Assembly: GCA_963663545.1 (NCBI GenBank) | Contig: OY760505.1 | Coordinates: 352,001-416,000 of the forward strand | Reading direction: 5' to 3' | Length of the DNA stretch: 64,000 nt | DNA from: Candidatus Delongbacteria bacterium | GTDB taxonomy: Bacteria; CAIWAD01 | Shown here: one piece after another, positions 1 through 64,000 of the stretch | Position numbering within the stretch: the first letter of the stretch is position 1 | How the letters are laid out: the number at the start of each line of letters is the position of its first letter | The notes under the pieces: generated by a model | Database searches by the model: none | Told to the model about the DNA's origin: nothing | What the model saw: only the letters and a program-made list of their open reading frames with translations | Made by a program: the position numbers and the translations under genes

Positions 1-1132
1 TTACCGGCAGGCTGGAGTCGAGCAGGGTGAAGCTGGAATCCATGTCCTTGATGTACTTGTGTACGCGGTTGGTGGACGCGTAGCCGTCCAGCTCGGCAAT
101 GTGCGCGTCGTCTTCGGTGAGGGTAAACACCTGGCCATCTGCGCTGAGCTGCGAAGTAAAATCCGCATCGGCACCGTCCGTGCGATTGGCGTCGGCATAG
201 AAACCGCGAAGTTCCGTGCTGAGGCTCCAGGGGCCTTCGCCCTGCAGGTTCACTGTGAAGTAGCCGTCGGCATCGGTGCTGGTACCCACTCCGCCAACGG
301 TGACGTAGGCGTAAGACAAGGGCTGTACCAGGGAGGGATCGGAGGGCTGCTCGAGCTCGCACTCCAGCATCATGCGGCCGGTCATCTCGACATGGCGTAC
401 GCGGTTGTAGCTCATCAGCAGTCGGGCGTCATTGGCGGAAAGCCAGACCTCGTAGATTTCCTCCGGGGAGTCCAGACGGACCGTTGCGTGACGGACGGGC
501 TCAAAGGTCCATCCGCTCTTCAGATAGCGTGGCAGCAGCTGCAGCTCCTCGTCCAGCTCCACCGAGCTTATGGCAAGGGCCTCGCTCGGCAGCTCGTAGC
601 AGGCGCGCTCCAACTGTGCCGCAGAAAGGCGCGTGGCGTTCAGCGAGTAGTCGACGGGCAGATCGCTACCCATCAAGAGCAGGTGGCCCTCTTCGCTCAC
701 GCGGAAGTTGACTTCGGCCTGTTGCAGCGCCATGCCGTCCACCACCAGCTGGTAGTCGGCGTACCACACCTGTCCGTGCAAGGTCAGCTGACGCGCCCGC
801 AGTTTGCCCACCTGATGACTCTGGCAGAGCAGATCCGCGTGCTTGCTCATAAATGAGCGCAGGCGCGAATCCAGGTCCTCCGCCGATTTCACATGGCCGC
901 CCTCAAGCGGCGACTGGCTCATCAGAACGCGGTGCGGGTAGGGGTGGTAACGGTCCCAGTCCATGATGCGCGTGCCAGGGTGAGTGCCAAGGTAGGCCTC
1001 CCAGGAAGCGCTGACCCCCATGTGATCCGCCTGCAGCGGGTGAAGCGGTTGTTCGGGGAAAACGACCGGCAACTGCGCCAAGGCGGAGACACTGAGAGCC
1101 AAAATCAGAACAGAGTGATGTAGGAATCGCAT
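1..1132 (-). CDS. Secreted metalloprotease precursor, M4/M36-like (signal peptide + FTP/PepSY-like propeptide); 3' end runs off the window
   Basis: Not in the ORF track because it has no stop in the window. Manual translation from ATG 1132 (RBS GAGGGAG) gives MRFLHHSVLILALSVSALAQ... and VWYADYQLVVDGMALQQAEVNFRVSEEGHLLLMGSD, resembling an FTP propeptide. The HExxH site would lie beyond the edge. Confidence 0.6.
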   Translation of the reverse strand, partial: MRFLHHSVLILALSVSALAQLPVVFPEQPLHPLQADHMGVSASWEAYLGTHPGTRIMDWDRYHPYPHRVLMSQSPLEGGHVKSAEDLDSRLRSFMSKHADLLCQSHQVGKLRARQLTLHGQVWYADYQLVVDGMALQQAEVNFRVSEEGHLLLMGSDLPVDYSLNATRLSAAQLERACYELPSEALAISSVELDEELQLLPRYLKSGWTFEPVRHATVRLDSPEEIYEVWLSANDARLLMSYNRVRHVEMTGRMMLECELEQPSDPSLVQPLSYAYVTVGGVGTSTDADGYFTVNLQGEGPWSLSTELRGFYADANRTDGADADFTSQLSADGQVFTLTEDDAHIAELDGYASTNRVHKYIKDMDSSFTLLDSSLPV

Positions 1133-1332
1133 ACTCCCTCACAAGTCGTTGGTGGCTTGTTGGCACTTGTGTTGAGGATCTGACACCGATTCTTCAGCAA
1201 GTGTGAGGCAAGCCTATGAATATCAAGCACACCCGCGCAAATCGGCTCGATGTGCGGCGGGAGGTGCAGGTGTATTGAGCAAATTGTAGGCCAATGCAGC
1301 TGGTGCTGCGCTCGTGCTGGGTATCGCGGGAA

Positions 1333-1980
1333 TCAGCCGCGCAGGACGTCAACAAATTCCGCAAGCAGCGACTCATTCAGGTGCCCGTCCAGGCGCAGAC
1401 CCGAACAGACATCGACTCCGAAGGGATGCACTCCGCGCAGCGCGTCCGCCAAGTTGCCGGGGTTCAAGCCGCCAGCCAGATAGACGGGCAGGGGAACACG
1501 ATTCACAATCTCGGCACTCAGCGACCAATCGTGGGTCTTGCCGGTGCCTCCAAGCGTTGGCGTGGACGCTAGTGGATTTCCGGAATCCAGCAACAGCGCG
1601 TCCACCTTCTCCTGCAGCCGTAGTGCCTCGGTCACCGCATCGGGACCGCAAACGTGGACCACCTGCACAATGCGCAGCGTAGGATGGGACTCGCGCAATG
1701 CCGCGTACACTCGGTCTTCAACGCGGTCCACCAGTTGTATCACCGAACAACGACAGCGCCTAACCTGCTCCACAACTTCGATGGGCCGGGTTTCGGAACT
1801 CAGAAGAAAGCTATCCACCCCGGGAGGCACCAGCGGCGCAAGACGGGCGATTTCGGACTCCGTCAAGCAGCCCGGTCCACTGGGCATCGGCCCGACCAAT
1901 CCTATGGCGTCAGCGCCATAGGCGACGGCCAGCTCCAACTCGGCGGGCGATGTGATACAACAGACTTTCAGCCGTGTCAC
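1333..1980 (-). CDS. trpF: Phosphoribosylanthranilate isomerase
   Basis: LKVCCIT, GADAIGLV, LLLDS, LGGTGKTHDW, LAGGLNPGN and GVDVCSG motifs. Confidence 0.93.
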   Translation of the reverse strand: MTRLKVCCITSPAELELAVAYGADAIGLVGPMPSGPGCLTESEIARLAPLVPPGVDSFLLSSETRPIEVVEQVRRCRCSVIQLVDRVEDRVYAALRESHPTLRIVQVVHVCGPDAVTEALRLQEKVDALLLDSGNPLASTPTLGGTGKTHDWSLSAEIVNRVPLPVYLAGGLNPGNLADALRGVHPFGVDVCSGLRLDGHLNESLLAEFVDVLRG

Positions 1981-2022
1981 ACTGAATTCCTTAACGAAAA
2001 GCTGTCGGAGCAGAAAAGGCGC

Positions 2023-2637
2023 CTACTCCTCTACGCGGCTACGCACGATCCAGGCGTCGCGATAGCCCAAACGCAGCGCCTGGCGGCGCAGAACGTCAGC
2101 GTCATCGCGACGGGCAAACATGCCCACGCGCACTTTATAATTGGGCGCATCCCAGACCACATTCACGGACTCACCGGGAAACAGGTACAGCGCCTGCTCA
2201 CGGTACTCGTCCGCCTGGCTTTTGCTGGTGGAAGCGAAGAGCTGCACCTGGAAGCCTTCGCGGAGCTGCGGCGCGGCGGGGGCGGCTTCCTGTTCGGCCA
2301 CTTCGGCGGCTACCTGCTCGGGGTTCTCCACCAGATCAGCTTCAACCTCCTGTGCAGGAGCGGGCGGGCCAGTGGCATCAGGCAGCGGCAGCGGTGGCGC
2401 CAAGGGCTGCATTTCTTCGATGACCGGCACCTCGCGAGGACGAAACACCAGCTCGGCGTCGGGCAGCAGGAAGGGATCCAGGCTCTCCTCCTGTGTCACG
2501 GTTCCGGCGGGACTCAGGACCAGGCTGTCGGCAGACTGGTCGACGGGCAACTCGGGTTTGTCGGGACGGACCGCCGGAGTCATGCAGGCGGCCAGAAGCA
2601 TCAGCGTAGGCAGCAAGGCGTAAGCAATTTTCCTCAT
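2023..2637 (-). CDS. SPOR-domain lipoprotein
   Basis: Start moved to ATG 2637. Lipobox LLAAC, Pro/Glu-rich linker, C-terminal GFQVQLFA...YKVRVGMF...GYRDAWIV. Confidence 0.85.
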   Translation of the reverse strand: MRKIAYALLPTLMLLAACMTPAVRPDKPELPVDQSADSLVLSPAGTVTQEESLDPFLLPDAELVFRPREVPVIEEMQPLAPPLPLPDATGPPAPAQEVEADLVENPEQVAAEVAEQEAAPAAPQLREGFQVQLFASTSKSQADEYREQALYLFPGESVNVVWDAPNYKVRVGMFARRDDADVLRRQALRLGYRDAWIVRSRVEE

Positions 2638-2668
2638 CCATCCCTCCTGTTCCGTCCGAGTAGCGGCG

Positions 2669-3451
2669 TCATCGCGTTTCGATGGCTTCCAGCGCCTCCA
2701 GCGAACACCAGCCCTCGCGACCGTCGGGCAAGCGCAGCTGCTGCCAGCCAGCACTCTCGCTGCGTCGTCCCAGGGCGACGACAGTGCCTTCGTGCAAATC
2801 AAACAGATTAGTGGCCCCTTCGCTGGGCGCGGCTTGCACCACTACCTTGTCCACCAGAATCACGCCGCGATTGCGTTGTCCGGCCAGATCGGCTCGCATA
2901 AGAAGAAAGCCAAGGGCCAGCAGCACCAGCGTGAGGCCAGAAGGTAGCAGAATCCGGTGGAAGCTGTTCAGTCGACCGCCGGGGAGCCAGGGTCTGCGCA
3001 CCAGCGCCAAAGAGGCAAAGGCAAGCCCCAGGCTGAAGATCCACCAGGGCAGATCACGGGGCAGCAGCAGAAAGAGGCGATCCAGCCAGTCCCAGAGCGG
3101 CAGGCGAACCGTGGGCGGCAGTTCGTCCACCAATCCCGTGCGGGCCAGCTCCAAATTAGCGCGGACTTCGCGATCGAGCGGAGCAATGAGCAGCGCGCGT
3201 TCCCAATGCAAAATAGCCTCGCCCAGCTCGCCACGCCGGTACCAGGCGTTGCCCAGATTAAACTCCAGCTCGACGGAGCTCAGCCCCTGATCTACAAGAC
3301 CTTGCCAGAGCTCGACCGCCTGCTCAAAGTCCCCATTGTTGTAGGCGACCGTAGCCTGCTCGAATATGGCGTGCGCGGCGTCCTGATTCACTTCAGCAGA
3401 AGCGCAAAGAGCGAGCGCGCACAGCAGGCAGAGAAAAACAAAGCGTCTCAT
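2669..3451 (-). CDS. batE: BatE-like TPR + SH3 membrane protein
   Basis: TPR FNLGNAWYRRGELGEAILHWERA, two TM segments, LHEGT SH3 motif, operon position. Confidence 0.85.
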   Translation of the reverse strand: MRRFVFLCLLCALALCASAEVNQDAAHAIFEQATVAYNNGDFEQAVELWQGLVDQGLSSVELEFNLGNAWYRRGELGEAILHWERALLIAPLDREVRANLELARTGLVDELPPTVRLPLWDWLDRLFLLLPRDLPWWIFSLGLAFASLALVRRPWLPGGRLNSFHRILLPSGLTLVLLALGFLLMRADLAGQRNRGVILVDKVVVQAAPSEGATNLFDLHEGTVVALGRRSESAGWQQLRLPDGREGWCSLEALEAIETR

Positions 3452-5244
3452 CGTGCACCTCCCCGCGACGTGGACTCCTGTTCGAGGGCGTGGAAGGCCT
3501 CCTCCAGCATGGGCAGCAGTGCGGTCAATTCCTGCTGCAGCACTTCGGGCTGTCCACCGCCGTAGCGGATCAGCTCCAGCCTGCGCACCAGCTCGCGCAG
3601 CGCGCGGGTAGCACTCTCGCTCAGGCCGCGTGTCACCAGCTGTTCCACTTGTTCGCCCAGCACCAGCCCCGCAGCGGACAGATTCTGCTTGTCGGCCAGA
3701 TACTGCAGGAGAATAGCCTCCACCAGACCGGCCTGCGTGTCAGCTTCCTTGCCCGTCAGTTCCTTCATACGACGACGCGCCTGTGATAGGGCCAGACGCC
3801 GACGCTCGCCGGGCAGATTACGGCGCTTCTCCTGCAGACGCTGCGCCCAAAGGTGCGAGCCAAGCGGCGCAGCCAGCAGCATGAGAATCAGCAAGCGCCA
3901 CCACCAACGGGCACTCAGCGGCGTGCCAAGCTCTTCGAAGCGCTCCGGCGCGGCCAGCAGATGGCGGATGTCCTGACCATAACTGCGCACGCGCTCGGCG
4001 GCACCCACCACGAGCGCGCCTCCTGCGCTGGATTTGCCTGCGCTGACCTGAATGCTCCAGGGCCCCTGACTGAGCACCTTGTACTGGCCCTTGTCGGTAT
4101 CGTAATACACAAAACGAACGGCCTCGATGCGCTGCTCGCCAGCGGCGCGTGGTACCAGCAGAGTTTTGAATTTGCGCTGGCCGCGCATGCCCGTTTCGCC
4201 GGGGCGCAGGCTTTCTTCGGTCTGCGTGTCGTAACGCTCGAAATCGGGAGAAAGCACCAGCTCGGGCGCCTGCAACATGCCCACATTGCCGCGACCACTC
4301 AAGGTCACCGTCATGGTCAAAGCCTCGCCCGCGGCCAGACTGTTGCGATCAGGCTCGGCCTGCATGCGATACACGCCCACAGCTCCACTGAAGCCTGCGG
4401 GTGCGCCCGGGGGCAGGTCGCTCACCTTCAGCGTCACCACATCGCTGGCCAGATTCAGCCGCTCGTTGCGATCGAAGACCGGCGAATCAAACAACGAGCC
4501 AAAGGGATCCCGGCTGCGCCGCGCCTTCTGTGCTGGCACGGAAACCGTCGCCGTGGCGGGCTCCAGCGTCAGCTCTCCGGAGCGGGTCGGATACAGCAGG
4601 CAACGACCGATGACGGCGCTGTTCCAGGTCTGTCCGTCCAGATCGCGCTGCTCGATCTCGGGCTGTCTCACGGGTTCGAGCTCCTGCACCAGAAAACCGG
4701 GCAGGCGATCGATGCGCGGTGGCTCGTAGGAATTCACATTGCTGTTGAAGTAGAGGACCCAGTTCAGCACCAGCTCCTGGCCCACGACGGCCTCGGTATC
4801 GCTCAGCTCGGCGCGCAGAAAAATCTTGCGGCTGCCCGAACCCGCACTCTGTCCGGGAGCCGCCGCACGTATTTTCAGCGGTCGCGAACTCAGCGTAGTA
4901 CCGTCGTATTGCACACGCGCTGGCGAGACACTCACATCGCCCGCTTTCAGCGGCATCAGCACGTAGGTCCAGGTGCGCTCGTTGCTGGAGCGACCGTTGA
5001 TCAGATTGACCGAGGTCGAAATGCTGGGACCGGCCAGAACGCGAAAGCCCTCGAAATCCGGGGCAATGAGGTTTGTGTTACGCGGAATGCTCTTCTCGGA
5101 GCGCAGTGTCCAGCTCAGCTCCCAGGTGCCGCCGTTCTCCTGCGCCTGTCCCGTCAGCGAGGCGGCACACGCACCTATCGCCAGCGTCAGCAACAGCGCC
5201 CAGCACCAGAGTGTCCGTTGTATCACGGTGTGGCCGATCACCAA
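3448..5244 (-). CDS. batD: BatD-family protein
   Basis: PDFEGFRVLAGPS..S...INGR, FSGAVG and C-terminal TM segment, within the Bat operon. Exact start uncertain. Confidence 0.85.
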   Translation of the reverse strand: MVIGHTVIQRTLWCWALLLTLAIGACAASLTGQAQENGGTWELSWTLRSEKSIPRNTNLIAPDFEGFRVLAGPSISTSVNLINGRSSNERTWTYVLMPLKAGDVSVSPARVQYDGTTLSSRPLKIRAAAPGQSAGSGSRKIFLRAELSDTEAVVGQELVLNWVLYFNSNVNSYEPPRIDRLPGFLVQELEPVRQPEIEQRDLDGQTWNSAVIGRCLLYPTRSGELTLEPATATVSVPAQKARRSRDPFGSLFDSPVFDRNERLNLASDVVTLKVSDLPPGAPAGFSGAVGVYRMQAEPDRNSLAAGEALTMTVTLSGRGNVGMLQAPELVLSPDFERYDTQTEESLRPGETGMRGQRKFKTLLVPRAAGEQRIEAVRFVYYDTDKGQYKVLSQGPWSIQVSAGKSSAGGALVVGAAERVRSYGQDIRHLLAAPERFEELGTPLSARWWWRLLILMLLAAPLGSHLWAQRLQEKRRNLPGERRRLALSQARRRMKELTGKEADTQAGLVEAILLQYLADKQNLSAAGLVLGEQVEQLVTRGLSESATRALRELVRRLELIRYGGGQPEVLQQELTALLPMLEEAFHALEQESTSRGGAR

Positions 5245-7043
5245 TCCTTCTCCACTTTTCGCCTGGGGCCGGGAATGGCCTTCAGTTGCTCTTCCATCGT
5301 CTCCCGCTCCATCTCCTGCACTGCCTGCAGAATTTGCTGTACTTGCTCGGGACTCATGACCTGCGTGCTGTCAACCGGCTGGGGCTGGGGCTGCTCTTCC
5401 TGCTCCTGCTGCTCGCTCTGCTGCCCTTGCTGTTGTTGCTGGTCTTGCTTCTGTTGATCCTGTTGTTGCTGGTCCTGCTGTTGCTGATCTTGCTTCTGTT
5501 GGTCCTGGTCTTGCTGATCCTGCTGTTGATCTTGCTTTTGCTGATCCTGGTCCTGATCCTGCTGATCCCGATCAGGATCCCGCTCCTGGTCTTGCTGTTG
5601 CTGCATTTGCTGCAGCGCCAGTTCCAGATTGTGCTTGGCGTCAAACATGCGTGGATTGCGTTTGAGCGCTTCGACATAGGACTTCAGCGCTTGATCCGGC
5701 TGCTGTTGCGCCAGCTGCGCGTTGCCCAGATTGTACCAGGCGTCGGCGGCCAGGGAAGCGTCCTCGCGCGAAAGGGCAGCCTCCTGATCCAGCAAGTGCT
5801 GCAGGGTTTGCGCCGCTGCGGCTGCATCTCCGCTCTTCAATTGCGCATCGGCCAGATTGAAGCGCGCCACGGGGTCATCGCCTGCATCCAGCACACTCTG
5901 ATAAGAAAGCACAGCACTGCCGTAGTCGCCCTGATCGTAGGAGCTGTTGCCAGCCTTGATTTGGTCGACCGCCTCGCTGCTACGCGCAGCCTGTGATACA
6001 GCCGGAAACAGCACAACAAGCAGCAGTGCCGCTCCAAGTCCGCTACGTGATACCCGCTTCAGTGGTGGCAGCCAAAGACCCAGCGCCAACAACACCAACG
6101 CTGGCCAGAGGAACCAGGTATAGCGATGCTGCCAGCCGGAATACACACGACTGCCCAGCAACGCACGATCCATCTCGTCCAGACGGTCGCGAATGTCCAC
6201 CAGTTCGCCTCCTCCGGGTGTGGAGCGATAATAGGCGCCGTTGCCCATGCGTGCCAGCTCGATCAGCGCCTCTTCGTTCAGACGACTGAGTACGATGCTG
6301 CCGTCGCGGTCCTGTTTGTAGGCGCCGGTCCTGTCGGGGTCGGGTACAGGGGCGCCTTCGGGGGACGCCATGCCGACGGTGAAAACTCGTACGCCCTCGG
6401 CAACCGCCTTCTCCGCATCCGAGCGCCAATCGCCGACGAAGTCTTCGCCGTCGGACATGATGACAATCACGCGCTCGTGGTCAGCGCCCTCGGCAAAGGA
6501 ATTCATGGCCAGCCGAATGGGCGCTCCCAGATCGGTGCCGGGCACGGGAATCAGTCCGGGCTTCAGTAGATCCACCAGCATGCCCACCATGTTGTAGTCG
6601 GTGGTCAGCGGATTCTGCAAATAGGCGCTGCCAGCAAAGGGCAGAAGCGCAACGCGGTCGCCGTGTAGTTCGGCCAGCAGACGGCGGATGCTGTGACGCG
6701 CGCGCGCCATGCGGTCGGGGGCGAGGTCCTGCGCCGCCATGGACTGACTGACGTCCACTGCGAGAATCACATCCACGCCCTTGCGCTCGACTTCCATCAG
6801 CTTCGTACCCACTTGCGGGCCAGCAGCGGCCACAATCAGCAGCGCTAGCGCCAACAACTGCAACAGCAGACGCAGACGCTGTCTGCTGGTGGACCAGCCG
6901 GGCAGCATGGCCTGCAGTGTATCACGGCACCCCTGGGCGTTGAGCTTGCGTTTCAGCCCGCCCGCACGCCGCCAGCCCAGCACCAGCAGTACCGGCAGCA
7001 GCCAACCCAGATGCAGCAGCCAGGGATAGGCAAAACGTATCAT
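5238..7043 (-). CDS. batB: VWA + TPR protein (BatB-BatC fusion)
   Basis: MIDAS DVSQSM, PLTTD, SDGED, TPRs, Gln-rich linker and terminal EKDW. ATG 7043 overlaps the batA stop. Confidence 0.85.
   Translation of the reverse strand: MIRFAYPWLLHLGWLLPVLLVLGWRRAGGLKRKLNAQGCRDTLQAMLPGWSTSRQRLRLLLQLLALALLIVAAAGPQVGTKLMEVERKGVDVILAVDVSQSMAAQDLAPDRMARARHSIRRLLAELHGDRVALLPFAGSAYLQNPLTTDYNMVGMLVDLLKPGLIPVPGTDLGAPIRLAMNSFAEGADHERVIVIMSDGEDFVGDWRSDAEKAVAEGVRVFTVGMASPEGAPVPDPDRTGAYKQDRDGSIVLSRLNEEALIELARMGNGAYYRSTPGGGELVDIRDRLDEMDRALLGSRVYSGWQHRYTWFLWPALVLLALGLWLPPLKRVSRSGLGAALLLVVLFPAVSQAARSSEAVDQIKAGNSSYDQGDYGSAVLSYQSVLDAGDDPVARFNLADAQLKSGDAAAAAQTLQHLLDQEAALSREDASLAADAWYNLGNAQLAQQQPDQALKSYVEALKRNPRMFDAKHNLELALQQMQQQQDQERDPDRDQQDQDQDQQKQDQQQDQQDQDQQKQDQQQQDQQQQDQQKQDQQQQQGQQSEQQEQEEQPQPQPVDSTQVMSPEQVQQILQAVQEMERETMEEQLKAIPGPRRKVEKDW
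5398..5615 (-). repeat. Low-complexity Gln/Asp-rich coding repeat (QQQDQ-like units)
   Basis: ctgctg/ttgctg/gatcct iterations encoding QQQQDQERDPDRDQQDQDQDQQKQDQQQ... Confidence 0.85.
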
Positions 7044-8023
7044 AGGACCTGCCTCCTCATCAGCAGGGACAGCATCATGGCACAAGCCAGAAGCAGCACG
7101 GCGGCCTGCAGCCAGGGCGCGAAGCGCTCCTCCACCAACCGGTATTCGGTGACTTCAATCTCGCTGCGTTCGAGCTTGTCGATCTGTTCGTAGACGGCCT
7201 TCAGCTCCGAAAGGTCGTGAGCACGGAAATAGCGGCCACCGGTTTTGGTGGCGATCTCGCGCAGCAGCTCCTCGTCGATGTGCGCCTCAATATTCTGCAA
7301 GCGCGTTCCAAAGGGCGTCTGCACGGGAATGGGCGCCATGCCATCGCGGCCCACGCCGATGGTGTGCACGGTAATGCCTTCGGTAATGGCCAGATCCAGC
7401 GCGGTGCGCGGATCGATGCCGCGATTGTTCTCGCCATCGGTGAGCAGAATCAGCACGCGACTCTTGGCATCGCTTTCACGCAAACGGTTGACGCCCGTTG
7501 CCAGCGCCAGACCGACGGCGGTGCCGTCCTCCATCTCGCCGATTTCTACCTGATCGAGCTGGGAGAGCAGCAGGTCGTGATCCAGCGTCAAGGGGCACTT
7601 GGTGTAGGCTTCGCCCGCGAACACCACCAGCCCCAGCCGGTCCTGCCCGCGACCGCGAATGAAATCGGCGGCCACCGCACGGGCGGCATCAAGTCGATTG
7701 GGCTTCAGATCCTGCGCCTGCATGGAACCAGAAAGATCCAGCGCCAGCACGATGTCGATGCCCTCGCTGTGAACTTCTTGCTCGCTCTGCACGGCAATCG
7801 GCCTGGCCAGCGCGACCACGGCAGCGGCCACGGCAAGGGCCAGCAGCACAGGCGAAAGCCACAGTTTCAGCAGACTCTTGTAAGACAAGCGCACGATGGA
7901 CAACTCTTCGCGCGAGGAAGTCAGCAGGGACGGTCGACGCACTCGTTCGCGCCCCAGATGCCAGACGGCGGCTAGCGGAATCAGGAGCAGCAATAGCAGC
8001 AGCCAGGGATGCATGAAGGTCAT
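7040..8023 (-). CDS. batA: VWA-domain protein BatA
   Basis: DLSGSM MIDAS, GTAVG, LLTDGENN, IDEELLREIA, TM segments at both ends. Confidence 0.9.
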   Translation of the reverse strand: MTFMHPWLLLLLLLIPLAAVWHLGRERVRRPSLLTSSREELSIVRLSYKSLLKLWLSPVLLALAVAAAVVALARPIAVQSEQEVHSEGIDIVLALDLSGSMQAQDLKPNRLDAARAVAADFIRGRGQDRLGLVVFAGEAYTKCPLTLDHDLLLSQLDQVEIGEMEDGTAVGLALATGVNRLRESDAKSRVLILLTDGENNRGIDPRTALDLAITEGITVHTIGVGRDGMAPIPVQTPFGTRLQNIEAHIDEELLREIATKTGGRYFRAHDLSELKAVYEQIDKLERSEIEVTEYRLVEERFAPWLQAAVLLLACAMMLSLLMRRQVL

Positions 8024-9042
8024 GGGCGCACCTCCCCGGGTTGTGATTCAGCCCTTGTCTCATCATCAGCTGTGTCACGCTCCTGCTCCGCGAGTTCGCG
8101 GGAGTGATACAGCGCCATCAGACCCGGCTTGACGCTTTCGGCCCAGCGTGCGTAGTCGTCGGCAAGGTGACGGTTACGCTCGTCCGTGGGCCACTGGCGC
8201 GCGTACTTCACCAGATCGTTCTCGCGCAGCAGCTCCAGCAGCCGGCGGCGATCCGCCTCACCAAAGGGCGCGTGATCCAGCAGCTCCTCGATTTCGTAGG
8301 TGGTCATTTCACGTGCCGGACGTCGCATGCTGTCTTCCAGCAGACCACGCACGGCCAGGCTAAGTTGCGCCCAGTACTCGACCACGTCGCCGCTGCGCCA
8401 GAGTTCCTCAAAACGGATGCGGGTCATCGCGGCGCTGAAGATCTCCCAGGGATCGCGCTGCGGTTCCGGCTCTACCCGTACGCCAGCGAGGGCTCGCGGT
8501 CGAGTCCACCAACGCCAGCCCAGCCAGCATAGTAGCAGAACAGCCAGCAGCACAATGGCACGTATCACAAACCACAGCGGGCCGTGATGCACATTGAGCG
8601 GCGGCACGATGTCGCGCGGCAATGGCGCCTGCTGCGGCTCTCCGGCGTTCTCTAGCGGAACGCCACGGGGCAGGACGCTGAGCACTTCCAGACGCAGGCT
8701 GTCACTAACCAGCTCGCCCGAGTCACCTCCGCGCGTCCATGTGACACCTTGCGGCGGAAGTGTCACTGTGCCGATTTCGTAGGCGGCCAGGGTCAGAATG
8801 CGACGCTCGCCGCCTCCCTCAATCGCGACCAGGGTATCGGCCAGCAGGCCGCACGAGCCGAGGCGCAGCTTTTCGACGGCGGGCCAGTTGAGCTCACCGC
8901 CTTCGCCTGCGCTGGCGTCCATCCACAATTGAAAGGGATCGCCGACCGTGATGCTGTCGACGCCCACCAGGTTGTACTCCAAAGTGGCTCCGCGAGCGAG
9001 CAGCAACGCCGGCCACAGCAGTAGTGTGATCCAGAGTCTCAT
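8020..9042 (-). CDS. Membrane protein of the MoxR/Bat operon (DUF4381-like)
   Basis: Start moved to ATG 9042 (ATGA overlap). Signal peptide, ITVGDPF, TM segment, EMTTYEI and DLVKYAR. Confidence 0.75.
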   Translation of the reverse strand: MRLWITLLLWPALLLARGATLEYNLVGVDSITVGDPFQLWMDASAGEGGELNWPAVEKLRLGSCGLLADTLVAIEGGGERRILTLAAYEIGTVTLPPQGVTWTRGGDSGELVSDSLRLEVLSVLPRGVPLENAGEPQQAPLPRDIVPPLNVHHGPLWFVIRAIVLLAVLLLCWLGWRWWTRPRALAGVRVEPEPQRDPWEIFSAAMTRIRFEELWRSGDVVEYWAQLSLAVRGLLEDSMRRPAREMTTYEIEELLDHAPFGEADRRRLLELLRENDLVKYARQWPTDERNRHLADDYARWAESVKPGLMALYHSRELAEQERDTADDETRAESQPGEVRP

Positions 9043-9914
9043 CGGCGACGGCTCCTGTTGCGGAAGAAATGATTGAGTGGACGCGCGTAGTCTTCGCCTG
9101 CCACCAGCTCCACCTGGTCGATGCGCAGACGGCGCAGAGTGTGGGTGAGCTCTTCGCGGCGACGATGCGCGGCGCGTCGATAGGCGTCCCGTGTGCGAGG
9201 ACAGGCCGTGTCGACCCAACGGCGCTGGCCGCTTTCCAGATCCTGCACGCGCAGAAGACCGGCCTGGGGCAGTTCATCCTCCCAGGGGTCGCGCACGCTC
9301 ATGGCCACAAGATCGTGCTTTTGGCGCAGTGCGCGCAGAGCGGGCGTGTAGTCCGTATCACGAAAATCACTGAGCAGGAAGACAATGGCCTTCTTCTTCT
9401 GCACGCGCGCCAAGTGTTCCAGACCAGCCGTGATACGCGTCCCACGGCCCTCGGGCTGGAAATAGAGCAGGTCGCGGATCAGGCGTAACACATGACGATT
9501 GCCCTTGGCCGGTGGCACGTAGTGCTCGACGCGGTCGCTGAAGAGCAGCAGGCCCACACGATCACGATTACGAATGGCGCTGAAAGCCAGTACCGCGCCC
9601 AACTCGGCGATGAGTTCGCGCTTGCTCTGGCTCTGGCTGCCGAAGTAATCGCTGGCCGAAAGGTCCACCGCCAGGATCACCGTCAGTTCGCGCTCTTCGC
9701 GAAAAACCTTGATGAAGGGCTGGCCCATGCGGGCGCTGACATTCCAGTCGATGGAACGCACTTCGTCGCCGGGGTGATACTCGCGCACCTCGTCGAAGTC
9801 CATACCGTGGCCCTTGAACGCGCTGTGATACTCGCCGCCGAAAAGATTCTGCACGATGCTTCGCGTGCGGATCTCGATGCGCCGGATGCGCTTGAGCAAT
9901 TCTCGCGGAATCAT
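9039..9914 (-). CDS. DUF58 family protein
   Basis: GEYHSAFKGHGMDFDEVREYHPGDEVRSIDWNVSAR. Confidence 0.93.
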   Translation of the reverse strand: MIPRELLKRIRRIEIRTRSIVQNLFGGEYHSAFKGHGMDFDEVREYHPGDEVRSIDWNVSARMGQPFIKVFREERELTVILAVDLSASDYFGSQSQSKRELIAELGAVLAFSAIRNRDRVGLLLFSDRVEHYVPPAKGNRHVLRLIRDLLYFQPEGRGTRITAGLEHLARVQKKKAIVFLLSDFRDTDYTPALRALRQKHDLVAMSVRDPWEDELPQAGLLRVQDLESGQRRWVDTACPRTRDAYRRAAHRRREELTHTLRRLRIDQVELVAGEDYARPLNHFFRNRSRRR

Positions 9915-9924
9915 ACCGCGCCCC

Positions 9925-10914
9925 CTACGCGACTTGGATAGTGTCCAGGATACGACGCAGCACGTCGTCCGCCTTCAGTTCCTCGGCCTCGGCCTCGTAG
10001 CTGAGTCCGATGCGGTGACGCATCACGGGCAGCGCCACCTGCTTGACGTCGTCGGGTGTCACAAAACCGCGACGACGCAGGAAGGCCATCGCGCGAGCGG
10101 CGCGGGCCAGATAAATTGTAGCACGCGGACTGGCACCGTACTCCAGCAGCGGGGCTACATCCTTCAGGCCGTAGCGTTCGGGCTCGCGAGTGCAGAAGAC
10201 CAGATCGAGGATGTAGTCTTCGACCTTCTGCTCCAGCAGAATCTGCTGAGTCAGCTCGCGGGCGGCGATGATCTTCGCCGGATCACAAACCGCGCTCACG
10301 GCGGCGGCAAAGGCGCCCGTGTTACGGCGCAGAATCTCGCGTTCCTCGTCGCGTTCGGGGTAGTCGATGAGCACTTTCAGCATGAAGCGGTCCACCTGGG
10401 CCTCGGGCAGCGGGTACGTGCCTTCTTGCTCCAGGGGGTTCTGGGTGGCCATGACCAGGAAGGGCTGCGGCAGCGGCATGGTTTCACCGCCGATGCTCAC
10501 CTGGCGCTCCTGCATGGCTTCCAAAAGCGCGCTTTGCACCTTGGCCGGGCTGCGGTTGATCTCGTCGGCCAGCACCAGATTGGCGAAGACCGGTCCTTTG
10601 CGCGTGTGGAAATCGCCGGTGCGCTGATCGTAAATCTGCGTTCCCACCAGGTCGGCGGGCAGCAGGTCGGGGGTAAACTGGATTCGCGCAAAGCTCGTGT
10701 CGATGGCCTTGGAGAGCGTGGCGATGGCCGTGGTTTTGGCCAGGCCGGGAACGCCTTCCAGCAGAATGTGGCCGTCCGCCAGCAGCCCCAGCAGCAGGCC
10801 TTCGAACATGCGGCGCTGCCCCACCAGCACCTTGCGCACTTCCTGATCCAGCTCCGTCAGAAAGCCCGAGGCTTCCTCTACGCGACGTGAAAGTTCCATG
10901 GCATCCAGTTGCAT
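9925..10914 (-). CDS. moxR: MoxR-family AAA+ ATPase
   Basis: Walker A GVPGLAKT, RIQFTPDLLPAD, DEINR, ATQNPLEQEGTYPLPEAQVDRF. Confidence 0.95.
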   Translation of the reverse strand: MQLDAMELSRRVEEASGFLTELDQEVRKVLVGQRRMFEGLLLGLLADGHILLEGVPGLAKTTAIATLSKAIDTSFARIQFTPDLLPADLVGTQIYDQRTGDFHTRKGPVFANLVLADEINRSPAKVQSALLEAMQERQVSIGGETMPLPQPFLVMATQNPLEQEGTYPLPEAQVDRFMLKVLIDYPERDEEREILRRNTGAFAAAVSAVCDPAKIIAARELTQQILLEQKVEDYILDLVFCTREPERYGLKDVAPLLEYGASPRATIYLARAARAMAFLRRRGFVTPDDVKQVALPVMRHRIGLSYEAEAEELKADDVLRRILDTIQVA

Positions 10915-10952
10915 CCTAGCACCTATCTACTTCTAAACTGTTTGTGTAATAC

Positions 10953-10976
10953 AAACAGCCCCCGGTTGGAGGCTGT
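10953..10976 (-). terminator. Putative Rho-independent terminator
   Basis: Minus strand ACAGCCTCC-AACC-GGGGGCTGT then TTG, downstream of the TPR lipoprotein gene; short U tract. Confidence 0.45.
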
Positions 10977-11025
10977 GAAAGAAATTGCAGGCTTGTGTAC
11001 GCTCTCTTGCGGCGCAAGTTCCCGC

Positions 11026-11418
11026 TCACTCGCTTTCGGAGTCCTGCAGGAAATCCACCTCGCTGATATCGCTGCCAAGATGCTGCAACTCCCACTCCGC
11101 AGACGCGCGCAGGCCCTCGTCGGCGGTGGGGTATTTACTCAGGAATTCCTGATACGCCTCACGCGCCTTCAGAGTATCCTGCAGATCATTGGCATAGATG
11201 AAGCCGATCATGAAGGCACAGCGGGAGGCCTGCTCGCTCTCAGGGCAGTTCTGCACGTGCGTCTTGAAGGCTTCCAGTGCCTCCACCAGCTTGCGATCCT
11301 GATAGTATTTCTCAGCCTGGGCGAAGAGCTGGTCGCAATCGGGCTTACTGCTGCAGGCGGCAAGCAGAACCAATCCGCACAAGAGCACTGACAAGTGCAC
11401 CAAACGCTTCCGAATCAT
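11026..11418 (-). CDS. Small TPR lipoprotein
   Basis: ATG 11418 with RBS GGGAGA, lipobox LLAAC, TPR pattern A.KYY...EALEAF...P.S..A.RCAFMIG...AREAYQEFLSKYP. Confidence 0.8.
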   Translation of the reverse strand: MIRKRLVHLSVLLCGLVLLAACSSKPDCDQLFAQAEKYYQDRKLVEALEAFKTHVQNCPESEQASRCAFMIGFIYANDLQDTLKAREAYQEFLSKYPTADEGLRASAEWELQHLGSDISEVDFLQDSESE

Positions 11419-11524
11419 GACATCTCCCGTTCTTTCACGAAGCCATGCCGATCCCCATGCCGGGGCGGACGGAGGTCCAAGATACAAAAGATGAGCAGAG
11501 GGGAAAACAGCCGTGATACAACGC

Positions 11525-11700
11525 CCCTCCCATCGGTATCGGTATCGCTGCCGACGCCCAAGGCGTCGGATCGGTATCGGTGCCGACGCCCAAGGCGCCA
11601 GGCCGACTCTTCGAGTCGGATCGGGATCGAAATCGACTTCGGAGTCGCAATCGGAAGGAAGAGAATCACTCTCGCCAAGCACGCGAAGCACGCAAAGAAG
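11525..11700. repeat. Intergenic REP-like cluster of ATCGGT/ATCGGG iterations and short hairpins
   Basis: CCGACGCC-CAA-GGCGTCGG plus a second imperfect copy, CCGACTC-TTC-GAGTCGG at 11603-11619, and a CACGCGAAGCACGCAAAG iteration. Confidence 0.7.
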
Positions 11701-11837
11701 AAAGTGACGGTTCAAGAGCGCTGTATGAGAGTAGGAGCTAGCTGAAATGCGATTGCTCAAAACTCGCCAAGAAAAGGATGGTTGAGCGGTTTCGGTCAGT
11801 AACAAAGCAACCTTCACCCAGTAACCAGGGGCGTAAC

Positions 11838-11870
11838 AAAACCCCCGACGGCACACGGTGCCATCGGGGG
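11838..11870 (-). terminator. Rho-independent terminator closing the FGE array
   Basis: Minus strand CCCCCGATGGCAC-CGT-GTGCCGTCGGGGG followed by TTTTGTT. Confidence 0.8.
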
Positions 11871-11913
11871 CAAGAATCGTTCTCTCAAGAACCAAGGGGA
11901 CAAAACCCAAGGG

Positions 11914-13128
11914 TCAAAACACCGTGCGGGCGGCGCGGAAACCCACGCTGCCGGACGTGTACGTCGGGTAGTTGTCGATGTGGGGCGCACACCGAACGTA
12001 CGCGGCATCGTTGTACCAGCCGCCACCCCGAAGCACACGGGTGGAGCCGCCTGTAATTCCGTATGGGTCAGATTGAGTGGAGCTGCTGTAGCTCCCATAC
12101 CAATCACCGCACCACTCCCAGACATTGCCCGCCAGGTCGTAGAAACCACGACCCGTCGCAGGATAACTGCCCACAGGGGTGGACCAGCCCACACAGTAGT
12201 TGTAGTTCAACCGCTCGCAGGTCGGCAACTCACTACCCCAGGGGTACTCTCTCTCATCGTCCCACTGGGCGGCGTACTCCCACTCCGCCTCCGTGGGTAG
12301 GCGGTAGCCCTGGGCGAGATAGGGATCATGGCTGGCGCTTTGATTCCAGTTGCCCTGGTAGAATGCTGGCAGACCTTCCATCAGACTGCGCCAGTCGCAG
12401 TAGCAGGCGGCACCGCACCAGCTGACTTCGATCGCCGGGTGATCGGCCGGGTCGTAGCCGTCCGGGTAGGCAAAGCCGGGTCCCCAGGTGCCATTGTTGT
12501 ACGTACGCGCCACCAGGTAGAACTGCTGGGTGCCCGTGTTAAAGGCGATCTCGCAGTAGTTGGTGTCATCCAGATCGAACAGCTCTACCCCGTAGGCCTG
12601 CACGCTGCTGCTGCTGGCGCTCACCAGGCCCTGGCCGAGCGCCCACTGCAGGGCGTCCATGTACTCCGCGTTGGTCACTTCGTGGGCGTCTAGGTAGAAG
12701 TCGTGGGTCAGGTGTACCGTGTGTTCGGGTGTGATTACACCAGCCTGCCCCATCATGAAGCTGCCGGCGGGAACGAGCACCATGTCCTCCGGAGCCATTG
12801 CTTCCGCATCAACACGCACCACCGCATTCTCGTGATACACACTGCCCAGCCAGGCCTGCAGGTTGATGCTGGCGAAGTGTTCTCCGACGAGCATCTCGCC
12901 GAAGTCGCCCCCAAGGTACGGGTCGGGAACGGCCGTGAAGCTCACGCCTCCGTCCAGGGAGAGCAGCAGGCTGATGTTCGCGTCCTGGTCCGCCAGCCGG
13001 TAGTGCACCTGCAGCCAGCCGGGCGTGTTGCTGTCCTGGTAAAAACTTACCTCAGACACCGTCTGCGCCGCCACGAAACCTGCCAGCAGCAGCGTCCACA
13101 GCAGGGCGATCATTGTACTCCTGTTCAT
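11914..13128 (-). CDS. Secreted Ig-like + FGE-sulfatase (C-type-lectin fold) protein, copy A1
   Basis: Signal peptide, EVTN, RLPTEAEWEYAA, YPWG, DLAGNVWEWC, RGG.W and GFR motifs. Lacks the catalytic CxxxxC of true FGE. Confidence 0.9.
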   Translation of the reverse strand: MNRSTMIALLWTLLLAGFVAAQTVSEVSFYQDSNTPGWLQVHYRLADQDANISLLLSLDGGVSFTAVPDPYLGGDFGEMLVGEHFASINLQAWLGSVYHENAVVRVDAEAMAPEDMVLVPAGSFMMGQAGVITPEHTVHLTHDFYLDAHEVTNAEYMDALQWALGQGLVSASSSSVQAYGVELFDLDDTNYCEIAFNTGTQQFYLVARTYNNGTWGPGFAYPDGYDPADHPAIEVSWCGAACYCDWRSLMEGLPAFYQGNWNQSASHDPYLAQGYRLPTEAEWEYAAQWDDEREYPWGSELPTCERLNYNYCVGWSTPVGSYPATGRGFYDLAGNVWEWCGDWYGSYSSSTQSDPYGITGGSTRVLRGGGWYNDAAYVRCAPHIDNYPTYTSGSVGFRAARTVF

Positions 13129-13137
13129 CTTCCCCCC

Positions 13138-13812
13138 CTACTTCAGCAAAGTGATTTTGTGCTGGGCGACACAATCACCCGCCTGCAGACGTACGATGTA
13201 GATGCCGCTGGCCAGCGCGCTTCCGATAAAGAGCGCCTGGTGCTCGCCGCTGTTCTGCAGGCCGTGATACAAGTCCGCCACCCTCTGTCCACGCAGGTTG
13301 TAAACGCAAAGGGAAGTCTCCTCCGTCTGCGCCAGCACATAGTGGATCACCGTGCCGGGGTTGAAGGGATTGGGGTGTGCGCCCAGCAGCGCAAAACTGG
13401 CTGGCTGCTCATCGGCGGAAGCAACGGCCTCTTCGATCACCTCGAACTCCGTCGACCAGAGCTCGCCTACATTGCCGCAGGCGTCCTGTACGTGAAAGTG
13501 AAACTGGTAGAAGCCCAGCTCCAGCTCGCAGGGCCAGTCGAAGTTGGCGCCGTAGCCCAGGGTCGTGTGCATGGGAACGCTGAGGCCAGCGCCCTCGGCA
13601 GTAATCGTGACCAGCGGCGCTTGCGCGCTCTGATCCGTCACACTGTATTCGACATAGATATCGGTGCCTTGGACGATCTGCGCGTCCAGCACGCTGTCCA
13701 GCGAAACCTGCGGCGCGACGGTGTCAATGACGCCGGGTGCGCTGTCGGCATAGCTGGCAAAAAGGGACGGGCAAGCGAGAAGGCTCGCCAGCACCAGAGT
13801 GCGGTAGTACAT
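13138..13812 (-). CDS. Secreted Ig-like protein with T9SS/FlgD-like CTD, partner B1
   Basis: Signal peptide, IDTVAPQV, FHVQDACGN and PNPFNP...VYNLRGQRV...LASGIY...LLK. Confidence 0.85.
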   Translation of the reverse strand: MYYRTLVLASLLACPSLFASYADSAPGVIDTVAPQVSLDSVLDAQIVQGTDIYVEYSVTDQSAQAPLVTITAEGAGLSVPMHTTLGYGANFDWPCELELGFYQFHFHVQDACGNVGELWSTEFEVIEEAVASADEQPASFALLGAHPNPFNPGTVIHYVLAQTEETSLCVYNLRGQRVADLYHGLQNSGEHQALFIGSALASGIYIVRLQAGDCVAQHKITLLK

Positions 13813-13907
13813 ACTCTCTCCTCGAACCTGGGGTGAATCCCTGGCACACGGTGTTGTGCAGTGCTTTGTTGCTCCTGGGAATGGATGATTCTGCTATAAC
13901 TGTCCGA

Positions 13908-13922
13908 GCAAGCCGTATGCCA
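13908..13922 (-). promoter_or_regulatory. Sigma-54 -24/-12 promoter for B1-A1
   Basis: Minus strand TGGCATA-CGGC-TTGC with exact GG-N10-GC spacing. Confidence 0.75.
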
Positions 13923-14161
13923 ACGGAGCATTATCGTTTACGGGCGCTAAGTGTTTGTTCCTTGCTTTAATATTTCCTGGGTGTGTGGGCGTGGAGCGCG
14001 CGCTGGTGCCGGATCTGGTACAATCTCCCCGACAGTCCAGACACAACAGCGCAGCTGTAGCCGATGCCCGGGCAACCATCGCAGCTCCCACAGAGCGCAA
14101 CGGCAAAGGCTCGGCCAGAAGTTGTTGCTTCCATCAGGCGTGCGCGACTGCCGGACAGAGG

Positions 14162-14191
14162 CAAGCGGCCCGTCGGCTGACGGGTCGCTTG
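14162..14191 (-). terminator. Hairpin downstream of A2
   Basis: CAAGCGGCCCGTC-GGCT-GACGGGTCGCTTG; homologous to hairpins at 16466 and 18776. Confidence 0.65.
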
Positions 14192-14229
14192 ATTTTTCTT
14201 GCGGGCCATGCCCGGCATGTGATACAAGA

Positions 14230-15468
14230 TCAGGGATTGGCGGTACGGCAGACGCGGAAGCCCACGTGGCCGCTCGTGCGCGACGGGGAGTAGTGGCCGT
14301 CGCGATACGCACACCGGACGTACTCGGCAGCGTGGTTCCAGCTGCCACCCCGAATCACGCGGTAGGAGCTGCTCGATATTCCGTATGGATTCGACTGTGC
14401 CGAACTGCTATAGTTGCCATACCAATCACCGCACCACTCCCCGACATTGCCCGCCAGGTCATAAAACCCGCGGCCAGATGGCGGATAGCTGCCTACGGGC
14501 GAGGTCCAGCCCACGCAGTAGCTGCTGCCGTTGTAGTAGTTCAGCAACGCGCAGTCGGGTGGTTCATTACCCCAGGGATAGCTGCGTTCGTCGTTCCACT
14601 GTGCCGCGTACTCCCACTCGGCCTCCGTGGGCAGGCGATAGCCCTGCGCCGTGTATGGATCATGGCTGGCCGACTGATTCCAGTTGCCCTGGTAGAATGC
14701 CGGCAGACCCTCCATCAAACTGCGCCAGTCGCAATAGCAGGCTGCCCCGTACCAGCTCACTTCCTTCACCGGGTGATCGGCCGGGTCATAGCCGCCGGGG
14801 TAGGCAAAGCCAGGACCCGAGAAGCCGCTGGTGTACGAGCGTGCCACCAGATAGAACTGCTGGGTATTGGTGTTGAAGCCGATCTCGCAAAAGCTCGTGG
14901 CATACAGGTCAAGCAGCTCTACCCCGTAGGCCTGCACGCTGCTGCTGGTTACGCTAACCAGCCCCTGGTTGAACGCCCACTGCATCGCGGCCAGATACTC
15001 GGCGTTGGTCACTTCATGGGTATCCAGGTAAAAATCTTGCGTCAGCGTGACTGTGTGTTCGGGTGTGGCCACATCAGAATCAGACTCGCCCATCACGAAG
15101 CTTCCGGCGGGAACGAGGATCATGCTCACCAGAGCCGCCGCTTCCGCATCAACACGCACCACCGCATTCTCGTGATACACGCTGCCCAGCCAGGCCTGCA
15201 GGTTGATGCTGGCGAAGTGTTCGCCGACGAGCATCTCGCCGAAGTCGCCCCCGAGGTACTGGTCGGGAACGGCCGTGAAGCTCACGCCGCCGTCCAGGGA
15301 GAGCAGCAGGCTGATATTCGCATCCTGCTCTGCCAGCGTGTAATGCACCGTCACTAGCCCGCTGCCGTCCTGCGCCTGAGCAAAGCTCACATCTGACACC
15401 GTTTGCGCCGCAGCAAAGCCTGCCAGCAATAGCGTCCACAGCAGGGCGATCATTGTATTTCGATTCAT
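14230..15468 (-). CDS. Secreted Ig-like + FGE-sulfatase protein, copy A2
   Basis: Paralogue of A1 with the same motifs. Confidence 0.9.
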   Translation of the reverse strand: MNRNTMIALLWTLLLAGFAAAQTVSDVSFAQAQDGSGLVTVHYTLAEQDANISLLLSLDGGVSFTAVPDQYLGGDFGEMLVGEHFASINLQAWLGSVYHENAVVRVDAEAAALVSMILVPAGSFVMGESDSDVATPEHTVTLTQDFYLDTHEVTNAEYLAAMQWAFNQGLVSVTSSSVQAYGVELLDLYATSFCEIGFNTNTQQFYLVARSYTSGFSGPGFAYPGGYDPADHPVKEVSWYGAACYCDWRSLMEGLPAFYQGNWNQSASHDPYTAQGYRLPTEAEWEYAAQWNDERSYPWGNEPPDCALLNYYNGSSYCVGWTSPVGSYPPSGRGFYDLAGNVGEWCGDWYGNYSSSAQSNPYGISSSSYRVIRGGSWNHAAEYVRCAYRDGHYSPSRTSGHVGFRVCRTANP

Positions 15469-15477
15469 GCTTTCCCC

Positions 15478-16152
15478 CTACTTCAGCAAAGTGATTTTCT
15501 GCTGGGCCACGCGCTCGCCCGCCTGCAGACGTACGATGTAGATGCCGCTGGCCAGCGCGCTGCCGTCAAAGAGCGCCTGGTGCTCGCCGCTGTCCTGCAG
15601 GCCGTGGTACAATTCCGCCACACGCTGACCGCGCAGGTTGTAGACCTCGAGCGAAGCCTCGGCGGTCTGCGCCAGTGCGTAGCGAATCACCGTGCCGGGG
15701 TTGAAGGGGTTGGGATGCGCGCCCAACAGCGCAAAGCTGGCCGGCTGCTCATCGGCGGAAGCAACGGCCTCTTCGATCACCTCGAACTCCGTCGACCAGA
15801 GCTCGCCTACATTGCCGCAGGCGTCCTGTACGTGAAAGTGAAACTGGTAGATGCCCAGCTCTAGCTCACAGGGCCAGTTGAAGTTGGCGCCGTAGCCCAG
15901 GGTTGTGTGCATGGGAACGCTGAGGCCAGCGCCCTCGGCTGTAATTGTGACCAGCGGCGCTTGCGCGCTCTGGTCTGTCACGCTGTACTCAACGTAGACG
16001 TCGGTGCCGTAGACGATCTGCGCGTCCAGCACGCTGTCCAGCGAAACCTGTGGCGCAACGGTGTCAATGACGCCGGGTGCGCTGTCGGCATAGCTGGCAA
16101 AAAGGGACGGGCAGGCGAGAAGGCTCGCCAGCACCAAAGTGCGGTAGTACAT
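15478..16152 (-). CDS. Secreted Ig-like + CTD partner B2
   Basis: Near-identical to B1, 224 aa from ATG 16152. Confidence 0.85.
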   Translation of the reverse strand: MYYRTLVLASLLACPSLFASYADSAPGVIDTVAPQVSLDSVLDAQIVYGTDVYVEYSVTDQSAQAPLVTITAEGAGLSVPMHTTLGYGANFNWPCELELGIYQFHFHVQDACGNVGELWSTEFEVIEEAVASADEQPASFALLGAHPNPFNPGTVIRYALAQTAEASLEVYNLRGQRVAELYHGLQDSGEHQALFDGSALASGIYIVRLQAGERVAQQKITLLK

Positions 16153-16250
16153 ACTCTCTCCTCGAATCCGTGCGAATCCCTCACAGTGGCGCTGCGGCAG
16201 GATTCTGTGTTTGCTGAAAACGAAATCTGATTTTGCTGCTACGCTTGATT

Positions 16251-16265
16251 GCAAGCTTCATACCA
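16251..16265 (-). promoter_or_regulatory. Sigma-54 promoter for B2-A2
   Basis: Minus strand TGGTATG-AAGC-TTGC. Confidence 0.7.
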
Positions 16266-16460
16266 ATTCCTGCAATGCGTGCCGGAATTGGCAACTGTTA
16301 TAATTCCAAGTAGATGCTTCGCTAATTCGGTGTTGCAGAAATGCAAGTGTGCCGGATACGCGACAGAAGTACAGAACAGCGCGAACACTATTACGCCTGC
16401 GGCGGGAATGGGACACGGCTTTGGAGGGTGGACCGATTCAGGTGCCTTGTCTGTGCACAC

Positions 16461-16493
16461 AAAGAAAGCGACCCGCCGACTAACGGGTCGCTT
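16461..16493 (-). terminator. Rho-independent terminator downstream of A3
   Basis: Minus strand AAGCGACCCG...CGGGTCGCTT followed by TCTTT. Confidence 0.7.
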
Positions 16494-16532
16494 GATTTTC
16501 CTTGCGGGCCATGCCCGGCATGTGATACAAGA

Positions 16533-17753
16533 TCAGGGATTGGCCGTACGGCAGACGCGGAAGCCCACTTGGTAGCTCATTCCATTCGGGCTGTTGCCAT
16601 TGCGGTACGCACACCGGACGTACGTGGCAGAGCTGCTCCAGGCTCCACCTCGACGCACGCGAGCATTAATGCCATCAATTCCGTATGGATTGGATTGAGG
16701 GGAGCTGCTGTAGCTTCCAAACCAATCTCCGCACCACTCATAGAGATTGCCCGCCATGTCGCAGAAGCCAAGGTCTGTAGCCGGATAACTGCCCACCGGG
16801 GTGGTCCAGGCCACACAGTTGTTGTAGTTCAACCGCTCGCAGATCGGCAAGTCATTGCCCCAGGGGTATTCTCTATTATCGTCCCACTGGGCGGCGTACT
16901 CCCACTCTGCCTCCGTGGGTAGGCGGTAGCCCAGGGCCAGATAAGGATCATGGCTCAGGTCTTGATTCCAGTTGCCCTGGTAGAAGGCGGGTAGGCCATC
17001 CATCAGGCTGCGCCAGTCGCAATAGCAGGCGGCGCCGAACCAGCTGACTTCCTTCACCGGGTGATTAGCCGGGTCGTAGCCGTCGGGATAGGCAACGCCG
17101 GGCCCCCATAAGCCACCGCTCGTGCGCGCAACCAGATAGAACTGCTGGATGCTGGCATCGAAGGCAATCTCGCAGTAGTCGGTAGCGTTCAGGTCCAGCA
17201 GCTGCTTACCATAGGCCTGCACGCTGCTGCTGCTGGCGGTCACCAGGCCCTGGTTGTACGCCCACTGCAGCGCGGCCAGGTACTCGGCATTGGTCACCTC
17301 GCAGCGTCCCAGGTAGAAGTCGTTCGTTAGTGTGACCTGATGCTCAGGTGATGAAAAATATATGCCCTCCTGCCCCATCATGTAGCTGCCGGCGGGAACG
17401 AGGATCATGCTCACCAGAGCCGCCGCTTCCGCATCAACACGCACCACCGCATTCTCGTGATACACGCTGCCCAGCCAGGCCTGCAGGTTGATGCTGGCGA
17501 AGTGTTCTCCGACGAGCATCTCGCCGAAGTCGCCCCCAAGGTACTGGTCGGGAACGGCCGTGAAGCTCACGCCTCCGTCCAGGGAGAGCAGCAGGCTGAT
17601 GTTCGCGTCCTGGTCCGCCAGCCGGTAGTGCACCTGTAGCCAGCCGGGTGTGGTACTGTCCTGATAAAAGCCCACTTCCGACACGGTTTGCGCCATCGTG
17701 ACACACGCCATCAGCAGTCCGAGCAGCAGGGCGATGCAGGTAGTCTTCTTCAT
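16533..17753 (-). CDS. Secreted Ig-like + FGE-sulfatase protein, copy A3
   Basis: Paralogue of A1 and A2. Confidence 0.9.
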   Translation of the reverse strand: MKKTTCIALLLGLLMACVTMAQTVSEVGFYQDSTTPGWLQVHYRLADQDANISLLLSLDGGVSFTAVPDQYLGGDFGEMLVGEHFASINLQAWLGSVYHENAVVRVDAEAAALVSMILVPAGSYMMGQEGIYFSSPEHQVTLTNDFYLGRCEVTNAEYLAALQWAYNQGLVTASSSSVQAYGKQLLDLNATDYCEIAFDASIQQFYLVARTSGGLWGPGVAYPDGYDPANHPVKEVSWFGAACYCDWRSLMDGLPAFYQGNWNQDLSHDPYLALGYRLPTEAEWEYAAQWDDNREYPWGNDLPICERLNYNNCVAWTTPVGSYPATDLGFCDMAGNLYEWCGDWFGSYSSSPQSNPYGIDGINARVRRGGAWSSSATYVRCAYRNGNSPNGMSYQVGFRVCRTANP

Positions 17754-17766
17754 TTCTCTTCCCCCC

Positions 17767-18441
17767 CTACTTCAGCAAAGTGATTTTGTGCTGGGCCACG
17801 CGCTCGCCCGCCTGCAGCCGTACGATGTAGATGCCGCTGGCCAGCGCGCTGCCGTCGAAAAAGACCTGGTGCTCGCCGCTGTCCTGCAGGCCGTGATACA
17901 AGTCCGCCACCCGCTGTCCACGCAGGTTGTAGACGCAGAGGGAAGTCTCCTCCGTCTGCGCCAGCGCATAGTGGATTACCGTGCCTGGGTTGAAGGGGTT
18001 GGGATGTGCTCCCAACAGCGCAAAACTGGCTGGCTGCTCATCGGCGGAAGCAACGGCCTCTTCGATCACCTCGAACTCTGTCGACCACGTGTCACAGAAG
18101 TTGCCGCAGGCGTCCTGTACGTGAAAGTGAAACTGGTAAATGCCTAGCTCCAGCTCGCAGGGCCAGTTGAAGTTGGCGCCGTAGCCCAGGGTTGTGTGCA
18201 TGGGAACGCTGAGGCCAGCGCCCTCGGCAGTAATTGTGACCAGCGGCGCTTGCGCGCTCTGATCCGTCACGCTGTACTCAACGTAGACGTCGGTGCCTTG
18301 GACGAGCTGCGCGTCCAGCACGCTGTCCAGCGAAACCTGCGGTGCGACGGTGTCAATGACGCCGGGTGCGCTGTCGGCATAGCTGGCAAAAAGGGACGGG
18401 CAGGCGAGAAGGCAAGCAAGCATCAACGTGCGAACAGTCAT
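17767..18441 (-). CDS. Secreted Ig-like + CTD partner B3
   Basis: Near-identical to B1, 224 aa from ATG 18441 with RBS GAGGAG. Confidence 0.85.
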   Translation of the reverse strand: MTVRTLMLACLLACPSLFASYADSAPGVIDTVAPQVSLDSVLDAQLVQGTDVYVEYSVTDQSAQAPLVTITAEGAGLSVPMHTTLGYGANFNWPCELELGIYQFHFHVQDACGNFCDTWSTEFEVIEEAVASADEQPASFALLGAHPNPFNPGTVIHYALAQTEETSLCVYNLRGQRVADLYHGLQDSGEHQVFFDGSALASGIYIVRLQAGERVAQHKITLLK

Positions 18442-18535
18442 GATCACTCCTCGATTCCGCACAGTCTTACACCTAGCTGTAGGCTGCGGTGAATGCTGTT
18501 GTAGGTTATAGATCGATTTTGCTGAAGCGCAGAGC

Positions 18536-18550
18536 GCAAATGATGTGCCA
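18536..18550 (-). promoter_or_regulatory. Sigma-54 promoter for B3-A3
   Basis: Minus strand TGGCACA-TCAT-TTGC. Confidence 0.78.
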
Positions 18551-18849
18551 TTTTCGTCACACACCTTCGCGTTTGAACAATTGTTCAAATTTCAAGCAGA
18601 TAGCAACCAGAGAATTGAGGAAGAAAAGGCCTCGTGTGCCGGATTTTCTACAGAATTAGGCTCAGACTGAACAATATTTCGCGAACCTTTCCATTGCTTG
18701 GTGGATATCGAGCCAGAATGCCGAAGCTCCATCCATGTACGCACAACGGGCACTTCTACTCGTGCACAGAGCAAGGCGACCCGCCAGCTGACGGGTCGCA
18801 GAAGGTTCGAATTCCAAAACATGAAGGCAGCCAACTGTATCCGGTCACG

Positions 18850-19003
18850 GCTGGAAGCCCCTCCCTCAGGCTTAGCCAGTCGCAATAACAGGCGGCGCCG
18901 TGCCAGCGGACTTCCTTCACCGGGTGAGAGGTGCTTCCAGAGCGCGGGTGAGCCCCGAAGCCAACAGCAGAAGCAGAGCAAACAGTGTTGTGAGCTTCCT
19001 CAT
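18850..19003 (-). pseudogene. Internally deleted remnant of an 'ALEAP'-type FGE gene
   Basis: ATG 19003 (RBS GAGGAG) gives MRKLTTLFALLLLLASGLTRALEAP, joined out of frame to the mid-FGE fragment HPVKEVRWHGAACYCDWLSLREGLPA. Confidence 0.8.
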
Positions 19004-19017
19004 GGTCTCCTCTCAAG

Positions 19018-20220
19018 TCAGGGGTTGACAGTTCGGGCGGCGCGAAAACCCACTCCGCTGCTCGCGTACAAGGGGTCGCTGTTGCGTCGATGCGCACACT
19101 GGACGTTTGTGTCATCGCCGGTCCAGCAGCCACCCCGAATCACTCGAGAGGGGCTACCAGCAATTCCGTATGGATTGGTTTGGTTTGAGCTGCTATAGCT
19201 GCCATACCCATCACCGCACCACTCCCGGATGTTCCCCGCGAGATCTGAAAAACCACGTCCCGTCAGCGGATAGTTGCCAACCGGGGAGGTCCAGCCTATG
19301 CAGTAGCTGCCGCCGTCGTGGTAATTCAGCAATGCGCAGGTGGGGGATTCATTTCCCCAGGGGTAGCTACGTTCATCGTCCCACTGCGCCGCATATTCCC
19401 ATTCAGCCTCCGTCGGCAAACGGTAGCCCTGCGCCAGATAGGGATCGTGGCTGGCGCTTTGATCCCAGTTGCCCTGATAGAACGCGGGCAAGCCCTCGCG
19501 CAGGCTACGCCAGTCGCAGTAACACGCGGCCCCGTACCAGCTGACTTCCTTCACCGGGTGATCGGCCGGGTCGTAGCCGCCGGGGTAGGCGAATCCAGGC
19601 CCCCAGCTACCACTGTTGTATGAGCGCGCCACCAGATAGAACTGCTGTGTACTCGTGTTGAATGCGATCTCGCAGTAGTTAGTGGCATCCAGATTGAGCA
19701 GCTCCACACCGTAGGCCTGTACGCTGCTGCTGTCAGCAGTCACCAGGTCCTGCCCTAGAGCCCACTGCAAGGCTTCCATGTACTGCTGGTTGGTCACCTC
19801 ATGTGCGTCCAGGTAGAAGTCGTAGGTCAGGTGTACCGTGTGCTCCGGCGTGGCCACACCAGCCTGTCCCATCGTGAAGCTACCGGCGGGTACGAACACC
19901 ATGTCGCCTAACTCGCCGATAGCTACAACATTGAAGCTGCCGAATCGAGACGGCTGAAACAGCGAGTCCCACCCCGTAGGCAGGGCGAATTGGCAGCTAG
20001 TTGTATCGGTCCAGGCCAGCAGCGAGTCGGGGCCCGTCCACTGGGTTCTCCCCCGAACCTGATAGGAGACCGCCCCTGCTACGGAAATCCAGTCCAGCCT
20101 GACGCAAGTAGTGTCGCCGTCACACGCGGCAGTGATGGAGACCTGCGGAGCGTCCAGCGCAAAAACAGCCACCAGCGGGATCAGCCACACAGCAGCCATG
20201 ACAAGCACATTCCTCATCAT
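19018..20220 (-). CDS. Secreted FN3-like + FGE-sulfatase protein, copy A4
   Basis: ATG 20220, ALDAPQVSI...LDWISVAGAVSYQV N-domain and the FGE motifs. Confidence 0.88.
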   Translation of the reverse strand: MMRNVLVMAAVWLIPLVAVFALDAPQVSITAACDGDTTCVRLDWISVAGAVSYQVRGRTQWTGPDSLLAWTDTTSCQFALPTGWDSLFQPSRFGSFNVVAIGELGDMVFVPAGSFTMGQAGVATPEHTVHLTYDFYLDAHEVTNQQYMEALQWALGQDLVTADSSSVQAYGVELLNLDATNYCEIAFNTSTQQFYLVARSYNSGSWGPGFAYPGGYDPADHPVKEVSWYGAACYCDWRSLREGLPAFYQGNWDQSASHDPYLAQGYRLPTEAEWEYAAQWDDERSYPWGNESPTCALLNYHDGGSYCIGWTSPVGNYPLTGRGFSDLAGNIREWCGDGYGSYSSSNQTNPYGIAGSPSRVIRGGCWTGDDTNVQCAHRRNSDPLYASSGVGFRAARTVNP

Positions 20221-20899
20221 TCTCTCCTGTTTCTTTCGTCGTCGTGTTTTGATCTCTGCTCGGGTTTCTGCTCTGCGCCCTACCACTCGCCAGCGATCCA
20301 TCCGCCTACGGCCCTATGCGCAACGCGTGTGCGGCATGGCAGCAGATGTACTCAGCGGGTACGGCTGTTGGTCGGCAACTCAACGTGACTGGTAATCAAT
20401 GCCAGGTAGAACAGCATGGCCGTCCGCGAAAGTGTCCACGGGCGTGTCACCCCATGTACTCCCGCGACTCCCCGTCTTGCTGCAAAACGGGACGACTCTG
20501 TGATTTCGTTGCTATTTCTGGTCTTGCTGCAATACTGTTGCGCAATCGGCAGACCAGTTTGCCTCCGCTGCGTGCTTGAGCGTAATGACACTATTTTCAG
20601 TCAGATATCAGCTGCGGTCAGACCGGCTTTTCCTGTACATGCCGGATATTCACCAAATTGGGCGTCGGCATGAACACCTAGGAGCAGCGTTCTCCAGCAA
20701 TCACACTTTCAGTCTGGTTGCTCATGGGACAAGCAACCCGTCAGCTAGCAAGTCGAAGTGGGAACTCTATCGTACCAGGCAGCGAGGCTGTCCGCCGTGA
20801 CACACGCTCACTCGCGTCCTGTCTACCCTGGACATCTTCAATACGCGAGAGTTGGCGCAGCAAACTCCAACGGACCGGCGATTGTGTCACGCGGTAACA

Positions 20900-22039
20900 C
20901 TAATCGACGGTACGCACGCAGCGAAAACCGCAGTCGCTGTACGCGCTCGTAGGCGTTTCGTTGTCGCGGTACGCACAGCGGGCGTAGCTGGCATTGTCGT
21001 TCCAATCTCCCCCGCGCAGCGCACGAGCCGTGCCGCTCGCATTTCCGTATGGATTAGTCTGAGTCGAGCTGCTGTAGTCCCCATACCAATCGCCGCACCA
21101 CTCCCAGACATTGCCCGCCAGATCGTAAAACCCACGTCCCGTCGCCGGATAACTGCCCACCGGGGTGGTCCAACCCACACAGTTGTTGTAGTTCTGCCGT
21201 TCGCAGGAAGGGGATTCATTGCCCCAGGGGTAGCTACGCTCATCGTCCCATTGCGCGGCGTACTCCCACTCCGCTTCCGTCGGTAGACGATAGCCCTGTG
21301 CCATGTAGGGATCGTGGCTCGCGTCAATATTCCAGTTGCCCTGGTAGAAGGCGGGCAAGCCTTCCCTCAGGCTGCGCCAATCGCAGTAACACGCGGCTCC
21401 GTACCAAGTGACCTCGATCACCGGGTGTTGCTCGCTCCCCGCATCCACGCTGAACTGGGACCCGGAGTAGGAGATCTCGCAATCAATATCATCCAGGTCC
21501 AGCAGCTCCAGTCCGTAAGCCTGCACGCTGCTGCTGCTGGCAGTGACCAATCCCTGGTCGTACGCCCACTGCAGGGCCTCTACGTATTCCTGGTTGCTCA
21601 CCTCGTACTGTCCCAGGTAGAAGTCGTGGCTCAGGGTCACGGTGTGTTCCGGCTCGGCCACGCCCACCTGTCCCATGACGAACTCACCGGCAGGCACGAG
21701 CACCAGCGGCATCTCCTCCACCGTCGTCACCGCGCGCACGGAAAAGAGCCGCGCCACGTTGGGGCGTACGCGACCGACCTGCAGCATGGGCACGCGCAGA
21801 CTGTACTCGCAGTTGGTGGTCGTGGTCAGCAGCGAGTCCGTCTGCCAGGCGGCGTTGCGCGGGTCGCGGTGGTAGAGCTCGTAATACTCAGCGCCGCTGA
21901 CGCTGGGCCAGGAAAGCTGCACCTGCACGCAATCCAGATCCGGGTTGTACTGGGTGCTCAGGCTGAGCTGGGGCGTCTCCAGAGCGTGCGCGAGCCCGGC
22001 GGTCAGCAGCAGGGCAAACAAGGTGATACGTCGCAGCAT
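20900..22039 (-). CDS. Secreted FN3-like + FGE-sulfatase protein, copy A5
   Basis: ALETPQLSL...LSWPSVSGAEYYELY N-domain and the FGE motifs; shorter internal insert. Confidence 0.88.
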   Translation of the reverse strand: MLRRITLFALLLTAGLAHALETPQLSLSTQYNPDLDCVQVQLSWPSVSGAEYYELYHRDPRNAAWQTDSLLTTTTNCEYSLRVPMLQVGRVRPNVARLFSVRAVTTVEEMPLVLVPAGEFVMGQVGVAEPEHTVTLSHDFYLGQYEVSNQEYVEALQWAYDQGLVTASSSSVQAYGLELLDLDDIDCEISYSGSQFSVDAGSEQHPVIEVTWYGAACYCDWRSLREGLPAFYQGNWNIDASHDPYMAQGYRLPTEAEWEYAAQWDDERSYPWGNESPSCERQNYNNCVGWTTPVGSYPATGRGFYDLAGNVWEWCGDWYGDYSSSTQTNPYGNASGTARALRGGDWNDNASYARCAYRDNETPTSAYSDCGFRCVRTVD

Positions 22040-22056
22040 GATGGATCCTTTTGAGT

Positions 22057-23262
22057 TCAGGGGTTGGCGGTGCGACAGACGCGGAAGCCCATGCGGCTGA
22101 ACGCGACCGACGGGGCAGCGAAATGGCGACTTGCGCAGAGCAGGTACGACGCGTTGTTACCCCAGCTGCTGTCCCGGCTCACACGGAGGGAGCCGCTTGG
22201 GGGCCCCGTCGGATTGCTCACGCTATCGCTGCTGTAGCTGCCAAACCAATCGCCGCACCATTCGGAGACATTACCGCCCAGGTCGTAGAAACCAAGGCCC
22301 GTCGCTGGATAGCCGCCTACCGGAGTAGTCCACCCCACGCAGAAGCTACTGCCGAGAAAGCAGTTCACCACCTCACAACTGGGGGACTGATCGCCCCAAG
22401 GGTAAGTACGCTCGTCGTTGAACTGGGCCGCATACTCCCACTCAGCCTCTGTGGGCAGACGGTAGCCCTGAGCCAGATAGGGATCGTGGCTGGCGCTTTG
22501 ATTCCAGTTGCCCTGGTAGAAAGCTGGCAAGCCCTCCCTCATACTGCGCCAGTCGCAGTAGCAAGCGGCCCCGTACCAGCTGACGTCCTTCACCGGGTGA
22601 TGGGCAGGGTCGTAGCCCTCGGGGTAGGCAAAACCTGGGCCGAAGGTGCCAGTGTTGGTGGTGCGTGGTACTAGAGTGAACTGTTGAAGGCTTGAGTCGA
22701 AGGCAATCTCGCAGGACTCGACATCACCAATGGCGAGCAGCCCCGCGCCATCAGCCTCGACTCTCGTGTCGGTCACCGTTACCAGGCCCTGATCGTAGGC
22801 CCACTGCAGGGCCTCCATGTACTCCTGGTTGGTCACCTCGTAGCGTCCCAAGTAAAAGTCTTGCGTCAGGGTCGCCGTGTGTTCCGGCTCGGACACGCCC
22901 ACCTGCCCCATGAGGAAGCTGCCCGCAGGTACGAGCACCAGCGGGGACAGCACCGCCCGCACGGAAAAAAGCCGCGCCACGTTGGGGCGCACGCGGCCGA
23001 TCTGAATCATGGGCACGCGCAGGCTATACGCGCAGTTGGTGGTCGTGGTCAGCAGCGAGTCCGTCTGCCAGGCAGCGTTGCGCGGGTCGCGGTAGTAGAC
23101 TTCGTAAACCTCGGCGCCGCTGACGCTGGGCCAGGAAAGCTGCACCTGCACACAATCCAGTTCAGGGTTGTACTGGGTGCTCAGGCTGAGCTGGGGTGCT
23201 TCCAGCGCGTGCGCGAGCCCGGCGGCCAGCAGCAGGGCAAACATTGTGATGCGGTGCGTCAT
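22057..23262 (-). CDS. Secreted FN3-like + FGE-sulfatase protein, copy A6
   Basis: ATG 23262; N-domain nearly identical to A5; FGE motifs. Confidence 0.88.
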   Translation of the reverse strand: MTHRITMFALLLAAGLAHALEAPQLSLSTQYNPELDCVQVQLSWPSVSGAEVYEVYYRDPRNAAWQTDSLLTTTTNCAYSLRVPMIQIGRVRPNVARLFSVRAVLSPLVLVPAGSFLMGQVGVSEPEHTATLTQDFYLGRYEVTNQEYMEALQWAYDQGLVTVTDTRVEADGAGLLAIGDVESCEIAFDSSLQQFTLVPRTTNTGTFGPGFAYPEGYDPAHHPVKDVSWYGAACYCDWRSMREGLPAFYQGNWNQSASHDPYLAQGYRLPTEAEWEYAAQFNDERTYPWGDQSPSCEVVNCFLGSSFCVGWTTPVGGYPATGLGFYDLGGNVSEWCGDWFGSYSSDSVSNPTGPPSGSLRVSRDSSWGNNASYLLCASRHFAAPSVAFSRMGFRVCRTANP

Positions 23263-23396
23263 GGTGGATCCTTGGCCGTGGAACACCTCTGGACACGAGT
23301 GAGCGCGCCACGTAGCTACCACCGCGCGCTGGCAATCGGACGATGTCGTGCGTGCAGGTGCATTCGTGGATTCTGCTCCATTTTTCTTGTTGTGCT

Positions 23397-23411
23397 GCAA
23401 GCTTCGCACCA
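23397..23411 (-). promoter_or_regulatory. Sigma-54 promoter for A6-A5
   Basis: Minus strand TGGTGCG-AAGC-TTGC. Confidence 0.65.
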
Positions 23412-23577
23412 AAGCTGCAACGAGCGCGGCCTTGCTCGTATGTTCTATAATTTCAATTCATGTCACTTCAGCCTGGAACCTGTCTGCCCGCCGGATTCTC
23501 GACATAGATAACAGGAATAGAACAGTATGAATCCAACGCAGACATCGGCAGCCTGGGGCGCGAGACGCGGGGTCCCT

Positions 23578-23745
23578 TCCCCTCCCAATCGGTATCCGAC
23601 TCGCCCCGAGTCGGCGGGATCGCTATCGGTATCGGTATCGTTCCCCCTTCCCCCCCCAATCGGTATCATTCTTCCTTCTCCTGTTCCTTCGCGTAGATTC
23701 CAGCAACAAGCAGGTTTCCGAATCCGACTCCGAAATCGACCTGCC
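23578..23745. repeat. Intergenic REP-like cluster, same family as 11525-11700
   Basis: CCCCTCCCAATCGGTATC, CCGACTCG-CCC-CGAGTCGG at 23596-23614 and ATCGGT iterations. Confidence 0.7.
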
Positions 23746-23845
23746 CCCGTGACGAGCTGGGTCGGCACCGATCGAGATGAGGAAGTGGATGAGACCACGC
23801 ATCCCGTGATCTTGAGAGCGAGCCCTGTTCGCTTCGATCCTCCCG

Positions 23846-25090
23846 CTACGGGGCCACCGTCCGACAGATACGGAAGCCGAGGTCCTCGCTCGCGTTCCCT
23901 GGCAGGGCATTGTAGCGAAAAGCGCAACTCACCGTACCTGCATGGGAGTACGACGAATGGCATCCTCCGCGAGCCACCCGTGCACCCCCCTGACTTGGGC
24001 CTGCGGGGTTGATCGCGTAGTTCGCATTGGGATAGGCGGCAAACCAGTCATTGCACCACTCCCAGACGTTGCCTGCTAAATCATGCAAGCCCAGCGCCGC
24101 GTCGCCGGCGGGATAGCTGCCTACGGGCGCAGTCCAGCGCGCGCAGTTACCGTAGTTTGCCTGCAGGCAAGGTGTGGGTACTGTGTCACCCCATGGATAG
24201 AGTCGCCTATCGTTGTATTGCGCTGCGTATTCCCATTCGGCCTCCGTCGGCAGGCGGTACCCTTCGGCAGCGTATGGATTACCGGGGTCCGGTATTTGTG
24301 ACCATTGGCCATTGTAATAGGGAGTGAGTCCCTCCAACTGACTGCGCCAGTCGCAATAGCAGGCAGCACCGTACCAGGTCACGTGCATGACGGGGTGCGT
24401 GGCAGGATCGTACCCGTTCGGATAAGCCGCCCCCGGACCTCGGCCCTGCGCGCTGAAAGTACCCTCATGAAGGACAAACTGCGGGGAATCGTAGCGGATC
24501 TCGCAATTATCCACCCCTGTGTACCATACCAAAAGGATCTGCCCATACTGCACAACCCTCCCACCACTGGCATTTGGTATCACCAGCCCCTGCTCCAGCG
24601 CCCACTGCAAAGCCTCCAGGTATTCCTCGTTGGTCACTTCGCTACGCCCCAGATAGAAGTATTCCGTCAAGTACACGGCGTGCACGGGCTCGGCCACACC
24701 GGTACGCCCCATGACAAAATAGGCGGCCGGCGGCATCAGCACCATGCCCTCGGGAGCCGTGTGTTCTGCCAACACGCGCACCACGGCATTCGTGCAGTAC
24801 AGACTGCCCAGCCAGGCTTGTATGTTGATGGCAGCGGAGCCATTCCCCGCAGCCACCTCGCCCACATCGCCGCTGGTGTACTCTGCTGGTACGAGCGTGA
24901 AAGAGCTTCCGCCATCCAGCGAGAGCTCAAGGCTGACGTTGGCGTTCAAATCCGGCATCCAGTAGTGCACTTGTAGCCAGCCGGGTGCATTTGCATCCTG
25001 GGAGAAGCTCACGGACATCACGGTCTGCGCGGCGGCAATCCCCGCCAGCTGGAGCGTCCATAGCAGAGCGATCGCGGTAGTTCGGTTCAT
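23846..25090 (-). CDS. Secreted Ig-like + FGE-sulfatase protein, copy A7 (diverged)
   Basis: A1-type N-domain (PGWLQVHY...LSLDGG) and the FGE motifs. Confidence 0.88.
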   Translation of the reverse strand: MNRTTAIALLWTLQLAGIAAAQTVMSVSFSQDANAPGWLQVHYWMPDLNANVSLELSLDGGSSFTLVPAEYTSGDVGEVAAGNGSAAINIQAWLGSLYCTNAVVRVLAEHTAPEGMVLMPPAAYFVMGRTGVAEPVHAVYLTEYFYLGRSEVTNEEYLEALQWALEQGLVIPNASGGRVVQYGQILLVWYTGVDNCEIRYDSPQFVLHEGTFSAQGRGPGAAYPNGYDPATHPVMHVTWYGAACYCDWRSQLEGLTPYYNGQWSQIPDPGNPYAAEGYRLPTEAEWEYAAQYNDRRLYPWGDTVPTPCLQANYGNCARWTAPVGSYPAGDAALGLHDLAGNVWEWCNDWFAAYPNANYAINPAGPSQGGARVARGGCHSSYSHAGTVSCAFRYNALPGNASEDLGFRICRTVAP

Positions 25091-25099
25091 GCTTCCCCC

Positions 25100-25774
25100 C
25101 TACTTCAGCAAGGTGATTTTGTGCTGGGCGACGCAATCACCCGCTTGCAGACGCACAATGTAGATGCCGCTGGCCAGCGCGCTTCCGTCAAAGAGCGCCT
25201 GGTGCTCGCCGCTGTCCTGCAGGCCGTGAACCAAATCCGCTACCCGCTGACCGCGCAGGTTGTAGACGCAGAGAGAAGCCTCCTCAGTCTGCGCCAGCGA
25301 ATAGTAGATCACCGTGCCGGGATTGAAAGGGTTTGGATGTGCGCCTGAAAGGGCAAAGCTGGCCGGTTGGTAGTCCGCAGAGGCAACGTCCTCTCCGATG
25401 ACTTCGAACTCCGTCGACCAGAGCTCGCCTGCATTGCCGCAGGCGTCCTGTACGTGGAAGTGAAACTGGTAGATACCCAGCTCCAGCTCACAGGGCCAGT
25501 TGAAGTTGGCGCCGTAGCCCATGGTTGTGTGCACGGGAACGCTGAGGCCAGCGCCCTCGGCAGTAATCGTGACCAGCGGCGCCTGAGCGCTCTGATCTGA
25601 CACGCTGTACTCGACGTACACCTGTGTGCCAACCACGATCTGCGCGTCCAGCACGCTGACCATCGTAATCTGTGGCGCGACGGTGTCAATGACGCCGGGC
25701 GCGCTGTCGGCGTAACTGGCAAACAGTGCCGGACAAGCAAACAGGGCCGTCAGCACGAAAGTGCGGCAGTGCAT
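25100..25774 (-). CDS. Secreted Ig-like + CTD partner B4
   Basis: 224-aa paralogue of B1-B3. Confidence 0.85.
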   Translation of the reverse strand: MHCRTFVLTALFACPALFASYADSAPGVIDTVAPQITMVSVLDAQIVVGTQVYVEYSVSDQSAQAPLVTITAEGAGLSVPVHTTMGYGANFNWPCELELGIYQFHFHVQDACGNAGELWSTEFEVIGEDVASADYQPASFALSGAHPNPFNPGTVIYYSLAQTEEASLCVYNLRGQRVADLVHGLQDSGEHQALFDGSALASGIYIVRLQAGDCVAQHKITLLK

Positions 25775-25872
25775 ACTCTCTCCTCAAATGCGGATGTCCT
25801 CCTGCGAGGCCTGCTGCGGGAAGATCAATTGCTTGCTGATGATGGAATCGGATTCTGCCGCGCACAGCACAT

Positions 25873-25887
25873 GCAAGCTTCGTACCA
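25873..25887 (-). promoter_or_regulatory. Sigma-54 promoter for B4-A7
   Basis: Minus strand TGGTACG-AAGC-TTGC. Confidence 0.72.
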
Positions 25888-26030
25888 AAACAGCCCAGGA
25901 GATAAGACAACCCTTAATCTCTATCTAAACAAGCAGTTCCAATGAATAGTACCGGGTGTTCACTCCGAGCCAGCAAGCACATATGTCGGATTTATAACAA
26001 GATTCTCGGCAGACTGAACAAGGCTGCAGG

Positions 26031-27252
26031 CTACTCGGCCGCTTTAGCACACGGAAGCCCAGATAGTCCTTTGCGTAGGGTGGAGAATAGCTGACCCGAT
26101 AGGCGCATTTCACGTAGGACGCAGTGGCCTTCCCAGGTACCACCCCGGAAGAAGCGGGCAGAGCCGGTGCTTGCACCGAGGGGGTCGGACGCGGCACTCG
26201 AGGGATAAACCCCATAACAGTCGCCACACCACTCAGCGATGTTACCCGCTATATCATGCAAGCCCAAGGTGCTGCCCCCACAGGATAGCTGCCCACGGGT
26301 GCTGTCCAGCCCACACACCTGGCCATGTCTGCATGGACGCACTCCACGGGTAAGTCATTGCCCCATGGATAGGTACGTTCGTTCTCTTACCGCACCGCGT
26401 ACTCCCACTCCGCTTCTGTTGGCAGTCGGTAGCCATCGGCCAGGTAGGGGTTGTGGCTGGTTGTCTGATCCCAGACTCCATAATAGAAGGGCGACAAGCC
26501 TTCTCTTTGGCTGCGCCAATCGCAGTAGCAGGCGGAACCGTACCAAGTGACATACTTCGCAGGATGTGATGCGGGATCATAACCTTCTGGATAGGCTGCC
26601 CCTGGGCCGGAGATCCCATTGACGTAGGTTCCTGCTTGTAGGAAAAACAGCTGCGAGCTGCTATTGAATTGAATCTCGCACCGATCAGCAGCAGTTCATC
26701 GATGCCCAGCAGGTCCTGTCCGTACTGGCACACGTACTCCCCATCTTCAGAAATCGTCAACAATCCCTGAACCCAGGCCCATTGCACAGCTGCCAGGTAC
26801 TCCTGATTGCTCACCTCATACTGGCCAATCAGGAAGTCATGGGTCAGGGTCACTTAGTGTTCCGGCGGAGCCACGCCATTCTGCCCCATCATGCAGCCGC
26901 CAGCAGGGATGAGAACCATGGCTGCTTCATCGATCGCCGCTCGCACGTGGAAGGTGCGCGCCAGGTTCGAGCGCACACGGCCAGGCTGGCGCCAGCGCAG
27001 GTGCAATTCAAAGCCACAGTCCGTGATTGTAGCCAGCAGGAAATCCTCCACCCAGGTAGAACTACGCGGATTGCGGTAGTAGACTTGATACTGCGTGGCA
27101 CCAGTGACGCAGGGCCACTGAAGCTGGACAAGCGCGCTATCCGTCCCCTCGATGCACTGCGCAGCAACACTTATCTGCGGAGCTTCCAGAGCACAGGCGA
27201 CTCCTGCTGTCAGCAGCAGGAGCACCCCAACCAGTTGCTTCAAGCGTGTCAT
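26031..27252 (-). pseudogene. Degraded FGE-sulfatase gene A8 (duplicate of A9)
   Basis: In-frame TAA at 26854-26856 where A9 has CAG, a frameshift near 26690 and further lesions; FGE motifs are scattered across frames. Confidence 0.85.
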
Positions 27253-27418
27253 TTCCAGCTCTTCGTTTGTTGCCCCCTCGTGTTGCCAGCAGTCCGGTCA
27301 AAGGGTTCCAAAGACCTATCGATCACTGACTTCTTGACGCCAGGTGCTGTTCTCCCAGCAGTGGCCAATCGCGGCTCACGCTATTCCCAAGGCAGAAGTT
27401 CAGGGTGCGCGCACTCGA

Positions 27419-28651
27419 TCATGGCGTGGCCAGCCGGCAGATACGAAAGCCATGGCGGGGGTGCCAACTTGACGGGCCTTGAGCTTCGCGATAGGCACAG
27501 CGCAAGTAGAAGGTGCTGCAGAGCCAGTCCCCGCCTCGCACCAAGCGATTGAGGCCAGCATCCGAACCGCAAGGATCCACTTGGGCGTCGCTGCTATAGA
27601 CAGCAAACCGGTCGTTGCACCACTCCCCCACATTGCCCGCCATGTCCAGCAAACCCAAAGCGTTCGCACCTGTCGGGTAGCTGCCCACGGGTGTCGTCCA
27701 CCCCACACAATAGCCATTTAGACGAAAGTTCGCCCCACTAAGATCCGGTGTATCCTCGCCCCAAGGGTAAGTACGTTCGTCACTGTATTGCGCCGCATAT
27801 TCCCATTCTGCTTCCGTCGGCAGGCGATAACCTAGGGCCAAGTATGGATTGTGACCGGCAGACTGATCCCAGACTCCACTGTAGAAAGGTGTTAATCCCA
27901 CCATTTGGCTGCGCCAGTCGCAGTAGCAGGCGGCGCCGTACCAGGTGACTGACTTCACAGGATGCGGTGCCGGATCGTAGCCTCCAGGATAGGCTGCCCC
28001 CGGCCCATAGATATCATCTGCGTAGGTCCCTGCATAAAGGAAAAACAACTGTGTGTCGACGTCGAATCGAATTTCGCACCAGTCAGAAATGTCATCGTTG
28101 ATGTTCAGGAGGTTCTGGCCGTACTGACATACAAAGTTCCCATACGCGGAGATCGTCAACAACCCCCGATCCCAGGCCCACTGTAAAGCTTCCAAGTACT
28201 CCTGGTTGGTCACCTCGTACTGGCCCAAGTAGAAGTTGTGGGTCAAGGTTACCTGGTGCTCGGGTGTGGATACGCCGTTCTGGCCCATGACGAACTGCCC
28301 GGCGGGAACAAGAACCATGGCTGCTTCATCGATCGCCGCTCGCACGTTGAAGGTGCGCGCCAAGCTCGGGCGCACACGGCCAAGCTGGCGCCAGCGCAGG
28401 CGCAATTCATAGTCACAGTCCGTGGTCGTAGCCAGCAGAGAATCCTCCACCCAAGTAGAACTACGCGGATTGCGGTAGTAAACTTGATACTGCGTGGCAC
28501 CGCTGACGCAGGGCCACTGAAGCTGGACAAGCACGCTGTCCGTCCCCTCGATGCACTGCGCAGTAACACTTACCTGCGGAGCTTCCAGAGCACAGGCAAC
28601 TCCTGCAGTCAGCAGCAGGATCACCCCGACCAGTTGCTTCAAGCATGTCAT
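27419..28651 (-). CDS. Secreted FN3-like + FGE-sulfatase protein, copy A9
   Basis: ATG 28651, ALEAPQVSV N-domain and the FGE motifs. Confidence 0.88.
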   Translation of the reverse strand: MTCLKQLVGVILLLTAGVACALEAPQVSVTAQCIEGTDSVLVQLQWPCVSGATQYQVYYRNPRSSTWVEDSLLATTTDCDYELRLRWRQLGRVRPSLARTFNVRAAIDEAAMVLVPAGQFVMGQNGVSTPEHQVTLTHNFYLGQYEVTNQEYLEALQWAWDRGLLTISAYGNFVCQYGQNLLNINDDISDWCEIRFDVDTQLFFLYAGTYADDIYGPGAAYPGGYDPAPHPVKSVTWYGAACYCDWRSQMVGLTPFYSGVWDQSAGHNPYLALGYRLPTEAEWEYAAQYSDERTYPWGEDTPDLSGANFRLNGYCVGWTTPVGSYPTGANALGLLDMAGNVGEWCNDRFAVYSSDAQVDPCGSDAGLNRLVRGGDWLCSTFYLRCAYREAQGPSSWHPRHGFRICRLATP

Positions 28652-28743
28652 ATCCAGTCCTTTGTTTGTTGACCTCTCGTGTTGCCGGGCGCTTGGAGCC
28701 ACAGAAAGTGAACACGCCCTCTCCTGCAATGAAAAATGATTCA

Positions 28744-28758
28744 GCAGTTTTTATGCCA
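28744..28758 (-). promoter_or_regulatory. Sigma-54 promoter for A9(-A8)
   Basis: Minus strand TGGCATA-AAAA-CTGC. Confidence 0.65.
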
Positions 28759-29152
28759 GTTCTGACGCAGGGGAATTGAAGTAATCACTTTAAATAACAA
28801 CAGCTTGTTACGAAGTGAATTGATCCAAATCTGGAAAAGTGTTCAATCCGCCTGAAACAGAACAAGTATTCTGTTTGGTAGCCCCCAAAGCCAGCTGACC
28901 GCAGCGTGGCACGCGGGGCACGTGTGCTTGTAAAGCATGTGCATTGAACGCTACCCTATCTGTAGAAAGCTGCAGATGGCGCGGAATCTGTGCTGGCTGG
29001 CGTAAGTGTTGCCCCCTGACTGCATTTCCTCCAGCCTGAGGTCTTCCACGATGCCAGCGCAATGGCACAATCTGCATCAGAAGAGTTGCAGCAGGCAAAT
29101 CGAGCAATCTTCCTATCTTGATGAAGTTCGCGTTGTGATACATGGAGATGTC

Positions 29153-30118
29153 GTGCAAGCCATTCCTCCGCTTTTCCCGCTTGATGATTGGAAGGATAGC
29201 CGCTACCGTCGCGATTTCCCGCGCGTCCCCGAATTAGTCAACGAGCTGCCCGACGGCCTGCGCAACCGCATCTTCGCGGGCGACTGTGCAGAGCTGTTCG
29301 CCCGGCTTCCCGACAACAGCATCGACCTGATCCTCACCGACCCGCCTTACAAGGACTACCAGTCCAACCGGCCCGTAGCGCGCGAAAAGGTGAAGAAGAT
29401 CCACGTCAATACCTTTGACCTGGGGCTCTTCATTCGCGAATCCAACCGTGTATTAAAGCCGGGCGCGCACTTCTACTGCTGGTGCGATCATCTGACCTTC
29501 GCGGGTATTTATGAGGAGCTGCGCGCACTGACAGCTGGCCTCACCTCCAAGGAAGCGCGCAACCATCTGCACTACAAGAACATGCTGGTCTGGGTCAAGA
29601 ACAACCACGGCTCAGGCGACCTGAAGGGCAATTATGCGCCGCAGCACGAGGTCGTGATCTACGGAGCCAAGGGCGCGACGCGGCCCCTGATCGGTAGTCG
29701 CCCCACCAACGTCTTCTTCGATCGCGACGAGCAAGGCAACATCAGCTTCTATAGCAAGGTCAGCAACTACCGTTTTCAGCACGGCACCAGCAAGCCGCTG
29801 GCCATTCTGCGGCAGATGATCCTGAAGAGCACGCATTTGGGCGAAGTGGTGCTGGACCCCTACGGCGGCAGCATGTCCACCGCCGAGGCCGCCATGGAAG
29901 AGGGCCGCGCGTTTATCATGGGCGAACTGGACGGCGATCACTGTCGACGCGGGCTGGAACGTTTGCAGGAAGTACGCGAGCGTCTGTTGGCAGGTGGGCA
30001 TCCAGACCGCTTTCCGGGGCTTGAGCTGATTGAGATGGATCAGCCAGTCGAAACACATCCACTGCTGTTCGCACCGGATGAAATTGCCGCTCAACCCATT
30101 CAGATTCCTAGCGCATAG
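29153..30118 (+). CDS. Orphan N6-A/N4-C DNA methyltransferase (beta class)
   Basis: IDLILTDPPY precedes H.T.KP and VVLDPYGGSMST. Probable GTG start at 29153 after GGAG. Confidence 0.88.
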   Translation: MQAIPPLFPLDDWKDSRYRRDFPRVPELVNELPDGLRNRIFAGDCAELFARLPDNSIDLILTDPPYKDYQSNRPVAREKVKKIHVNTFDLGLFIRESNRVLKPGAHFYCWCDHLTFAGIYEELRALTAGLTSKEARNHLHYKNMLVWVKNNHGSGDLKGNYAPQHEVVIYGAKGATRPLIGSRPTNVFFDRDEQGNISFYSKVSNYRFQHGTSKPLAILRQMILKSTHLGEVVLDPYGGSMSTAEAAMEEGRAFIMGELDGDHCRRGLERLQEVRERLLAGGHPDRFPGLELIEMDQPVETHPLLFAPDEIAAQPIQIPSA

Positions 30119-30184
30119 TGAGCTACCGGCAAAGCTAAAGGTTGGCAGGCTGGACAGATCCGGCGTTGAGGTGCCAGAGGGGGG

Positions 30185-31534
30185 TCAGACACTGCTCTGA
30201 CACGGGTCAGACACCAACTCCCCCAAAACCACTTCGCCCTCCACCCGCATCAGCCGCACATTCCACACGCACCCTGCTACTTCCGCTACGTTCTCCGGTG
30301 ATACATTCACCTTCACTCGAAGATAGTTGGAAGTGAAGCCACTCAGTGCCCCATCTCGAAAGTCGCGCTCCAGCAGCACGCGCTGGGTCGATCCCAGCCA
30401 ACGCTGCTGCCAGTCCGCCTTTTTCTTCCTGCCCAACTCCAGCAGCTGATTCGCGCGCTCCTTGCGTATCACGCGAGGTACGACTTCGCTCATCTCGACA
30501 GCGCGAGTTCCCTTGCGCTCGCTGTAGGGAAACACATGCAGATTGGAAAAGGGCACACGTTGAATCATGTCCACCGTGGCGGCGAAATCCGCATCGTTCT
30601 CGCCGGGGAAACCTGTCATGACATCGGTGCCCAGACCGATGTGCGGAATGCGTGAACCAATCTCCTCGAAGAGATCCAGCAGACCCCGCCGCGTGATACG
30701 CCGCCTCATGCGCTTCAGCACACGCGCGCTGCCCGATTGGATGGCCGTGTGCAGGTGAGCGCACAGACGCGGCTCCCCGGCCATCAACTCAATCAGCTCG
30801 TGTGATACATCCCAGGGTTCAATGGACGACAACCGTAGGCGCTTCAGATCCGGCAGCTGCAGCAGGCACTTGCAGAGCTCCGTCAGCGTGATCCCCCCAG
30901 GCAGGTCGCGGCCATAGTCGCCAATGTGTACGCCCGTCAACACGAGCTCCGGATGTCCTGCCGCCACAAGGCGACTCGCCTGCGCCAGGACCTCGCCCGG
31001 AATCAGACTGCGGCTGCGCCCTCGTGTCAGCGGCACAATGCAGTAACTGCAGAAAACATCGCAGCCGTCCTGCACTTTGAGAAAAGCACGCGTCTGCTTG
31101 TGAAAGGCGCCAACAGGCAACAGCCTGCGCTCTTCACGGCTGGCGCTGGGACCGACGATCACTTGCGCCTGCGCTTGTTTGCCGTGATACAATCCAAGAT
31201 GCTCAAGCAGTTGGCCCTTCTCCAGATTGCCCAGCACCAGATCCACACCCTCAATGGCAGCGATCTCTTCTGCAGCCACCTGGCAGTAACAGCCCGTCAC
31301 GACCATCATCGCCTCGGGATACCTGCGCAGCGCGGCGCGTATCACCTGACGCGCTTTCTGATCTGCGCGATCCGTGACGGTGCACGTGTCCACCAGCAGC
31401 AGCTCGGCCTCTGTGTGCCAAGGCACAATCTCCCAACCGGCCCGGCTGAGCTGTTCCAACATGGCTTCCGTCTCGTAGGTGTTGAGCTTGCAGCCTAGGC
31501 TATAGGCGCTCGCTCGCAGCACAGGCGCACTCAT
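30185..31534 (-). CDS. mtaB: tRNA t6A37 methylthiotransferase (radical SAM)
   Basis: LGCKLNTYE, TCTVT..AD.KARQ, KVQDGCDVFCSYCIVP..RG, LHVFPYSER.GT. Confidence 0.92.
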   Translation of the reverse strand: MSAPVLRASAYSLGCKLNTYETEAMLEQLSRAGWEIVPWHTEAELLLVDTCTVTDRADQKARQVIRAALRRYPEAMMVVTGCYCQVAAEEIAAIEGVDLVLGNLEKGQLLEHLGLYHGKQAQAQVIVGPSASREERRLLPVGAFHKQTRAFLKVQDGCDVFCSYCIVPLTRGRSRSLIPGEVLAQASRLVAAGHPELVLTGVHIGDYGRDLPGGITLTELCKCLLQLPDLKRLRLSSIEPWDVSHELIELMAGEPRLCAHLHTAIQSGSARVLKRMRRRITRRGLLDLFEEIGSRIPHIGLGTDVMTGFPGENDADFAATVDMIQRVPFSNLHVFPYSERKGTRAVEMSEVVPRVIRKERANQLLELGRKKKADWQQRWLGSTQRVLLERDFRDGALSGFTSNYLRVKVNVSPENVAEVAGCVWNVRLMRVEGEVVLGELVSDPCQSSV

Positions 31535-31545
31535 GGCAGCTCCAG

Positions 31546-31577
31546 AAAAAAGCCGGCCCGCAGAGAGCGGACCGGCT
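31546..31577 (-). terminator. Rho-independent terminator after rpsA
   Basis: Minus strand AGCCGGTCCGC-TCTCT-GCGGGCCGGCT followed by TTTTT. Confidence 0.8.
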
Positions 31578-31602
31578 GGATCACATGATTGTGCGACGGG
31601 GA

Positions 31603-33465
31603 CTATTCCTCGTCGTCACTCATCAGACCGGCCTTGCGCAGAGCGTCGCCCATGGCACCGCCAGCACCACTGCCACTATTGCTGGCGGCGGGCGCAGACT
31701 GGTTCTTGCGGGAGTATTCGGCCACGGCCTGGGTCTCGTCGTTCAGACGCGGCGGAGTGGCCAGAATGACCTTCTTGTTGTTGCGATCGTACTCGATGAT
31801 TTTGAAGGTCGAGGTCTCGCCCTCATTGAACTGGACCTTGTTGCCCTCGTCATCGGTCTGACGCAGCTTACTGTTGGGAACGAAGCCTTCGAGGCCGTGC
31901 GGCAGGGTCACAACAAGACCCTTGTCGATAACCTTGGTGATCTCGCACTCGGCCATGCTGCCCACGTTGTACTCGCCTTCGAACTTCTCCCAGGGATTCT
32001 CCTCGAGCTGCTTGACACCCAGCGCGATGCGACGCTCGTCGCGATCGAACTGCAGCACCTGCACCTGAAGCTCCTGGTCCTTCTTGACCAGCTCGCCCGG
32101 GTGACGCAGCTTGCGGGTCCAGGAAAGGTCGCTGATGTGCACCAGGCCCTCGATGCCAGCTTCCAACTCGACGAACACGCCGAAGGGAACCAGGTCACGC
32201 ACGACGCCGGTGTGCACCGTACCAATGGCGTACTTCTCAGCCAGCTCTTCCCAGGGATTGGGCTCGGTCTGCTTGAGACCCAGGCTGATCTTGCGCTCTT
32301 CCTTGCGCACCTCGAGCACCATCACCTCGACCTCCTGGCCGACGCTCAGAATCTGACTCGGATGCTTGACGTGCTGGGTCCAGCTCATCTCGCTGATATG
32401 AATCAGGCCCTCGATACCCTCGGAAAGCTCCACAAAGGCACCGTAGCGGGTCAGGCTGACCACCTTGCCCTGAACGCGCTCGCCCACCGGATAACGCTCG
32501 TCGACGTCGTTCCAGGGGTGCGGCTGCAGTTGCTTGAGGCCGATGGAAATGCGATTCCGGTCGCGATCGAAGTTGAGCACCTTGACGGTGATCTTCTGAT
32601 CCAGCTTGACCACGTCGGAAGGATGATTGACACGACCCCAGGACAGGTCGGTGATGTGCAACAGTCCGTCCACACCGCCCAGGTCGACGAAGACGCCGAA
32701 GTTGGTGATGTTCTTGACCACACCCTCGCGGATCTGGCCGACTTCCAGCTCGCCCAGGACCTTCTCGCGGATCTCGCGCATGTCCTCTTCGATGAGCACC
32801 TTGCGGCTGACGACGATGTTCTTGCGCGCGTCGTTAATCTTGACGATACGGAAGTCCATCTTCTTGCCGATGAGGCCGTCGAAGTCGCGGACCGGATGAA
32901 TGTCGATCTGGCTGCCGGGCAGGAAGGCGTCGATACCCATCAGGTCGACCACGAGGCCGCCCTTGATGCGACGAATGACCTTACCCTCGATCACGGCACT
33001 GTCGTTCTCGAGCGTCTTCAGGGACATCCAGGTGCGCTCCACGTCGGCGCGCTTCTTGGATAGCATCAGCGTGCCGCCGGGACCTTCGAACTTCTCGATG
33101 AAGACTTCGATGGTGTCGCCGATGGTCAGCGCCTTGGGATCGTCAAACTCGTCCAGGGGAACCCAACCTTCGGACTTAAAGCCGATGTCCACTGCCACGT
33201 CACGATCGGTGATGTTGACAATGCGGCCCTCGGAGATCGAATTCTCCTGGTTGTCCTTGAAGGTCTCGTTGTACAGGGCTTCCAACTGGTCCCGCTCATT
33301 GGCGGAGTAGGAATACTCTTCCGCAAAGAGGTCTTCGTCGCTCAGCTCAAACTCGGACTTCACGGGTGTCTTGGCGGCTGCTGCAACCGGCTGGGTCGCT
33401 TCAACCTGCGGGGTGGCCTCTACCGGGGTCTCTTCCGGTGCGGGATTCCTGGTTTCTTCGGACAT
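31603..33465 (-). CDS. rpsA: 30S ribosomal protein S1
   Basis: Six S1 repeats (VDIGFKSEG, FLPGSQID, GLLHITDLSWGRV.HP, GLIHISEMSW). Confidence 0.97.
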   Translation of the reverse strand: MSEETRNPAPEETPVEATPQVEATQPVAAAAKTPVKSEFELSDEDLFAEEYSYSANERDQLEALYNETFKDNQENSISEGRIVNITDRDVAVDIGFKSEGWVPLDEFDDPKALTIGDTIEVFIEKFEGPGGTLMLSKKRADVERTWMSLKTLENDSAVIEGKVIRRIKGGLVVDLMGIDAFLPGSQIDIHPVRDFDGLIGKKMDFRIVKINDARKNIVVSRKVLIEEDMREIREKVLGELEVGQIREGVVKNITNFGVFVDLGGVDGLLHITDLSWGRVNHPSDVVKLDQKITVKVLNFDRDRNRISIGLKQLQPHPWNDVDERYPVGERVQGKVVSLTRYGAFVELSEGIEGLIHISEMSWTQHVKHPSQILSVGQEVEVMVLEVRKEERKISLGLKQTEPNPWEELAEKYAIGTVHTGVVRDLVPFGVFVELEAGIEGLVHISDLSWTRKLRHPGELVKKDQELQVQVLQFDRDERRIALGVKQLEENPWEKFEGEYNVGSMAECEITKVIDKGLVVTLPHGLEGFVPNSKLRQTDDEGNKVQFNEGETSTFKIIEYDRNNKKVILATPPRLNDETQAVAEYSRKNQSAPAASNSGSGAGGAMGDALRKAGLMSDDEE

Positions 33466-33592
33466 CAGGGTTGTTCCTTACTTGCTTCGTTTGGGGTTGT
33501 ACTCGCCCGACCGCGCCCAGTTCGCGAGCGGGGAAACCGCATAGTATAACACATGAAGATGGAATATGCCGCAAGTTCTCTCATACAATAGG

Positions 33593-33613
33593 AAAGGGCC
33601 GGTTGCCCGGCCC
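33593..33613 (-). terminator. Putative terminator after the lamin-tail gene
   Basis: GGGCCGG-GCAA-CCGGCCC followed by TTT on the minus strand. Confidence 0.55.
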
Positions 33614-33694
33614 ATAGTTGATTGCGTCAATCCGTTTGGATCACGATAGCGATCCGACTCCATTTGGAGTCGGCCTCGATACCGATTCTAAGAG

Positions 33695-35299
33695 TTACTT
33701 CAGCAGAACCATGCGACGGGTCTGGCTCAGGCCATCCGCCTCAAGGTGATACAAGTACACACCGCTGGCGAGCGCACTGGCATCAAAGCTCAGCTGATGC
33801 TCGCCGGCTTCAAGCAGACCCTTCCGAAGCACGGCCACCGTCGCGCCGCTGAGGTCGTAGACGGTCAGCTTGACCTGCGAAACTGCGGGAAGCGTGAACG
33901 CAATGGTAGTGCTGGGATTGAAGGGATTCGGATAATTTTGATGAAGCGAGAAGGTGCCAACCTGCTCATGGGCGTCGGCGGTCTGGTTGGTTGAATTGGG
34001 TGCGCCGGGAGTGCCGCCAAACACGTAGCTGGTGTACCAGTTGTCGCCCTCGTTGTTGTCCAGTGCAGGATCCATCAACTCAAGGCTGGATCCATCGCCG
34101 TCGGCGGCTCCGCCGCCCCAGCCATCGCCGTAGGCCACCAGGTCGATCTGCACGCCGCAGGCGTTCTGCAGCTCCACGCTCTCACCACCGTTGGAGAGAT
34201 TGCCATCGTCCCACTGCAACGGCTCAAAGCCGTACCAGGCCGCAAAGGTGGTCGCGTTTTTGGCGATTACCAGATAGTCTTCGGCAGCGATGCTGCAGGT
34301 GTCGGCAAAAGTGAAGTCGATGCCCTGGGTGAAAGCCCAGCCCGCCAGACTGACCGCGTAGGTATTGGGATTGTAGAGCTCGATGAATTCGTAATCATCA
34401 TCGTCACCCTGGTCGCCGCTGGGATTGAAGTGCAGCTCGTTGATCACGATCACTTCAGCCGCAGCGCAAACGGTGTAAGTGAAGCCGTACTCCGTGTGCA
34501 TGCTGTTGCCCGAGTAAGCCGAGATTTCGTAATACACTTCGGTGCCTGCGGGCTGTCCGGGAATGGTCGTGGACCAGACATTGTCGGCACCTTCGGTCAT
34601 CCACAAGCTGTCGTAGTCATAGACGCCGGGAATGAGGTTGTAGGCCAGTGCCACGGAATCGATGCCAAGAGCACAAATGGCCGTGCAACTCACCTGCACC
34701 GCCTCGAACGCTGTAGGTTGAAGCGGATCCTGGCTGATGCTGCTGATGAGGATCTCGTCACTGATCTCCTGATACACGGAGTTCTGCGCACCGGGAGTAC
34801 CATCGTCCACCAGGGAGGCGGCCCAGTTCACACCCGCATTATTGTCGAAGATCGGGTTGATCAGCTCGCAGCTGGGGCCGTCGCCATCCGCCGCGCTGGG
34901 CCAGTCGTTGCCATCATCATAGGTGACGCTGTCCAGCAGCAGATCGTCGCCATCGTGTAGTTCAATGGTTTCGCCGCTGTTGTTGATTGCCTCTCCGGTA
35001 TCCCACTGGATCACACCGCTGATGCCGTAGTAGGTCTCCACTTCGCTGGCGGTCTGCGCAAGAACCAGATAGCCATGCGCGCCTATTGTGGTGCCCGCAG
35101 GAATGACTCCTTCAACGCCGTTGGCCAGATAAGCCCCGCCAAGATCCACGGCAAAGTCAGCGGTGTTGTAGAGCTCGATGAACTCATAAAGAGCATCGTC
35201 GCCCTGGTCGGGATTGTAATGGATCTCGTTGATCACGATGTCCGCCAGCGCTGCAGTGCAGAACAAGGACATCGAACAAAGCACGAGCAAGCTTTTCAT
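33695..35299 (-). CDS. Secreted protein with two lamin-tail domains and a T9SS-like CTD
   Basis: Two VINE.H.NP...EFIELYN...GTPGA.NS domains and QNYPNPFNPSTTI...LLK. Confidence 0.88.
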   Translation of the reverse strand: MKSLLVLCSMSLFCTAALADIVINEIHYNPDQGDDALYEFIELYNTADFAVDLGGAYLANGVEGVIPAGTTIGAHGYLVLAQTASEVETYYGISGVIQWDTGEAINNSGETIELHDGDDLLLDSVTYDDGNDWPSAADGDGPSCELINPIFDNNAGVNWAASLVDDGTPGAQNSVYQEISDEILISSISQDPLQPTAFEAVQVSCTAICALGIDSVALAYNLIPGVYDYDSLWMTEGADNVWSTTIPGQPAGTEVYYEISAYSGNSMHTEYGFTYTVCAAAEVIVINELHFNPSGDQGDDDDYEFIELYNPNTYAVSLAGWAFTQGIDFTFADTCSIAAEDYLVIAKNATTFAAWYGFEPLQWDDGNLSNGGESVELQNACGVQIDLVAYGDGWGGGAADGDGSSLELMDPALDNNEGDNWYTSYVFGGTPGAPNSTNQTADAHEQVGTFSLHQNYPNPFNPSTTIAFTLPAVSQVKLTVYDLSGATVAVLRKGLLEAGEHQLSFDASALASGVYLYHLEADGLSQTRRMVLLK

Positions 35300-35565
35300 G
35301 GCTTCCCCTCATATGGTTAGTAGATGATTTGATCACTCAGGTAACGCCTGATCCGGACAGAACTGGCGTTGGGCACAACGGAGGGTACCTTAGTATTGTT
35401 AGGCTAGTATGTCGAGTTAAAGCTAGTGCATGTGAAAATATCTGAAGACCCGAACAATGGACGAAAGTCACGTCCCGCTCCAGCCGAAGTCAGCCTGAGC
35501 GGGTTTAGCACATTGCCTCAAGTGGATCACAGGGGAAGAGTGCCAGCACTGCGAATCACGCTCAT

Positions 35566-35690
35566 GTGACATATAAGAAAAGGCCGGATCGCGCCGGCCA
35601 TTTCTTTTGTGTCACGATGATCATGCTAATGTGGCTTTTGGGATAGGCCACTCTCCGATACCGATCCGACTCTGAAGGAGTCGGCACCGA
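35566..35690. repeat. 125-bp direct repeat, copy 1
   Basis: Matches 40971-41095 with 3 mismatches by manual alignment. Confidence 0.92.
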
Positions 35691-35732
35691 TCCGGGTGCA
35701 ACGCAACCGGCAGCGATATCAATGAAGGGCGG

Positions 35733-38255
35733 TTACTTGAGCAGCAGCACACGCTGCACTGCGCTTTGCTCCTCGCCCGCAAGATGCACCAGATAGAGAC
35801 CGCTGGCCAGCGCGCTGCCATCAAAGCGCGCTTCGTGCTCACCAGCGAGGAACTGGCCCTCAGCCAGAGTCTGCACCAGGCGGCCCTGCAGGTCGTAGAC
35901 CTTCAGGCTGAGCTCCTGAGTGCGCTCGGTGTCGAAATTGATCACCGTGCTCGGGTTGAAGGGATTGGGAAATGCTGTTATCGCAAGACTGCCAGGTTGC
36001 GTGATACGAGGGTTGCTCACCCCGACATCTGACACGTTCTCCAACCATCCCAGATGCTGTCCCTGACTCGCACTGTACACGAGGTCGATCAAACCGTCGC
36101 CGTTGATATCACCCGGTTTCATGGCAATCCGATAGGGAAGGTTGCATACAATGGACTCTTCATAATCGCTTTCCGGAGTGTAGCAGTGTACGTACCAATA
36201 CCTCATCGCAAGGACTTCAGCACGAGAATCGCCTGCCAGGTTTGCATAAACAACAGATTCGACCTCGCGATATGCGTGCTGTGGACCAAGGAAATGTACA
36301 CCCCCAAAGCCGTTTCCGCTGTTAGTGTTCTCTATCCATTGAAAATTGTAGACTATTGTGTATTCAGGAATTACGTCCTTGGATATTAAAATGATATCAG
36401 GATCGCCATCGAGATCCAGGTCGTGTGTTCCAAAGTAGTGACAGTAGTATCCCCCTATCCCTACTGAAGAGGTCACTCCGCCATAAGACCCGGCTCCATC
36501 CTCGTTCAAATAGAGGCTCATATGACTACCCGAACAGAGAACCAGGTCATTATCATCATCCTGATCGAAGTCCACAAGTGCAGCGTAGTCAGCTCTTGGG
36601 ACTTCGAAAAGCTCGATGTAGGCAGCAAATGTATCAGCCTGATCAACATGCGGATAGTACACCAGACGTTGCGAAGGTATCTGATACATGAGGACATCGG
36701 GCAGTTGATCGCCGTTTACATCACCACATGTGAGATACCTGACGGTCTCACCACCATCAAGGTATTGTACATTTTTCCGGTATTGCCCAGTACCCAAGTT
36801 CTGCAGCCAGTACACTTCGATCCCACTGCTTTGGCCGTAGGTGTAGTAATAATAGAAATAGTCCAGGTCGCCATCTTGGTCAAAATCCAGCACCTCGCCA
36901 GACAGGGGCACTGGTCCATGGGCATTTCGGTCAAGGAGGATCGCTGGGGAAAAAGCACCGGACGCGTCCTGATTCTCGTACCAGAAAACCCTGCCCTTGT
37001 TGGCGGCAATCAGGTCCAGATCTCCGTCCTCGTCGACATCGAAGAGGTCGAACTCTGAGCACTCAGGGGCCGAGAAAGTCAGATCCGCCTGCCAGGTATA
37101 TTGCGCGTCCACACAATTGTAGACCGTCACCATGCCCTCATTTGCAGCTACTGTGAGCAGCTCACAAGCGCCATCTCCCCACAGATCTGCAGCTTCTGCA
37201 TAGGAAGCCAGCAGCACATCGTCCGCAACCACTTGAGCGGGTTGAAAACTACCCGCGGGAGTAGCGTTGGCGAACCAACTAACCGTATACTGATCCCCAG
37301 AAACCAAACAAACGTCGTAGTCGCCGTCCGCGTCCAGATCGCGCGCCAGCAAGTGCGAAAGCTGGCCCATTCCGGTCGCAATCGAGTGACTCTCTGAGAA
37401 GCCACCACTTCCATTGTTCTCGTACCAGAGAGCTTCTCCCGCTGTAGCATCGGCACACAGCAGATCCAGATCGCCGTCTGCATCCAGATCGGCGACGTCC
37501 AGCTCCGGGATGTAGGCCAACGCAGCACTGATCTCGTGGACAACCAGGAAACTCATCTCCCGGTTCTCGTACCAGAACAGCTGATCGGGACATGCGAGCA
37601 GCACGTCCGCGTCTCCGTCACCATCCAGGTCCACCACATGGAGCGCGCTCACTGCCGAGTACTCTCCACCCACAAGCGTAGGCCCAACAAACGAACCCAT
37701 GCCATTCACATTTTCATATAAGGACACAGTATCACTGAGCAGCAGCAGGTCCAGATCACCATCCTCGTCCAGATCAGCCAGTTCTACGCGCGAACCACCC
37801 GCGTCACTGAGAATCAAGTACCACAGTCCCTGTCCTTCTCCAGTGCCTAAGTTTGGATACCAACGCAATCCAGCTTGACCGGAAGAGACCGTTACAACGT
37901 CGGGATACTGGTCTCCATTCAAGTCGGCCACCTGCAGATCCGTCACATTTCCGGCACTCTCGCCAAACAGATGTTCCTCGGCACAAAAACTGGTACCGAG
38001 ATTCTCAAACCACAGGACCTTGCCGCTGGTCGACGCGCACACCAGATCCAGATCACCATCCAGATCCATGTCTGCAGTCTGTATTGCACGCGTGATGCTC
38101 AGATCCAGGCGCTGGATGGTTCTAGTATCGCTGAACTGAAAGTCCTGTGAATTGCTTATCTGAATCAGCAAGAAGATTGCCAGCGCAGACAGCGTCCATT
38201 TATAGCAATTCAGCACGACTCCAAGGCTGTTTGCCAATTGGCTGCGGTTCTCCAT
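35733..38255 (-). CDS. FG-GAP/VCBS repeat secreted protein with T9SS-like CTD
   Basis: Many DxDxDGDxD repeats and the PNPFNP CTD. Confidence 0.88.
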   Translation of the reverse strand: MENRSQLANSLGVVLNCYKWTLSALAIFLLIQISNSQDFQFSDTRTIQRLDLSITRAIQTADMDLDGDLDLVCASTSGKVLWFENLGTSFCAEEHLFGESAGNVTDLQVADLNGDQYPDVVTVSSGQAGLRWYPNLGTGEGQGLWYLILSDAGGSRVELADLDEDGDLDLLLLSDTVSLYENVNGMGSFVGPTLVGGEYSAVSALHVVDLDGDGDADVLLACPDQLFWYENREMSFLVVHEISAALAYIPELDVADLDADGDLDLLCADATAGEALWYENNGSGGFSESHSIATGMGQLSHLLARDLDADGDYDVCLVSGDQYTVSWFANATPAGSFQPAQVVADDVLLASYAEAADLWGDGACELLTVAANEGMVTVYNCVDAQYTWQADLTFSAPECSEFDLFDVDEDGDLDLIAANKGRVFWYENQDASGAFSPAILLDRNAHGPVPLSGEVLDFDQDGDLDYFYYYYTYGQSSGIEVYWLQNLGTGQYRKNVQYLDGGETVRYLTCGDVNGDQLPDVLMYQIPSQRLVYYPHVDQADTFAAYIELFEVPRADYAALVDFDQDDDNDLVLCSGSHMSLYLNEDGAGSYGGVTSSVGIGGYYCHYFGTHDLDLDGDPDIILISKDVIPEYTIVYNFQWIENTNSGNGFGGVHFLGPQHAYREVESVVYANLAGDSRAEVLAMRYWYVHCYTPESDYEESIVCNLPYRIAMKPGDINGDGLIDLVYSASQGQHLGWLENVSDVGVSNPRITQPGSLAITAFPNPFNPSTVINFDTERTQELSLKVYDLQGRLVQTLAEGQFLAGEHEARFDGSALASGLYLVHLAGEEQSAVQRVLLLK

Positions 38256-38292
38256 TTCACCCTCCGCTTAGTAGTTGGTCCAACAAAGAAGC

Positions 38293-40875
38293 CTACTTCA
38301 ACAACAACAGGCGTTGCGTTTCAGAAGCCTCTTCTCCAAGCAACTGCACCAGGTAGATGCCGCTGCTCTGCGCGCTGCCATCGAAATACACATGGTGCTC
38401 GCCCGCAAGAAAGCGGCCTTCTGCAAGAGTCTGCACCAGTTGGCCGCTGAGGTTGTAGACCTTCAGGCTGAGGTTCTGGCTGCGCGCAGCACTGAAATGG
38501 ATCACGGTGCTTGGGTTGAAAGGGTTGGGAAATGCACTCATGGACAGGCTCTGTGGCGAACGATGCGGGGCTTCGGGAAGATCGAGGATGGTCTCGTTGC
38601 GGTACCAGGTGACGTTGCCTGCGCCCCCATCGGCGACGATGACCAGATCATTGTCGCCATCTCCATCCAGATCCAAACCTGCGGCAGTGCAAAACTCTGG
38701 TATCTGTGTTTCCAGGTAGGAGGAAAATGCAATGCTACCTGATGTTGTACTAATGAAGGCTGCAATCCCATCGGGATGAGCTTCGTAGTTCCGCTCTGAC
38801 ACTAGAAGATCGAGATGAGAATCGCCATTCAAGTCCAGCAGAACACCCCACTGCGGATCCATTCCGTATGTGCCTCCGATCCAATAACGATCGAAGTCTC
38901 CGCTCTCCTCCTGCCAGCTGTAAACTGAATAATCAGCACAAGAAAACGGGTCCCCATAAGGATCGAGCCCATAATAGAAACTCAGTACAAGCACATCTTC
39001 TTTACCATTGTCATCGAAATCCGCGACTTGCAATACAGGAACAGGACATCCCCTTGACCGGAGGATTCGGGTTTCGCTGAACTGGCTGCCCCCGTCCAGG
39101 TTTTCCTTCCAACAGACACCACTGAACTCTGGATACCCAGTAGATATAATCGAGTACACCAGGTCGTCATCGTGGTCTCCGTCCAGATCAGCGAATAGAG
39201 TTTTGCTCATAGCAAGACCTTCGAAAGCAGCTGGTACGTCAGCTTCGACAAACTCCCCGTCCTGCTGCAGAAAGAAGCGGTAGTCCGGACCGGAGGAATA
39301 CAACAGCAAATCGGCCAATCCATCACCGTTGAAGTCTGGCATTTTGACTTGATCAACACTGGTATCCAAATTGAGCATGATGCTTTCCTGCGGAAAGCCG
39401 ACCTCGCCGGCCAGCTGCTCCAGAAGTATCAAATCCTTGGTGTAAATGTCCTGGGCCAAGAAGTCGCCCTGCCTATCTCCGTTAACATCTATATAATCAA
39501 TAACATCGATTCCTTGTTTGATCAGAATCGGGTCTTCAAGGAGACTCCACGAATTCCTGTTCAGATGATACTGAATAGTACAACTCTCACGCGCATAGGA
39601 AATACAATCCGGATCGCCATCTCCATCGATGTCATCAAAGTAAACGGCAGCTATTGGCTGGATAACTTCACTGATCTCTACTCTCAAATACGAAACCGGC
39701 GCATTTGCCGACCTGATGTATACTTGTAGGCCCTCCTGACAGGCGGTGACAAAGTCGTCGATCCTATCATAATTGAGGTCACGAAAGCACAGCGATCGAC
39801 ATTCATATATGTCTGTCACCAAGTACTCCGGAGTTCCAAAGCTGCCGCCCTCGTTCCAGCTCACCATCAGTCCATAGCAGTCAGTGGCATCCGACAGGGC
39901 CAGGTCAAGATCTCCATCGCCATCCAGATCCCGTGGTTCAATCACTCGAAAAGCCCTGTTGGGGCTGATTTCCACCGGAGCAGCGTACTGGAAAGGACTG
40001 TTTACACTACGGTGAAGGAACGTGAACTCAGCTCGGGACGAATACTCTCTCCCCGAGCTCAGTAGATCGGGACATCCATCGCCATTCACATCTGCAACCG
40101 ATGCGCCATAGATTCTGGAGCCTTCATATGAATACGCAAGACTGAAGCTTCCGCTGCCATTCGTGTTTTCTATGACATACAATCCACGATTACTGTCATT
40201 GCAGCTCACAACCAGATCCAAATCGCCATCATTGTCCATATCAGCGGCAATGTGGCGACTCGCCAAACTTGAAAAAGCCGGTCCCGAGCCAGAAGGTGTA
40301 AACTCGCCCGTGGCAGAACCAAAACACACTCCCAATTGATAGTCCGTCAGGTGATAGAAGCCTGCAAGATCAGCGACACCGTCTCCGTTGAAATCAGCGA
40401 TCACCGTAGTGATGAAGTAGTCGGGGACACCAGGTAGCGGCGCACGGTCTTCAAAACTGATTCCGCCCACCGAAGTGGTGTTCTGCAGCCATCGCGTACC
40501 CTGGTTCGTACCAATGACGATATCCAAGTCTCCATCCTGATCAATATCCCCGGTCAAGAATTTCTGGACATCATTCGCTGGTGTTCCAATGAGCCCACGT
40601 ATATAGTCTACGGTACTATTGGGATTGACGTGACGCTCGTACCAACACACTTCGCCGCCTTGCTCTAATGACAGAAAGTCGTAATCACCATCACCGTCCA
40701 GATCCACTGGTGTTGCAAACAAGGCAACATGAGGTCCACTGACTGCTGGGGTCAAGGGAAAGGGACCTGAGTACTCCGGCCATTGCGCCTGCGCCGTCTG
40801 CAACAGCAGCAAACAAAGCCCACCCACGATTGTCCAGAAAGGAATCGATCGATGACAACACCGGCTGCTGTTCAT
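38293..40875 (-). CDS. FG-GAP/VCBS repeat secreted protein with T9SS-like CTD
   Basis: DLDGDGD repeats and the PNPFNP CTD; probable ATG 40875 after GGGAGG. Confidence 0.88.
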   Translation of the reverse strand: MNSSRCCHRSIPFWTIVGGLCLLLLQTAQAQWPEYSGPFPLTPAVSGPHVALFATPVDLDGDGDYDFLSLEQGGEVCWYERHVNPNSTVDYIRGLIGTPANDVQKFLTGDIDQDGDLDIVIGTNQGTRWLQNTTSVGGISFEDRAPLPGVPDYFITTVIADFNGDGVADLAGFYHLTDYQLGVCFGSATGEFTPSGSGPAFSSLASRHIAADMDNDGDLDLVVSCNDSNRGLYVIENTNGSGSFSLAYSYEGSRIYGASVADVNGDGCPDLLSSGREYSSRAEFTFLHRSVNSPFQYAAPVEISPNRAFRVIEPRDLDGDGDLDLALSDATDCYGLMVSWNEGGSFGTPEYLVTDIYECRSLCFRDLNYDRIDDFVTACQEGLQVYIRSANAPVSYLRVEISEVIQPIAAVYFDDIDGDGDPDCISYARESCTIQYHLNRNSWSLLEDPILIKQGIDVIDYIDVNGDRQGDFLAQDIYTKDLILLEQLAGEVGFPQESIMLNLDTSVDQVKMPDFNGDGLADLLLYSSGPDYRFFLQQDGEFVEADVPAAFEGLAMSKTLFADLDGDHDDDLVYSIISTGYPEFSGVCWKENLDGGSQFSETRILRSRGCPVPVLQVADFDDNGKEDVLVLSFYYGLDPYGDPFSCADYSVYSWQEESGDFDRYWIGGTYGMDPQWGVLLDLNGDSHLDLLVSERNYEAHPDGIAAFISTTSGSIAFSSYLETQIPEFCTAAGLDLDGDGDNDLVIVADGGAGNVTWYRNETILDLPEAPHRSPQSLSMSAFPNPFNPSTVIHFSAARSQNLSLKVYNLSGQLVQTLAEGRFLAGEHHVYFDGSAQSSGIYLVQLLGEEASETQRLLLLK

Positions 40876-40970
40876 TGTGCCCTCCCCACGGCCCAAGGCC
40901 TGTGCATTGAAAAGTGTGATGTGCTGTCGTCCATAGTAGGGTTTTCGCTGCGGGAATGGAAGGGATTTTC

Positions 40971-41095
40971 GTGACACAAAAGAAAAGGCCGGATCGCGCC
41001 GGCCATTTCTTTTGTGTCACGATGATCATGCTAATGTGGCTTTTGGGATAGGCCACTCTCCGATAGCGATCCGACTCTGAAGGAGTCGGCACCGA
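40971..41095. repeat. 125-bp direct repeat, copy 2, containing a 22-bp-arm inverted repeat
   Basis: GTGACACAAAAGAAAAGGCCGG-ATCGCG-CCGGCCATTTCTTTTGTGTCAC, then CCGACTC-TGAAG-GAGTCGG. Confidence 0.92.
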
Positions 41096-41100
41096 CAAAG

Positions 41101-42420
41101 CTAGGCTTCTGGATGGTCCAGCGCGAACGCCGCGAGACGCTCCTCCATTTCGGCAAAGCGCGAAGCATCGGTGAAGCTCACGCAGGCGCGCAGGCCCTCG
41201 CTGCGGGTCGATCCGGTGATCTGCAGGGTGATCATGCTCACACCGTAACGCAGCAGTTCCAGCAGCAGCTCGGGACCGTCGAAGCCCGGATAGCTGACGG
41301 TGAAGTAGAAGCCGTCGCCGATGGGCTCGCCCAGGTCGTTGTCGTAGACCAGCTTGAAGCCGTGACGCAAGAAGCACTCCTTGAGCCACTTGGCGCGCCC
41401 GGAATACTCCTCCACATTCTTGCGGAAACTGGTCTCGCCCTCGCAGGCAGCATTTAGCAGCGCGGCCAGACCGTATTGCCCGCCGTGATTCACGCCCGCC
41501 GTCGAGCTGTAGATGCCGCCGTGGATGAAGGCGTGTAGGAAATGCGTGGTGGCGTAGTGTTCCTCCAGGGCGGGGAAGCGGCGATGGGCCAGCTCAGGCG
41601 CAATGGCCAGCACGCCCACACGGCTGCCAGCGAAGCTGAAGAGCTTGGAGCCGGAGAGCAGCATCACCCAGTTCTTGCCCTTGTGCGCCACCGTCGGCAC
41701 GTAGGGCTCGCGACCGGGCGTCAGATAGTCTTGGCGCAGATCCATGCCGAAGTAGGCCATGTCCTCGATGAGTAGCACGTCATGCTTGTTGCTCACCTCC
41801 GCCAGCCCGTCCAGCTCTTCCTGCGTGAGACAGACCCAGGCCGGATTGTTGGGTGAGGACCAGATCACGCTGCCGATGTGCCCCTGTGACACGCGGCGCT
41901 CCACCTCGCGCACTAGCTTCTCGCCACGGAAATCGTAGAAGTCGACGCTCTCGGCCTTCAGCCCGAAAAAGCGCGCCTGCAGCCTGTTTACCGGAAAGCC
42001 GGGATCCAGGAAGAGCACCGTATCACGGCCGGGCAGCATGCGCACGCCCAAAACCTGTGATACAAATCCGCCCTGCATGGCGCCGCAGGTGGGAATGATC
42101 ACTTCCGGCGGCAGTTCGATGTTGAGGAAATCCTTGATGAAGCGGACGCCCGCCTGCTTCAGTTCGGGAATGCCGTCGAAGGGCGGATAGATGCGCTGAC
42201 TGTCGCACTCGCGAATGGCGCGGCACTCTGCTTCAATGGCCACTTGGGGCGTTGGCAAATTGGGAATGCCGAACTCCATGCGAATGAAGCGCAGCTTGGC
42301 GGCCTCCTCCAGGTCATTGGCCAGCTTGACCAGCTCACGAATTGCCAGGCGGCGTGGGTTGAAGCCCAGGTGGTTCAGGCACTGGGTAATCAGCTCTGCA
42401 GGTAGCGGTTGAAAACTCAT
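41101..42420 (-). CDS. PLP-dependent aminotransferase, class I/II
   Basis: SSPNNPAW, EDMAY and S.SKLFSFAG.RVG (PLP lysine). Confidence 0.88.
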   Translation of the reverse strand: MSFQPLPAELITQCLNHLGFNPRRLAIRELVKLANDLEEAAKLRFIRMEFGIPNLPTPQVAIEAECRAIRECDSQRIYPPFDGIPELKQAGVRFIKDFLNIELPPEVIIPTCGAMQGGFVSQVLGVRMLPGRDTVLFLDPGFPVNRLQARFFGLKAESVDFYDFRGEKLVREVERRVSQGHIGSVIWSSPNNPAWVCLTQEELDGLAEVSNKHDVLLIEDMAYFGMDLRQDYLTPGREPYVPTVAHKGKNWVMLLSGSKLFSFAGSRVGVLAIAPELAHRRFPALEEHYATTHFLHAFIHGGIYSSTAGVNHGGQYGLAALLNAACEGETSFRKNVEEYSGRAKWLKECFLRHGFKLVYDNDLGEPIGDGFYFTVSYPGFDGPELLLELLRYGVSMITLQITGSTRSEGLRACVSFTDASRFAEMEERLAAFALDHPEA

Positions 42421-42438
42421 GCGTCGCCTCCGCTCGAT

Positions 42439-43086
42439 CTATTGTGGGTCTGCGTTCGTCATCATGATCTGGATTTCAGCCAGTACGCGGTCAGCCACTC
42501 GCTGGTAGGCGGCTGCTTTTCCTCCCTCGACAGCCTGATCCTCCAGAATGGCGCGGATCTCCTTAGCAGGAATGGGATGCCCGTACTCCAGCAGCAAGCT
42601 CGGGCGATGGCGCAGGAAGCGCGCCTTCTGTCGTGATCCAAGTACCAGGACCGGCAGAATGTCGCAGTTGCAGCTGGCGGCCAGCATACCTACACCGGCA
42701 CGCGCTTTCCCCAGCTTGCCGTCACGACTGCGGGTTCCTTCAGGAAAGACCAGCAGGTTGCGACCTTCCTTGAGCAGCCCGGCCAGCCGATTCATCGCCT
42801 TGCGATCGCTGCCTTCGCGGTCAATGGGAATCGCATTGAAGTAGCGTATCACGGCACCCAGAAAGCGGTTTTCGAAAAGCTGGCGCTTGGCCACGATAAA
42901 CAACTCCACCGGCAGCCAGCTGCCTACCAGCGGTGGATCGAAATTGGACTGGTGATTGGAAGCCACAATCAGCTGTCTGTCTCGCGGCACGCGTTCGCGA
43001 CCACGCACGTCGACGGCGAACAGGCAGCGTATCACGAGTCGCAGTACGCCCTGCGCAAAGTAGTACGTGGGGCGGCGACGGCTCAC
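42439..43086 (-). CDS. plsC: 1-acyl-sn-glycerol-3-phosphate acyltransferase
   Basis: NHQSNFD and FPEGTRS; GTG 43086 overlaps the cmk stop. Confidence 0.9.
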   Translation of the reverse strand: MSRRRPTYYFAQGVLRLVIRCLFAVDVRGRERVPRDRQLIVASNHQSNFDPPLVGSWLPVELFIVAKRQLFENRFLGAVIRYFNAIPIDREGSDRKAMNRLAGLLKEGRNLLVFPEGTRSRDGKLGKARAGVGMLAASCNCDILPVLVLGSRQKARFLRHRPSLLLEYGHPIPAKEIRAILEDQAVEGGKAAAYQRVADRVLAEIQIMMTNADPQ

Positions 43087-43757
43087 GGATTCTGCTCCAA
43101 CTCTTCGCGTACTCGTGACACGATCCAATGAACCTGCTGCTCGATGCTCAGTCCGGTGGTATCCAGCTCCACTGCATCCACAGCCTTTTTCAACGGCCCC
43201 ACTTCGCGAGTGGAATCGATATGGTCGCGGCGAGCGATCTCATCCATCAGCTGCTGCAGGCTTACACTCTGGCCGCGCTCGCTCAACTCGCGCTGGCGTC
43301 GCAGAGCGCGCTCCTCCAAGCTTGCCACCAGGAAAAATTTGAAGCGCGCGTCGGGAAAGACCACTGTGCCGATGTCGCGTCCGTCTACAATTGTAGCACG
43401 ACGGCTTCCCAGTTCACGCTGGAAGAGTACCATGTACTCGCGCACATCGGCCATGGTGCACAGCGGACCCATCACTCGTGATACTCGATTCTCACGAATG
43501 CGCTCGCTCACATCCGTATCACCTAGACGCACACAGGTTCCCTCGATCGTGAGCTGCAGAGTTTTCAACAGCGGCACAACGGCTTCTGCACGAGCAGGGT
43601 CGGCGCCGTGATCCAGCACATGCAGCGTGAAAGCGCGGTACATCGCGCCCGTATCGAGGTACTGAATCCCCAGCTCCTTGGCGACCGCCTTGGCCGTGGT
43701 GCTCTTGCCCGAAGCTGCCGGTCCGTCCAGAGCGATCTGGTAGATGTCCTGTGTCAC
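43083..43757 (-). CDS. cmk: Cytidylate kinase
   Basis: DGPAASGKST, LDTGAMYRA, DGRDIGTVVFPDA. Confidence 0.96.
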   Translation of the reverse strand: MTQDIYQIALDGPAASGKSTTAKAVAKELGIQYLDTGAMYRAFTLHVLDHGADPARAEAVVPLLKTLQLTIEGTCVRLGDTDVSERIRENRVSRVMGPLCTMADVREYMVLFQRELGSRRATIVDGRDIGTVVFPDARFKFFLVASLEERALRRQRELSERGQSVSLQQLMDEIARRDHIDSTREVGPLKKAVDAVELDTTGLSIEQQVHWIVSRVREELEQNP

Positions 43758-45424
43758 GCCTTCTTCCTTCCGGTGCCACGCTCTTTGCCGCGAGTACCCT
43801 GGCGCGGACGATCCGGTTTGGCGGAATACTCGCCGGGAGTTCGCTGTCCGCGCTTGGCTCCGCTATCGCGCTCCTTGCCACGTGTCTCACGGCTCGGACG
43901 ATCCGGTTTGGCGGAATACTCGCCGGGAGTTCGCTGTCCGCGTTTGGCTCCGCTGTCGCGCTCCTTGCCACGTGTCTCACGGCTCGGACGATCCGGTTTG
44001 GCGAAATACTCGCCGGGAGTTCGCTGTCCACGCTTGGCTCCGCTGTCGCGCTCCTTGCCACGTGTCTCACGGCTCGGACGATCCGGTTTGGCGGAATACT
44101 CGCCGGGAGTTCGCTGTCCACGCTTGGCTCCGCTGTCGCGCTCCTTGCCACGTGTCTCACGGCTCGGACGATCCGGTTTGGCGGAATACTCGCCGGGAGT
44201 TCGCTGTCCGCGCTTGGCTCCGCTGTCGCGCTCCTTGCCACGTGTCTCACGGCTCGGACGATCCGGTTTGGCGGAATACTCGCCGGGAGTTCGCTGTCCA
44301 CGCTTGGCGGTCTTGCGTCCTGTATCACGGGAGTCGCTCGGACGCGATCCCCGGCCGGAGCGACCCGATCCGGGGTTTCTACTCTCTGCAGTCTCCTCAT
44401 CTCGATTCCGCACTTCGCCGCCACGTGTGTTAGGTGATACGGATGATCGTGATCCACGCTTCATCCTGTCAGAGAAAGGCGCAGCTGCTTCCTTTGCCGG
44501 AGTGCTGCGCTTGCGTGCTTCGCGATGTTCTGCATCACGCTTCGCATCGGCAATGGCGATTTCGGCTTCGTCCCTGAATCTGCGCGCGGATTTGGGCTTG
44601 GCAGCGCGATAGGCGGCAGACTTCTTTGTGGACTGTTTCTCTACACGCGCAGGCTTGATCAGCCCAGTGGCACCTTCTTGTTGCGCACGCGCTCGCTCAC
44701 TCAGGTTCTCCTCGCGTGTCATTTGGGCTTCACGCTTCAAACGCAGCACTTCGGCTCCGCTGAGAATGCGCCACTGGCCGGGTTCCAGGTCGCTGATGCC
44801 CATGCCACCGATGGTGCGCCGGGTCAGTCGCTTGACCTTGACATCCAGGCTGCCCATCATGCGACGGATCTGCCGGTTGCGACCTTCACGCAGGGTAATG
44901 ATGTAACGCGGCCGTCCGCGCCCGACGCGTTCGATGTCAGCAGGTTTGGTGCGGCTGCCATCCAGCTTGATGCCGCGCTGAAAGCGGCCGAGTTCGATTT
45001 CCGTCAACTCACGGTCGGTGAGCACCAGATAGGTCTTCTCCACGTGGCTGCTAGGATGTGCCAGCAGTTGGGCCAGCTCACCGTCGCTGGTCATCAACAG
45101 CGCGCCGTTGCTCTCCTTGTCGAGGCGCCCGATGGGAAACACTCGCTGCGGCAGTTCCACCAGGTCGCGCACAGTTTTGCGTCCGTGGGTGTCCTGCATC
45201 GTGGTCACGACGCCGCGCGGCTTGTTGAGCAGTATGGTAATGTGCTTCTCGGTAATCTCCACGACGCGACCGCGCACCGTGATGTGATCCTCGACGGTGT
45301 TCACCTGCGATCCAGGCGAAGTACAAACAGCTCCATTCACGCGTACTACGCCCGACAGTACCAGTTCATCCGCGGCACGACGGCTGCAGACGCCACAACG
45401 GGCGAGGTACTGATTGATTCTCAT
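43754..45424 (-). CDS. rluB: 23S rRNA pseudouridine synthase (RluB/RsuA family) with long basic C-terminal tail
   Basis: S4 domain, GRLD, EGRNRQIRRM; located downstream of scpAB. Confidence 0.85.
   Translation of the reverse strand: MRINQYLARCGVCSRRAADELVLSGVVRVNGAVCTSPGSQVNTVEDHITVRGRVVEITEKHITILLNKPRGVVTTMQDTHGRKTVRDLVELPQRVFPIGRLDKESNGALLMTSDGELAQLLAHPSSHVEKTYLVLTDRELTEIELGRFQRGIKLDGSRTKPADIERVGRGRPRYIITLREGRNRQIRRMMGSLDVKVKRLTRRTIGGMGISDLEPGQWRILSGAEVLRLKREAQMTREENLSERARAQQEGATGLIKPARVEKQSTKKSAAYRAAKPKSARRFRDEAEIAIADAKRDAEHREARKRSTPAKEAAAPFSDRMKRGSRSSVSPNTRGGEVRNRDEETAESRNPGSGRSGRGSRPSDSRDTGRKTAKRGQRTPGEYSAKPDRPSRETRGKERDSGAKRGQRTPGEYSAKPDRPSRETRGKERDSGAKRGQRTPGEYSAKPDRPSRETRGKERDSGAKRGQRTPGEYFAKPDRPSRETRGKERDSGAKRGQRTPGEYSAKPDRPSRETRGKERDSGAKRGQRTPGEYSAKPDRPRQGTRGKERGTGRKKA
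43779..44308 (-). repeat. Coding tandem repeat, about 6 x 90 bp
   Basis: ATCCGGTTTG recurs at 43811, 43901, 43991, 44081, 44171 and 44261; unit encodes AKRGQRTPGEYSAKPDRPSRETRGKERDSG. Confidence 0.97.
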
Positions 45425-46518
45425 GTAGTCCTTCTTTCCAGGGAGGAATCCGCCTCGTGATCCGTTGTCGGCGGGATATGGTTGTGGACCTGTGATACAT
45501 CATCATACTCATCAACCAGAGGGGAATCCTGTGTCACAGATGAATGCGCCACGCTCTCGTCCTCGCTCGATTCCTCTGGTACAGCAGACACGCCTTCGTC
45601 AATAGGCGCGTCGTCACGTTTATCGCGACTTGGATCCACGGGAAAATCACTTGGATCAGCTTCCATGGAGTCTCCCTGTATCACGCCGGAGGAATCCTTC
45701 TCCTCGTCGACGGGATTCCGCTCCCCCAGCAGCTCTGGCGGCAGATCCTCATCACCGTGATCGCGTCCCTTCAGCAGGTCCTTGATCTCTTTCAATCGCG
45801 GCAAATCATCCAGCGCGCGCAGACCGAAGTACTCCAGAAACTCGCGTGTAGTACGGTAGAGCAAAGGGCGGCCAACGGCATCACTGCGGCCACCAATCTC
45901 CACAAGTTTGCGATCCAGCAGAGTGCGTATCACGCCGTCCGCCTTGACACCACGAATAGCTTCGATCTCGGTTTTGGTCAGCGGCTGTTTGTAGGCCACC
46001 ACAGCCAAAGTCTCGAGGGCCGCACGGGACAGTCGCTGCTTGACTCGCGTCTTCAGCAGCTTGCGCAACAGCTCGCCGTAACGACGTCGGCTGACCAGCT
46101 GCACTCCGCCCGCCAGTTCGCGCAGAGTAAAGGCGCGCCCCTGCTCCTCGTAATCGCGGTTCAGGGCTTCAATAGCCTCGCGCACATCTTCTGGAAAGCA
46201 GCCCAGGACCGCAGCCAGGCCCTCAACCGAAAGCACTTCCTCGCTACCGAACAGCAGCGCCTCTACCAGATCGCGTCCATCTTCGTGCATGGCCGAGCCC
46301 AGCAGTTGAGTGGCGGCCACTTCACGCAAAAAAACGGCGGGCAGGTTTTCTTCGGCATCTTCAACGGAAGCAGCCATTTCCTCTTCCGCAAAAAGATCCT
46401 CTTCAGCCTGCGCCCGCGCCTGCTTTCCGTCGTCCTCCACCGGGCCCGTGCCACCACCAACGGCCTGCGACTCCGGCTCATCTGCTGATCGTCTCAGCAT
46501 GCTGATTTCCTCATTCAT
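45421..46518 (-). CDS. scpB: SMC-Scp complex subunit ScpB with acidic extensions
   Basis: LSRAALETLAVVAYKQP.T..EIEAIRGV and GRP.LY.TT.EFLEYFGL. Confidence 0.93.
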   Translation of the reverse strand: MNEEISMLRRSADEPESQAVGGGTGPVEDDGKQARAQAEEDLFAEEEMAASVEDAEENLPAVFLREVAATQLLGSAMHEDGRDLVEALLFGSEEVLSVEGLAAVLGCFPEDVREAIEALNRDYEEQGRAFTLRELAGGVQLVSRRRYGELLRKLLKTRVKQRLSRAALETLAVVAYKQPLTKTEIEAIRGVKADGVIRTLLDRKLVEIGGRSDAVGRPLLYRTTREFLEYFGLRALDDLPRLKEIKDLLKGRDHGDEDLPPELLGERNPVDEEKDSSGVIQGDSMEADPSDFPVDPSRDKRDDAPIDEGVSAVPEESSEDESVAHSSVTQDSPLVDEYDDVSQVHNHIPPTTDHEADSSLERRTT

Positions 46519-46536
46519 GCGTTTGTATCACGGCGC

Positions 46537-47292
46537 CTAAGCGCTCTCGCGCAGCATGCGCAGCCAGTCGTCAAGTTGGCTCGGATCAAAAAGCCAGATC
46601 TCGCTACGCGGATTGTGCTGGCGTGCAATCACCTCCTGGTGACGCGCCAGATCCAGAACAGCCAGGAAACTGACCACCATCAGATTGCGATCCTCCGGGT
46701 CGTCAATGACGCGGCCCAACGGAAAACACGCCTGCTCGCGTAGACGGTCACGAATGCTGCGAATCTGATCCTCAACCGTGAAGCGGAAGAGTTCCACATC
46801 GTGTGTCACAACACCGCGGGGACGCTCCTGCATCTCGGCAAAGCAGCAGGCCAGATCGAAGAGACTGACGTCCTGCAGGCTTTCATCGCGGGTTTCAGGC
46901 TCCACCCAATCCAGATTGAAATAGCGGCGTGGATGGATGCCGCGCATCTCGTGCTCAAGATCCTGCAATCGCTCGCTGATTTCACGGAACTGGCGGTACT
47001 CCAGCAGCCGCTCGACGAGCTCGCGGCGCGGATCTTCGGATTCTTCCTCCTGCTGCTGTTCGCGCGGCAGTAACATGCGCGCCTTGATCTGCAGCAGGGT
47101 GGCCGACATCAGAATGAAATCGCCAGCCAGATCCAGATCCACTTCGTCGATCTGCTCCATGTACTGCAGGTACTGGCGCGTGATGGCAACGATGGGAATG
47201 TCATAGATGTCGATCTCGTTCTCTCGAATGAGAAAGAGCAGCAGATCGAGCGGACCTTCGAAGTCCTGCAACATGACTTTGTACGCGGGCAC
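46537..47292 (-). CDS. scpA: Segregation and condensation protein A
   Basis: FEGPLDLLLFLI, DPRRELVERLLEY; GTG 47292 after GGAGG. Confidence 0.93.
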   Translation of the reverse strand: MPAYKVMLQDFEGPLDLLLFLIRENEIDIYDIPIVAITRQYLQYMEQIDEVDLDLAGDFILMSATLLQIKARMLLPREQQQEEESEDPRRELVERLLEYRQFREISERLQDLEHEMRGIHPRRYFNLDWVEPETRDESLQDVSLFDLACCFAEMQERPRGVVTHDVELFRFTVEDQIRSIRDRLREQACFPLGRVIDDPEDRNLMVVSFLAVLDLARHQEVIARQHNPRSEIWLFDPSQLDDWLRMLRESA

Positions 47293-47474
47293 ACGGCCTC
47301 CAAATTCCTTGACCGGGCAAGGTAGCAAACCCATCCACATGCGACCAGTGCTGCTTGATATTGGTCGATATCAACAAGTGTACGTCAACCAAATCACTGC
47401 TCATATAAACCACTCCTGCTTCGTACGCGAGCAGGATCGGCCCAAGTCAAAGCTAATCCTCGACGATGTCCCGA

Positions 47475-47490
47475 TTGGCATAGGGCTTGC
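47475..47490 (+). promoter_or_regulatory. Sigma-54 promoter for a small + strand ORF
   Basis: TTGGCATA-GGGC-TTGC with GG-N10-GC spacing. Confidence 0.65.
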
Positions 47491-47516
47491 CCCATGCCAT
47501 AAAAAAGGAGAGCCTC

Positions 47517-47684
47517 ATGCGACGCAATTACGAAAGCGAGAATGCAGATGCGGCCCTGTGGATGGAAGAGGAATGGGCCCTCAGTCGGCGCGATCTGTGG
47601 CGCACGGGCTTTCATTATCTGCTTTGCTGTATTGTGGCGCCTCTGGTTGTCGGGCTGAGTCTGCATCAGCTGTTTCTTGGCTGA
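47517..47684 (+). CDS. Small (55 aa) single-TM protein
   Basis: RBS AAGGAG, ATG 47517, hydrophobic C-terminus and an upstream sigma-54 motif. Confidence 0.6.
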   Translation: MRRNYESENADAALWMEEEWALSRRDLWRTGFHYLLCCIVAPLVVGLSLHQLFLG

Positions 47685-47720
47685 AGAGCATCTCGGTCGA
47701 TGCTTGGCGCTTTAGTGCCG

Positions 47721-49151
47721 CTAACGGAGTGGTGCCAGTACCCGGAATACCCGGCTTTGACTCCCAGTCTTCCACTCCAGGAAGTAGAGGCCCGCTGCCA
47801 GAGAAGCGGGCAATTGTAGCAGCGCGCTGCGCTCACCGGCCATTTGCTCGCCTAGCCGATATCGGTGGATCTCCTGCCCCAGCAGATTGTATAGGCGGCC
47901 GTCGACCCCACCCTGATTCGCTTGCTCCCAGTACACACGAAACACACTCTGCGCATTGGCCAGCAAAGCGTCCGATTGGCGCTGTGGAAGGATTTCCTGC
48001 GGCGGATAGTTGTTCTGTTGTAGGGCGTCCCAGGCGTGCACGGTCCAGGCATCACACCATTCGGCGCGGGCGGCGCTGCTCAGCTCAAGGGGCCTATCGG
48101 CGTCCCAAAACTGAGCGAAGGCTTGATCACAAACGGGCATCCAGCCCGGAAGGTCCTCGGGATGCAACCAGCAGACGCTGCTGGTGAAAGTCATCAGCTC
48201 TTCCACACGGTCCTGCACCAGATCAGCCCACTGTCCGCCCGCGTCCAGGCTGCGGCACACGGCCAGTGGCGGATGCCCCGGCTCAACGGCCAACGGCGGA
48301 CTGGCCGCAGGAAAGCCCAGGCGCGCCAACATCATACCCGGGGAGGCATTCTCATCTGCACCGATTAGAACGGCTGCGCTACGCGTCCAGCGTCGGCAAA
48401 TGGTTTCCTGAAGCGAGCGCCCCAGCAAGGGGTGGTCTTGATCCGGTGAGACAAGATCCGTGGTGCATTGCCGCAGCAGAAACAGGGCATCGAGGGAGTC
48501 GACGCGTTCGGCCTGTCCAAGCATGGCCTCGGCACGCAGTCGTCGATCAATGCCGTAGCTGGAAAGCGGTGTAGTGCCGCTGTCGAGGTAATTGGTTCGC
48601 ACCAGCCAAGTAACACCCGCCTCTTCAGGGCGATAGCGCAGCCAGTAGGTGTTGTAGCACTCGTAGATGGCGCACGCACCGCTAGCGTCAAAGGCTCCGA
48701 AGTTTGACAAGCTGCGACGTCCAACCTGGTTGGTGGAGTCGAGAAGCGCCTCGAATTCGGCCAAGGTACTGCACTGCCTCAGCGCAATAGCCATCAGCTC
48801 GCCATTTCCCACACCCTCGCTCAAGTCATCGGGACCGTTTTGTGGCAGCGTATTGGCCACAGCAAAACTGGCGCTGTTGATGCCAGCCCAGTATTCGCTG
48901 GGATCGTCTGCATCGACAATGCCACACCAGGCCAGCCCGCCGGCCTCGGCATCGGCCTCAAGGGCGTGCAAACGCTGAGAAGTATCACGATTCTTCCACA
49001 GTAGCGGTCGACCATCCGGAGTCGACGCACCGCCGATGACAGCCATGGTGCATTCGTCATAGTCGACAAGTGCGGGCGGCAGTTGGCCCTGAATCAGCAG
49101 TAGCAGTGTCAGCGATAGCAGCACGCCACAGAGACGGCGCCAGGCACCCAT
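47721..49151 (-). CDS. Secreted Ntn-hydrolase (C45/C69-like peptidase) with CTD-like tail
   Basis: CTMAVI...TPDGRPLLWKNRD, WAGINSASF, RTN and LYNLLGQ...LAAGLYFL tail. Start uncertain. Confidence 0.75.
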   Translation of the reverse strand: MGAWRRLCGVLLSLTLLLLIQGQLPPALVDYDECTMAVIGGASTPDGRPLLWKNRDTSQRLHALEADAEAGGLAWCGIVDADDPSEYWAGINSASFAVANTLPQNGPDDLSEGVGNGELMAIALRQCSTLAEFEALLDSTNQVGRRSLSNFGAFDASGACAIYECYNTYWLRYRPEEAGVTWLVRTNYLDSGTTPLSSYGIDRRLRAEAMLGQAERVDSLDALFLLRQCTTDLVSPDQDHPLLGRSLQETICRRWTRSAAVLIGADENASPGMMLARLGFPAASPPLAVEPGHPPLAVCRSLDAGGQWADLVQDRVEELMTFTSSVCWLHPEDLPGWMPVCDQAFAQFWDADRPLELSSAARAEWCDAWTVHAWDALQQNNYPPQEILPQRQSDALLANAQSVFRVYWEQANQGGVDGRLYNLLGQEIHRYRLGEQMAGERSALLQLPASLAAGLYFLEWKTGSQSRVFRVLAPLR

Positions 49152-49289
49152 CCTGCGAGTGATGCAATTTCTGATTCCGCTGACCAATGGTAGCTCCCTA
49201 GTGCACAGATCTATGGCCAAAACCGGACCCCTGCAAACGCAACATGAACACACCTCTTGCCAGGTTCGCCACAAACGCGCGGTGTTTCT

Positions 49290-50531
49290 CTACTCGACAA
49301 CGTCGTATCCCGCTTTGCGCACCAGATCGGTCAAGGCTGCGCGCGTCGCCGCAGGATCGGCGGGCATCTCCAATACGCGAAGGATTCCGCTGGAAAGCTC
49401 CAACTCAAACTCTCCAATCAGGCCGCTCTTCTTCAGTGCATCTTGTACGCGCCCCAGACAATGGGGACAGGTCATGCCTGCTATGGTCATGCTGAACTCG
49501 CTCATTCCAGCCTCCTTTGGTCTGGTGCTAAAACGTCCACGAAGGGTAGCAAGGTAATGCAGCAGCATCAGCCCGCCGACAAGGATGAAGCCAAGCCAGT
49601 GCCACCAGGCACCTCCCGGTCGATGCAAGTGATGCATTGTTTCGGTCGTCTGCTTCACCGACTGCGCTAGCGGTCCATTCACCAGTGCGCCGGCAGCCAG
49701 CGCCACCAGAGCGATGCTACTTAGGTAAATGGCCGTGGGGCGTCGCCCGAGCGAACTGCGCATCATGTTGAGGGTCACCATGTTGGTTGCGGGCCCGCTA
49801 AGCAGAAAGACCAGTGCAGCTCCGGGACTGACACCTTTCATGATCATAGCTGCAGCAATGGGCGTTGAAGCCGTCGCACAGACGTACATTGGAATTCCTG
49901 CGGCCAGCATGACCAGCAGCTCCAGCCAAGGTGCGTGGGAAAACAGTCCTTCAAAAAGCCCATCGGGCACCAGGACGAGAATGGCTGCTGCCAGCAGCAA
50001 TCCGATCATAAGGCTGTCCGCCAGACCGCCAAAGAGCTCCAGCAGAAAGCGCGGCACTCCTCGTAACCTGTCCAGAGCGTGCTCTTCCCTGTTGTCTCCC
50101 GGTGGTGATTCTGGTTTGATCCCTTTGCCACTCAGCGTGTTCTCAGCAAGACCGCCCAAGAGCGCGGTCACAAGAGCAGCTAGAATCCGGTACAGGGCAA
50201 ACCAGGGACCGAGCAAACCATAAGTAAGTGCATAACTGTCAGCGCCAATCTGTGGAGCCGCTGTCAGAAAGCTCACACTCGCACCCGTTGACGCGCCCTT
50301 ACGTCGCAAAGAGGCCACAACGGGGACTACACTGCAACTGCACAACGGCAAGGGAATGGCCAACAGAGTCGCCTTGATCACCGCAGATCCACTATTGCTG
50401 CCCAAGTGTCGAATAACTGTAGCCTCACCCAAAGCGACGTGCAATGCGGCTGCCACCAGCAGCCCGATGATGAGCAGAGGTGAGATTTCCAGGCTGAGCG
50501 TGAGGAAGGCCCTCAGGAAGTCCGCAAACAT
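49290..50531 (-). CDS. Metal permease (DUF318/SO_0444-like) fused to an HMA domain
   Basis: PLPLCSCSV, PMYVCATASTP, GPATN and C-terminal GMTCPHC. Confidence 0.88.
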   Translation of the reverse strand: MFADFLRAFLTLSLEISPLLIIGLLVAAALHVALGEATVIRHLGSNSGSAVIKATLLAIPLPLCSCSVVPVVASLRRKGASTGASVSFLTAAPQIGADSYALTYGLLGPWFALYRILAALVTALLGGLAENTLSGKGIKPESPPGDNREEHALDRLRGVPRFLLELFGGLADSLMIGLLLAAAILVLVPDGLFEGLFSHAPWLELLVMLAAGIPMYVCATASTPIAAAMIMKGVSPGAALVFLLSGPATNMVTLNMMRSSLGRRPTAIYLSSIALVALAAGALVNGPLAQSVKQTTETMHHLHRPGGAWWHWLGFILVGGLMLLHYLATLRGRFSTRPKEAGMSEFSMTIAGMTCPHCLGRVQDALKKSGLIGEFELELSSGILRVLEMPADPAATRAALTDLVRKAGYDVVE

Positions 50532-50610
50532 AGAGGGCTAATATGGAGTGGAAACGGCAAAGGTTCCAGGGGAATTGCAGTTTGTTTGGCGAGTCTCACT
50601 TTACTCGCAG

Positions 50611-51480
50611 TTAAGGTTCTACCCAATTCAATTCCACGCTACCCATCCCAACAGACAAATCGAAATCAAGATTACCTGGCCCGGCCTGCCAGTTATCTGA
50701 ATACCATGTATCCTCGCTGATACGTTCCAGGCGCGTGAAGTCATGATTGGAAAGGAAGCTGTCATCGTGGCGCATCTTCACACCGACATCCTCGGGCACC
50801 TTGAGGGCGAGGGATCCCATGCCCACATCCAAGGAAACATCCACATTGGTCCGGTAATGACCGTCAAAAGCAAGAGTAGCGGAGCCCAGGCCCCCAACGA
50901 AGCTAAGCTGTTTCATCCAGACGTTAGCAAGGCCACGTACTTCCATCGAGCCAAGCCCCGTGGCCAGTTCCATCTCATCCATCTCACCTTGGCAAGGTGT
51001 ATCAAAGGAAATGGCCACTTCCGACAAGCCCGTAGCAAACGACAAATGATGCAGCTGCATTCCACCCAACTCGACCTGGCCCGGGCCGAGACCGTAGGCA
51101 ACATCCAAATCAATGGGCAGACTGCGTGAGAAACTCAGCACCCAGTGGTCCTTGTTCTTACGACTGCCCAGGATCGAGTAGCCTTCCTCATCGTCCTCGC
51201 CACTGGAAAGGATCAGATGCCCGACACGGCTGCTTGTGGAAAAGTGGATAGTGGGCTCCCAATCTTCACCGTTTGCATCGGTGACTACAACGTCCAGCTG
51301 CATCGAAACGAGAGGCTCACCATCGTGGGTGCGTATATCCAGCTGCGCAGCTCCCAGGTGCAGCTCGATTGAAGCAGAGTCCAGCCCATGTAGCGGGATT
51401 TCACGCTCAACTCGCTTCACTTCGGCCGCCCGACTCAGGCCGATCAGACACAGGACGAGGGCTAAGCTACTTCTAAACAT
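50611..51480 (-). CDS. Secreted beta-solenoid (toast-rack/adhesin-like) protein
   Basis: Signal peptide and repeated G.G...L/V strands; last gene of the ECF operon. Confidence 0.65.
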   Translation of the reverse strand: MFRSSLALVLCLIGLSRAAEVKRVEREIPLHGLDSASIELHLGAAQLDIRTHDGEPLVSMQLDVVVTDANGEDWEPTIHFSTSSRVGHLILSSGEDDEEGYSILGSRKNKDHWVLSFSRSLPIDLDVAYGLGPGQVELGGMQLHHLSFATGLSEVAISFDTPCQGEMDEMELATGLGSMEVRGLANVWMKQLSFVGGLGSATLAFDGHYRTNVDVSLDVGMGSLALKVPEDVGVKMRHDDSFLSNHDFTRLERISEDTWYSDNWQAGPGNLDFDLSVGMGSVELNWVEP

Positions 51481-51492
51481 GGTGTCCTCCGA

Positions 51493-53061
51493 TCAGAAAC
51501 GAGCCTTCAGGCGGAACATCAGGCGCCAGTCAGCCTCACCGGACTCGGTGCTGCGCGACATGATTAAACGCCACTCATCAAAACCACCGGCAATACCAAA
51601 TCCTATATCATGTTGGAACTCGTCCAATTCCAGGTCTCCCAGGTCACCACTGTAGAGACGCCCCGCGCTACTGGTTACGATCAAATCCAAATCCTCAAGC
51701 GGAAAGGGGATGTTCAACCGCTCTTCCAGCGCTTCGCCGTGGATCACATATTCCAGCGTGCCCAACACCATACCAGGCGCTCCTGCATCAAGAACGAGCC
51801 TGGAATCGTTGGCCTCGGAATCTCTGTAGTCCAGTTTGCCATCTGCGTTGTCGTCCACCAAGTCAATGGATTTCGGGCGATAGCCAGGCAAAGCGTCCGG
51901 ACCGCCCAGGCGGTACAAATAGGGCTCGGGAATGTGTGCGCCCCAAGTGTTGCCAAGCAGGATTCTGCCATTCAAGTTCTCACACTGGTAGGAATCGAGC
52001 GGCAGATGAAAATGCATGCTCCCCATCCAGCGTTCGTACTCATACTCGGATTCGTCGCCTTCAAAATCACCCAGTCCACGCTCCCATTTTGCAGCAAGGG
52101 TGAGGCCGTACTGGTCGTACTCGCGCTCCTCGATCATGTCCAGCAGGAGCTCGGCGCGCAGGCCACGGGCATCGCCTCCCTTGAAGCCAAAGAGCTTGGA
52201 ATAGAGGTTTTCCTGATAATCGCGAGAGCCGTTCCAGCTCCACTGCGTATTGCGATCCAGAGGATCCATGCTTTCGGCGAACCATCCAAAGCCAAAGTTG
52301 ATCCGGCGTTCCCACAGTCGTGTATTCACAGTGACATCATAGCCTTCGCTGTCGTAGTGATCGAAGAAATCCATATGCAGCAGCCCACCTGCCAGGGTGT
52401 TCTCAGTGGAGGTCAACATCCAGTTATCCTGGCTTTCGGTCAAGGTGTGCCCACCGATGCCCAGTGTGAGTAGCGGCTTGTGCAGCAATGCACGGCGCAT
52501 TTGCATTTCGGCTTCGACGCGATGCGTGCCAAAGGCATAATAGGCTGTTCCGTCCAGATCAAAAAGGAGGGAAGGATTCTTCTCCAGATCGACGGGCAAT
52601 AGCTGAACGCCCAATTGCAATCCCGCCACACGATTGAAGGCAACATAGACATCCGTGTCGTCGTCCAGGTCTTTGCCCTCATCCTCCTCTAGATCCTCGT
52701 CGACGTCCTCGCGATCGCCCAAAGCGAAAGGAGTAGCCTCATCGCGATTGGTACTCAAGTAGTCCTTTTGCGAAATGCGACCGCCAACCTGATCCTTGTT
52801 GTCCAAAACCAGTTCGCCGTGGATGACCACCAGGTCGCCCTGGATGTAGGCACCAGGCTGTAGCACACAGTCACCGAAAACGACGAGCACTTTGCCCGTC
52901 ACCGTGCCTGCCAGAAAAAGATCGCCACGATACACCATTAGGTCGCCGTCAACGGTTTCCTCGGCTGAAATCACGATATCGCGCAGATAATGAGTTTGGG
53001 ATTCAGCGTGAAGAGCCGTGCACAAGGCGAGCAGCAGCACAAGCAGTAGAAAGTGTCTCAT
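51493..53061 (-). CDS. Outer-membrane protein with bactofilin-like N-terminus and beta-barrel
   Basis: V.GD..V..G repeats, FNRV.GL.LG, LGG...LPGY and terminal Phe. Confidence 0.65.
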   Translation of the reverse strand: MRHFLLLVLLLALCTALHAESQTHYLRDIVISAEETVDGDLMVYRGDLFLAGTVTGKVLVVFGDCVLQPGAYIQGDLVVIHGELVLDNKDQVGGRISQKDYLSTNRDEATPFALGDREDVDEDLEEDEGKDLDDDTDVYVAFNRVAGLQLGVQLLPVDLEKNPSLLFDLDGTAYYAFGTHRVEAEMQMRRALLHKPLLTLGIGGHTLTESQDNWMLTSTENTLAGGLLHMDFFDHYDSEGYDVTVNTRLWERRINFGFGWFAESMDPLDRNTQWSWNGSRDYQENLYSKLFGFKGGDARGLRAELLLDMIEEREYDQYGLTLAAKWERGLGDFEGDESEYEYERWMGSMHFHLPLDSYQCENLNGRILLGNTWGAHIPEPYLYRLGGPDALPGYRPKSIDLVDDNADGKLDYRDSEANDSRLVLDAGAPGMVLGTLEYVIHGEALEERLNIPFPLEDLDLIVTSSAGRLYSGDLGDLELDEFQHDIGFGIAGGFDEWRLIMSRSTESGEADWRLMFRLKARF

Positions 53062-53996
53062 CGAGTGCCTCCTCCAAGCGGACTTGCGCTACCGCCACCC
53101 GCTGATAATACACGACCAGCCAAGCCACGCAATTCGGGTGTGGGATCGTCAACCAAGGCTTTCAAAAAGGCCTGGCGTACGACGGGCAGATCGATACTGG
53201 GAGCGAGCGCGCCAGCAGCCGCATAGCGGACATCCTGACTGGGATCGTGCGAAAGCGCATACACGAGTACATTCAACGTGTTGGGTGTAAAAGCACCGTC
53301 TTCCAGAATACGGATTGCCTTCAAGCGCCGGTCGCTGTCACGATCGTTGCGCACGATGTAACCCAAGTATTCCTGAATCTCGTCGTCGGCCGCAGACCCG
53401 TTGATCTCGTACCGGGAAGTCTCGTCCAGCAGGATGCGTACGCCAGAACCCGACTCGACTTCAAGATCCTGCACCGCATACTGCCGACTGCTGGGGCTAC
53501 CCACGGCTTGGCTGTTCAGGCTGGCCGCAGTCAACTCACCACCGCCAAAGGGGACAGGCGCCTCTGCAGTAGTGTTTAGCGGATGCTTGTTCAAAACCAT
53601 CATCATCGCTATCACAGTGCACGCGGCTGTGGAAACGGCATAGGCTGCCAATCGCCAACGACGAACAGGACGCACGCGCGGCTGAGGCACAGGCTGGGCC
53701 GGACGAGTATCGGGGATGGCTTTTAGGTCGGGTGAGGCAGTATCGAAGTTGGCCGGATGCCGGGGATGGCGCGCCAACAAAGCACTCAAGCCTGCGCGTG
53801 CCAGATCAAGCTCACCTTCATCCACACAGGCTTCTTCGGTCTCGGTCAACTCAGCCTGCAGCACTTCGATCTGGCGTAGCTCTTCGCGCAGTCCGGCGTC
53901 CTCGTCCAGAGCGGCGGCCACGAATTGATAACGAGCTGGATCAAGTGTGCCTTCAAGCCAGGCGATGAGATCGTGCTCGGTGGGTTTATTGCTCAT
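53058..53996 (-). CDS. Putative anti-sigma factor (TM + HEAT repeats)
   Basis: LIAWLEGTLD N-terminus, TM segment, DP...VR..AA repeats; follows the ECF sigma gene. Confidence 0.75.
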   Translation of the reverse strand: MSNKPTEHDLIAWLEGTLDPARYQFVAAALDEDAGLREELRQIEVLQAELTETEEACVDEGELDLARAGLSALLARHPRHPANFDTASPDLKAIPDTRPAQPVPQPRVRPVRRWRLAAYAVSTAACTVIAMMMVLNKHPLNTTAEAPVPFGGGELTAASLNSQAVGSPSSRQYAVQDLEVESGSGVRILLDETSRYEINGSAADDEIQEYLGYIVRNDRDSDRRLKAIRILEDGAFTPNTLNVLVYALSHDPSQDVRYAAAGALAPSIDLPVVRQAFLKALVDDPTPELRGLAGRVLSAGGGSASPLGGGTR

Positions 53997-54616
53997 TCGA
54001 GGTCATCCTTCAGTTGGTCCCTGATCGCGCGTACGGCGCGAAAGGCCAGGATTTTGACGGTGCCTTCGGGCATGTCGAAAATCTCGGCAATCTCCTTCAC
54101 TCTCAGCCCGTGCTGGTGGCGAAGGCAGAAAATCAGTCGCTGCTTTGGCTTCAGGGTTTCAACTGCGGTCCAGATTTTCTTTAACAACGCTTCCTTGCCA
54201 AATGTTTCCTGTTGATCCTCGATGGGGTTCACCGCCTGGTGCGCCACCACCCGGTCCATCCAGTCGCCGTCTTCCTCGTCATCCAATAGCGGTTGGAGGT
54301 GTTTCTTCTCTCTGCGGCCACGCTGATCGAAGTAGGTCATGCAACGATTGACGGCAATCCGATACAGCCATGTGAAGAATCCGGCTTCTAGTCGAAAATT
54401 TGGCAAGCCGAGCCAGGCACGCAGAAAGACGTCCTGATAGACGTCGCGCGCGTCTTCGGAATTGCGAACCATACTGCGAATAAGACCCATCAACCGTCTG
54501 TCATAACGACTGACCAGCATCTCAAACGCCGTCTGATCCCCTTGCTGGGATTTGAGAATAAGTTCTCGCTCGTCCTGCTCCAAGGTCTCTCCATTACTGG
54601 CGAGTTGGTGTGACAC
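53993..54616 (-). CDS. ECF RNA polymerase sigma factor
   Basis: GD..AFE.LV.RY, DVYQDVF, FTWLYRIAVN, EIAEIFDMPEGTVK. Confidence 0.92.
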   Translation of the reverse strand: MSHQLASNGETLEQDERELILKSQQGDQTAFEMLVSRYDRRLMGLIRSMVRNSEDARDVYQDVFLRAWLGLPNFRLEAGFFTWLYRIAVNRCMTYFDQRGRREKKHLQPLLDDEEDGDWMDRVVAHQAVNPIEDQQETFGKEALLKKIWTAVETLKPKQRLIFCLRHQHGLRVKEIAEIFDMPEGTVKILAFRAVRAIRDQLKDDLE

Positions 54617-54665
54617 TGCAAGATGTAAAAATACAGAAGGACGGCCAAGCGCTATAGACTACCTG

Positions 54666-56171
54666 TTACCAGCTCACAGCGACGGCGCGCATTTCCCATT
54701 CGCTCCCTGTATGAACCCGCAACAGATACGCACCTGGCTCGGGCAACTGCCCGTTCTCCAGTCGACCATTCCAAAGATAGGAGGAAGATTCAGTGTAGCG
54801 TTCGAAAAGCCGTTCTCCCAGTCGGGTCCACAGTTGTATCACAAGACGCTCCGACCCGGGACAGGAAATGCGTAGATGCGCATTTTCGTTGGTTGACAGC
54901 GGCAGCAGCAAATCACTCGAAAGCTGCAATCCAGCCCGGTCAGCGGAGGGAATCCAGCAGGAATTCTGTCCTCCAGGAGTTCCGCCCGTCACCGAACTGC
55001 AGCTCCAACTCTCGGGCAATTCTGCTTGCAGCTCAGGGCCCAGTCGCTCCAGGCTGCGAGCACGGCAATGCACGGGCGTATCCCATTGCACTTCCTCCAC
55101 TCGCTCTCCATCGGGTGACTCTAGTACTAGAAAGCCCTGAAGATTCAGGTGAGGAGCACAGACAAAAGTGCGGCAGTCTTCCCTTGTCTGTGTATCACGG
55201 CCAAGCAGTAGATAGCAAGCGGCTGCCAGTGTGCCCTCCAACTCCTGCGACCAGCTATCCGCCACCAGCTCCATGCCATCCAATACCAATTCACACTCGC
55301 CTGCATTCCACAATTCGATCCAATCGCGGCCTTCTTCCCCGTCGGCCATGATTTCGTTGATACAGAGGCCATCGCGCGCAGGCCGCCACAGCAGCGTGTC
55401 AAGTAGCAGTCGTGATCCACCGGGCGACGGATGGCTCAGATGAAATGGATTGTTGCCCGCCAAAGGCAGAGGGGGCAGCGTTTGCTCCCAGCATTCTCCC
55501 CCGTTCAAATCCGGAAGCACAAGCTCCGTTTCAAGCGCGCACGAGCCCTGTCCAGCACAAAGAGTGACAGGGCCGGACCAGCCTGCATAGCCACAGGCCC
55601 TAAGCAGAAGCCGCTCCAGCTTGATCTCGAGCAGTTCCAGCTCGTAGTCCAGTCGCTGCACGCTGTTTGGTCTTCCCAGACTATGGGAGCCCAGTCGATG
55701 CGGAAGCCAGCTCGCGCTGCTGCATGGATCACGCTCGCGTCGTTCGCAACTACAGCCAGCGGGCAGATCGCCTCGGGTCCACAACGAATCCAGGACCTCG
55801 CCCTCGGCAGACAGCAACTGAAGGCACTCCCCACCGCCATTGGTCAAGCCGCCGGACCCGAACGAGGTGTCGCCGATGTACAGCACGACAACCGAATCGG
55901 GCAGTCCTTGTAAATAGGCACCGCTATGGTCTGGGTCCAGGATCAGCGCAATTTGCCCCGGTGGCAGGCTGTCTGCATCGCTGACAAGCTCATCGATCCC
56001 GCTTCCATCACTCAGCCGCAAGTCGTCAAGGGATACAGCGCTGGCGCCCGGATTCCAGAGTTCGACGCATTCGTCCTCATACTCAGAACCCAATGGATTT
56101 GACAAGTATTCGTTCAACAGAAGCTGTGCTGCACACAGCCTCGCCAACAAGAGCAGCAGCAGATAGCGCAT
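54666..56171 (-). CDS. Secreted lamin-tail domain protein with FlgD-like C-terminus
   Basis: LLNEYLSNP...ECVELWN, INEIMAD...WIELWN, GTPG..NS, WNGR..NG...PGAY. Confidence 0.75.
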   Translation of the reverse strand: MRYLLLLLLARLCAAQLLLNEYLSNPLGSEYEDECVELWNPGASAVSLDDLRLSDGSGIDELVSDADSLPPGQIALILDPDHSGAYLQGLPDSVVVLYIGDTSFGSGGLTNGGGECLQLLSAEGEVLDSLWTRGDLPAGCSCERRERDPCSSASWLPHRLGSHSLGRPNSVQRLDYELELLEIKLERLLLRACGYAGWSGPVTLCAGQGSCALETELVLPDLNGGECWEQTLPPLPLAGNNPFHLSHPSPGGSRLLLDTLLWRPARDGLCINEIMADGEEGRDWIELWNAGECELVLDGMELVADSWSQELEGTLAAACYLLLGRDTQTREDCRTFVCAPHLNLQGFLVLESPDGERVEEVQWDTPVHCRARSLERLGPELQAELPESWSCSSVTGGTPGGQNSCWIPSADRAGLQLSSDLLLPLSTNENAHLRISCPGSERLVIQLWTRLGERLFERYTESSSYLWNGRLENGQLPEPGAYLLRVHTGSEWEMRAVAVSW

Positions 56172-56253
56172 GGTTCACCTCCGCAGGGCAAACACGCAGC
56201 TGCGGTATGAGTTTCCAGAAAAGCGGCTCTTGGCGGAAAGGAGATCGCAGGTG

Positions 56254-57111
56254 TCAGTTGGGCTGGACATCTTCGTCGCCCCGGGCGGAGGCGCGCAGAT
56301 CCAGCATCAAGCTATCAGCAGTGTAGGTTTCGGTGACGGGTTTGCGAATGTTCGCCAGCATATTGAGCACACGCCCCAGGCGGCGGACTTGGGCGAGAAT
56401 TGTCCGCAGCTTGTCCTGTACTCCTTCGTCAGAGTCAAGCAGCTGCAGTGAAAGCAACTCGGCAGAACCGTTGATAATGGTGAGCGGATTGTTGATTTCG
56501 TGATTCATGGTGGCAATCAGCTCGCCCACGGCCTTGAGCCGTTCGCTCTCCACAAGACGTCCTTGCATGTCTCGCAGCTGTCGATTTCGCTGCGCCAATA
56601 CCGCATTTGAGGTGCGCAGATCGCGTACCAGGTGCATGTTATGGATGAGCTGGGCCAATTGACCGGCTAGCAGTCTCAGGGGTGTTTCTTCCAACTCATG
56701 AAAAGCTCCGCTGGTGCTGTGGCCGAAATTCATTACTCCCAGCAGCTCGTCCTCCACCACCAGAGGTAATCCGACGTAGGACTGGACCCGATGCGCATCA
56801 ACGTTTCGGCGCCGCCCCAGTACAGGTAGAATGATCGGGCGACGCTGCTGGGCAATCCACGCACTAAGGCCGAAACCCATGTCGAAGCGCACGACGTCGA
56901 TCAGGTTCACCGGTGTATCACCGACCATCTCGTCCTGCACAAGTTCGCCACTCTCATCGTCCAAGAGGTACAGTGTGGCGGATTCGTAAGGGATGATGCG
57001 TGCTACCAAATCCAGCACCGGGCGAAGACTCTGCTGTTCGGCTGTACTGGCCTGCAGCAGGCTGGTCAATTCCAGCAGAACGCTGAGTTCTTCGCTACGG
57101 ATGCTACCCAT
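56254..57111 (-). CDS. GAF + HisKA protein lacking a HATPase domain
   Basis: GAF (GFGLSAWIA, SYVGLPL) and H-box NHEINNPL; no N/G1/G2 boxes. Confidence 0.8.
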   Translation of the reverse strand: MGSIRSEELSVLLELTSLLQASTAEQQSLRPVLDLVARIIPYESATLYLLDDESGELVQDEMVGDTPVNLIDVVRFDMGFGLSAWIAQQRRPIILPVLGRRRNVDAHRVQSYVGLPLVVEDELLGVMNFGHSTSGAFHELEETPLRLLAGQLAQLIHNMHLVRDLRTSNAVLAQRNRQLRDMQGRLVESERLKAVGELIATMNHEINNPLTIINGSAELLSLQLLDSDEGVQDKLRTILAQVRRLGRVLNMLANIRKPVTETYTADSLMLDLRASARGDEDVQPN

Positions 57112-57124
57112 GTCACAACGGTCC

Positions 57125-58555
57125 TTAGTCTTCGCGCAGTTCCAGTATCAGGCGGACCTCATCAACACCCATATCCAGCGACTCGGCAATCTCGACGATG
57201 GACTTCTTCTGGTCCGCCAAGCGGTACACAGCCTCCTCGCGGCTACCGCTTCCCATGGGGATATCGTCATCTTCCGGAGTCTCTGGAGCGGGTTCTGGCA
57301 TCAGATCGGAAACATCAGGTATTTTTGTGTCACGCTTTGGAGCGGGCGGCGCTTCCGCCTGACTGCGGCTCAGTTCCGCCAGTTCCTGTTCAAGCTCATC
57401 CTGCACACGACGTGAGACACTGCTGTAATCGTTCAATTCTTCCGGGACTTCAGGATTGCTATCTCCTAAAGCATCTGCAATGATTCGTCTGCGCTCACGA
57501 GCCTTTTTCCGCTGTGATACAATGAACTGGCCCAGTAAAAAGGCCGCCAAACCCAGGGCGATTCCCAGCATCAGGCCAGGCAGAAAACGGCTGCTCTTCT
57601 TGACAACAACGGGTGTGGTGTATAAATCCGTTGCTGTCAGCGGACGCCCCTGGCGCAGGACTTCGAGATAGTAGGCCAGATCGTCCTGATTGATCTCCCC
57701 GCCCGGCAGGACGCCGTTGACTTCCTGCCCATCGAGCTGCATCACAACCAGGCGCGCGGCGTCGCTGTAGATGGGGTTCTCCAGCAAGGGGTCCAGCTGC
57801 TGCTTGGCGCGAAAAAGATCGCCGAGATTGTAATACACCTGTCCCAAGCGGTAGCGCACCATCGGATGCTCGCTACTGCGATCGCTTAGCTTTTTGAGCT
57901 GTTGCAGTGCAGTGGGATAATCGCCCAGTTCAAGTAGTAGTTCACCGATGCGCAGTCGCTTGTAATCGCGGTTCGAAAGCCCCTGGTAGTTCTTGGGATC
58001 TTCAATTCCACCCGTCGGTGCAGTCTCTTCCTGCAGTCGCGGTTCAGGTTCATGCTGGGGCTCCTGCTGCTCATGTTGTGATACAGTCCGGTTTGCGAGC
58101 GGGTCTGTATCACGGCTCGTGTGGGTAGCTGGAGTGATCTGAGGTCTTGTCGCTGGCGAGCTTGCCGCATCGGAATCTGTGTCACCCGGATACACATCAA
58201 TGACGATGCGGAAGGGGCTTTCATCGAGGCCAAAATGGCGCACACGGCCCACGCCCGAGCAACTCAGCTTCCACACGGTCTGTCCATCGCGCATGCCCGC
58301 TGCTTCTGCGCGCTCCACAACACCACTGCCGACGCGTAAGCGGTCACTCATGCGATGACTGACATCACCCGCCAGAAGCACATCCACTTCACGCGCGGAG
58401 ACACGTAACACCTGGTAGGACAGGCGCTCACTCAGGTCAAAAACGATCCGCGTGTGATCCTCGTGCTCGAACCAGCGAATGCTATCCAACTCGGCCGCGA
58501 CAGCGGGCAGCAGCCACAGCAATAGAGTTACGATGCGCAGCGTGCACTTCGTCAT
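57125..58555 (-). CDS. AMIN + TPR membrane protein with C-terminal HTH (DUF6115-like)
   Basis: TRIVFDL and PFRIVIDV (AMIN), TPR, TM segment, SIVEIAESLDMGVDEVRLIL; ATG 58555 after AAGGAG. Confidence 0.7.
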   Translation of the reverse strand: MTKCTLRIVTLLLWLLPAVAAELDSIRWFEHEDHTRIVFDLSERLSYQVLRVSAREVDVLLAGDVSHRMSDRLRVGSGVVERAEAAGMRDGQTVWKLSCSGVGRVRHFGLDESPFRIVIDVYPGDTDSDAASSPATRPQITPATHTSRDTDPLANRTVSQHEQQEPQHEPEPRLQEETAPTGGIEDPKNYQGLSNRDYKRLRIGELLLELGDYPTALQQLKKLSDRSSEHPMVRYRLGQVYYNLGDLFRAKQQLDPLLENPIYSDAARLVVMQLDGQEVNGVLPGGEINQDDLAYYLEVLRQGRPLTATDLYTTPVVVKKSSRFLPGLMLGIALGLAAFLLGQFIVSQRKKARERRRIIADALGDSNPEVPEELNDYSSVSRRVQDELEQELAELSRSQAEAPPAPKRDTKIPDVSDLMPEPAPETPEDDDIPMGSGSREEAVYRLADQKKSIVEIAESLDMGVDEVRLILELRED

Positions 58556-58559
58556 GCCG

Positions 58560-59774
58560 TCACTCCTTGTTGGGGTCGTGCAGATCAATGTCCAGCATTT
58601 CGGTGTCCCCCAGGTACTTCACGCGCTTGATCTCCTCGACGCGCTCCAGGTGGCGGGCCACCGTTTCGATCTTGCGGCACGAGGTTTCAATGACGTCCAG
58701 GCGATGCAATAGGTTCTCATCCGCCTCTTCGCCTAGATGACGCCGGATCATGAAGAGGTTGCCAATGATGGTGGTCAGCGGATTGTTGATTTCGTGATTC
58801 ACCGTCACCGCAGCCAGCATCACAGCGCGCAGACGCTCGGCTTCCGTAGCCTGCTCCTCAAGACGGCGCCGCTCCGTCATGTCGCGAATAATGGCCATCG
58901 TCGAAGCCCGCATCGGGTGTTTGCTGCTCAACGGCGTCAGCGTCAGTTGTATCACGCGTAGTGGTGGCTGGCCCTCTTCGCCAGGGAGCTCAACTTCCTC
59001 AAGACTGCGATGGCCGTTGGCAATGCCCTCCAGCAATCGATCGCGCTGTTCCGGGTCGGCGACAAAATCCAGCAGGCAACGCCCCACCAGGCGACCGGGC
59101 TCAATGGCCACAACCTCGGCCCGCTGGTTGCTGTAGCGAATGCGTCCTTCACTGTCCAGCAACAGAATCAGATCCGTGGCGCTATCAAACATTTCCTGCA
59201 ACTGGGCACGGCTATCGGCGAGCTGAGCCAGCAAACGAGAGTTTTCCAGCGCCATGGCGGCCTGAGCAGCAGCGAAGGCCAACAGATCCATACGCTGAGC
59301 GGTCAGTTCCTGCTCCTGCATGGGCGTGCGAATCAGCAGCACGCCGATGCCGGTGTTCATCACGGCAAGCGGCACGAGCAGATCACTTTTTCCGCTCCCG
59401 GTGCCCAGCAGATCGGGCACCTGCACCGGACGTCCTTCTTCAAGCACCCAATCGCAGATGCCTTCTTCGTTCAAATTGTACACAGCCTGACGGATGGTAA
59501 CGGAAGGGTCGCCTACCGCTTCAAGCAGGTGTTCGCTGTTGTAAAGGAACAAGCCCAGGTGCGGCTCGGGGAGCACACGGTCCAGTAGCGTCTGCAGCGC
59601 TTCGACGATCGAACTGGTTTCAGTGGAGGAACGCACGGTTCGCGCCAGATTCTGGATCTCGCGCAACTCCTCCAGGCTGTGCTTCAACTCGGCACGCACG
59701 GCCCGTAGGTGTTCCACCTCCTGCTGCAATTCGGTCTGCGCTATTTTCAGACGACCCTCACCCTCCGGCGCCAT
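58560..59774 (-). CDS. GAF + PAS + HisKA protein lacking a HATPase domain
   Basis: GAF, PAS (D.EGRI...N, RDMTERR) and NHEINNPL; ends shortly after HisKA. Confidence 0.8.
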   Translation of the reverse strand: MAPEGEGRLKIAQTELQQEVEHLRAVRAELKHSLEELREIQNLARTVRSSTETSSIVEALQTLLDRVLPEPHLGLFLYNSEHLLEAVGDPSVTIRQAVYNLNEEGICDWVLEEGRPVQVPDLLGTGSGKSDLLVPLAVMNTGIGVLLIRTPMQEQELTAQRMDLLAFAAAQAAMALENSRLLAQLADSRAQLQEMFDSATDLILLLDSEGRIRYSNQRAEVVAIEPGRLVGRCLLDFVADPEQRDRLLEGIANGHRSLEEVELPGEEGQPPLRVIQLTLTPLSSKHPMRASTMAIIRDMTERRRLEEQATEAERLRAVMLAAVTVNHEINNPLTTIIGNLFMIRRHLGEEADENLLHRLDVIETSCRKIETVARHLERVEEIKRVKYLGDTEMLDIDLHDPNKE

Positions 59775-59776
59775 GC

Positions 59777-60676
59777 CTAGTCCTCCACCTCACGTCCAAG
59801 CACCAGACTGCGGAAGGTCTCGGCGCGCTGGAGTTCTTCCTCGTAGCGTTCGCGGTACCAGTTGATATCCAGGCTGCCGATCTCGTTGCGGCGCAAGCCA
59901 AGCAGGCTGACGACCTCATCACCGGGCGCCGACAGGGGACCTTCCTGCAGAGGATTGTCGGAAACCAGGTGCGCCAGATGCTCCGCCACGTGCACAATAC
60001 CGGTCAACATGTCCGGCCGGTCCATCTCCATCGGATGGTGATGCATCGCAATCGCGTCGCAGATGCTGTCGGGCAGATTCCAACGACGGCAGAGCATGCC
60101 GCCCACTTCGGCGTGACTCATGCCCAATTCCTGATGCTCGATGACCCAGAGATACGTGTTCTGGTCATTGAGCGCCGCCGTGATACGTTCGTGTTCGTCG
60201 GGAACATAACGCGCAATTACCAGTCGGCCAATGTCGTGCAGCAGCCCGGCCACAAAGGCCTCGCCCACAGCTCGGTGGCCGCACTCGCGCTGGATCATGC
60301 GCGCTGCAATGGCCGTCGAGACGCTGTGCTCCCAGAAATCCGTCATGCCCATGCCGGAGGGGCCGCCCATGTTCAGGCGCTCCACCAAACTGGCAGAAAC
60401 CGCCAGATCGCGCACTGTATTGAAGCCCAGCACGACGATGGCCAGATTGATGGTGCCGATGCGGCGGGGAAATCCATAATACGCACTGTTGGCCAGTTTC
60501 AGCATGCGCGCCGTCAGCGCCGGATCGGAAGCGATCAGCCGCGACAGTGTGGAGGCGTCGGTGCGGGGATTGTCCACCAGCTCGACGATTTTCGCCACCA
60601 CCGTCGGCAAGGTGGGCAGATCAAGAATACCACCCGCTATGCGGCGCATGCGCGCTCTTTTGTCCGTGTCTTCCAT
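59777..60676 (-). CDS. HDOD domain protein
   Basis: LPTLP, DPALTARMLKLANSAYYG, FWEHS, GLLHDIG, HAEVG..L...WNLP. Confidence 0.93.
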   Translation of the reverse strand: MEDTDKRARMRRIAGGILDLPTLPTVVAKIVELVDNPRTDASTLSRLIASDPALTARMLKLANSAYYGFPRRIGTINLAIVVLGFNTVRDLAVSASLVERLNMGGPSGMGMTDFWEHSVSTAIAARMIQRECGHRAVGEAFVAGLLHDIGRLVIARYVPDEHERITAALNDQNTYLWVIEHQELGMSHAEVGGMLCRRWNLPDSICDAIAMHHHPMEMDRPDMLTGIVHVAEHLAHLVSDNPLQEGPLSAPGDEVVSLLGLRRNEIGSLDINWYRERYEEELQRAETFRSLVLGREVED

Positions 60677-60996
60677 CAGGCTCTCAAATCGATATGGGGA
60701 TGGGGCTCATCACCGTCCTCCGCGTCCTCGGCGGAGTCTTTGCGTTTGCGCCGCTCCCTTTCCTGAACAAGCGGGATATCAATCGTATCACCGCGTTCGT
60801 CCTGTTCCTGTGATACACGCGATGCGCGATCTCGATCCTCATCACGGGGGTCTTCGTCCTCACCACGTTCCTCCTCCGTGACACGCCGTACAAGCTCCTC
60901 GCGGAAAGATTGGCTATCCTCCGGACGCATGTGCTGACGACTGCGGCGACTGACAGGGTCTACGCGCCGCGGGCCACCGGGGGGACGAATGTTCAT
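60676..60996 (-). CDS. Small charged hypothetical protein
   Basis: Fills the gap between fliA and HDOD, RBS GGGAGG, ends HIDLRA. Confidence 0.55.
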   Translation of the reverse strand: MNIRPPGGPRRVDPVSRRSRQHMRPEDSQSFREELVRRVTEEERGEDEDPRDEDRDRASRVSQEQDERGDTIDIPLVQERERRKRKDSAEDAEDGDEPHPHIDLRA

Positions 60997-61015
60997 CCCG
61001 ACCTCCCGTGATACA

Positions 61016-61780
61016 TCAGGGGGCGATCATCCTCCTGATGTGCGACTTCATGCTGGCGATGATCTTCGTATGAATCTGGCTCACACGCGACTCGCTGATA
61101 TCGAGTACGCGGCCAATTTCCTTCAGGGTCAGTTCTTCGTAGTAATAGAGCGCGATCACCAGTTTCTCCTGCTCGGGGAGACGGTTGATCAGATCAATAA
61201 TCAGACGCTTGATCTCCTTGCGCTCCATCATGTCCAACGGATTGTCGTGACGCGCGTCTTCCACCAGGTCGTACAAGCTGCCGGAAGCATCCTGATCACT
61301 GCCGGACAGGGGACGATCGAAGGACAACATCGTTGTGGCGCCCACTTCATCGAGCAGTTTGTGATACTCGCTGATGCTCAAGCCCATCGCCTCGGCGACT
61401 TCTTCTTCGGTGGGCACGCGTCCCAATCGGGCTTCCAGCTCGGTCAACGCCGACTCGTGCTGCTTCTCCTTGGCGCGAATGGAACGCGGCACCCAGTCGT
61501 AGTCGCGCAGACCGTCGAGGATGGCTCCACGAATGCGAGGAATTGCATAGGTCTCGAACTTGAAGCCCAGCGAAGGATCGAAGTTTTCGACGCTGTTGAT
61601 CAGTCCAAGAATGCCCGAGCCCACCAGATCATCCAGACAGACAGAATGGGGCAAAGACATTTTCATGCGGCTGGCCACCTGTTTTACCAGGGGGAGATAG
61701 GTCACCAGCAGCTTTTCCTTCATCGGCTCGCTGCGCTCCTTGGAGTAGGACGCCCATAGCTCGTCCGCGCGGATCGCCAT
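61016..61780 (-). CDS. fliA: Flagellar sigma factor sigma-28 (FliA/WhiG)
   Basis: KFETYA..RIRGAILD.LR..DWVPRS and LYYYEELTLKEIG.VL.ISESRVSQIH. Confidence 0.96.
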   Translation of the reverse strand: MAIRADELWASYSKERSEPMKEKLLVTYLPLVKQVASRMKMSLPHSVCLDDLVGSGILGLINSVENFDPSLGFKFETYAIPRIRGAILDGLRDYDWVPRSIRAKEKQHESALTELEARLGRVPTEEEVAEAMGLSISEYHKLLDEVGATTMLSFDRPLSGSDQDASGSLYDLVEDARHDNPLDMMERKEIKRLIIDLINRLPEQEKLVIALYYYEELTLKEIGRVLDISESRVSQIHTKIIASMKSHIRRMIAP

Positions 61781-61782
61781 AT

Positions 61783-62151
61783 CTAGGCCTCATCCTCATT
61801 TGCGCCCAAACCGGGGGCACTTTCACCACTATCAATCATGTTCACCAGCTCCGCCACCTTCTCGCGACGACGACGACGCTCGCGCAACACACGTTCTTCT
61901 TCTTCACGCGCCATGCGCAGATTTTCGCGCAGCTCGTCTTCGCGCTGCCGGTACTGAGCGTATTTGGTCAGCACGCGTATCACACCGCCGAGCAGGCTGA
62001 CCGCCAGCCAGATAAAAAAGGCACGAATGGCGCTATCCCAGAGCGGATGCCCGCTGCCGACGCGCACGAGTAGAAAACCCAGAAAGACCAGCAGGCCTAC
62101 CTGGTTCATGATCTTCTCGCCATCGCTGGGACGTCGTGCACTAGCGGCCAT
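61783..62151 (-). CDS. Hypothetical two-TM protein with coiled-coil tail
   Basis: Two hydrophobic segments; tightly packed between the flhG-like gene and fliA. Confidence 0.65.
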   Translation of the reverse strand: MAASARRPSDGEKIMNQVGLLVFLGFLLVRVGSGHPLWDSAIRAFFIWLAVSLLGGVIRVLTKYAQYRQREDELRENLRMAREEEERVLRERRRRREKVAELVNMIDSGESAPGLGANEDEA

Positions 62152-62896
62152 CGATCAAACTCCGTTCTCCGATCTGGTGCTGCGGCGCATGTACCATCAG
62201 ATCCGGGCGATGAGCCCAGGCCATTTCCAGATGCAGCAAACGACGCGCAAGGCTGCGTATCACGCGCGAATTCGGATGATTGGGCACGGCACGCAACAGG
62301 GAAACGTGTTCCCGCGTAGCACGCCGGGAATCAAGAGCATCACGAATGCCGCCCAGCACCAGCAATTCACGGCCGCCAAGGGCTTCGAGGCGCGCATTGA
62401 ACTCGTCGCCCAGCTGCTGCCATTCCTGGTTGTAGCTGATGCGGTTGAAGCACACGTACACCGGTAATCCCGGCTGATCGCGCAGGATGCGACTTGCCAG
62501 CAGCAGCCCCTTGGCGGGACCGTCTTCGCGTGCATCCACCATCAGCAAGACTTCATCCGCCATTGCGTACCAAGGGCTGTTTGCCACCGCGAGGCCCGTG
62601 AAGCGGTCGACGAGTACAAAGTCGGCCTCTTCGCTCATACGGCGCAAACTGGCGTGCGCGGGTTGAGCCAGAAACTCCAGCGGACACAGACTGGGTCCGT
62701 GACGCATTTGTAACACAAGGCCTGTATCACGGCGCTCACCGCGTGGAGTCATTTCGGCGGGAGGCATATTGTCCAGGCCAGTGGCAATCAGCACCTCACG
62801 CCCGAGCTCCGCCAGAGCATCGCCCAGCGCTAGCCCCAGACTGCTGACTCCCTGCCCTGCTGGCAATCCAGTCAAAAGAATGGTGCGGCCGTCCAT
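62141..62896 (-). CDS. Degenerate FlhG/MinD-like protein
   Basis: Position between flhF and fliA; ADFVLVD, ADEVLL, .NR and LG.I.D motifs; Walker A degraded. Confidence 0.65.
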   Translation of the reverse strand: MDGRTILLTGLPAGQGVSSLGLALGDALAELGREVLIATGLDNMPPAEMTPRGERRDTGLVLQMRHGPSLCPLEFLAQPAHASLRRMSEEADFVLVDRFTGLAVANSPWYAMADEVLLMVDAREDGPAKGLLLASRILRDQPGLPVYVCFNRISYNQEWQQLGDEFNARLEALGGRELLVLGGIRDALDSRRATREHVSLLRAVPNHPNSRVIRSLARRLLHLEMAWAHRPDLMVHAPQHQIGERSLIDGR

Positions 62897-64000
62897 TATT
62901 CCTCCCCGTGTTCCACCAGCAGCAACCCGGGTTGTAACACAGCGGCGGCCAGCAACTGGGCGCGGGCGCGTTTCAGGTCTCCGGGAATGCTCTGTCCTAC
63001 AGCAAGATAGCTAAGTGGCAGACGAGTACGGGCAGCAAGTTCCGCTGCGGCGCCAATTCGCCGTGTTTCATCCAGCTTGGTCAATAGCAGCCGATCTGCT
63101 CCGAGTCCGCGGAAGCGCTGTGCCACTTCGACCATATCCTCCAGCCGCGTGCTGGCACCCATCACCAAGTGCGTCTCCGCAGGCTGCAGGATTTCCAGAA
63201 AACTGCTCAGTCGTTCCAGTGTGACACGCTGGTACAGGCCGCAGCCGGGAGTGTCGACAAAGATCAGCTCACAGCCCGCCAGTCGCTCCAGCGCTCGAGG
63301 CAACTCGGCGGGACGATACACGGGTTCCAGGCGGCACTTGGCAATACTGGCCAGACGCCGTACTTGATCCACGGCCGCGATGCGCTGTGTATCCAGAGTC
63401 AACACGCCGACGCGGTGCCCGCCAAAGGCCTCGCGGTTGAGCATCATTTTGGCGATGGTCGTCGTCTTGCCCACACCCGTGGGACCGACCAGCGCAATCA
63501 GTCTCGGGCCACGAACGCCCTCAAACTGTAGTGGTGTCGCACAGGCCAGCCTGCGCGCCAGGGCAGTGCGCAAGGCGGGTTCCAGCTCAGCCATGGAGCC
63601 CTCGCGAGGCAGCTCATCCAGGATGCTGGTAGCCAGGGGACGTGACACGCCGGAATGCAAAAGCTGACGGTACAGCGTTTCCGCCGGTCCGGTGTAGGCC
63701 GGTGCACTGGGACCAAACTGGACGACCTGTGATACATCCATGAGGGTACGCTGCATACTACGGATCTCGTCACGCAGTCCCTGCAGTTCGCGGCTTTCCG
63801 ACTCACCGGCTTGCGTGGATACCGCAGTTGACGCAGCCGCCGGGGGAGCGGATTGCGTTGCCGGAGTCGCCAGCCGCTGCACCGGCGCTTCTGCCTGTAC
63901 ACCGGTTTTGCGTGTGTGAGCCCGCTGAGCTTGTGCTGCCGCAGTCTGTGTTTCACGGCGCTTCAGCCTGGGCAGACGGCCATCGCCCGAAGCCTGCAAA
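62896..64000 (-). CDS. flhF: Flagellar SRP-family GTPase FlhF (5' end outside the window)
   Basis: GPTGVGKTTT.AK, DT.RIAA, DTPG, TKLDET, GQ.IP.DL. Confidence 0.92.
   Translation of the reverse strand, partial: LQASGDGRLPRLKRRETQTAAAQAQRAHTRKTGVQAEAPVQRLATPATQSAPPAAASTAVSTQAGESESRELQGLRDEIRSMQRTLMDVSQVVQFGPSAPAYTGPAETLYRQLLHSGVSRPLATSILDELPREGSMAELEPALRTALARRLACATPLQFEGVRGPRLIALVGPTGVGKTTTIAKMMLNREAFGGHRVGVLTLDTQRIAAVDQVRRLASIAKCRLEPVYRPAELPRALERLAGCELIFVDTPGCGLYQRVTLERLSSFLEILQPAETHLVMGASTRLEDMVEVAQRFRGLGADRLLLTKLDETRRIGAAAELAARTRLPLSYLAVGQSIPGDLKRARAQLLAAAVLQPGLLLVEHGEE

Follow-up and report, generated by a model that had tools for sequence, protein, structure and literature searches.

Several diversity-generating retroelements (DGRs) that serve more than one target have been described. 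The survey by Wu et al. (2018, PMC5758913) reports a Treponema DGR with seven non-adjacent targets and a Stenotrophomonas DGR with eight tandem targets, and it states that a remote target is assigned only if its differences from the template repeat (TR) are A-to-N changes. Targets that outlive their element have also been reported; Treponema denticola isolates without RT and TR retain target genes, which are described as remnants (PMC4891356).

The genes considered here, A1 to A4, lie in a window of 64 kb (the whole stretch of DNA that was analysed) in a genome of 3.72 Mb assembled as a single contig. An initial annotation of this window drew attention to a variable-repeat (VR) signature at the 3' ends of A1-A3, took these genes to be remote targets, served in trans by a DGR located elsewhere, or frozen products of one, and reported no RT or template repeat in the window. 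The search of the window bore out the last point: neither an RT nor a template was found, and RT, Avd and HRDC gave no match there even at E ≤ 10.

Organization of the array

All four genes are encoded on the minus strand. A1 (11914..13128) is an ORF for a predicted secreted protein of the FGE-sulfatase/C-type-lectin fold with 404 amino acids (PF03781, E = 2e-46). Its paralogs are A2 (14230..15468, 412 amino acids, E = 8.1e-53), A3 (16533..17753, 406 amino acids, E = 4.2e-47) and A4 (19018..20301, an ORF of 427 amino acids, E = 7e-45), and the family has roughly 25-30 members in the genome. A4 lies beyond the region initially annotated (11880..16682) and carries the same codon signature as A1-A3. 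Each of A1-A3 belongs to a tandem two-gene unit, behind a partner gene on the same strand that carries a C-terminal sorting domain (PF18962) of the type IX secretion system (T9SS). The partner genes were located at 13138..13812 upstream of A1 (E = 4.2e-06), 15478..16254 upstream of A2 (E = 4e-08) and 17767..18588 upstream of A3 (E = 2.1e-07); in the latter two an internal Met is probably the true start. Compared in 60-nt windows, the partner gene of A1 and its copies share 82-100% identity, and the array as a whole is a mosaic of homogenised and old parts.

The VR-like hypervariable segment of A1 (11947..12021, minus strand) comprises 25 codons, GWYNDAAYVRCAPHIDNYPTYTSGS, corresponding to residues 370-394 of 404. 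Upstream of it a looser variability reaches 12057, and on the 3' side it is sharply bounded by the conserved GTGGGTTTCCGC (VGFR) at 11935..11946. By codon alignment, the equivalent minus-strand segments were placed at 14266..14343 in A2 (26 codons, one extra), 16569..16643 in A3 (25 codons) and 19054..19128 in A4 (25 codons), so that one codon indel separates the copies.

The sequence after A1 and its GC hairpin, which had been likened to IMH/hairpin cis elements, are present as described, but the hairpin is an intrinsic terminator (11841..11871, minus strand) rather than such an element, because it lies 45 nt beyond the stop codon and its 14-pair stem with 10 GC pairs is followed by the T-run TTTTGTT. 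Equivalent terminators follow A2 and A3. At the end of the A1 segment, GTGGGTTTCCGC occupies the place expected of an IMH without a template to match, and no IMH matched by a TR was found, as the genome is without a cognate TR.

Domain family and likely function

A1-A4 match PF03781 with 154-180 bits against a gathering cut-off of 23.3, and the match ends 3-5 residues before the C-terminus. The VR-like segment lies at the 3' end of an ORF of the C-type-lectin/FGE-sulfatase fold, as for DGR variable repeats, and its approximately 25 codons correspond in structure to the variable repeat found in the target proteins of DGRs. Among PDB sequences, A1 matches formylglycine-generating enzyme (FGE, E = 2.7e-20), PorK (E = 7e-17) and TvpA (2y3c, E = 5.4e-14). 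When aligned to FGE, A1 shows a gap of 3 residues and no cysteines, and its variable segment replaces the active-site stretch, in the C-terminal loop that carries the active-site cysteine pair of FGE. Because that stretch is replaced in A1, A1-A4 are unlikely to be enzymes. They would rather represent a lineage-specific expansion of secreted, non-enzymatic binding proteins of this fold, with a putative role in ligand binding.

The codon-position signature

The aligned codons of A1-A3 in which positions 1 and 2 change while position 3 stays fixed were found as first described, and the bias of positions 1-2 over position 3 is significant (Fisher p = 1.1e-4 to 2.4e-5). In the 25-codon segment, 14/16/6 sites vary at codon positions 1/2/3, as against 58/55/118 in 255 upstream codons of the FGE domain (Fisher p = 1.1e-4). 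Across A1-A4, divergence in the segment is 3-4 times that of the upstream codons at positions 1-2 but lower than theirs at position 3. Nei-Gojobori estimates of dN/dS are 1.45-3.56 for the segment, compared with 0.11-0.31 for the upstream part. On comparing 25-codon windows along A1-A4, the segment showed both the highest divergence at positions 1-2 (0.46; maximum elsewhere 0.40) and the lowest at position 3 (0.19; minimum elsewhere 0.22), and none of 298 other windows was as extreme on either measure.

The fixed third position cannot be put down to codon bias. If codons are drawn independently for the amino acids present, a third-position difference of 0.56 is expected, compared with the observed 0.19, and none of 2000 simulations gave so low a value; the observed value is 34% of the expectation from independent draws in the segment and 70% of it upstream (0.36). 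Summed over six non-independent pairs, the third position is the same in 74/93 codon pairs with different amino acids (205/365 upstream) and in 41/51 pairs with identical ones (696/1091 upstream). A1 and A2, whose 3' tails are of different types, differ at 2/25 third positions in the segment and at 85/256 upstream (p = 0.011). Taken pair by pair, the deficit is significant in only two of the six A1-A4 pairs, which are not independent. The third positions of the segment are younger than the gene body.

Other features of the codons are less pronounced. The codons are mostly NNC/NNT, but the excess of NNC given the amino acids present is marginal (40/63 as against 33.9 ± 3.6 expected, z = 1.69). 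E, K, Q, M and W are weakly depleted (4/63 versus 15.6% expected, p = 0.024; 31/272 in the control region). Transitions make up equal shares of the differences at positions 1-2 in the segment (65/138, 0.47) and upstream (231/468, 0.49), whereas roughly one third would be expected from random redraws. As expected of a relic VR, the hypervariability of A1-A4 is restricted to positions 1-2 of the codons in a C-terminal segment within the range of ~25-40 codons, and the non-variable bases of this segment are more alike than those of the gene body.

Comparisons were also made within the genome. The ratio of divergence at positions 1-2 to that at position 3 is 1.92-2.40 for A1-A4 pairs (the three equal-length pairs being comparable) and 2.60 for A1 and P548, a dispersed paralog; it is 2.75 for VRa and VRb, a true DGR pair. 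Two ordinary recent duplicates gave 0.25 and 0.28, and the median over 168 other pairs was 0.97. In one ordinary duplicate (3.477/3.480 Mb) the homologous segment shows 2/3/9 differences at positions 1/2/3. P548 and P545, located about 175-185 kb from the array, share its low-position-3 skeleton; the third-position divergence is 0.19 between A2 and P548, compared with 0.46 upstream (p = 0.011), and 0.23 between A6 and P545, compared with 0.57 upstream (p = 0.0013). The variable loop is different in each of the genome's 30 paralog C-termini, among them distant ones that contain E, M, K and W.

The search for a template

The sole RT of the genome (PF00078, E = 5.3e-16) is an intact 371-aa ORF at G000:C1:854878-855990, about 490 kb from A1-A4, and belongs to an intact DGR with an HRDC gene, a template and two flanking targets. 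The template (854736-854853) matches its own two targets at 93/95 and 92/95 non-adenine positions, as against only 55/95 for A3 and 54/95 for A1. This DGR is of another template lineage, with a different TR/VR set. The proposal of in-trans targets is not supported, although a DGR elsewhere in the genome does exist, which shows that such elements occur in the lineage. When A1-A4 were aligned to the template, variable columns accounted for 20/22 adenines and 35/89 non-adenines (p = 9.5e-6).

A whole-genome scan that tolerated mismatches at adenines recovered the true TR for both VRa and VRb as a positive control. The non-coding copy differing only at adenines near an RT, for which the initial annotation had suggested a search, was not found genome-wide: the best non-self match of A1 is a paralog with 24 non-adenine mismatches in 132 nt, and the best matches of A2-A4, with 32-36 such mismatches, include A-rich stretches as well as paralogs. 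The same scan gave no template for 28 other paralog C-termini.

Variation at adenine positions, which that annotation had proposed to look for, was not seen between the sample contigs either. The A1 region 11874-12282 is identical in contigs of four runs (X1/X2, X3, X4; three samples, two studies), and the listing has no alternative letter for 11914-12060. The heterogeneity within or between populations that is expected of an active DGR target is thus not seen for the A1 contigs; the comparison covered A1 only, contigs hide rare variants and one sample is possibly the source of the assembly.

A decaying DGR in a sister genus

In a sister-genus genome (G001), an A1-like gene cluster contains HRDC, Avd, a frameshifted RT and an AAC-rich template, whose translation is GGSNRVIRGGNWNNSATNLRCANRNNNTPSNTNNNIGVRLC. 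The template predicted in the initial annotation closely resembles this real template repeat. Columns of A1-A4 that fall on its adenines vary in 28/30 cases, compared with 27/81 for non-adenine columns (p = 5.7e-9). Neither this coincidence nor that with the template of the intact DGR is independent proof, because template adenines mark exposed binding positions, and the same columns would be the most variable under ordinary evolution too. The G001 repeat differs from its own template at 32 non-adenine positions of 150, which indicates that DGR decay leaving frozen repeats happens in the A1-like gene family. A sister position of the G001 target to the A clade was not recovered with resolution, and among relatives that carry a DGR the nearest is of another genus, with about 60% protein identity. 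No convincing TR/VR pair was found in 23 related loci (11 from kin and 12 from metagenomes), and no intact cognate DGR was found in relatives, only the decayed one of the other genus.

Origin of the variable segments

We consider it fairly probable that the A1-A4 segments are frozen relics of a lost multi-target DGR. Such an element would once have rewritten them from one shared template, randomising adenines and copying all other bases faithfully, which would scramble positions 1-2 and leave the copies with fewer differences at position 3 and in the invariant codons than in the rest of the gene. The RT and template would later have been lost and the variants frozen, and drift since then could account for some third-position changes, the non-adenine differences and the one codon indel. 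Conserved third positions that alternate with scrambled first and second ones can arise from a shared template but not from gene conversion. Past DGR activity in A1-A4 is suggested by the adenine columns, the window extremes, the low third-position divergence and the VR-like ratio, which give the initial idea of frozen products circumstantial support short of proof. The same pattern is equally expected from intense positive selection on a binding loop if the neutral age of the segment is younger. Today A1-A4 appear to serve as a fixed set of germline-encoded proteins that differ in binding specificity.

Ordinary diversifying selection, in which a retroelement was never involved, is a less likely alternative. 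Point mutations in a ligand-contacting loop would have been fixed rapidly after tandem duplication, and perhaps after a short gene conversion that reset the 3' end, because new specificities among the paralogs were favoured; the third positions would have remained the inherited ones. Selection of this kind classically shows itself by a local dN/dS above 1, and the marginal NNC excess, the equal transition/transversion ratio of the segment and the rest of the gene, the differences in the loop among all 30 paralog C-termini (including distant ones that contain E, M, K and W) and the lack of a template in all 23 related loci agree with it, as does the mosaic array, in which conversion acts. Against this, selection would have to bring positions 1-2 of 16-19 codons to about 0.6 differences per site while position 3 reached only 0.19, and do so within a shorter period for the segment than for the flanks on both sides. 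Moreover, ordinary duplicates of the same family are dominated by position 3 in the homologous segment, and selection leaves unexplained the low-position-3 skeleton shared with genes that lie about 175-185 kb away and have much more strongly diverged bodies.

Active remote targets, rewritten in trans by the DGR at 855 kb or by one on an unassembled phage or plasmid, are largely refuted and very improbable. The genome does have an intact RT, HRDC gene and template, chromosomal DGRs can have remote targets at distances of more than 100 kb (PMC5758913), and an extrachromosomal element could be missing from a one-contig assembly. However, the template at 854736-854853 fits A1 and A3 at only 54-55/95 non-adenine positions, there is one RT only and no other template genome-wide, A1-A4 differ mutually at 27/81 non-adenine template columns and by one codon indel, and 0 differences were found through the A1 segment in the X1/X2, X3 and X4 contigs. 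Chance or an alignment artefact of biased codons, conceivable for a 25-codon segment in non-independent paralogs with one indel, is excluded by the controls (Fisher p = 1.1e-4 to 2.4e-5; 0/298 windows; 0/2000 codon-usage simulations) and by the recurrence of the pattern in A4 and P548.

If the segments are relics of a DGR, that element may, more tentatively, have seeded a hard-wired receptor repertoire of at least the four tandem genes A1-A4 and probably the dispersed P548 and P545, with A1-A3 each paired with a T9SS-displayed partner. Hypermutation on demand would then have given way, upon loss of the retroelement, to a fixed array of paralogs with different specificities.

Implications

A target enters a DGR survey only as long as a template still matches it. 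If relics can be recognised by the reversed codon-position pattern with conserved third positions, the past reach of DGRs could be estimated, and also their turnover, of which one intact, one decaying (in the sister genus) and one apparently lost element are the examples here; the origin of some large paralog families with FGE domains in uncultured FCB-group bacteria could then be explained likewise. Should a lost DGR indeed have seeded the repertoire, a shared third-position skeleton would reveal former DGR target networks in element-free genomes. For annotation, A1-A4 are best described as a predicted fixed set of secreted binding proteins, and neither as sulfatase-maturing enzymes nor as active DGR targets.

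Comparison with known systems

FGE (SUMF1) has the fold and Pfam family of A1-A4 (PDB matches of E ~ 1e-20); A1 differs from it in having no cysteines and a variable segment in place of the active-site stretch. The PorK/GldK lipoproteins of the T9SS are also FGE-fold proteins, matched by A1 residues 222-402 (E = 7e-17), and the T9SS-sorted genes adjoining A1-A3 are a further link; PorK/GldK is, however, a single-copy machine component, whereas A1-A4 are a paralog family with a hypervariable tip.

Among DGR variable proteins, TvpA of T. denticola (PDB 2y3c) shares PF03781 with A1 (sequence match E = 5.4e-14). TvpA-type proteins have the same C-terminal hypervariable place, mostly NNC/NNT codons and a conserved ...GFR... 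boundary as in A1-A4, but A1-A4 lack a cognate template and differ at non-adenine columns, and A1 is constant between samples. The multi-target DGRs of Wu et al. (2018, PMC5758913) resemble A1-A4 in having several FGE-domain paralogs, tandem and dispersed, on one chromosome; by the A-to-N rule given there, A1-A4 fail as targets of the only TR of the genome. The T. denticola remnants (PMC4891356), DGR-type targets that persist without RT or template, are the closest precedent for frozen A1-A4. They have a direct link to a known DGR in sister strains, whereas the nearest DGR-bearing relative of A1-A4 is of another genus, and, unlike those remnants, the A1-A4 copies form a tandem array with partner genes.

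The gene array and its protein family

Four minus-strand paralogs, A1 (11914-13128), A2 (14230-15468), A3 (16533-17753) and A4 (19018-20301, just outside the region singled out by the initial annotation), each carry an FGE-sulfatase domain (PF03781; E from 7e-45 to 8e-53 in a profile search). A1, A2 and A3 are each preceded by a gene whose product bears a sorting domain for type IX secretion (PF18962). The units form a tandem array which, judged by identity in successive windows, is mosaic. Between units, identity is mostly 82-100% over the partner gene and the first ~110 codons of the A gene, falls to 53-84% in the windows at the junction and signal peptide, and is 55-93% in the FGE domain. 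The FGE domain of the A units is old, with a dS of 0.5-1.2 (window 11800-18650). The array is extended by five more FGE-domain paralogs (window 20906-28318), four of them at ~20906-21706, 22069-22980, 23855-25090 and 27434-28318, the fifth being a copy with in-frame stops at 26042-26919. The spacer that separates A4 from the partner gene of A3 holds an FGE-domain gene fragment (HPVKEVRWHGAACYCDWLSLREGLPA..., minus strand, 18756-18900), which is the remnant of a deleted or rearranged paralog.

The genome, a single contig of 3.72 Mb, contains ~25-30 copies of the family, and A1-A4 group with the further paralogs A5 and A6 and two genes at 540 and 548 kb in a genome-specific clade (SH-aLRT 99). 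Sequence comparisons link A1 to solved structures of FGE (E~1e-20), to PorK/GldK (7e-17) and to TvpA, a DGR variable protein of Treponema (5.4e-14). A protein database search gave a best identity of 67% outside the genome and found no near-identical variants. Homologs in kin are recorded under Candidatus Delongbacteria.

At 45 nt downstream of the A1 stop codon, a 14-pair GC-rich stem is followed by TTTTGTT, and equivalent terminators are present at A2 and A3. The structure after A1, first likened to an IMH/hairpin element, is therefore an intrinsic terminator. Terminators included, the 3' tails of A2 and A3 share 93% and 80% identity over the two windows of 60 nt directly past the last variable codon.

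Codon-position signature of the variable segment

The variable segment spans 25 codons (26 in A2) on the minus strand, at 11947-12021 in A1, 14266-14343 in A2, 16569-16643 in A3 and 19054-19128 in A4. The codon triplets quoted in the initial annotation, with changing first and second and fixed third positions, were reproduced in the codon alignment, and the bias it had described was borne out: variable sites at positions 1/2/3 in A1-A3 number 14/16/6 in the segment versus 58/55/118 in 255 upstream domain codons (p=1.1e-4), and with A4 added the counts become 17/19/9 versus 71/62/152 (p=2.4e-5). The dN/dS ratio, 0.11-0.31 upstream, rises to 1.45-3.56 in the segment. Among all 25-codon windows of A1-A4, the segment ranks first in divergence at positions 1-2 (0.46, against at most 0.40 elsewhere) and last at position 3 (0.19, against at least 0.22 elsewhere), and none of the 298 other windows equals it on either measure.

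When codons were redrawn from the genes' own usage with the amino acids as observed, a position-3 difference of 0.56 was predicted, and none of 2000 draws came down to the observed 0.19; hence, codon bias is ruled out as the cause of the fixed third position. Relative to the independent-draw expectation, position-3 differences amount to 70% upstream and 34% in the segment. Codon pairs that encode different amino acids share the third base in 74 of 93 cases in the segment versus 205 of 365 upstream, counted over six non-independent gene pairs. The codon-position pattern is real and statistically robust. Third positions of A1 and A2 differ at 2 of 25 codons in the segment versus 85 of 256 upstream (p=0.011), even though the 3' tails of these two genes are of different types. 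The proposed NNC signature, taken narrowly, is weak, with 40 of 63 distinct codons ending in C versus 33.9 ± 3.6 expected given the amino acids.

The ratio of divergence at positions 1-2 to that at position 3 is 2.75 for VRa and VRb, the true variable repeats (VRs) of the genome's own DGR, at 853.7 and 856.5 kb. It is 1.92-2.40 in three equal-length A1-A4 pairs and 2.60 between A1 and the dispersed paralog P548. Across 168 other pairs it has a median of 0.97, and values of 0.25 and 0.28 were obtained for two ordinary recent duplicates within the family. These duplicates, which served as negative controls, are FGE-domain pairs with ordinary divergence dominated by position 3, and one of them shows 2/3/9 differences at positions 1/2/3 in the homologous segment. 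Both lie in one open frame of 1881 aa with six tandem FGE domains (G000:C1:3475233-3480539). A mosaic domain pair in the sister-genus genome G001 is likewise dominated by position 3.

The skeleton of low position-3 divergence is common to the array and to genes ~175-185 kb away, the gene bodies there being far more divergent: position-3 divergence is 0.19 in the segment versus 0.46 upstream between A2 and P548 (p=0.011), and 0.23 versus 0.57 between A6 and P545, another dispersed paralog (p=0.0013). Such a skeleton, shared by distant genes, is what would be expected of former remote targets of one template.

DGRs in kin and related loci

Of 8 further genomes from the same family, 2 have reverse transcriptase (RT) homologs. 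In G001, a DGR (L021, G001:C10:498001-518000, ~5147-10140) lies within a cluster of A1-like genes and comprises an 899-aa target, HRDC, Avd and an RT that a frameshift near 9639 breaks in two, with an AAC-rich template that overlaps the RT 3' end. The template predicted in the initial annotation is very like this one. The repeat differs from its template by 26 adenine and 32 other mismatches in 150 nt; here, a DGR is seen decaying within the gene family to which A1-A4 belong. Columns at adenines of this template are variable in A1-A4 in 28 of 30 cases versus 27 of 81 for the others (p=5.7e-9), but the association is not independent proof, because template adenines mark exposed binding positions, which would be most variable under plain selection too. 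The tree does not resolve the position of the G001 target and does not place it as sister to the A clade.

Another kin genome, G006, holds a DGR (L022, G006:C21:82001-90000) in the order target, HRDC, Avd, RT, template, the target of which resembles those of the 855-kb DGR of G000 (the genome of A1-A4) and not the A family. No pair of template and variable repeat was found in 23 related loci, among them the 12 loci, all of ≤55% identity, returned by a metagenome scan with the A1-A4 alignment; the metagenome locus L029 gave a weak tandem match only (74/80). A search with the skeleton pattern yielded 14 loci in genome_contigs, most of them from Planctomycetes, and none in viral_contigs. Two of the loci, L038 and L044, are genuine DGR templates adjoining RTs and carry the invariant-base skeleton of A1-A4, and L037 is the VR of L044 (80/80 with 12 adenine mismatches). 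The hosts of these three are Planctomycetes and one other MAG (genome_contigs), of distant phyla, and the skeleton shows family resemblance only, not ancestry.

Frozen relic or selection

We consider it fairly probable that a DGR was active here in the past and that the A1-A4 segments are its frozen relics. Copying from a common template that is faithful everywhere but at adenines would keep position 3 while scrambling positions 1-2, and neutral positions within the segment are more alike than flanking ones. Alike neutral positions, internal comparators and kin evidence are three lines that go beyond a fast-evolving loop and make this the best reading. The suggestion of frozen DGR products in the initial annotation is accordingly plausible, if unproven, and better supported than its rival by the like third positions, the comparator ratios and the kin DGR of G001. 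Gene conversion was rejected as the cause, since it cannot keep position 3 while positions 1-2 of the same codons stay scrambled.

That selection shaped the segment without any DGR appears rather unlikely, although several observations side with it. The transition fraction of position 1-2 differences is 0.47 in the segment versus 0.49 upstream, unlike the one third or so that redraws would give; the effective sample is small, and Ts/Tv did not separate selection from relics. The excess of NNC codons is marginal, as is the shortage of residues outside NNC coding, and exposed positions at template adenines would be the most variable under selection as well. Counted against relics are also the position-3 deficit, individually significant in only 2 of 6 A1-A4 pairs, the placement of the G001 target, the related loci devoid of template-repeat pairs and the nearest homologs outside the genome, which are ≤67% identical; no template, RT, Avd or HRDC remnant was found in or near the array.

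The genome's own DGR and the case against present targeting

G000 has exactly one RT (PF00078, E=5.3e-16), ~490 kb from the window, and no second one was found by tblastn with two DGR RTs. Its intact DGR (L001/L014, G000:C1:853698-857114, all parts on the minus strand) has the order FGE-domain target, template, 371-aa RT, HRDC-domain gene and second FGE-domain target; a search with the Avd of G006 revealed no Avd homolog. The template (854736-854853, minus strand, ~118 nt) agrees with its own two repeats at 93/95 and 92/95 of the non-adenine positions, and both VRs are fully compatible with it (80/80), their adenine mismatches numbering 15 and 13. Elsewhere in the genome it fits best at A3 (55/95) and A1 (54/95), a match that is ordinary family resemblance.

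A reverse scan, in which each genome position was judged by adenine mismatch as a possible template for a given segment, recovered the true template from the true repeats. In this whole-genome scan no cognate template was found for A1, the best non-self match being to a paralog and having 24 mismatches at non-adenines over 132 nt, nor for A2-A4, the best matches of which (A-rich stretches and paralogs) had 32-36 non-adenine mismatches, nor for 28 other paralog tips. When the four 3' ends were compared with the genome by low-stringency BLASTN, every match was a paralog 3' end and none was a non-coding copy. The stretch at 5372-5587 of the window (minus strand), a recurrent A-rich, spurious template-like score in adenine-mismatch scans, was rejected as a template; it is a Gln/Asp-rich low-complexity coding stretch of CAG/CAA/GAT repeats.

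Among A1-A4, 27 of the 81 columns that line up with non-adenine bases of the G001 template vary, and one codon indel sets the genes apart as well, which is incompatible with current rewriting from one template. In contigs from four public runs, which represent three samples and two studies, the A1 segment shows 0 differences and no alternative letters are listed at 11914-12060, an invariance that pertains to A1 only and to contigs, which may hide rare variants, one sample possibly being the source of the assembly. With a match of 54-55/95, no template and no A1 variation, the idea that A1-A3 are in-trans targets of a DGR elsewhere is refuted for this genome, and it is extremely improbable that the A1-A4 segments are actively targeted now.

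Possible function and comparison with known systems

A1-A4 have signal peptides, as read from the sequences, and alignment to FGE showed that they are without the stretch that bears its active-site cysteines, which we take to be the catalytic residues of FGE. In DGR variable proteins of the FGE-type fold, the variable tip is the ligand-binding surface. Homology to TvpA suggests that the variable tip of A1-A4 corresponds to this surface, and A1-A4 are likely to be secreted or surface binding proteins of different specificity. The gene order would be consistent with A proteins possibly working with the adjacent T9SS-displayed partner.

A literature search found no paper on DGRs in Delongbacteria. 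Remote DGR targets are defined by differences from the template that are A-to-N only, and DGRs with multiple targets, including eight in tandem, are described (PMC5758913). In contrast to remote targets so defined, A1-A4 have differences that are not confined to A-to-N. Isolates of Treponema denticola without RT and template keep their target genes, which are termed remnants (PMC4891356), and the concept of an orphaned target is therefore already in print.

Follow-up and report, generated by a model that had tools for sequence, protein, structure and literature searches.

Paired genes for CTD-bearing proteins and CTD-less lectin-type heads in a Candidatus Delongbacteria genome, with a predicted strand-mediated contact between their products

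CTDs direct export by type IX secretion (the T9SS), and at present a protein counts as T9SS cargo when it bears a CTD itself. In a window of 64,000 nucleotides from a Candidatus Delongbacteria bacterium (contig OY760505.1, positions 352,001 to 416,000), four genes for lectin-type heads that lack a CTD each follow closely on a gene for a small CTD-bearing protein, which raises the question of whether the small protein could carry the head to the cell surface as a separate chain. From the computed gene arrangement, the domains of the products, the conservation of the pairing and of a short tail motif, and a confident predicted interface, we favor a two-chain surface lectin joined by strand addition instead of strand complementation, with the partner supplying export and anchoring; we put the probability of this reading at roughly 0.55.

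Organization of the cassettes and domains of their products

Each of the four cassettes lies on the minus strand and consists of a 224-aa gene (B) followed 9-13 nt downstream by a 404-414-aa gene (A). B1 (13138-13812) precedes A1 (11914-13128) with a gap of 9 nt, B2 (15478-16152) precedes A2 (14230-15468) by 9 nt, B3 (17767-18441) precedes A3 (16533-17753) by 13 nt, and B4 (25100-25774) precedes A7 (23846-25090) by 9 nt. The open reading frame coordinates thus confirm the original prediction that the Ig-type heads A1, A2, A3 and A7 each sit 9-13 nt 3' of a 224-aa partner with a CTD. The B-A gaps contain a GGGGGAAG-type ribosome-binding site. Terminator-like hairpins, identified by consensus scan only, were located on the minus strand 3' of A1 (11841-11871, stem of 14 pairs), A2 (14162-14191, 13 pairs) and A3 (16466-16493, 12 pairs), and the same scan found none between B and A genes; this placement agrees with a single B-A transcript for each cassette. 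A7 and the 3' part of B4 are spanned by a 2048-nt contig of run X1 with zero differences. Across the genome, all five B-type N-parts and all five A-type N-domains fall into five adjacent pairs, which excludes chance pairing.

B1 comprises a signal peptide (residues 1-19), a tail (20-33), an Ig-like domain (~34-128), a linker (129-146) and a T9SS type A CTD (147-224). In the two B proteins scanned against Pfam, PF18962 (Por_Secre_tail) was matched at residues 147-220, with E 4.2e-6 and 27.4 bits for B1 and E 6.9e-7 and 29.9 bits for B4, a thin margin over the cut-off of 27 bits. Partners in relatives match the CTD at E 7e-14 to 8e-9, and the RgpB CTD structure (5ag8_A, E 5e-6) is a further match for the B model. 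B thus carries a PF18962-type CTD at its extreme C-terminus, as T9SS type A cargo does. The Ig domain matches Big_13 below the cut-off of 27 bits (E 0.0095-0.025, 15.5-16.8 bits), and a profile of the B N-part matched 1488 proteins, mostly giant Ig-repeat proteins. When B1 was modelled alone by AF2 (pLDDT 70), residues 20-28 were disordered, Ig strands began at residue 35 and CTD strands occupied residues 154-222.

The tail is the most constant element of the cassette partner. Residues 20-33 (SYADSAPGVIDTVA), encoded on the minus strand at 13714-13755 in B1, 16054-16095 in B2, 18343-18384 in B3 and 25676-25717 in B4, are 100% identical in all six pairwise comparisons of the four copies, and no other part of B is conserved at that level. 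An invariant extra segment does therefore open the mature partner as predicted, while the description of B as near-invariant holds for this tail and is slightly overstated for the whole protein, B2, B3 and B4 being 93%, 92% and 87% identical to B1.

A1 (404 aa) has a signal peptide (residues 1-21), a beta-sandwich (22-112), and an FGE-sulfatase/C-type-lectin head (114-401) whose C-terminal tail is DGR-VR-like, DGRs being diversity-generating retroelements. All eight heads scanned in the array match the FGE-sulfatase family PF03781 (E 1e-44 to 8e-53), with E 2e-46 for A1, 8e-53 for A2 (412 aa), 4e-47 for A3 (406 aa) and 1.5e-46 for A7 (414 aa). The PF18962 CTD was absent from all eight by Pfam, and a genome search with B1 gave no CTD match inside the A genes. 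The N-domain, our candidate docking domain, is encoded on the minus strand at 12793-13065 in A1, 15133-15405 in A2, 17418-17690 in A3 and 24755-25027 in A7. Residues 22-112 of A1 match no Pfam family at E<=1, leaving this ~90-aa sandwich unclassified. It ends in AVVRVDAE (residues 102-109) and the FGE match begins at 114-115, as had been noted from the reading frames. The VR-like C-terminal tails are the most diverged part of A (39-68% identity).

The remaining FGE heads of the array, A4 (19018-20301), A5 (20900-22039), A6 (22057-23412) and A8 (27419-28729), also on the minus strand, have a different, FN3-type N-domain, no CTD and no partner gene. Because the search with B1 found no further CTD gene between 11914 and 28729, the earlier observation that FN3-type heads have no such partner stands. 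This leaves two possibilities: FGE heads can do their work without a CTD, or there is a different route for these proteins. An FGE paralog at genome position 2934708-2935997 bears its own CTD, so the splitting of A from B is not forced, and this weakens the idea that the head needs a C-terminus without a CTD.

Pairing and the tail motif at other loci

The fifth pair of this genome consists of B5, 42% identical to B1, and a downstream gene in which the same N-domain is borne by a PKD/PPC protein with no FGE domain. In a sister genus (G007), a 322-aa partner is followed 11 nt downstream by an A-like gene, and pairing was also seen in three metagenome lineages (L082/L083, L087/L089 and L093). Only the A N-domain, and not B, was used to find the metagenome lineages, and in lineages found this way both the pairing and the motif of the tail are kept at 21-35% identity. 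The co-occurrence of the two families across genomes on which the original prediction was to be judged therefore extends beyond this array. One of these partners, that of L093, has no CTD, so the partner must do more than supply one.

The motif S..G[VTIMS][ILV]D lies near the mature N-terminus in 7 of 7 distinct partners; as the core of the window tail it recurs in six other partner or cis sequences. As background, 8 of 5512 ORFs in this genome have the motif within their first 50 residues, and five of those eight are B1-B5. The S..G prefix precedes only 8 of 735-737 generic 'hhD[TSN]xxP' Ig-domain starts from 146 giant repeat proteins, all 8 in one protein. At tail position 8 every tail has Gly, versus Tyr, Phe, Val or Leu in 71% of the generic starts.

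A gene with the tail motif is absent upstream at 10 of the 21 loci where the A-type domain is N-terminal (four in G009, three in G005, and L084, L085 and L095), and the domain also occurs internally in S8 peptidases and in an Ig-repeat protein. Judged from these partner-less loci and internal occurrences, the A N-domain is autonomous. The original prediction had counted independent occurrence of the homologues against itself, and here the outcome is divided: the N-domain stands without a partner at those 10 loci, and the pairing is kept in distant relatives. In P0165, P0159 and P0160, a tail-like stretch is found in cis just before the N-domain. A cis hairpin as the precursor is not supported, since AF2 leaves this stretch disordered (pLDDT <50).

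Predicted complex and alternative readings

Complex prediction with the A1 N-domain and the mature N-part of B1 gave ipSAE values of 0.89, 0.88 and 0.87 (median 0.88), compared with 0.00 for the best of three controls. The alignments had 6 rows for each chain, and the calibration at the ipSAE mark used, which 116 of 157 solved complexes attain as against 2 of 215 mismatched pairs, is only rough with self-made alignments. At least 97% of contacts agree between runs, with a partner pLDDT of 82 or more. The predicted interface comprises mature B residues 1-14, 42-43, 90 and 92-96 and A residues 1-8, 10-13, 15-16, 18, 20, 22, 36, 39-40, 69-70 and 73-87. The main contact is made by mature B residues 1-14 (20-33 of the protein), which run along the first (VSF) and last (AVVRV) strands of A; an interface had been anticipated at B residues ~21-33. 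B residues 3-11 contact A residues 77-85 and 6-8, a pattern at the level of contacts that fits an added edge strand, from which insertion would be hard to tell apart.

Interface residues are more conserved than the remainder in A7 (78% vs 54%), in the L006 A protein (43% vs 24%) and in the A and B proteins of the sister genus (41% vs 24% for A; 9 of 22 positions vs 14 of 99 elsewhere for B). Phe at the interface position 8 of the N-domain is found in 9 of 9 partnered and 2 of 10 partner-less sequences, which are not phylogenetically independent. This preferential conservation bears on the best-surviving alternative, that there is no physical complex: B and A would be merely co-transcribed, B being an independent small T9SS adhesin and the interface an artefact of a free tail at an exposed sheet edge. 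Neighboring genes often do not bind, Ig-like edges take strands promiscuously in models, and both the 6-row alignments and the unplaced cis tail would be in keeping with an artefact. However, all three controls scored 0.00, pairing and motif are retained in lineages found without B, and the tail is the very part of B that is fully conserved across copies; we consider this alternative unlikely, though it retains appreciable weight.

Strict donor-strand complementation, in which the A N-domain is a split Ig that is unfolded or unstable without the B strand, was the form in which the original prediction was made. The position of the B tail, between or along the first and last strands of A, is compatible with this, as is the pLDDT of the A N-domain, which is 75 or 66 when the partner is unrelated but 93 in the pairing with B. 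The window A proteins nevertheless retain a homologous last strand of their own, AVVRV, and the domain of a relative, modelled alone, forms a seven-strand sandwich that includes the last strand (96-103) at pLDDT 85-92. The fold of this relative is generic, complete and FN3/Ig-like (best match Z 7.1, rmsd 2.6, 83 residues aligned). The occurrence of the domain at partner-less loci and inside S8 peptidases also argues against strict complementation, and in the 26 ORFs of the window that were scanned with Pfam, from 3448 to 40977, neither a chaperone nor an usher family was identified. We therefore regard strict complementation as improbable. A sandwich that is complete alone had been named in advance as counter-evidence; the split-domain version fails on it, and the version in which the two chains bind survives.

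In chaperone-usher pili, subunits are linked by donor-strand complementation. The B N-terminal extension recalls these systems in that it is predicted to lie, as a beta-strand, beside the first and last strands of an Ig-like fold, but the A acceptor keeps its last strand and models as complete, no chaperone or usher gene was found nearby, and export would be by the T9SS. In the type V pili (FimA/Mfa1) of Bacteroidota, Ig-like surface subunits are joined through strands in bacteria that have the T9SS; the subunits are made as lipoprotein precursors, and their C-terminal strand is donated once gingipains have cleaved them. A and B would likewise be Ig-like surface proteins, with a predicted strand-mediated joining in a T9SS-bearing host, but neither has a lipobox and the donor strand of B is N-terminal. 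A polymer or larger scaffold of the pilus or cohesin-dockerin kind, with B-type proteins as scaffold ends and not as 1:1 carriers, is very improbable: in other organisms a single protein of 754-1242 aa strings together N-domain, FGE and HYR-type Ig modules (P0159, P0160), and dockerin-like repeats were matched in one partner, below cut-off at E 0.0054, but A has no tail of its own to pass on, each cassette holds one B and one A, and no additional subunit genes were seen in the window.

Export, surface display and diversification of the heads

Under the favored two-chain reading, both chains would reach the periplasm via their Sec signal peptides. The ~14 residues that open mature B, unstructured in the B-alone model, would become an extra beta-strand on A, set along the edge of the first and last strands of an N-terminal sandwich that is itself a complete fold, with the B Ig-like domain packing beside it. 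The type A CTD of B would take the pair through the type IX secretion system, and B, and A with it, may stay attached to the cell surface like other type A cargo, with A contributing a C-type-lectin-fold binding head of the kind mutated by DGRs. We infer that A and B bind each other in the cell and cross the outer membrane together, and that they then remain on the surface as a complex. The original idea of a constant export and anchor chain plus a variable chain is supported by the predicted binding and the conserved pairing, and is tempered by the L093 partner without a CTD and by the FN3-type heads without a partner.

T9SS machinery is present in the genome: SprA was searched for, and a 2356-aa frame matches SprA_N (PF14349, E 4.2e-35). 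The search with B1 returned 144 CTD matches in the genome. B shares with type A CTD cargo such as RgpB and RemA its Sec signal peptide and a PF18962 domain at the C-terminus; unlike in such cargo, the functional head sits on a chain of its own, A, that lacks a CTD. The portions of the T9SS literature surveyed do not describe cargo carried in trans by a CTD-bearing partner, and they offered no precedent for a non-covalent pair crossing the T9SS translocon. In Tat 'hitchhiker' co-export and peroxisomal piggyback import, a signal-less partner crosses bound to a signal-bearing one through a folded-protein machine (PMC9251779). CTD-less A would similarly cross a membrane bound to CTD-bearing B, but the machine and the membrane are different, and A and B both have Sec signals, with only the outer-membrane step shared.

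More tentatively, and with somewhat less than even odds, the pair may represent a general 'plug-and-socket' for the T9SS, in which an S-x-x-G-h-h-D tail on a small carrier docks to a ~90-aa sandwich at the N-terminus of CTD-less cargo, and the folded cargo hitchhikes across the outer membrane and is then displayed. The cargo to date are DGR-type lectins and one PKD/PPC protein, and the carrier bodies are Ig plus CTD, Ig plus HYDIN-like Ig plus CTD, and Ig plus dockerin-like plus CTD. If this general reading is true, the T9SS would have its first known CTD carrier that acts in trans, and DGR variable proteins could keep a free, mutable C-terminus yet reach the surface. A carrier lending its CTD in trans would widen the predicted T9SS secretome, since CTD-less neighbors would count as cargo. 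It would also provide a small, testable docking pair for surface display, and for DGRs it suggests a way in which uncultured FCB-type bacteria mount their variable lectins on the cell.

The A heads combine an FGE/C-type-lectin fold with a C-terminal variable region, as DGR variable proteins do. According to the portion of PMC5758913 consulted, the FGE type is the largest DGR target class (71 of 372 DGRs), 16 of these 71 targets have N-terminal extensions of unknown function, and TvpA-type proteins have an FGE-sulfatase domain without formylglycine-generating activity; that portion mentions no partner protein for surface display of DGR proteins. A resembles the TvpA type in having PF03781 and a VR-like C-terminal tail, but differs in that its genes have no template repeat: blastn of the 3' ends of the eight genes against the genome returned paralogs only. 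The sole RVT_1 match of the genome, at 855 kb, is ~440 kb away and has its own repeat and two targets. On these sequence comparisons, the head variety here resides in four diverged paralogs (eight with the FN3-type heads) and not in a template repeat. The array illustrates an alternative to retro-mutagenesis, in which tail, Ig and N-domain are constant and the heads diverge by duplication. In the L087/L089 lineage, an RVT_1 ORF (E 4.5e-12) lies downstream of the A-like gene, and 11 of the 12 nt differences between L087 and L089 fall within the last 135 nt of that gene, a pattern that identifies this lineage as an active DGR target.

Gene order and divergence of the cassettes

The window covers positions 352001-416000 of a complete, single-contig genome of 3.72 Mb and has a GC content of ~60%. 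On its minus strand, the interval 11914-28729 holds eight intact genes whose secreted products carry an FGE-sulfatase domain (PF03781, E 1e-44 to 8e-53). The original prediction had placed each Ig-type head gene (A1, A2, A3 and A7) 9-13 nt 3' of a 224-aa partner gene (B1-B4, respectively) that bears a T9SS C-terminal sorting domain (CTD). ORFs, Pfam matches and gap lengths bear this out, as the B-to-A gaps are 9, 9, 13 and 9 nt and the four remaining heads have an FN3-type N-domain and lack both a CTD and a partner gene. A ribosome-binding site of the GGGGGAAG type lies inside the B-A gap, and strong hairpins occur 3' of A1, A2 and A3, while a hairpin scan of the B-A interval found none.

A broken copy of an FN3-type head (~26109-26925, minus strand), which consists of three PF03781 pieces with in-frame TAA stops, and a short FGE fragment between A4 and B3 (18592-18981, minus strand) are leftovers of cassette turnover. 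Two contig records cover the 3' end of A7 with zero differences, a sample (n=2) that carries little weight. Directly downstream of the array, MoxR AAA ATPase, DUF58 and BatA/VWA/TPR/BatD genes make up a Bat-type aerotolerance operon (3448-10914, minus strand). The last head gene is adjoined by a lone N6/N4 DNA methylase gene (29006-30118, plus strand; PF01555, E 2e-22), and three large genes for T9SS cargo lie at 33695-40977 on the minus strand, all with PF18962; lamin-tail domains occur in one of them and FG-GAP repeats in the other two.

The B proteins are ordered as a signal peptide, a 14-residue tail, an Ig-like domain, a disordered linker and a T9SS type A CTD. The PF18962 match of the CTD is barely above the cut-off and the Big_13 match of the Ig-like domain is weak, with a profile of the latter reaching 1488 proteins, mostly giant Ig-repeat proteins. 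A lipoprotein reading of B, with its 'LLAC' as the lipobox, was rejected, because an in-register Cys is not conserved in B5 (a fifth copy elsewhere in the genome), in the partner from sister genus G007 and in P0143, a 224-aa B-like protein from outside this genome. Among the four cassettes, pairwise identity of the B tail is 100% in 6/6 comparisons, followed by 84-96% for the B Ig domain and 86-92% for the B CTD; the A N-domain shares 56-96%, the FGE core 52-76% and the A C-terminal tail 39-68%. Across a cassette, the B end is thus the constant part and the head end the variable one.

Predicted contact between the partner tail and the head N-domain

We consider the cassette to encode a T9SS surface lectin whose two chains are linked through an added beta-strand, a reading for which the evidence is all computational and to which we assign odds slightly better than even (about 0.55). 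Such a cassette would vary kinds already known, namely T9SS cargo, strand-mediated subunit joining and DGR-type lectins. The A1 N-domain (A residues 22-112) and the mature N-part of B1 were submitted to complex prediction as a single job, each with an alignment of six rows drawn from paired relatives. The pair scored ipSAE 0.89, 0.88 and 0.87 (median 0.88) versus 0.00 for the best of three controls; in calibration this mark was reached by 116/157 solved complexes and 2/215 mismatched pairs, a benchmark that holds only roughly with custom alignments. The runs share at least 97% of contacts, with partner pLDDT of at least 82.

On B, the predicted interface consists of mature residues 1-14 (protein residues 20-33) and two Ig-domain loops (42-43, 90 and 92-96). 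The tightest modelled contacts are between B 3-9 and A 81-85 (last strand, AVVRV), and further tight contacts are predicted between B 9-11 and A 77-78 and between B 3-5 and A 6-8 (first strand, VSF). Judging from the contact list alone, the tail appears in the model to run antiparallel along the last strand of A while touching the first. Modelling of B alone leaves residues 20-28 disordered and starts the Ig strands at residue 35, so the tail is free to dock.

The original prediction had named B residues ~21-33 as the interface and proposed that they complete a split Ig domain in the head. Binding through residues 20-33 is supported by the complex prediction, but the split fold was not upheld: the A N-domain retains its own last strand, and P0165, a relative modelled alone from a 16-row alignment, forms seven strands with pLDDT 85-92. 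The 90-residue N-domain has no Pfam match at E<=1 and a Foldseek search of the PDB returned no match at E<=0.001. Its VIA-align matches are generic FN3/Ig structures only, all below Z 8, the best being the subtilase C-terminal domain 8jmw_A (Z 7.1, rmsd 2.6, 83 aligned). The domain also occurs internally in S8 peptidases (P0162, L086, L088 and L091) and in one Ig-repeat protein (L092). As modelled, the N-domain is a generic, complete FN3/Ig-like sandwich, and its completeness argues for strand addition and not complementation of a split fold.

On both chains, conservation is higher at the residues predicted to form the interface than elsewhere. Identity to A1 at interface and other positions, respectively, is 78% and 54% for A7, 43% and 24% for the A protein of locus L006, and 41% and 24% for that of G007; relative to B1, B5 matches at 10/22 interface and 30/99 other positions and the G007 partner at 9/22 and 14/99. 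Phe at N-domain position 8 (Phe29 of A1), within the interface, is found in 9/9 partnered versus 2/10 partner-less sequences, those of G009 and G005 lacking it. Because the sequences are related, this correlation amounts to a lead and falls short of a test.

The tail could also be viewed as merely the generic last strand and linker of tandem Big_13/HYR repeats, as in protein P0050. The stretch '[ILV]D[TSN]xxP' is indeed the ordinary start of such Ig domains, and 146 giant repeat proteins contain it 737 times; only 8 of these starts, all within a single protein, are preceded by S..G. Position 8 of the tail is invariably Gly, a site that holds Tyr, Phe, Val or Leu in 71% of the generic starts compared (n=735), and on this ground the explanation was rejected as a full account. 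The motif S-x-x-G-[VTIMS]-[ILV]-D lies near the mature N-terminus of all seven distinct partners and within the first 50 residues of 8/5512 ORFs of at least 100 aa in the genome, five of the 8 being B1-B5; in B1 its invariant residues are Ser24, Gly27 and Asp30. By these sequence comparisons, the tail resembles a specialised repeat junction (last strand plus linker). In P0165, P0159 and P0160 a tail-like stretch directly precedes the N-domain in cis. An 'ancestral cis hairpin' was dropped as unsupported, since AF2 of a cis-tail relative leaves the tail disordered, and nothing is drawn from the cis tails. P0159 (1242 aa) and P0160 (754 aa) combine N-domain, FGE and HYR modules in one chain, in two to three repeats; module types that the window splits over two genes are fused in these proteins, which provide a weak 'Rosetta stone' link between them.

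Pairing of the two families

All five B-type N-parts and all five A-type N-domains in this genome make up five adjacent pairs. The fifth pair lies at genome ~447-448 kb, where B5, 42% identical to B1, is followed after 10 nt by a gene for a 696-aa protein with the same N-domain and with PKD and PPC domains instead of FGE; the partner thus tracks the N-domain, not the lectin. When B region 18-140 and A region 22-112 were used as queries in word-based protein searches, matches came solely from this genome and from a near-identical contig of 22 kb. A scan of genome contigs with P0143 gave 36 loci, mostly CTD-only (~residues 95-224) and a few starting from residue 69 (C-terminal end of the Ig domain), none of them reaching the tail, and a metagenome scan with an alignment matched 135 stretches, of which 0 were confirmed.

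Relatives were surveyed by a search seeded with the N-domain only, followed by inspection of the upstream gene. The expected co-occurrence of the two families held in part: a tail-motif gene is upstream in 11/21 N-terminal-type loci and absent in 10/21 (roughly 6 vs 5 lineages), the latter comprising four genes of genome G009, three of G005, and L084, L085 and L095. The converse, that a B-like gene always adjoins an A gene, holds in 5/5 cases, with its independent test in the source genome only. The G007 partner (322 aa) has a tail, Ig domain, HYDIN-like Ig domain and CTD, with an A-like gene 11 nt later, and the metagenome partner at L082/L083 (326 aa) has the same architecture. At the metagenome loci L087/L089 the 413-aa partner carries a tail, Ig domain, dockerin-like repeats and a CTD (E 7e-14), and at the metagenome locus L093 a 253-aa partner with tail and Ig domain but without CTD overlaps the A start with its 3' end. 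L084 and L085, on one metagenome contig of 36% GC, carry the N-domain on Fib_succ_major heads, another DGR-type lectin class, and lack a tail-motif partner; the two copies are separated by a gene for a CTD protein of >965 aa.

Export and head variability

The genome encodes a SprA homolog and 144 CTD matches. A has a signal peptide and no CTD, leaving the B CTD as the sole visible outer-membrane export signal of the pair, and B may carry A across the outer membrane and perhaps anchor it. This reading is tempered by the FN3-type heads, which have neither CTD nor partner, and by a 429-aa FGE paralog (C1:2934708-2935997, minus strand) that carries a T9SS CTD of its own besides a signal peptide and an FGE-sulfatase domain. 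This organism therefore tolerates a CTD after an FGE head, and such heads can serve directly as T9SS cargo. The neighbour of this paralog is a CTD-less FGE gene of 337 aa. In the parts of the T9SS literature consulted, which included PMC9251779, PMC6247017, PMC9936825 and PMC10994853 and few subscription papers, cargo carried in trans by a CTD partner was not found, although this does not prove its absence.

According to the sections of PMC5758913 consulted, the largest DGR target class consists of FGE-sulfatase proteins whose C-terminal region is variable (71/372 DGRs), and 16/71 of these targets have N-terminal extensions of unknown function. Across ~2.7 kb, loci L087 and L089 differ at just 12 positions, 11 of which fall within the last 135 nt of the A-like FGE gene, and an RVT_1 ORF lies 900 nt downstream of that gene. 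In L087, a search of the 1 kb that separates the variable region from the reverse transcriptase found no template repeat. The DGR of this lineage is active and shares the partner arrangement of the window cassettes. A search of the window's source genome for a template repeat of any A gene found none. The sole RVT_1 match of that genome is a 371-aa reverse transcriptase at C1:853630-857163 (855 kb), with a template-repeat-like stretch and two FGE-sulfatase targets at its flanks; the C-terminal tails of these targets differ from the repeat. This locus resembles a complete DGR and shows no relation to the window heads at the DNA level; variety among the window heads arises from paralogs.

Follow-up and report, generated by a model that had tools for sequence, protein, structure and literature searches.

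A minus-strand array of C-type-lectin-fold genes with variable C-terminal tips, some paired with genes for putative T9SS cargo, in Candidatus Delongbacteria

The window analysed here is a 64,000-nt stretch of a Candidatus Delongbacteria bacterium genome (contig OY760505.1, positions 352,001-416,000; assembly GCA_963663545.1). Between positions 11,914 and 28,651 it carries eight intact genes for proteins with an FGE-sulfatase domain of C-type-lectin (CLec) fold, together with one pseudogene and one remnant. We consider that these genes, here termed A, on balance probably encode a hard-wired repertoire of binders, some of which are probably displayed by means of a T9SS partner. The first-pass annotation had described the eight intact genes, the pseudogene and the remnant in tandem, and the coordinates, the Pfam matches and the tblastn searches agree with that description. 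Its gene inventory was incomplete, because four genes of 224 codons each (B1, B2, B3 and B7) had been overlooked, and 'antibody-like', its term for eight paralogues that are fixed, is metaphorical.

All parts of the array lie on the minus strand; the coordinates of the intact genes depend on the start codons chosen in this analysis. The A1 gene (11914-13128; PF03781 E 2e-46; tip 11944-12021) encodes a signal peptide, a type-I (Ig-like) N-terminal module and an FGE-sulfatase/CLec domain, and a terminator-like hairpin (11841-11871) lies downstream of it. The B1 gene (13138-13812) is located 9 nt upstream of A1, and in its conserved 224-aa product a signal peptide is followed by a single Ig-like domain and, at the C-terminus, by a T9SS type-A sorting domain. 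Two further type-I copies follow, each with a 224-aa partner of the same kind: A2 (14230-15468; E 8.1e-53; tip 14263-14343) with B2 (15478-16152; 93% identity to B1), and A3 (16533-17753; E 4.2e-47; tip 16566-16643) with B3 (17767-18441). The 3' UTR and terminator of A3 are 92% identical to their A2 counterparts. The remnant (18819-19003), detected by tblastn with A4 and A5, is a type-II signal-peptide ORF of 28 aa joined by a deletion to a 33-50-aa fragment of the FGE domain from around the YGAACYCDW region.

The A4 gene (19018-20217; E 7e-45; tip 19051-19128) encodes a type-II (FN3-like) N-terminal module and an FGE/CLec domain, and is without a partner gene. The A5 (20900-22039; E 1.7e-50; tip 20930-21007) and A6 (22057-23265; E 1.3e-44; tip 22090-22167) genes have the same type-II organization, and A5 begins 17 nt past A6. 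In A7 (23846-25090; E 1.5e-46; tip 23879-23962) a type-I module is carried on a distant FGE/CLec domain, and the 224-aa T9SS-sorted Ig-domain partner is B7 (25100-25774). The pseudogene A8 (26042-27252) is of type II and A9-like, as judged by tblastn with A9 (80% identity across residues 1-186); two in-frame stop codons interrupt it and the frame changes near 26690, its reading is lost again in the C-terminal part (tblastn), and neither of its two ORF pieces matched a Pfam family. The last gene, A9 (27419-28651; E 9.2e-48; tip 27452-27529), has a type-II module and a distant FGE/CLec domain. No additional A copy was found outside the array within the 64-kb window.

In the tree, A1 to A6 formed one local clade, and A7 and A9 were placed elsewhere. 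Gene birth and death, proposed at first pass, fits the near-identical tandem units, the A8 pseudogene, the remnant and this topology. The proposed modularity is also borne out: A4 combines a type-II N-terminal module with an FGE domain that groups with those of A1 and A2, so that a swap of N-terminal modules is visible in this copy.

All eight intact copies matched PF03781 (E 1.3e-44 to 8.1e-53; 153-180 bits, with a gathering score of 23.3 bits). Inspection by eye revealed a Sec-type signal peptide in each of the eight N-termini, with a basic start, a hydrophobic run and an AxA-like site, as had been claimed for all copies. The two kinds of N-terminal module were also as previously described, type I in A1, A2, A3 and A7 and type II ('ALEAP') in A4, A5, A6, A8 and A9, and both were all-beta in AlphaFold2 models (A2, pLDDT 91.0, module at residues 24-110; A5, pLDDT 91.3, residues 26-104). 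With Foldseek, the A2 model matched human and bacterial FGE (E ~1e-17, probability 1.00) as well as the DGR variable protein TvpA (2y3c; E 1.7e-16, target TM 0.72, probability 1.00), with target TM values of 0.70-0.72 across these matches, and phmmer also matched TvpA (E 7.2e-20). The C-type-lectin fold attributed to these proteins is thus upheld. Two relatives carry a T9SS tail: P0010 has it together with two FGE domains on one chain, and in P0165 the T9SS sorting domain is in the same chain as an A-like protein.

The tip comprises the 26-28 residues between RGG and GFR. It was different in each copy, as the earlier description held, with W, Y, R-C-A, R, P and GFR as conserved framework residues. 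Variability was not limited to the last 40 aa, as had been thought, and residues ~181-220 and 301-320 (A2 numbering) were also fairly variable. The RGG-GFR segment was the most variable one also across 76 homologues from other organisms. We defined a column as DGR-mutated when it corresponded to a TR-adenine codon in at least two of three real DGR targets (L026, L033 and L051). Hypervariability among the eight paralogues was observed in 16 of these 22 columns, versus 7 of 69 others (Fisher 4e-8).

The dN/dS comparison suggested at first pass gave a divided answer. The tip was far above the scaffold, with dN/dS values of 1.11-3.62 in all ten A1-A5 pairs and of 0.11-0.29 for the scaffold, and the two differed at p<0.01 in 10 of the 15 A1-A6 pairs. 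With phylogenetically independent pairs, pN/pS at the 22 DGR-equivalent columns was 0.91-1.12, which is not above neutral (binomial p 0.36-0.69), although tip pN (0.45-0.56) was near saturation and this pulls the ratio towards 1. A ratio of ~1 does not demonstrate diversifying or positive selection, and relaxed constraint fits equally well.

These values could mean that the tips are unconstrained surface loops, and that the paralogues drift and provide dosage or redundancy at most, not a repertoire. The neutral ratio with independent pairs, the presence of a pseudogene and a remnant in the array, and the variability of the same segment in the 76 homologues are all in line with such drift. However, eight reading frames are intact and the framework residues of the tip are conserved, tip dN/dS exceeded 1 in every A1-A5 pair, and the near-saturated pN draws the ratio towards 1. 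Moreover, the variable columns are the positions that DGRs choose, which, according to PMC5758913, are the exposed ones in solved DGR proteins. We therefore consider drift an unlikely explanation of the tips.

DGRs are the textbook route by which bacteria vary this lectin fold. Reverse transcriptases and templates were looked for in the window. None of the 40 ORFs of the window matched RVT_1; three DGR reverse transcriptases gave a best tblastn E of 0.59 in the 64 kb, and their profile found nothing at E≤10. An A-mismatch TR/VR scan of the 64-kb window yielded no pair, and only other tips resembled a tip in the window; the same scan detected a DGR within 10 kb in just 4 among the 80 relatives' loci listed, none of which belongs to the genome of the window.

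A DGR located at another site of the 3.72-Mb genome could still have the array copies as its remote targets, a possibility that the first-pass annotation had not weighed. Template RNA would then be reverse-transcribed with adenine errors, the cDNA would overwrite the tips, and the tip differences would be recent outputs of mutagenic homing. The copies do have a C-terminal variable region on a CLec fold, and the tip coincides exactly with the site that DGRs overwrite in this fold. Adenine was nearly absent from the invariant tip columns (1 of 29, versus 65 of 308 in the scaffold; p 0.025). Silent divergence among A1-A5 was lower in the tip than in the scaffold, which is the pattern expected of homing from a single template. 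A mild excess of C-ending codons (57% versus 41%) and a deficit of K/E/Q/M/W (7% versus 18%) were observed in the tips of all eight copies (p 0.002 in each case), but neither was significant for A1-A5. Adenine scarcity, codon bias and low silent divergence together make up a faint DGR-like imprint. Precedents exist in two reports: targets >100 kb away, up to seven per DGR, and in one case eight in tandem (PMC5758913), and target genes that are still kept in isolates of Treponema denticola without RT and TR (PMC4891356).

The tips themselves argue against such an origin. Among A1-A5, 55 of the 84 tip nucleotide columns vary, so that a single template would have to be 65% adenine. The tips have neither equal length (one extra codon in A2, two in A7), nor identical non-adenine positions (third-position C/T and C/A differences are many), nor a shared 3' homing signal, the immediate 3' flank of the tip being different between most copies and alike only in A2, A3 and A6. 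Between the A1 and A2 tips, codon differences counted from the alignment were mostly of a single base (10 single, 4 double and 1 triple). Indels and silent-site differences make it unlikely that one DGR wrote all of the tips. Together with the lack of RT and TR within 64 kb, this evidence lowers the remote-DGR explanation, to which we assign a small probability.

Whether the A proteins are enzymes was judged by the two catalytic cysteines that FGE carries five residues apart after GGS (human C336 and C341, present as C336S and C341S in the mutant chains). In A2, this cysteine pair of the solved FGEs aligned to H379 and a 3-residue gap. The CxxxxC motif was found in this segment in none of the eight copies, and A9 has the first position only. 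On this alignment the A proteins are not FGE enzymes, in agreement with the motif's absence as reported at first pass, and the annotation 'formylglycine-generating enzyme family protein' misleads for these genes. The proposal of binders rather than enzymes is upheld in part: the cysteines are absent, the DGR-type columns vary and tip dN/dS is high; the binder role itself is a probable one.

An enzymatic role of another kind is quite improbable. The A proteins could belong to the SUMF1/EgtB/PvdO superfamily and work without the FGE cysteine pair, with the variable segment tuning substrate choice; the source annotation of relatives reads 'SUMF1/EgtB/PvdO family nonheme iron enzyme', and PvdO, ToxD, CalU17 and EgtB were among the Foldseek and sequence matches. 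Yet the NCBIfam scores were far under the cut-offs (EgtB ≤66.6 versus 360, PvdO ≤70.6 versus 500, SenA ≤63.2 versus 420), the FGE cysteines are missing, and a ratio of ~1 over 16-22 positions is not normally tolerated in an active site. EgtB has its iron ligands in a DinB domain, and the array proteins contain no such domain. It is very improbable that the A proteins are additional versions of PorK/GldK, the lipoprotein of the T9SS ring, or of GldJ, a gliding protein, even with GldK as top NCBIfam match, PorK as top sequence match among solved structures (E 7.5e-25) and T9SS cargo proteins in the organism, for GldK (TIGR03525) scored 75.4-130 bits against a cut-off of 350 over the C-terminal half only (A1, A2, A4, A5, A7 and A9 scanned), most copies lack a lipoprotein cysteine after the signal peptide, and a ring subunit is not expected to show hypervariability or to exist in eight forms.

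The display part of the preferred reading, a hard-wired repertoire of binders, depends on the B genes. A B gene precedes all four type-I copies and none of the five type-II copies (Fisher 0.008), and B dN/dS was 0.08-0.25, which indicates purifying selection. Por_Secre_tail (PF18962) was matched by B1 (27.4 bits) and B7 (29.9 bits) with a cut-off of 27, and TIGR04183 by B1 with 37.2 bits (cut-off 23); the sorting domain of B2 and B3 is 87-100% identical to that of B1/B7. With a sorting domain above the curated cut-offs, the B proteins class as putative T9SS type-A cargo.

For the complex of A2 (residues 22-412) with B2 (residues 21-140) the prediction gave a score of 0.69, and the best of three controls gave 0.01. 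This score is the model's own confidence, and a value of 0.69 was attained in 116 of 157 solved complexes and in 2 of 215 mismatched pairs; the alignment of B was shallow (5 rows). The runs agreed in at least 98% of contacts, with a partner pLDDT of at least 82. The predicted interface comprises A2 residues 22-43, 57-61 and 90-108 and B residues 21-33, 61 and 111-115, so that the N-terminal strand of B is predicted to sit on the Ig module of A.

We propose that a conserved scaffold carries a C-terminal segment of 26-28 residues equivalent to the ligand-binding tip that is mutated in DGR-served relatives. Diversity would be hard-wired and not generated on demand, eight different tips being encoded side by side. 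The tips may have arisen by tandem duplication (A1-A6, in place) and retention of older paralogues (A7 and A9), with exchange of N-terminal modules between copies, and by point substitutions and short indels at positions of the tip where purifying selection is weak or absent; copies also decay, as A8 and the remnant show. We infer that the tips bind ligands, and the identity of these ligands is likewise a matter of inference. Each of the four Ig-type copies would be co-transcribed with a strongly conserved B, in which an adhesin-type Ig-like domain is joined to the T9SS type-A sorting domain. In the predicted complex, the N-terminal strand of mature B would add onto the Ig module of A, and B may be a T9SS-exported, surface-attached handle and A an interchangeable head, the complex thereby reaching the cell surface.

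Only tentatively do we extend this to a two-part surface display in which the Ig handle B captures tail-less lectin heads by N-terminal strand donation, and in which a germline-encoded set of tips stands in for, and may descend from, DGR diversification. The 'surface' location assigned at first pass finds no support in the A proteins as such: they have Sec signal peptides only, Pfam detected a T9SS sorting domain in none of the eight copies, and the chains stop 7-10 residues past GFR. Their exit from the periplasm without a T9SS signal counts against the reading of a displayed repertoire.

Compared with FGE (SUMF1), the array copies have the PF03781 domain, 27-29% identity and the Foldseek match at E ~1e-17, but they are without both copper-binding catalytic cysteines, and the cysteine-bearing loop is 3 residues shorter. 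With PorK/GldK they have in common an FGE-sulfatase-type C-terminal half, whereas the array genes are multi-copy, hypervariable, far under the family cut-off and mostly without a lipobox. As in T9SS type-A cargo, B has a sorting domain, which the A relatives P0010 and P0165 have in the same chain; here, in contrast, sorting domain and lectin head are on separate polypeptides, and their association is predicted. Literature searches turned up no description of such separate polypeptides, and we know of no described case in which they associate. The pairing of head and handle, if true, would be a use of T9SS by a protein without a T9SS signal.

The closest likeness is to TvpA and other DGR variable proteins, which have the same fold without the FGE activity motif, variable residues in the C-terminal segment before GFR, several paralogues per genome and, according to PMC5758913 and PMC4891356, up to seven remote targets. 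The array differs in that TR and RT are absent within the 64-kb window, indels and changes at non-adenine positions distinguish the tips, and the copies stand in one tandem, with N-terminal modules of two kinds and, for half of the copies, a T9SS partner gene. The multi-target DGR cassettes, for example one of Stenotrophomonas with eight tandem targets (PMC5758913), also consist of CLec-type genes in tandem, the differences lying in the C-terminal variable region, but they hold RT and TR and show adenine-specific mismatches; the scan of the 64-kb window found no such case for the array. If true, an array that keeps many fixed versions would arrive at a DGR-like layout by a second route, and it would offer a natural comparison between 'generate on demand' and 'keep a library'.

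The tandem array reported in the first-pass annotation was confirmed and extended. From 11,914 to 28,651 of the window, whose G+C content is ∼60%, all real genes lie on the minus strand. The eight intact A genes (A1 to A7 and A9; 379-414 codons, with start codons chosen by us) all gave a Pfam FGE-sulfatase match (8/8, E-values from 1.3e-44 to 8.1e-53). A8 (26042-27252, minus strand) is a decayed A9-type copy, 80% identical to A9 across residues 1-186; it is interrupted by two in-frame stops and one change of frame, and the reading fails once more in its C-terminal part. The remnant immediately past A4 (18819-19003, minus strand) consists of a 28-codon type-II signal-peptide ORF and a fragment of 33-50 residues from the domain core, joined by a deletion. 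The matches and lesions bear out the earlier count of eight intact copies, one pseudogene and one remnant, and no further A copies were found in the 64-kb window. As judged by reading the sequence, every A N-terminus resembles a Sec signal peptide. Behind it stands one of two unrelated all-beta modules: the Ig-like type I in A1, A2, A3 and A7, and type II, which starts with LEAP or LDAP, in A4, A5, A6, A8 and A9. AlphaFold2 modelled the N-modules of A2 (residues 24-110; pLDDT of the model 91.0) and A5 (residues 26-104; pLDDT 91.3) as beta sandwiches. The two module types are those described earlier. In one listed relative, a Pfam fn3 domain lies ahead of the FGE-sulfatase domain.

The A2 model matched human and bacterial formylglycine-generating enzymes (FGEs; E ∼1e-17, 27-29% identity) and TvpA, the variable protein of a Treponema diversity-generating retroelement (DGR; E 1.7e-16, target TM 0.72, rmsd 4.9), followed by PorK, PvdO and EgtB. 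In HMMER alignments the solved FGEs, whose cysteine pair was located through C336S and C341S mutant chains, read GGSY-x-C-xxxx-C; in A2 the first cysteine corresponds to a histidine and the second to a 3-residue gap. The pair was present in 0/8 copies, A9 having a cysteine at the first position only. All NCBIfam curated enzyme models scored far under their cut-offs, as did GldK (75-130 bits; cut-off 350). We conclude that the A copies belong to the FGE-sulfatase domain family and share its fold, yet are neither FGE nor PorK/GldK, and that the earlier statement, that the array lacks CxxxxC and hence encodes no true FGE, is correct.

The tips, 26-28 residues long and bounded by RGG and GFR, are unlike in every copy, and only W, Y, R-C-A, R, P and GFR are kept within the segment. 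Paralogue entropy peaks at the tip and is also raised near A2 residues 181-220 and 301-320. Hence, the claim of conserved scaffolds with variable ends holds for the tips, and for the scaffold it must be relaxed at these two stretches. The variation was compared with that of real DGR targets, taken from 80 distant relatives' loci listed by a genome scan (best identity among those listed, 37%) and scanned for repeat pairs mismatched at the adenines of one copy. Such a pair was found at a gene 3′ end in 4 of the 80 listed loci, and at three of the four an RVT_1 reverse transcriptase (RT) lies beside the template (3/6 ORFs scanned). Locus L051 carries a clean pair of template repeat (TR) and variable repeat at 10282-10788, with 15 mismatches, all at adenines; the RT is absent from its 16.7 kb, and either the target is far from the RT or the RT lies past the contig end. 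Three real DGR targets were aligned with the eight paralogues, the locus with repeat copies of unequal length (L038) being left out. The 22 columns where two or more of the targets have template-adenine codons held a mean of 4.9 residues among the paralogues, versus 2.4 in the other 69 (Mann-Whitney, 5e-8), and 16/22 of these DGR-equivalent columns were hypervariable, versus 7/69 of the others (Fisher, 4e-8). Thus, the array varies where retroelements are built to vary. Passages of PMC5758913 place the corresponding varied residues of TvpA at exposed positions on the lectin fold, and by this analogy the varied positions of the array would be exposed residues.

Nei-Gojobori counting gave dN/dS values of 0.11-0.29 for the scaffold. 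At the tip they were 1.11-3.62 in 10/10 A1-A5 pairs, and 0.30-1.15, or saturated, in pairs with A6, A7 or A9; a 2×2 test of tip versus scaffold gave p<0.01 in 10/15 A1-A6 pairs. With phylogenetically independent pairs, pN/pS was 0.91-1.12 in the 22 DGR-equivalent columns, not above neutral (p 0.36-0.69), compared with 0.36-0.38 for the remaining columns among the last 100 residues. The pairwise ratios above 1, which had suggested positive selection, thus did not hold with independent pairs. The pN of the tip columns (0.45-0.56) is near saturation, so that counts cannot tell diversifying selection apart from neutral drift. What the rates do show is a release of the tip from purifying selection, and the pattern that would have spoken against the earlier reading, an even spread of variation with a C-terminal dN/dS well below 1, was not observed.

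It is improbable that an active remote DGR acts on the array. RVT_1 was detected in 0/40 window ORFs; three DGR reverse transcriptases searched against the window gave a best E-value of 0.59, and their profile gave nothing at E≤10. Remote DGR targets are known, and target genes can survive the loss of RT and TR, according to passages of PMC5758913 and PMC4891356. The only tip-like sequences in the window are other tips, and an adenine-mismatch scan of the window came out empty. Adenine is found at 1/29 invariant tip columns, versus 65/308 in the scaffold (p 0.025), and somewhere in 40/55 variable tip columns, versus 131/235 in the scaffold (p 0.023), both in favor of a DGR; against it, 55/84 tip nucleotide columns are variable among A1-A5, too many for a single template, and the tips also show third-position C/T and C/A differences. 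The silent divergence of the A1-A5 tips (pS 0.11-0.43) is under that of the scaffold (0.38-0.67), which favors a DGR, whereas the deviating tip lengths of A2 and A7, and a 3′ flank (the expected homing-signal site) that is dissimilar between most copies, speak against it. A mild enrichment of C-ending codons and a shortage of K/E/Q/M/W characterize the full set of eight copies (each p 0.002) and are not seen within A1-A5. As a signature of AAC-templated mutagenesis, this codon usage is weak in the full set, falls short of significance in A1-A5 and in the two-fold C/T choice, and hence favors neither reading decisively. The tip architecture may plausibly descend from an old DGR. The A protein clusters have one member each. 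The only near-identical outside records, P0123 and P0135, lose their frame before the tip and therefore carry no information on tip variation. They lie on a single outside contig (22,161 nt) and match B7 residues 1-128 and A7 residues 1-212 with full identity; the contig appears to be a second assembly, riddled with indels, of this organism or of one nearly identical to it. Phase variation was discarded, because the inverted repeats in the seven intergenic stretches are all short and unrelated and because no gene for a recombinase was detected in the window.

The first-pass annotation overlooked four genes, B1 (13138-13812), B2 (15478-16152), B3 (17767-18441) and B7 (25100-25774), all of 224 codons and on the minus strand, each of which precedes a type-I A gene with a 9-nt gap. 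A B neighbor is found for 4/4 type-I and 0/5 type-II genes (Fisher, 0.008), although the units are mutual duplicates and hence not nine independent events. The B proteins consist of a signal peptide, a single Ig-like domain and a type-A C-terminal sorting domain of the type IX secretion system (T9SS), the latter matched by PF18962 (27.4 and 29.9 bits; cut-off 27) and TIGR04183 (37.2; cut-off 23). The copies are 87-93% identical to one another, with a dN/dS of 0.08-0.25 at a dS of 0.2-0.7. Residues 11-14 read L-(L/F)-A-C, a possible lipoprotein box (13771-13782 in B1, with equivalents in B2, B3 and B7) upstream of an AxA-like LFA|S site. A word-indexed search with B gave 14 matches; apart from the copies in the window itself and a single near-identical fragment from outside, these cover the sorting domain only. 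With an exhaustive HMMER search, the Ig domain was found in 31 proteins at E≤0.001, most of them giants of 1,000-6,900 residues with 4-18 matched repeats, which identifies it as an adhesin-type Ig repeat; one of the 31 is a 224-aa protein with the B layout and 31% identity. The top score of an atlas search with B, 0.80, is a lead only.

Terminator-like hairpins are located 3′ of A1, A2 and A3, ∼40 nt beyond the stop and with T-runs. Their distance and T-runs led us to read them as terminators and to reject a DGR-type hairpin beside the tip. From these hairpins, the B-A pair looks like a single transcription unit. A sigma-70-type scan yielded 1 site versus 5.7 expected, and Rfam and tRNA scans of the window gave no match. 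A2 and A3 share 92% identity in their 3′ UTR and hairpin (14163-14229 and 16466-16532), and a third hairpin copy lies 3′ of the remnant (18766-18799), which argues that whole units were duplicated, terminators included.

Since B travels with the type-I module only, A2 (residues 22-412) and the B2 Ig domain (residues 21-140) were chosen for complex modelling. The model scored 0.69, versus 0.01 for the top of three controls; this mark was reached by 116/157 solved complexes and 2/215 mismatched pairs, counts that calibrate only roughly because our own alignments fed the model. Contact agreement between runs was at least 98% and partner pLDDT at least 82. On A2, the modelled contacts are confined to the Ig module (residues 22-43, 57-61 and 90-108), and on B they involve chiefly the first mature residues, 21-33, which are invariant across all B copies. 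The model supports A2-B2 binding, and the contact looks like edge-strand addition. B could thus be a T9SS-exported handle, and the type-I A proteins would be heads riding on it. The choice between the lipoprotein box and the LFA|S site would alter the mature N-terminus of B that is modelled as touching A.

Among the first three B-A units, identity is 85-100% in B and the Ig module, 70-90% in the lectin domain and 53-77% in the tip, and the upstream spacers are unrelated. In a quick ML tree of 84 domain sequences from which the tip had been removed, A1-A6 fall into a single clade (SH-aLRT 95) that includes one foreign sequence, and A7 and A9 are placed among homologues of other organisms. The domain of A4 groups with A1 and A2, although its module is type II, and A7, despite its distant domain, has the type-I module and a neighboring B gene; these mismatches indicate that modules were exchanged. 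Of the 80 listed loci, 7 carry multiple domain genes inside 10 kb, 3 at most, so an array of this size is unusual among the relatives' loci listed. Closer relatives are metagenome proteins only (47-66% identity), whose source names point to Candidatus Delongbacteria and Eisenbacteria. Among the closest outside relatives are chains (P0004, P0005 and P0010) with two complete tandem FGE-type domains, each with its own variable tip, and one of them, P0010, also has a T9SS tail.

Just downstream of the array, and sharing its strand, lies an aerotolerance-type Bat/MoxR-vWA operon (1333-10914, minus strand) with genes for MoxR AAA_3, DUF58, two vWA/BatA, BatD, TPR and SPOR proteins. Passages of PMC7159879 link MoxR-vWA systems to FGE-type domains, there fused to the vWA protein; the adjacency may be due to chance. 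At the upstream edge a lone N6/N4 adenine DNA methyltransferase gene (29006-30118, plus strand), with no restriction partner seen, coincides with a G+C dip to 0.563. Three T9SS type-A cargo genes follow (33695-40977, minus strand), one with a lamin-tail domain and two with FG-GAP repeats (840 and 894 aa); compared with that of B, their sorting domains show 47-54% identity, and G+C falls to 0.51-0.53 at 36-40 kb. A pseudouridine synthase (S4 and PseudoU_synth_2; 43754-45424, minus strand) has a long low-complexity C-terminal tail that matches a glutenin model.

Of the earlier interpretation, modular binders rather than enzymes, evolving by birth and death, are retained; the data establish neither a surface location nor the antibody analogy, nor do they establish positive selection. 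In the literature searched, which lay outside subscription journals, no account turned up of a comparable DGR-less tandem array, nor of a split T9SS cargo with a lectin head and a T9SS handle. The apparently hard-wired tandem library, with its predicted division into lectin head and T9SS handle, would thus be undescribed in that literature, and it has in common with the DGR variable proteins its fold, its tip and the variability of that tip.
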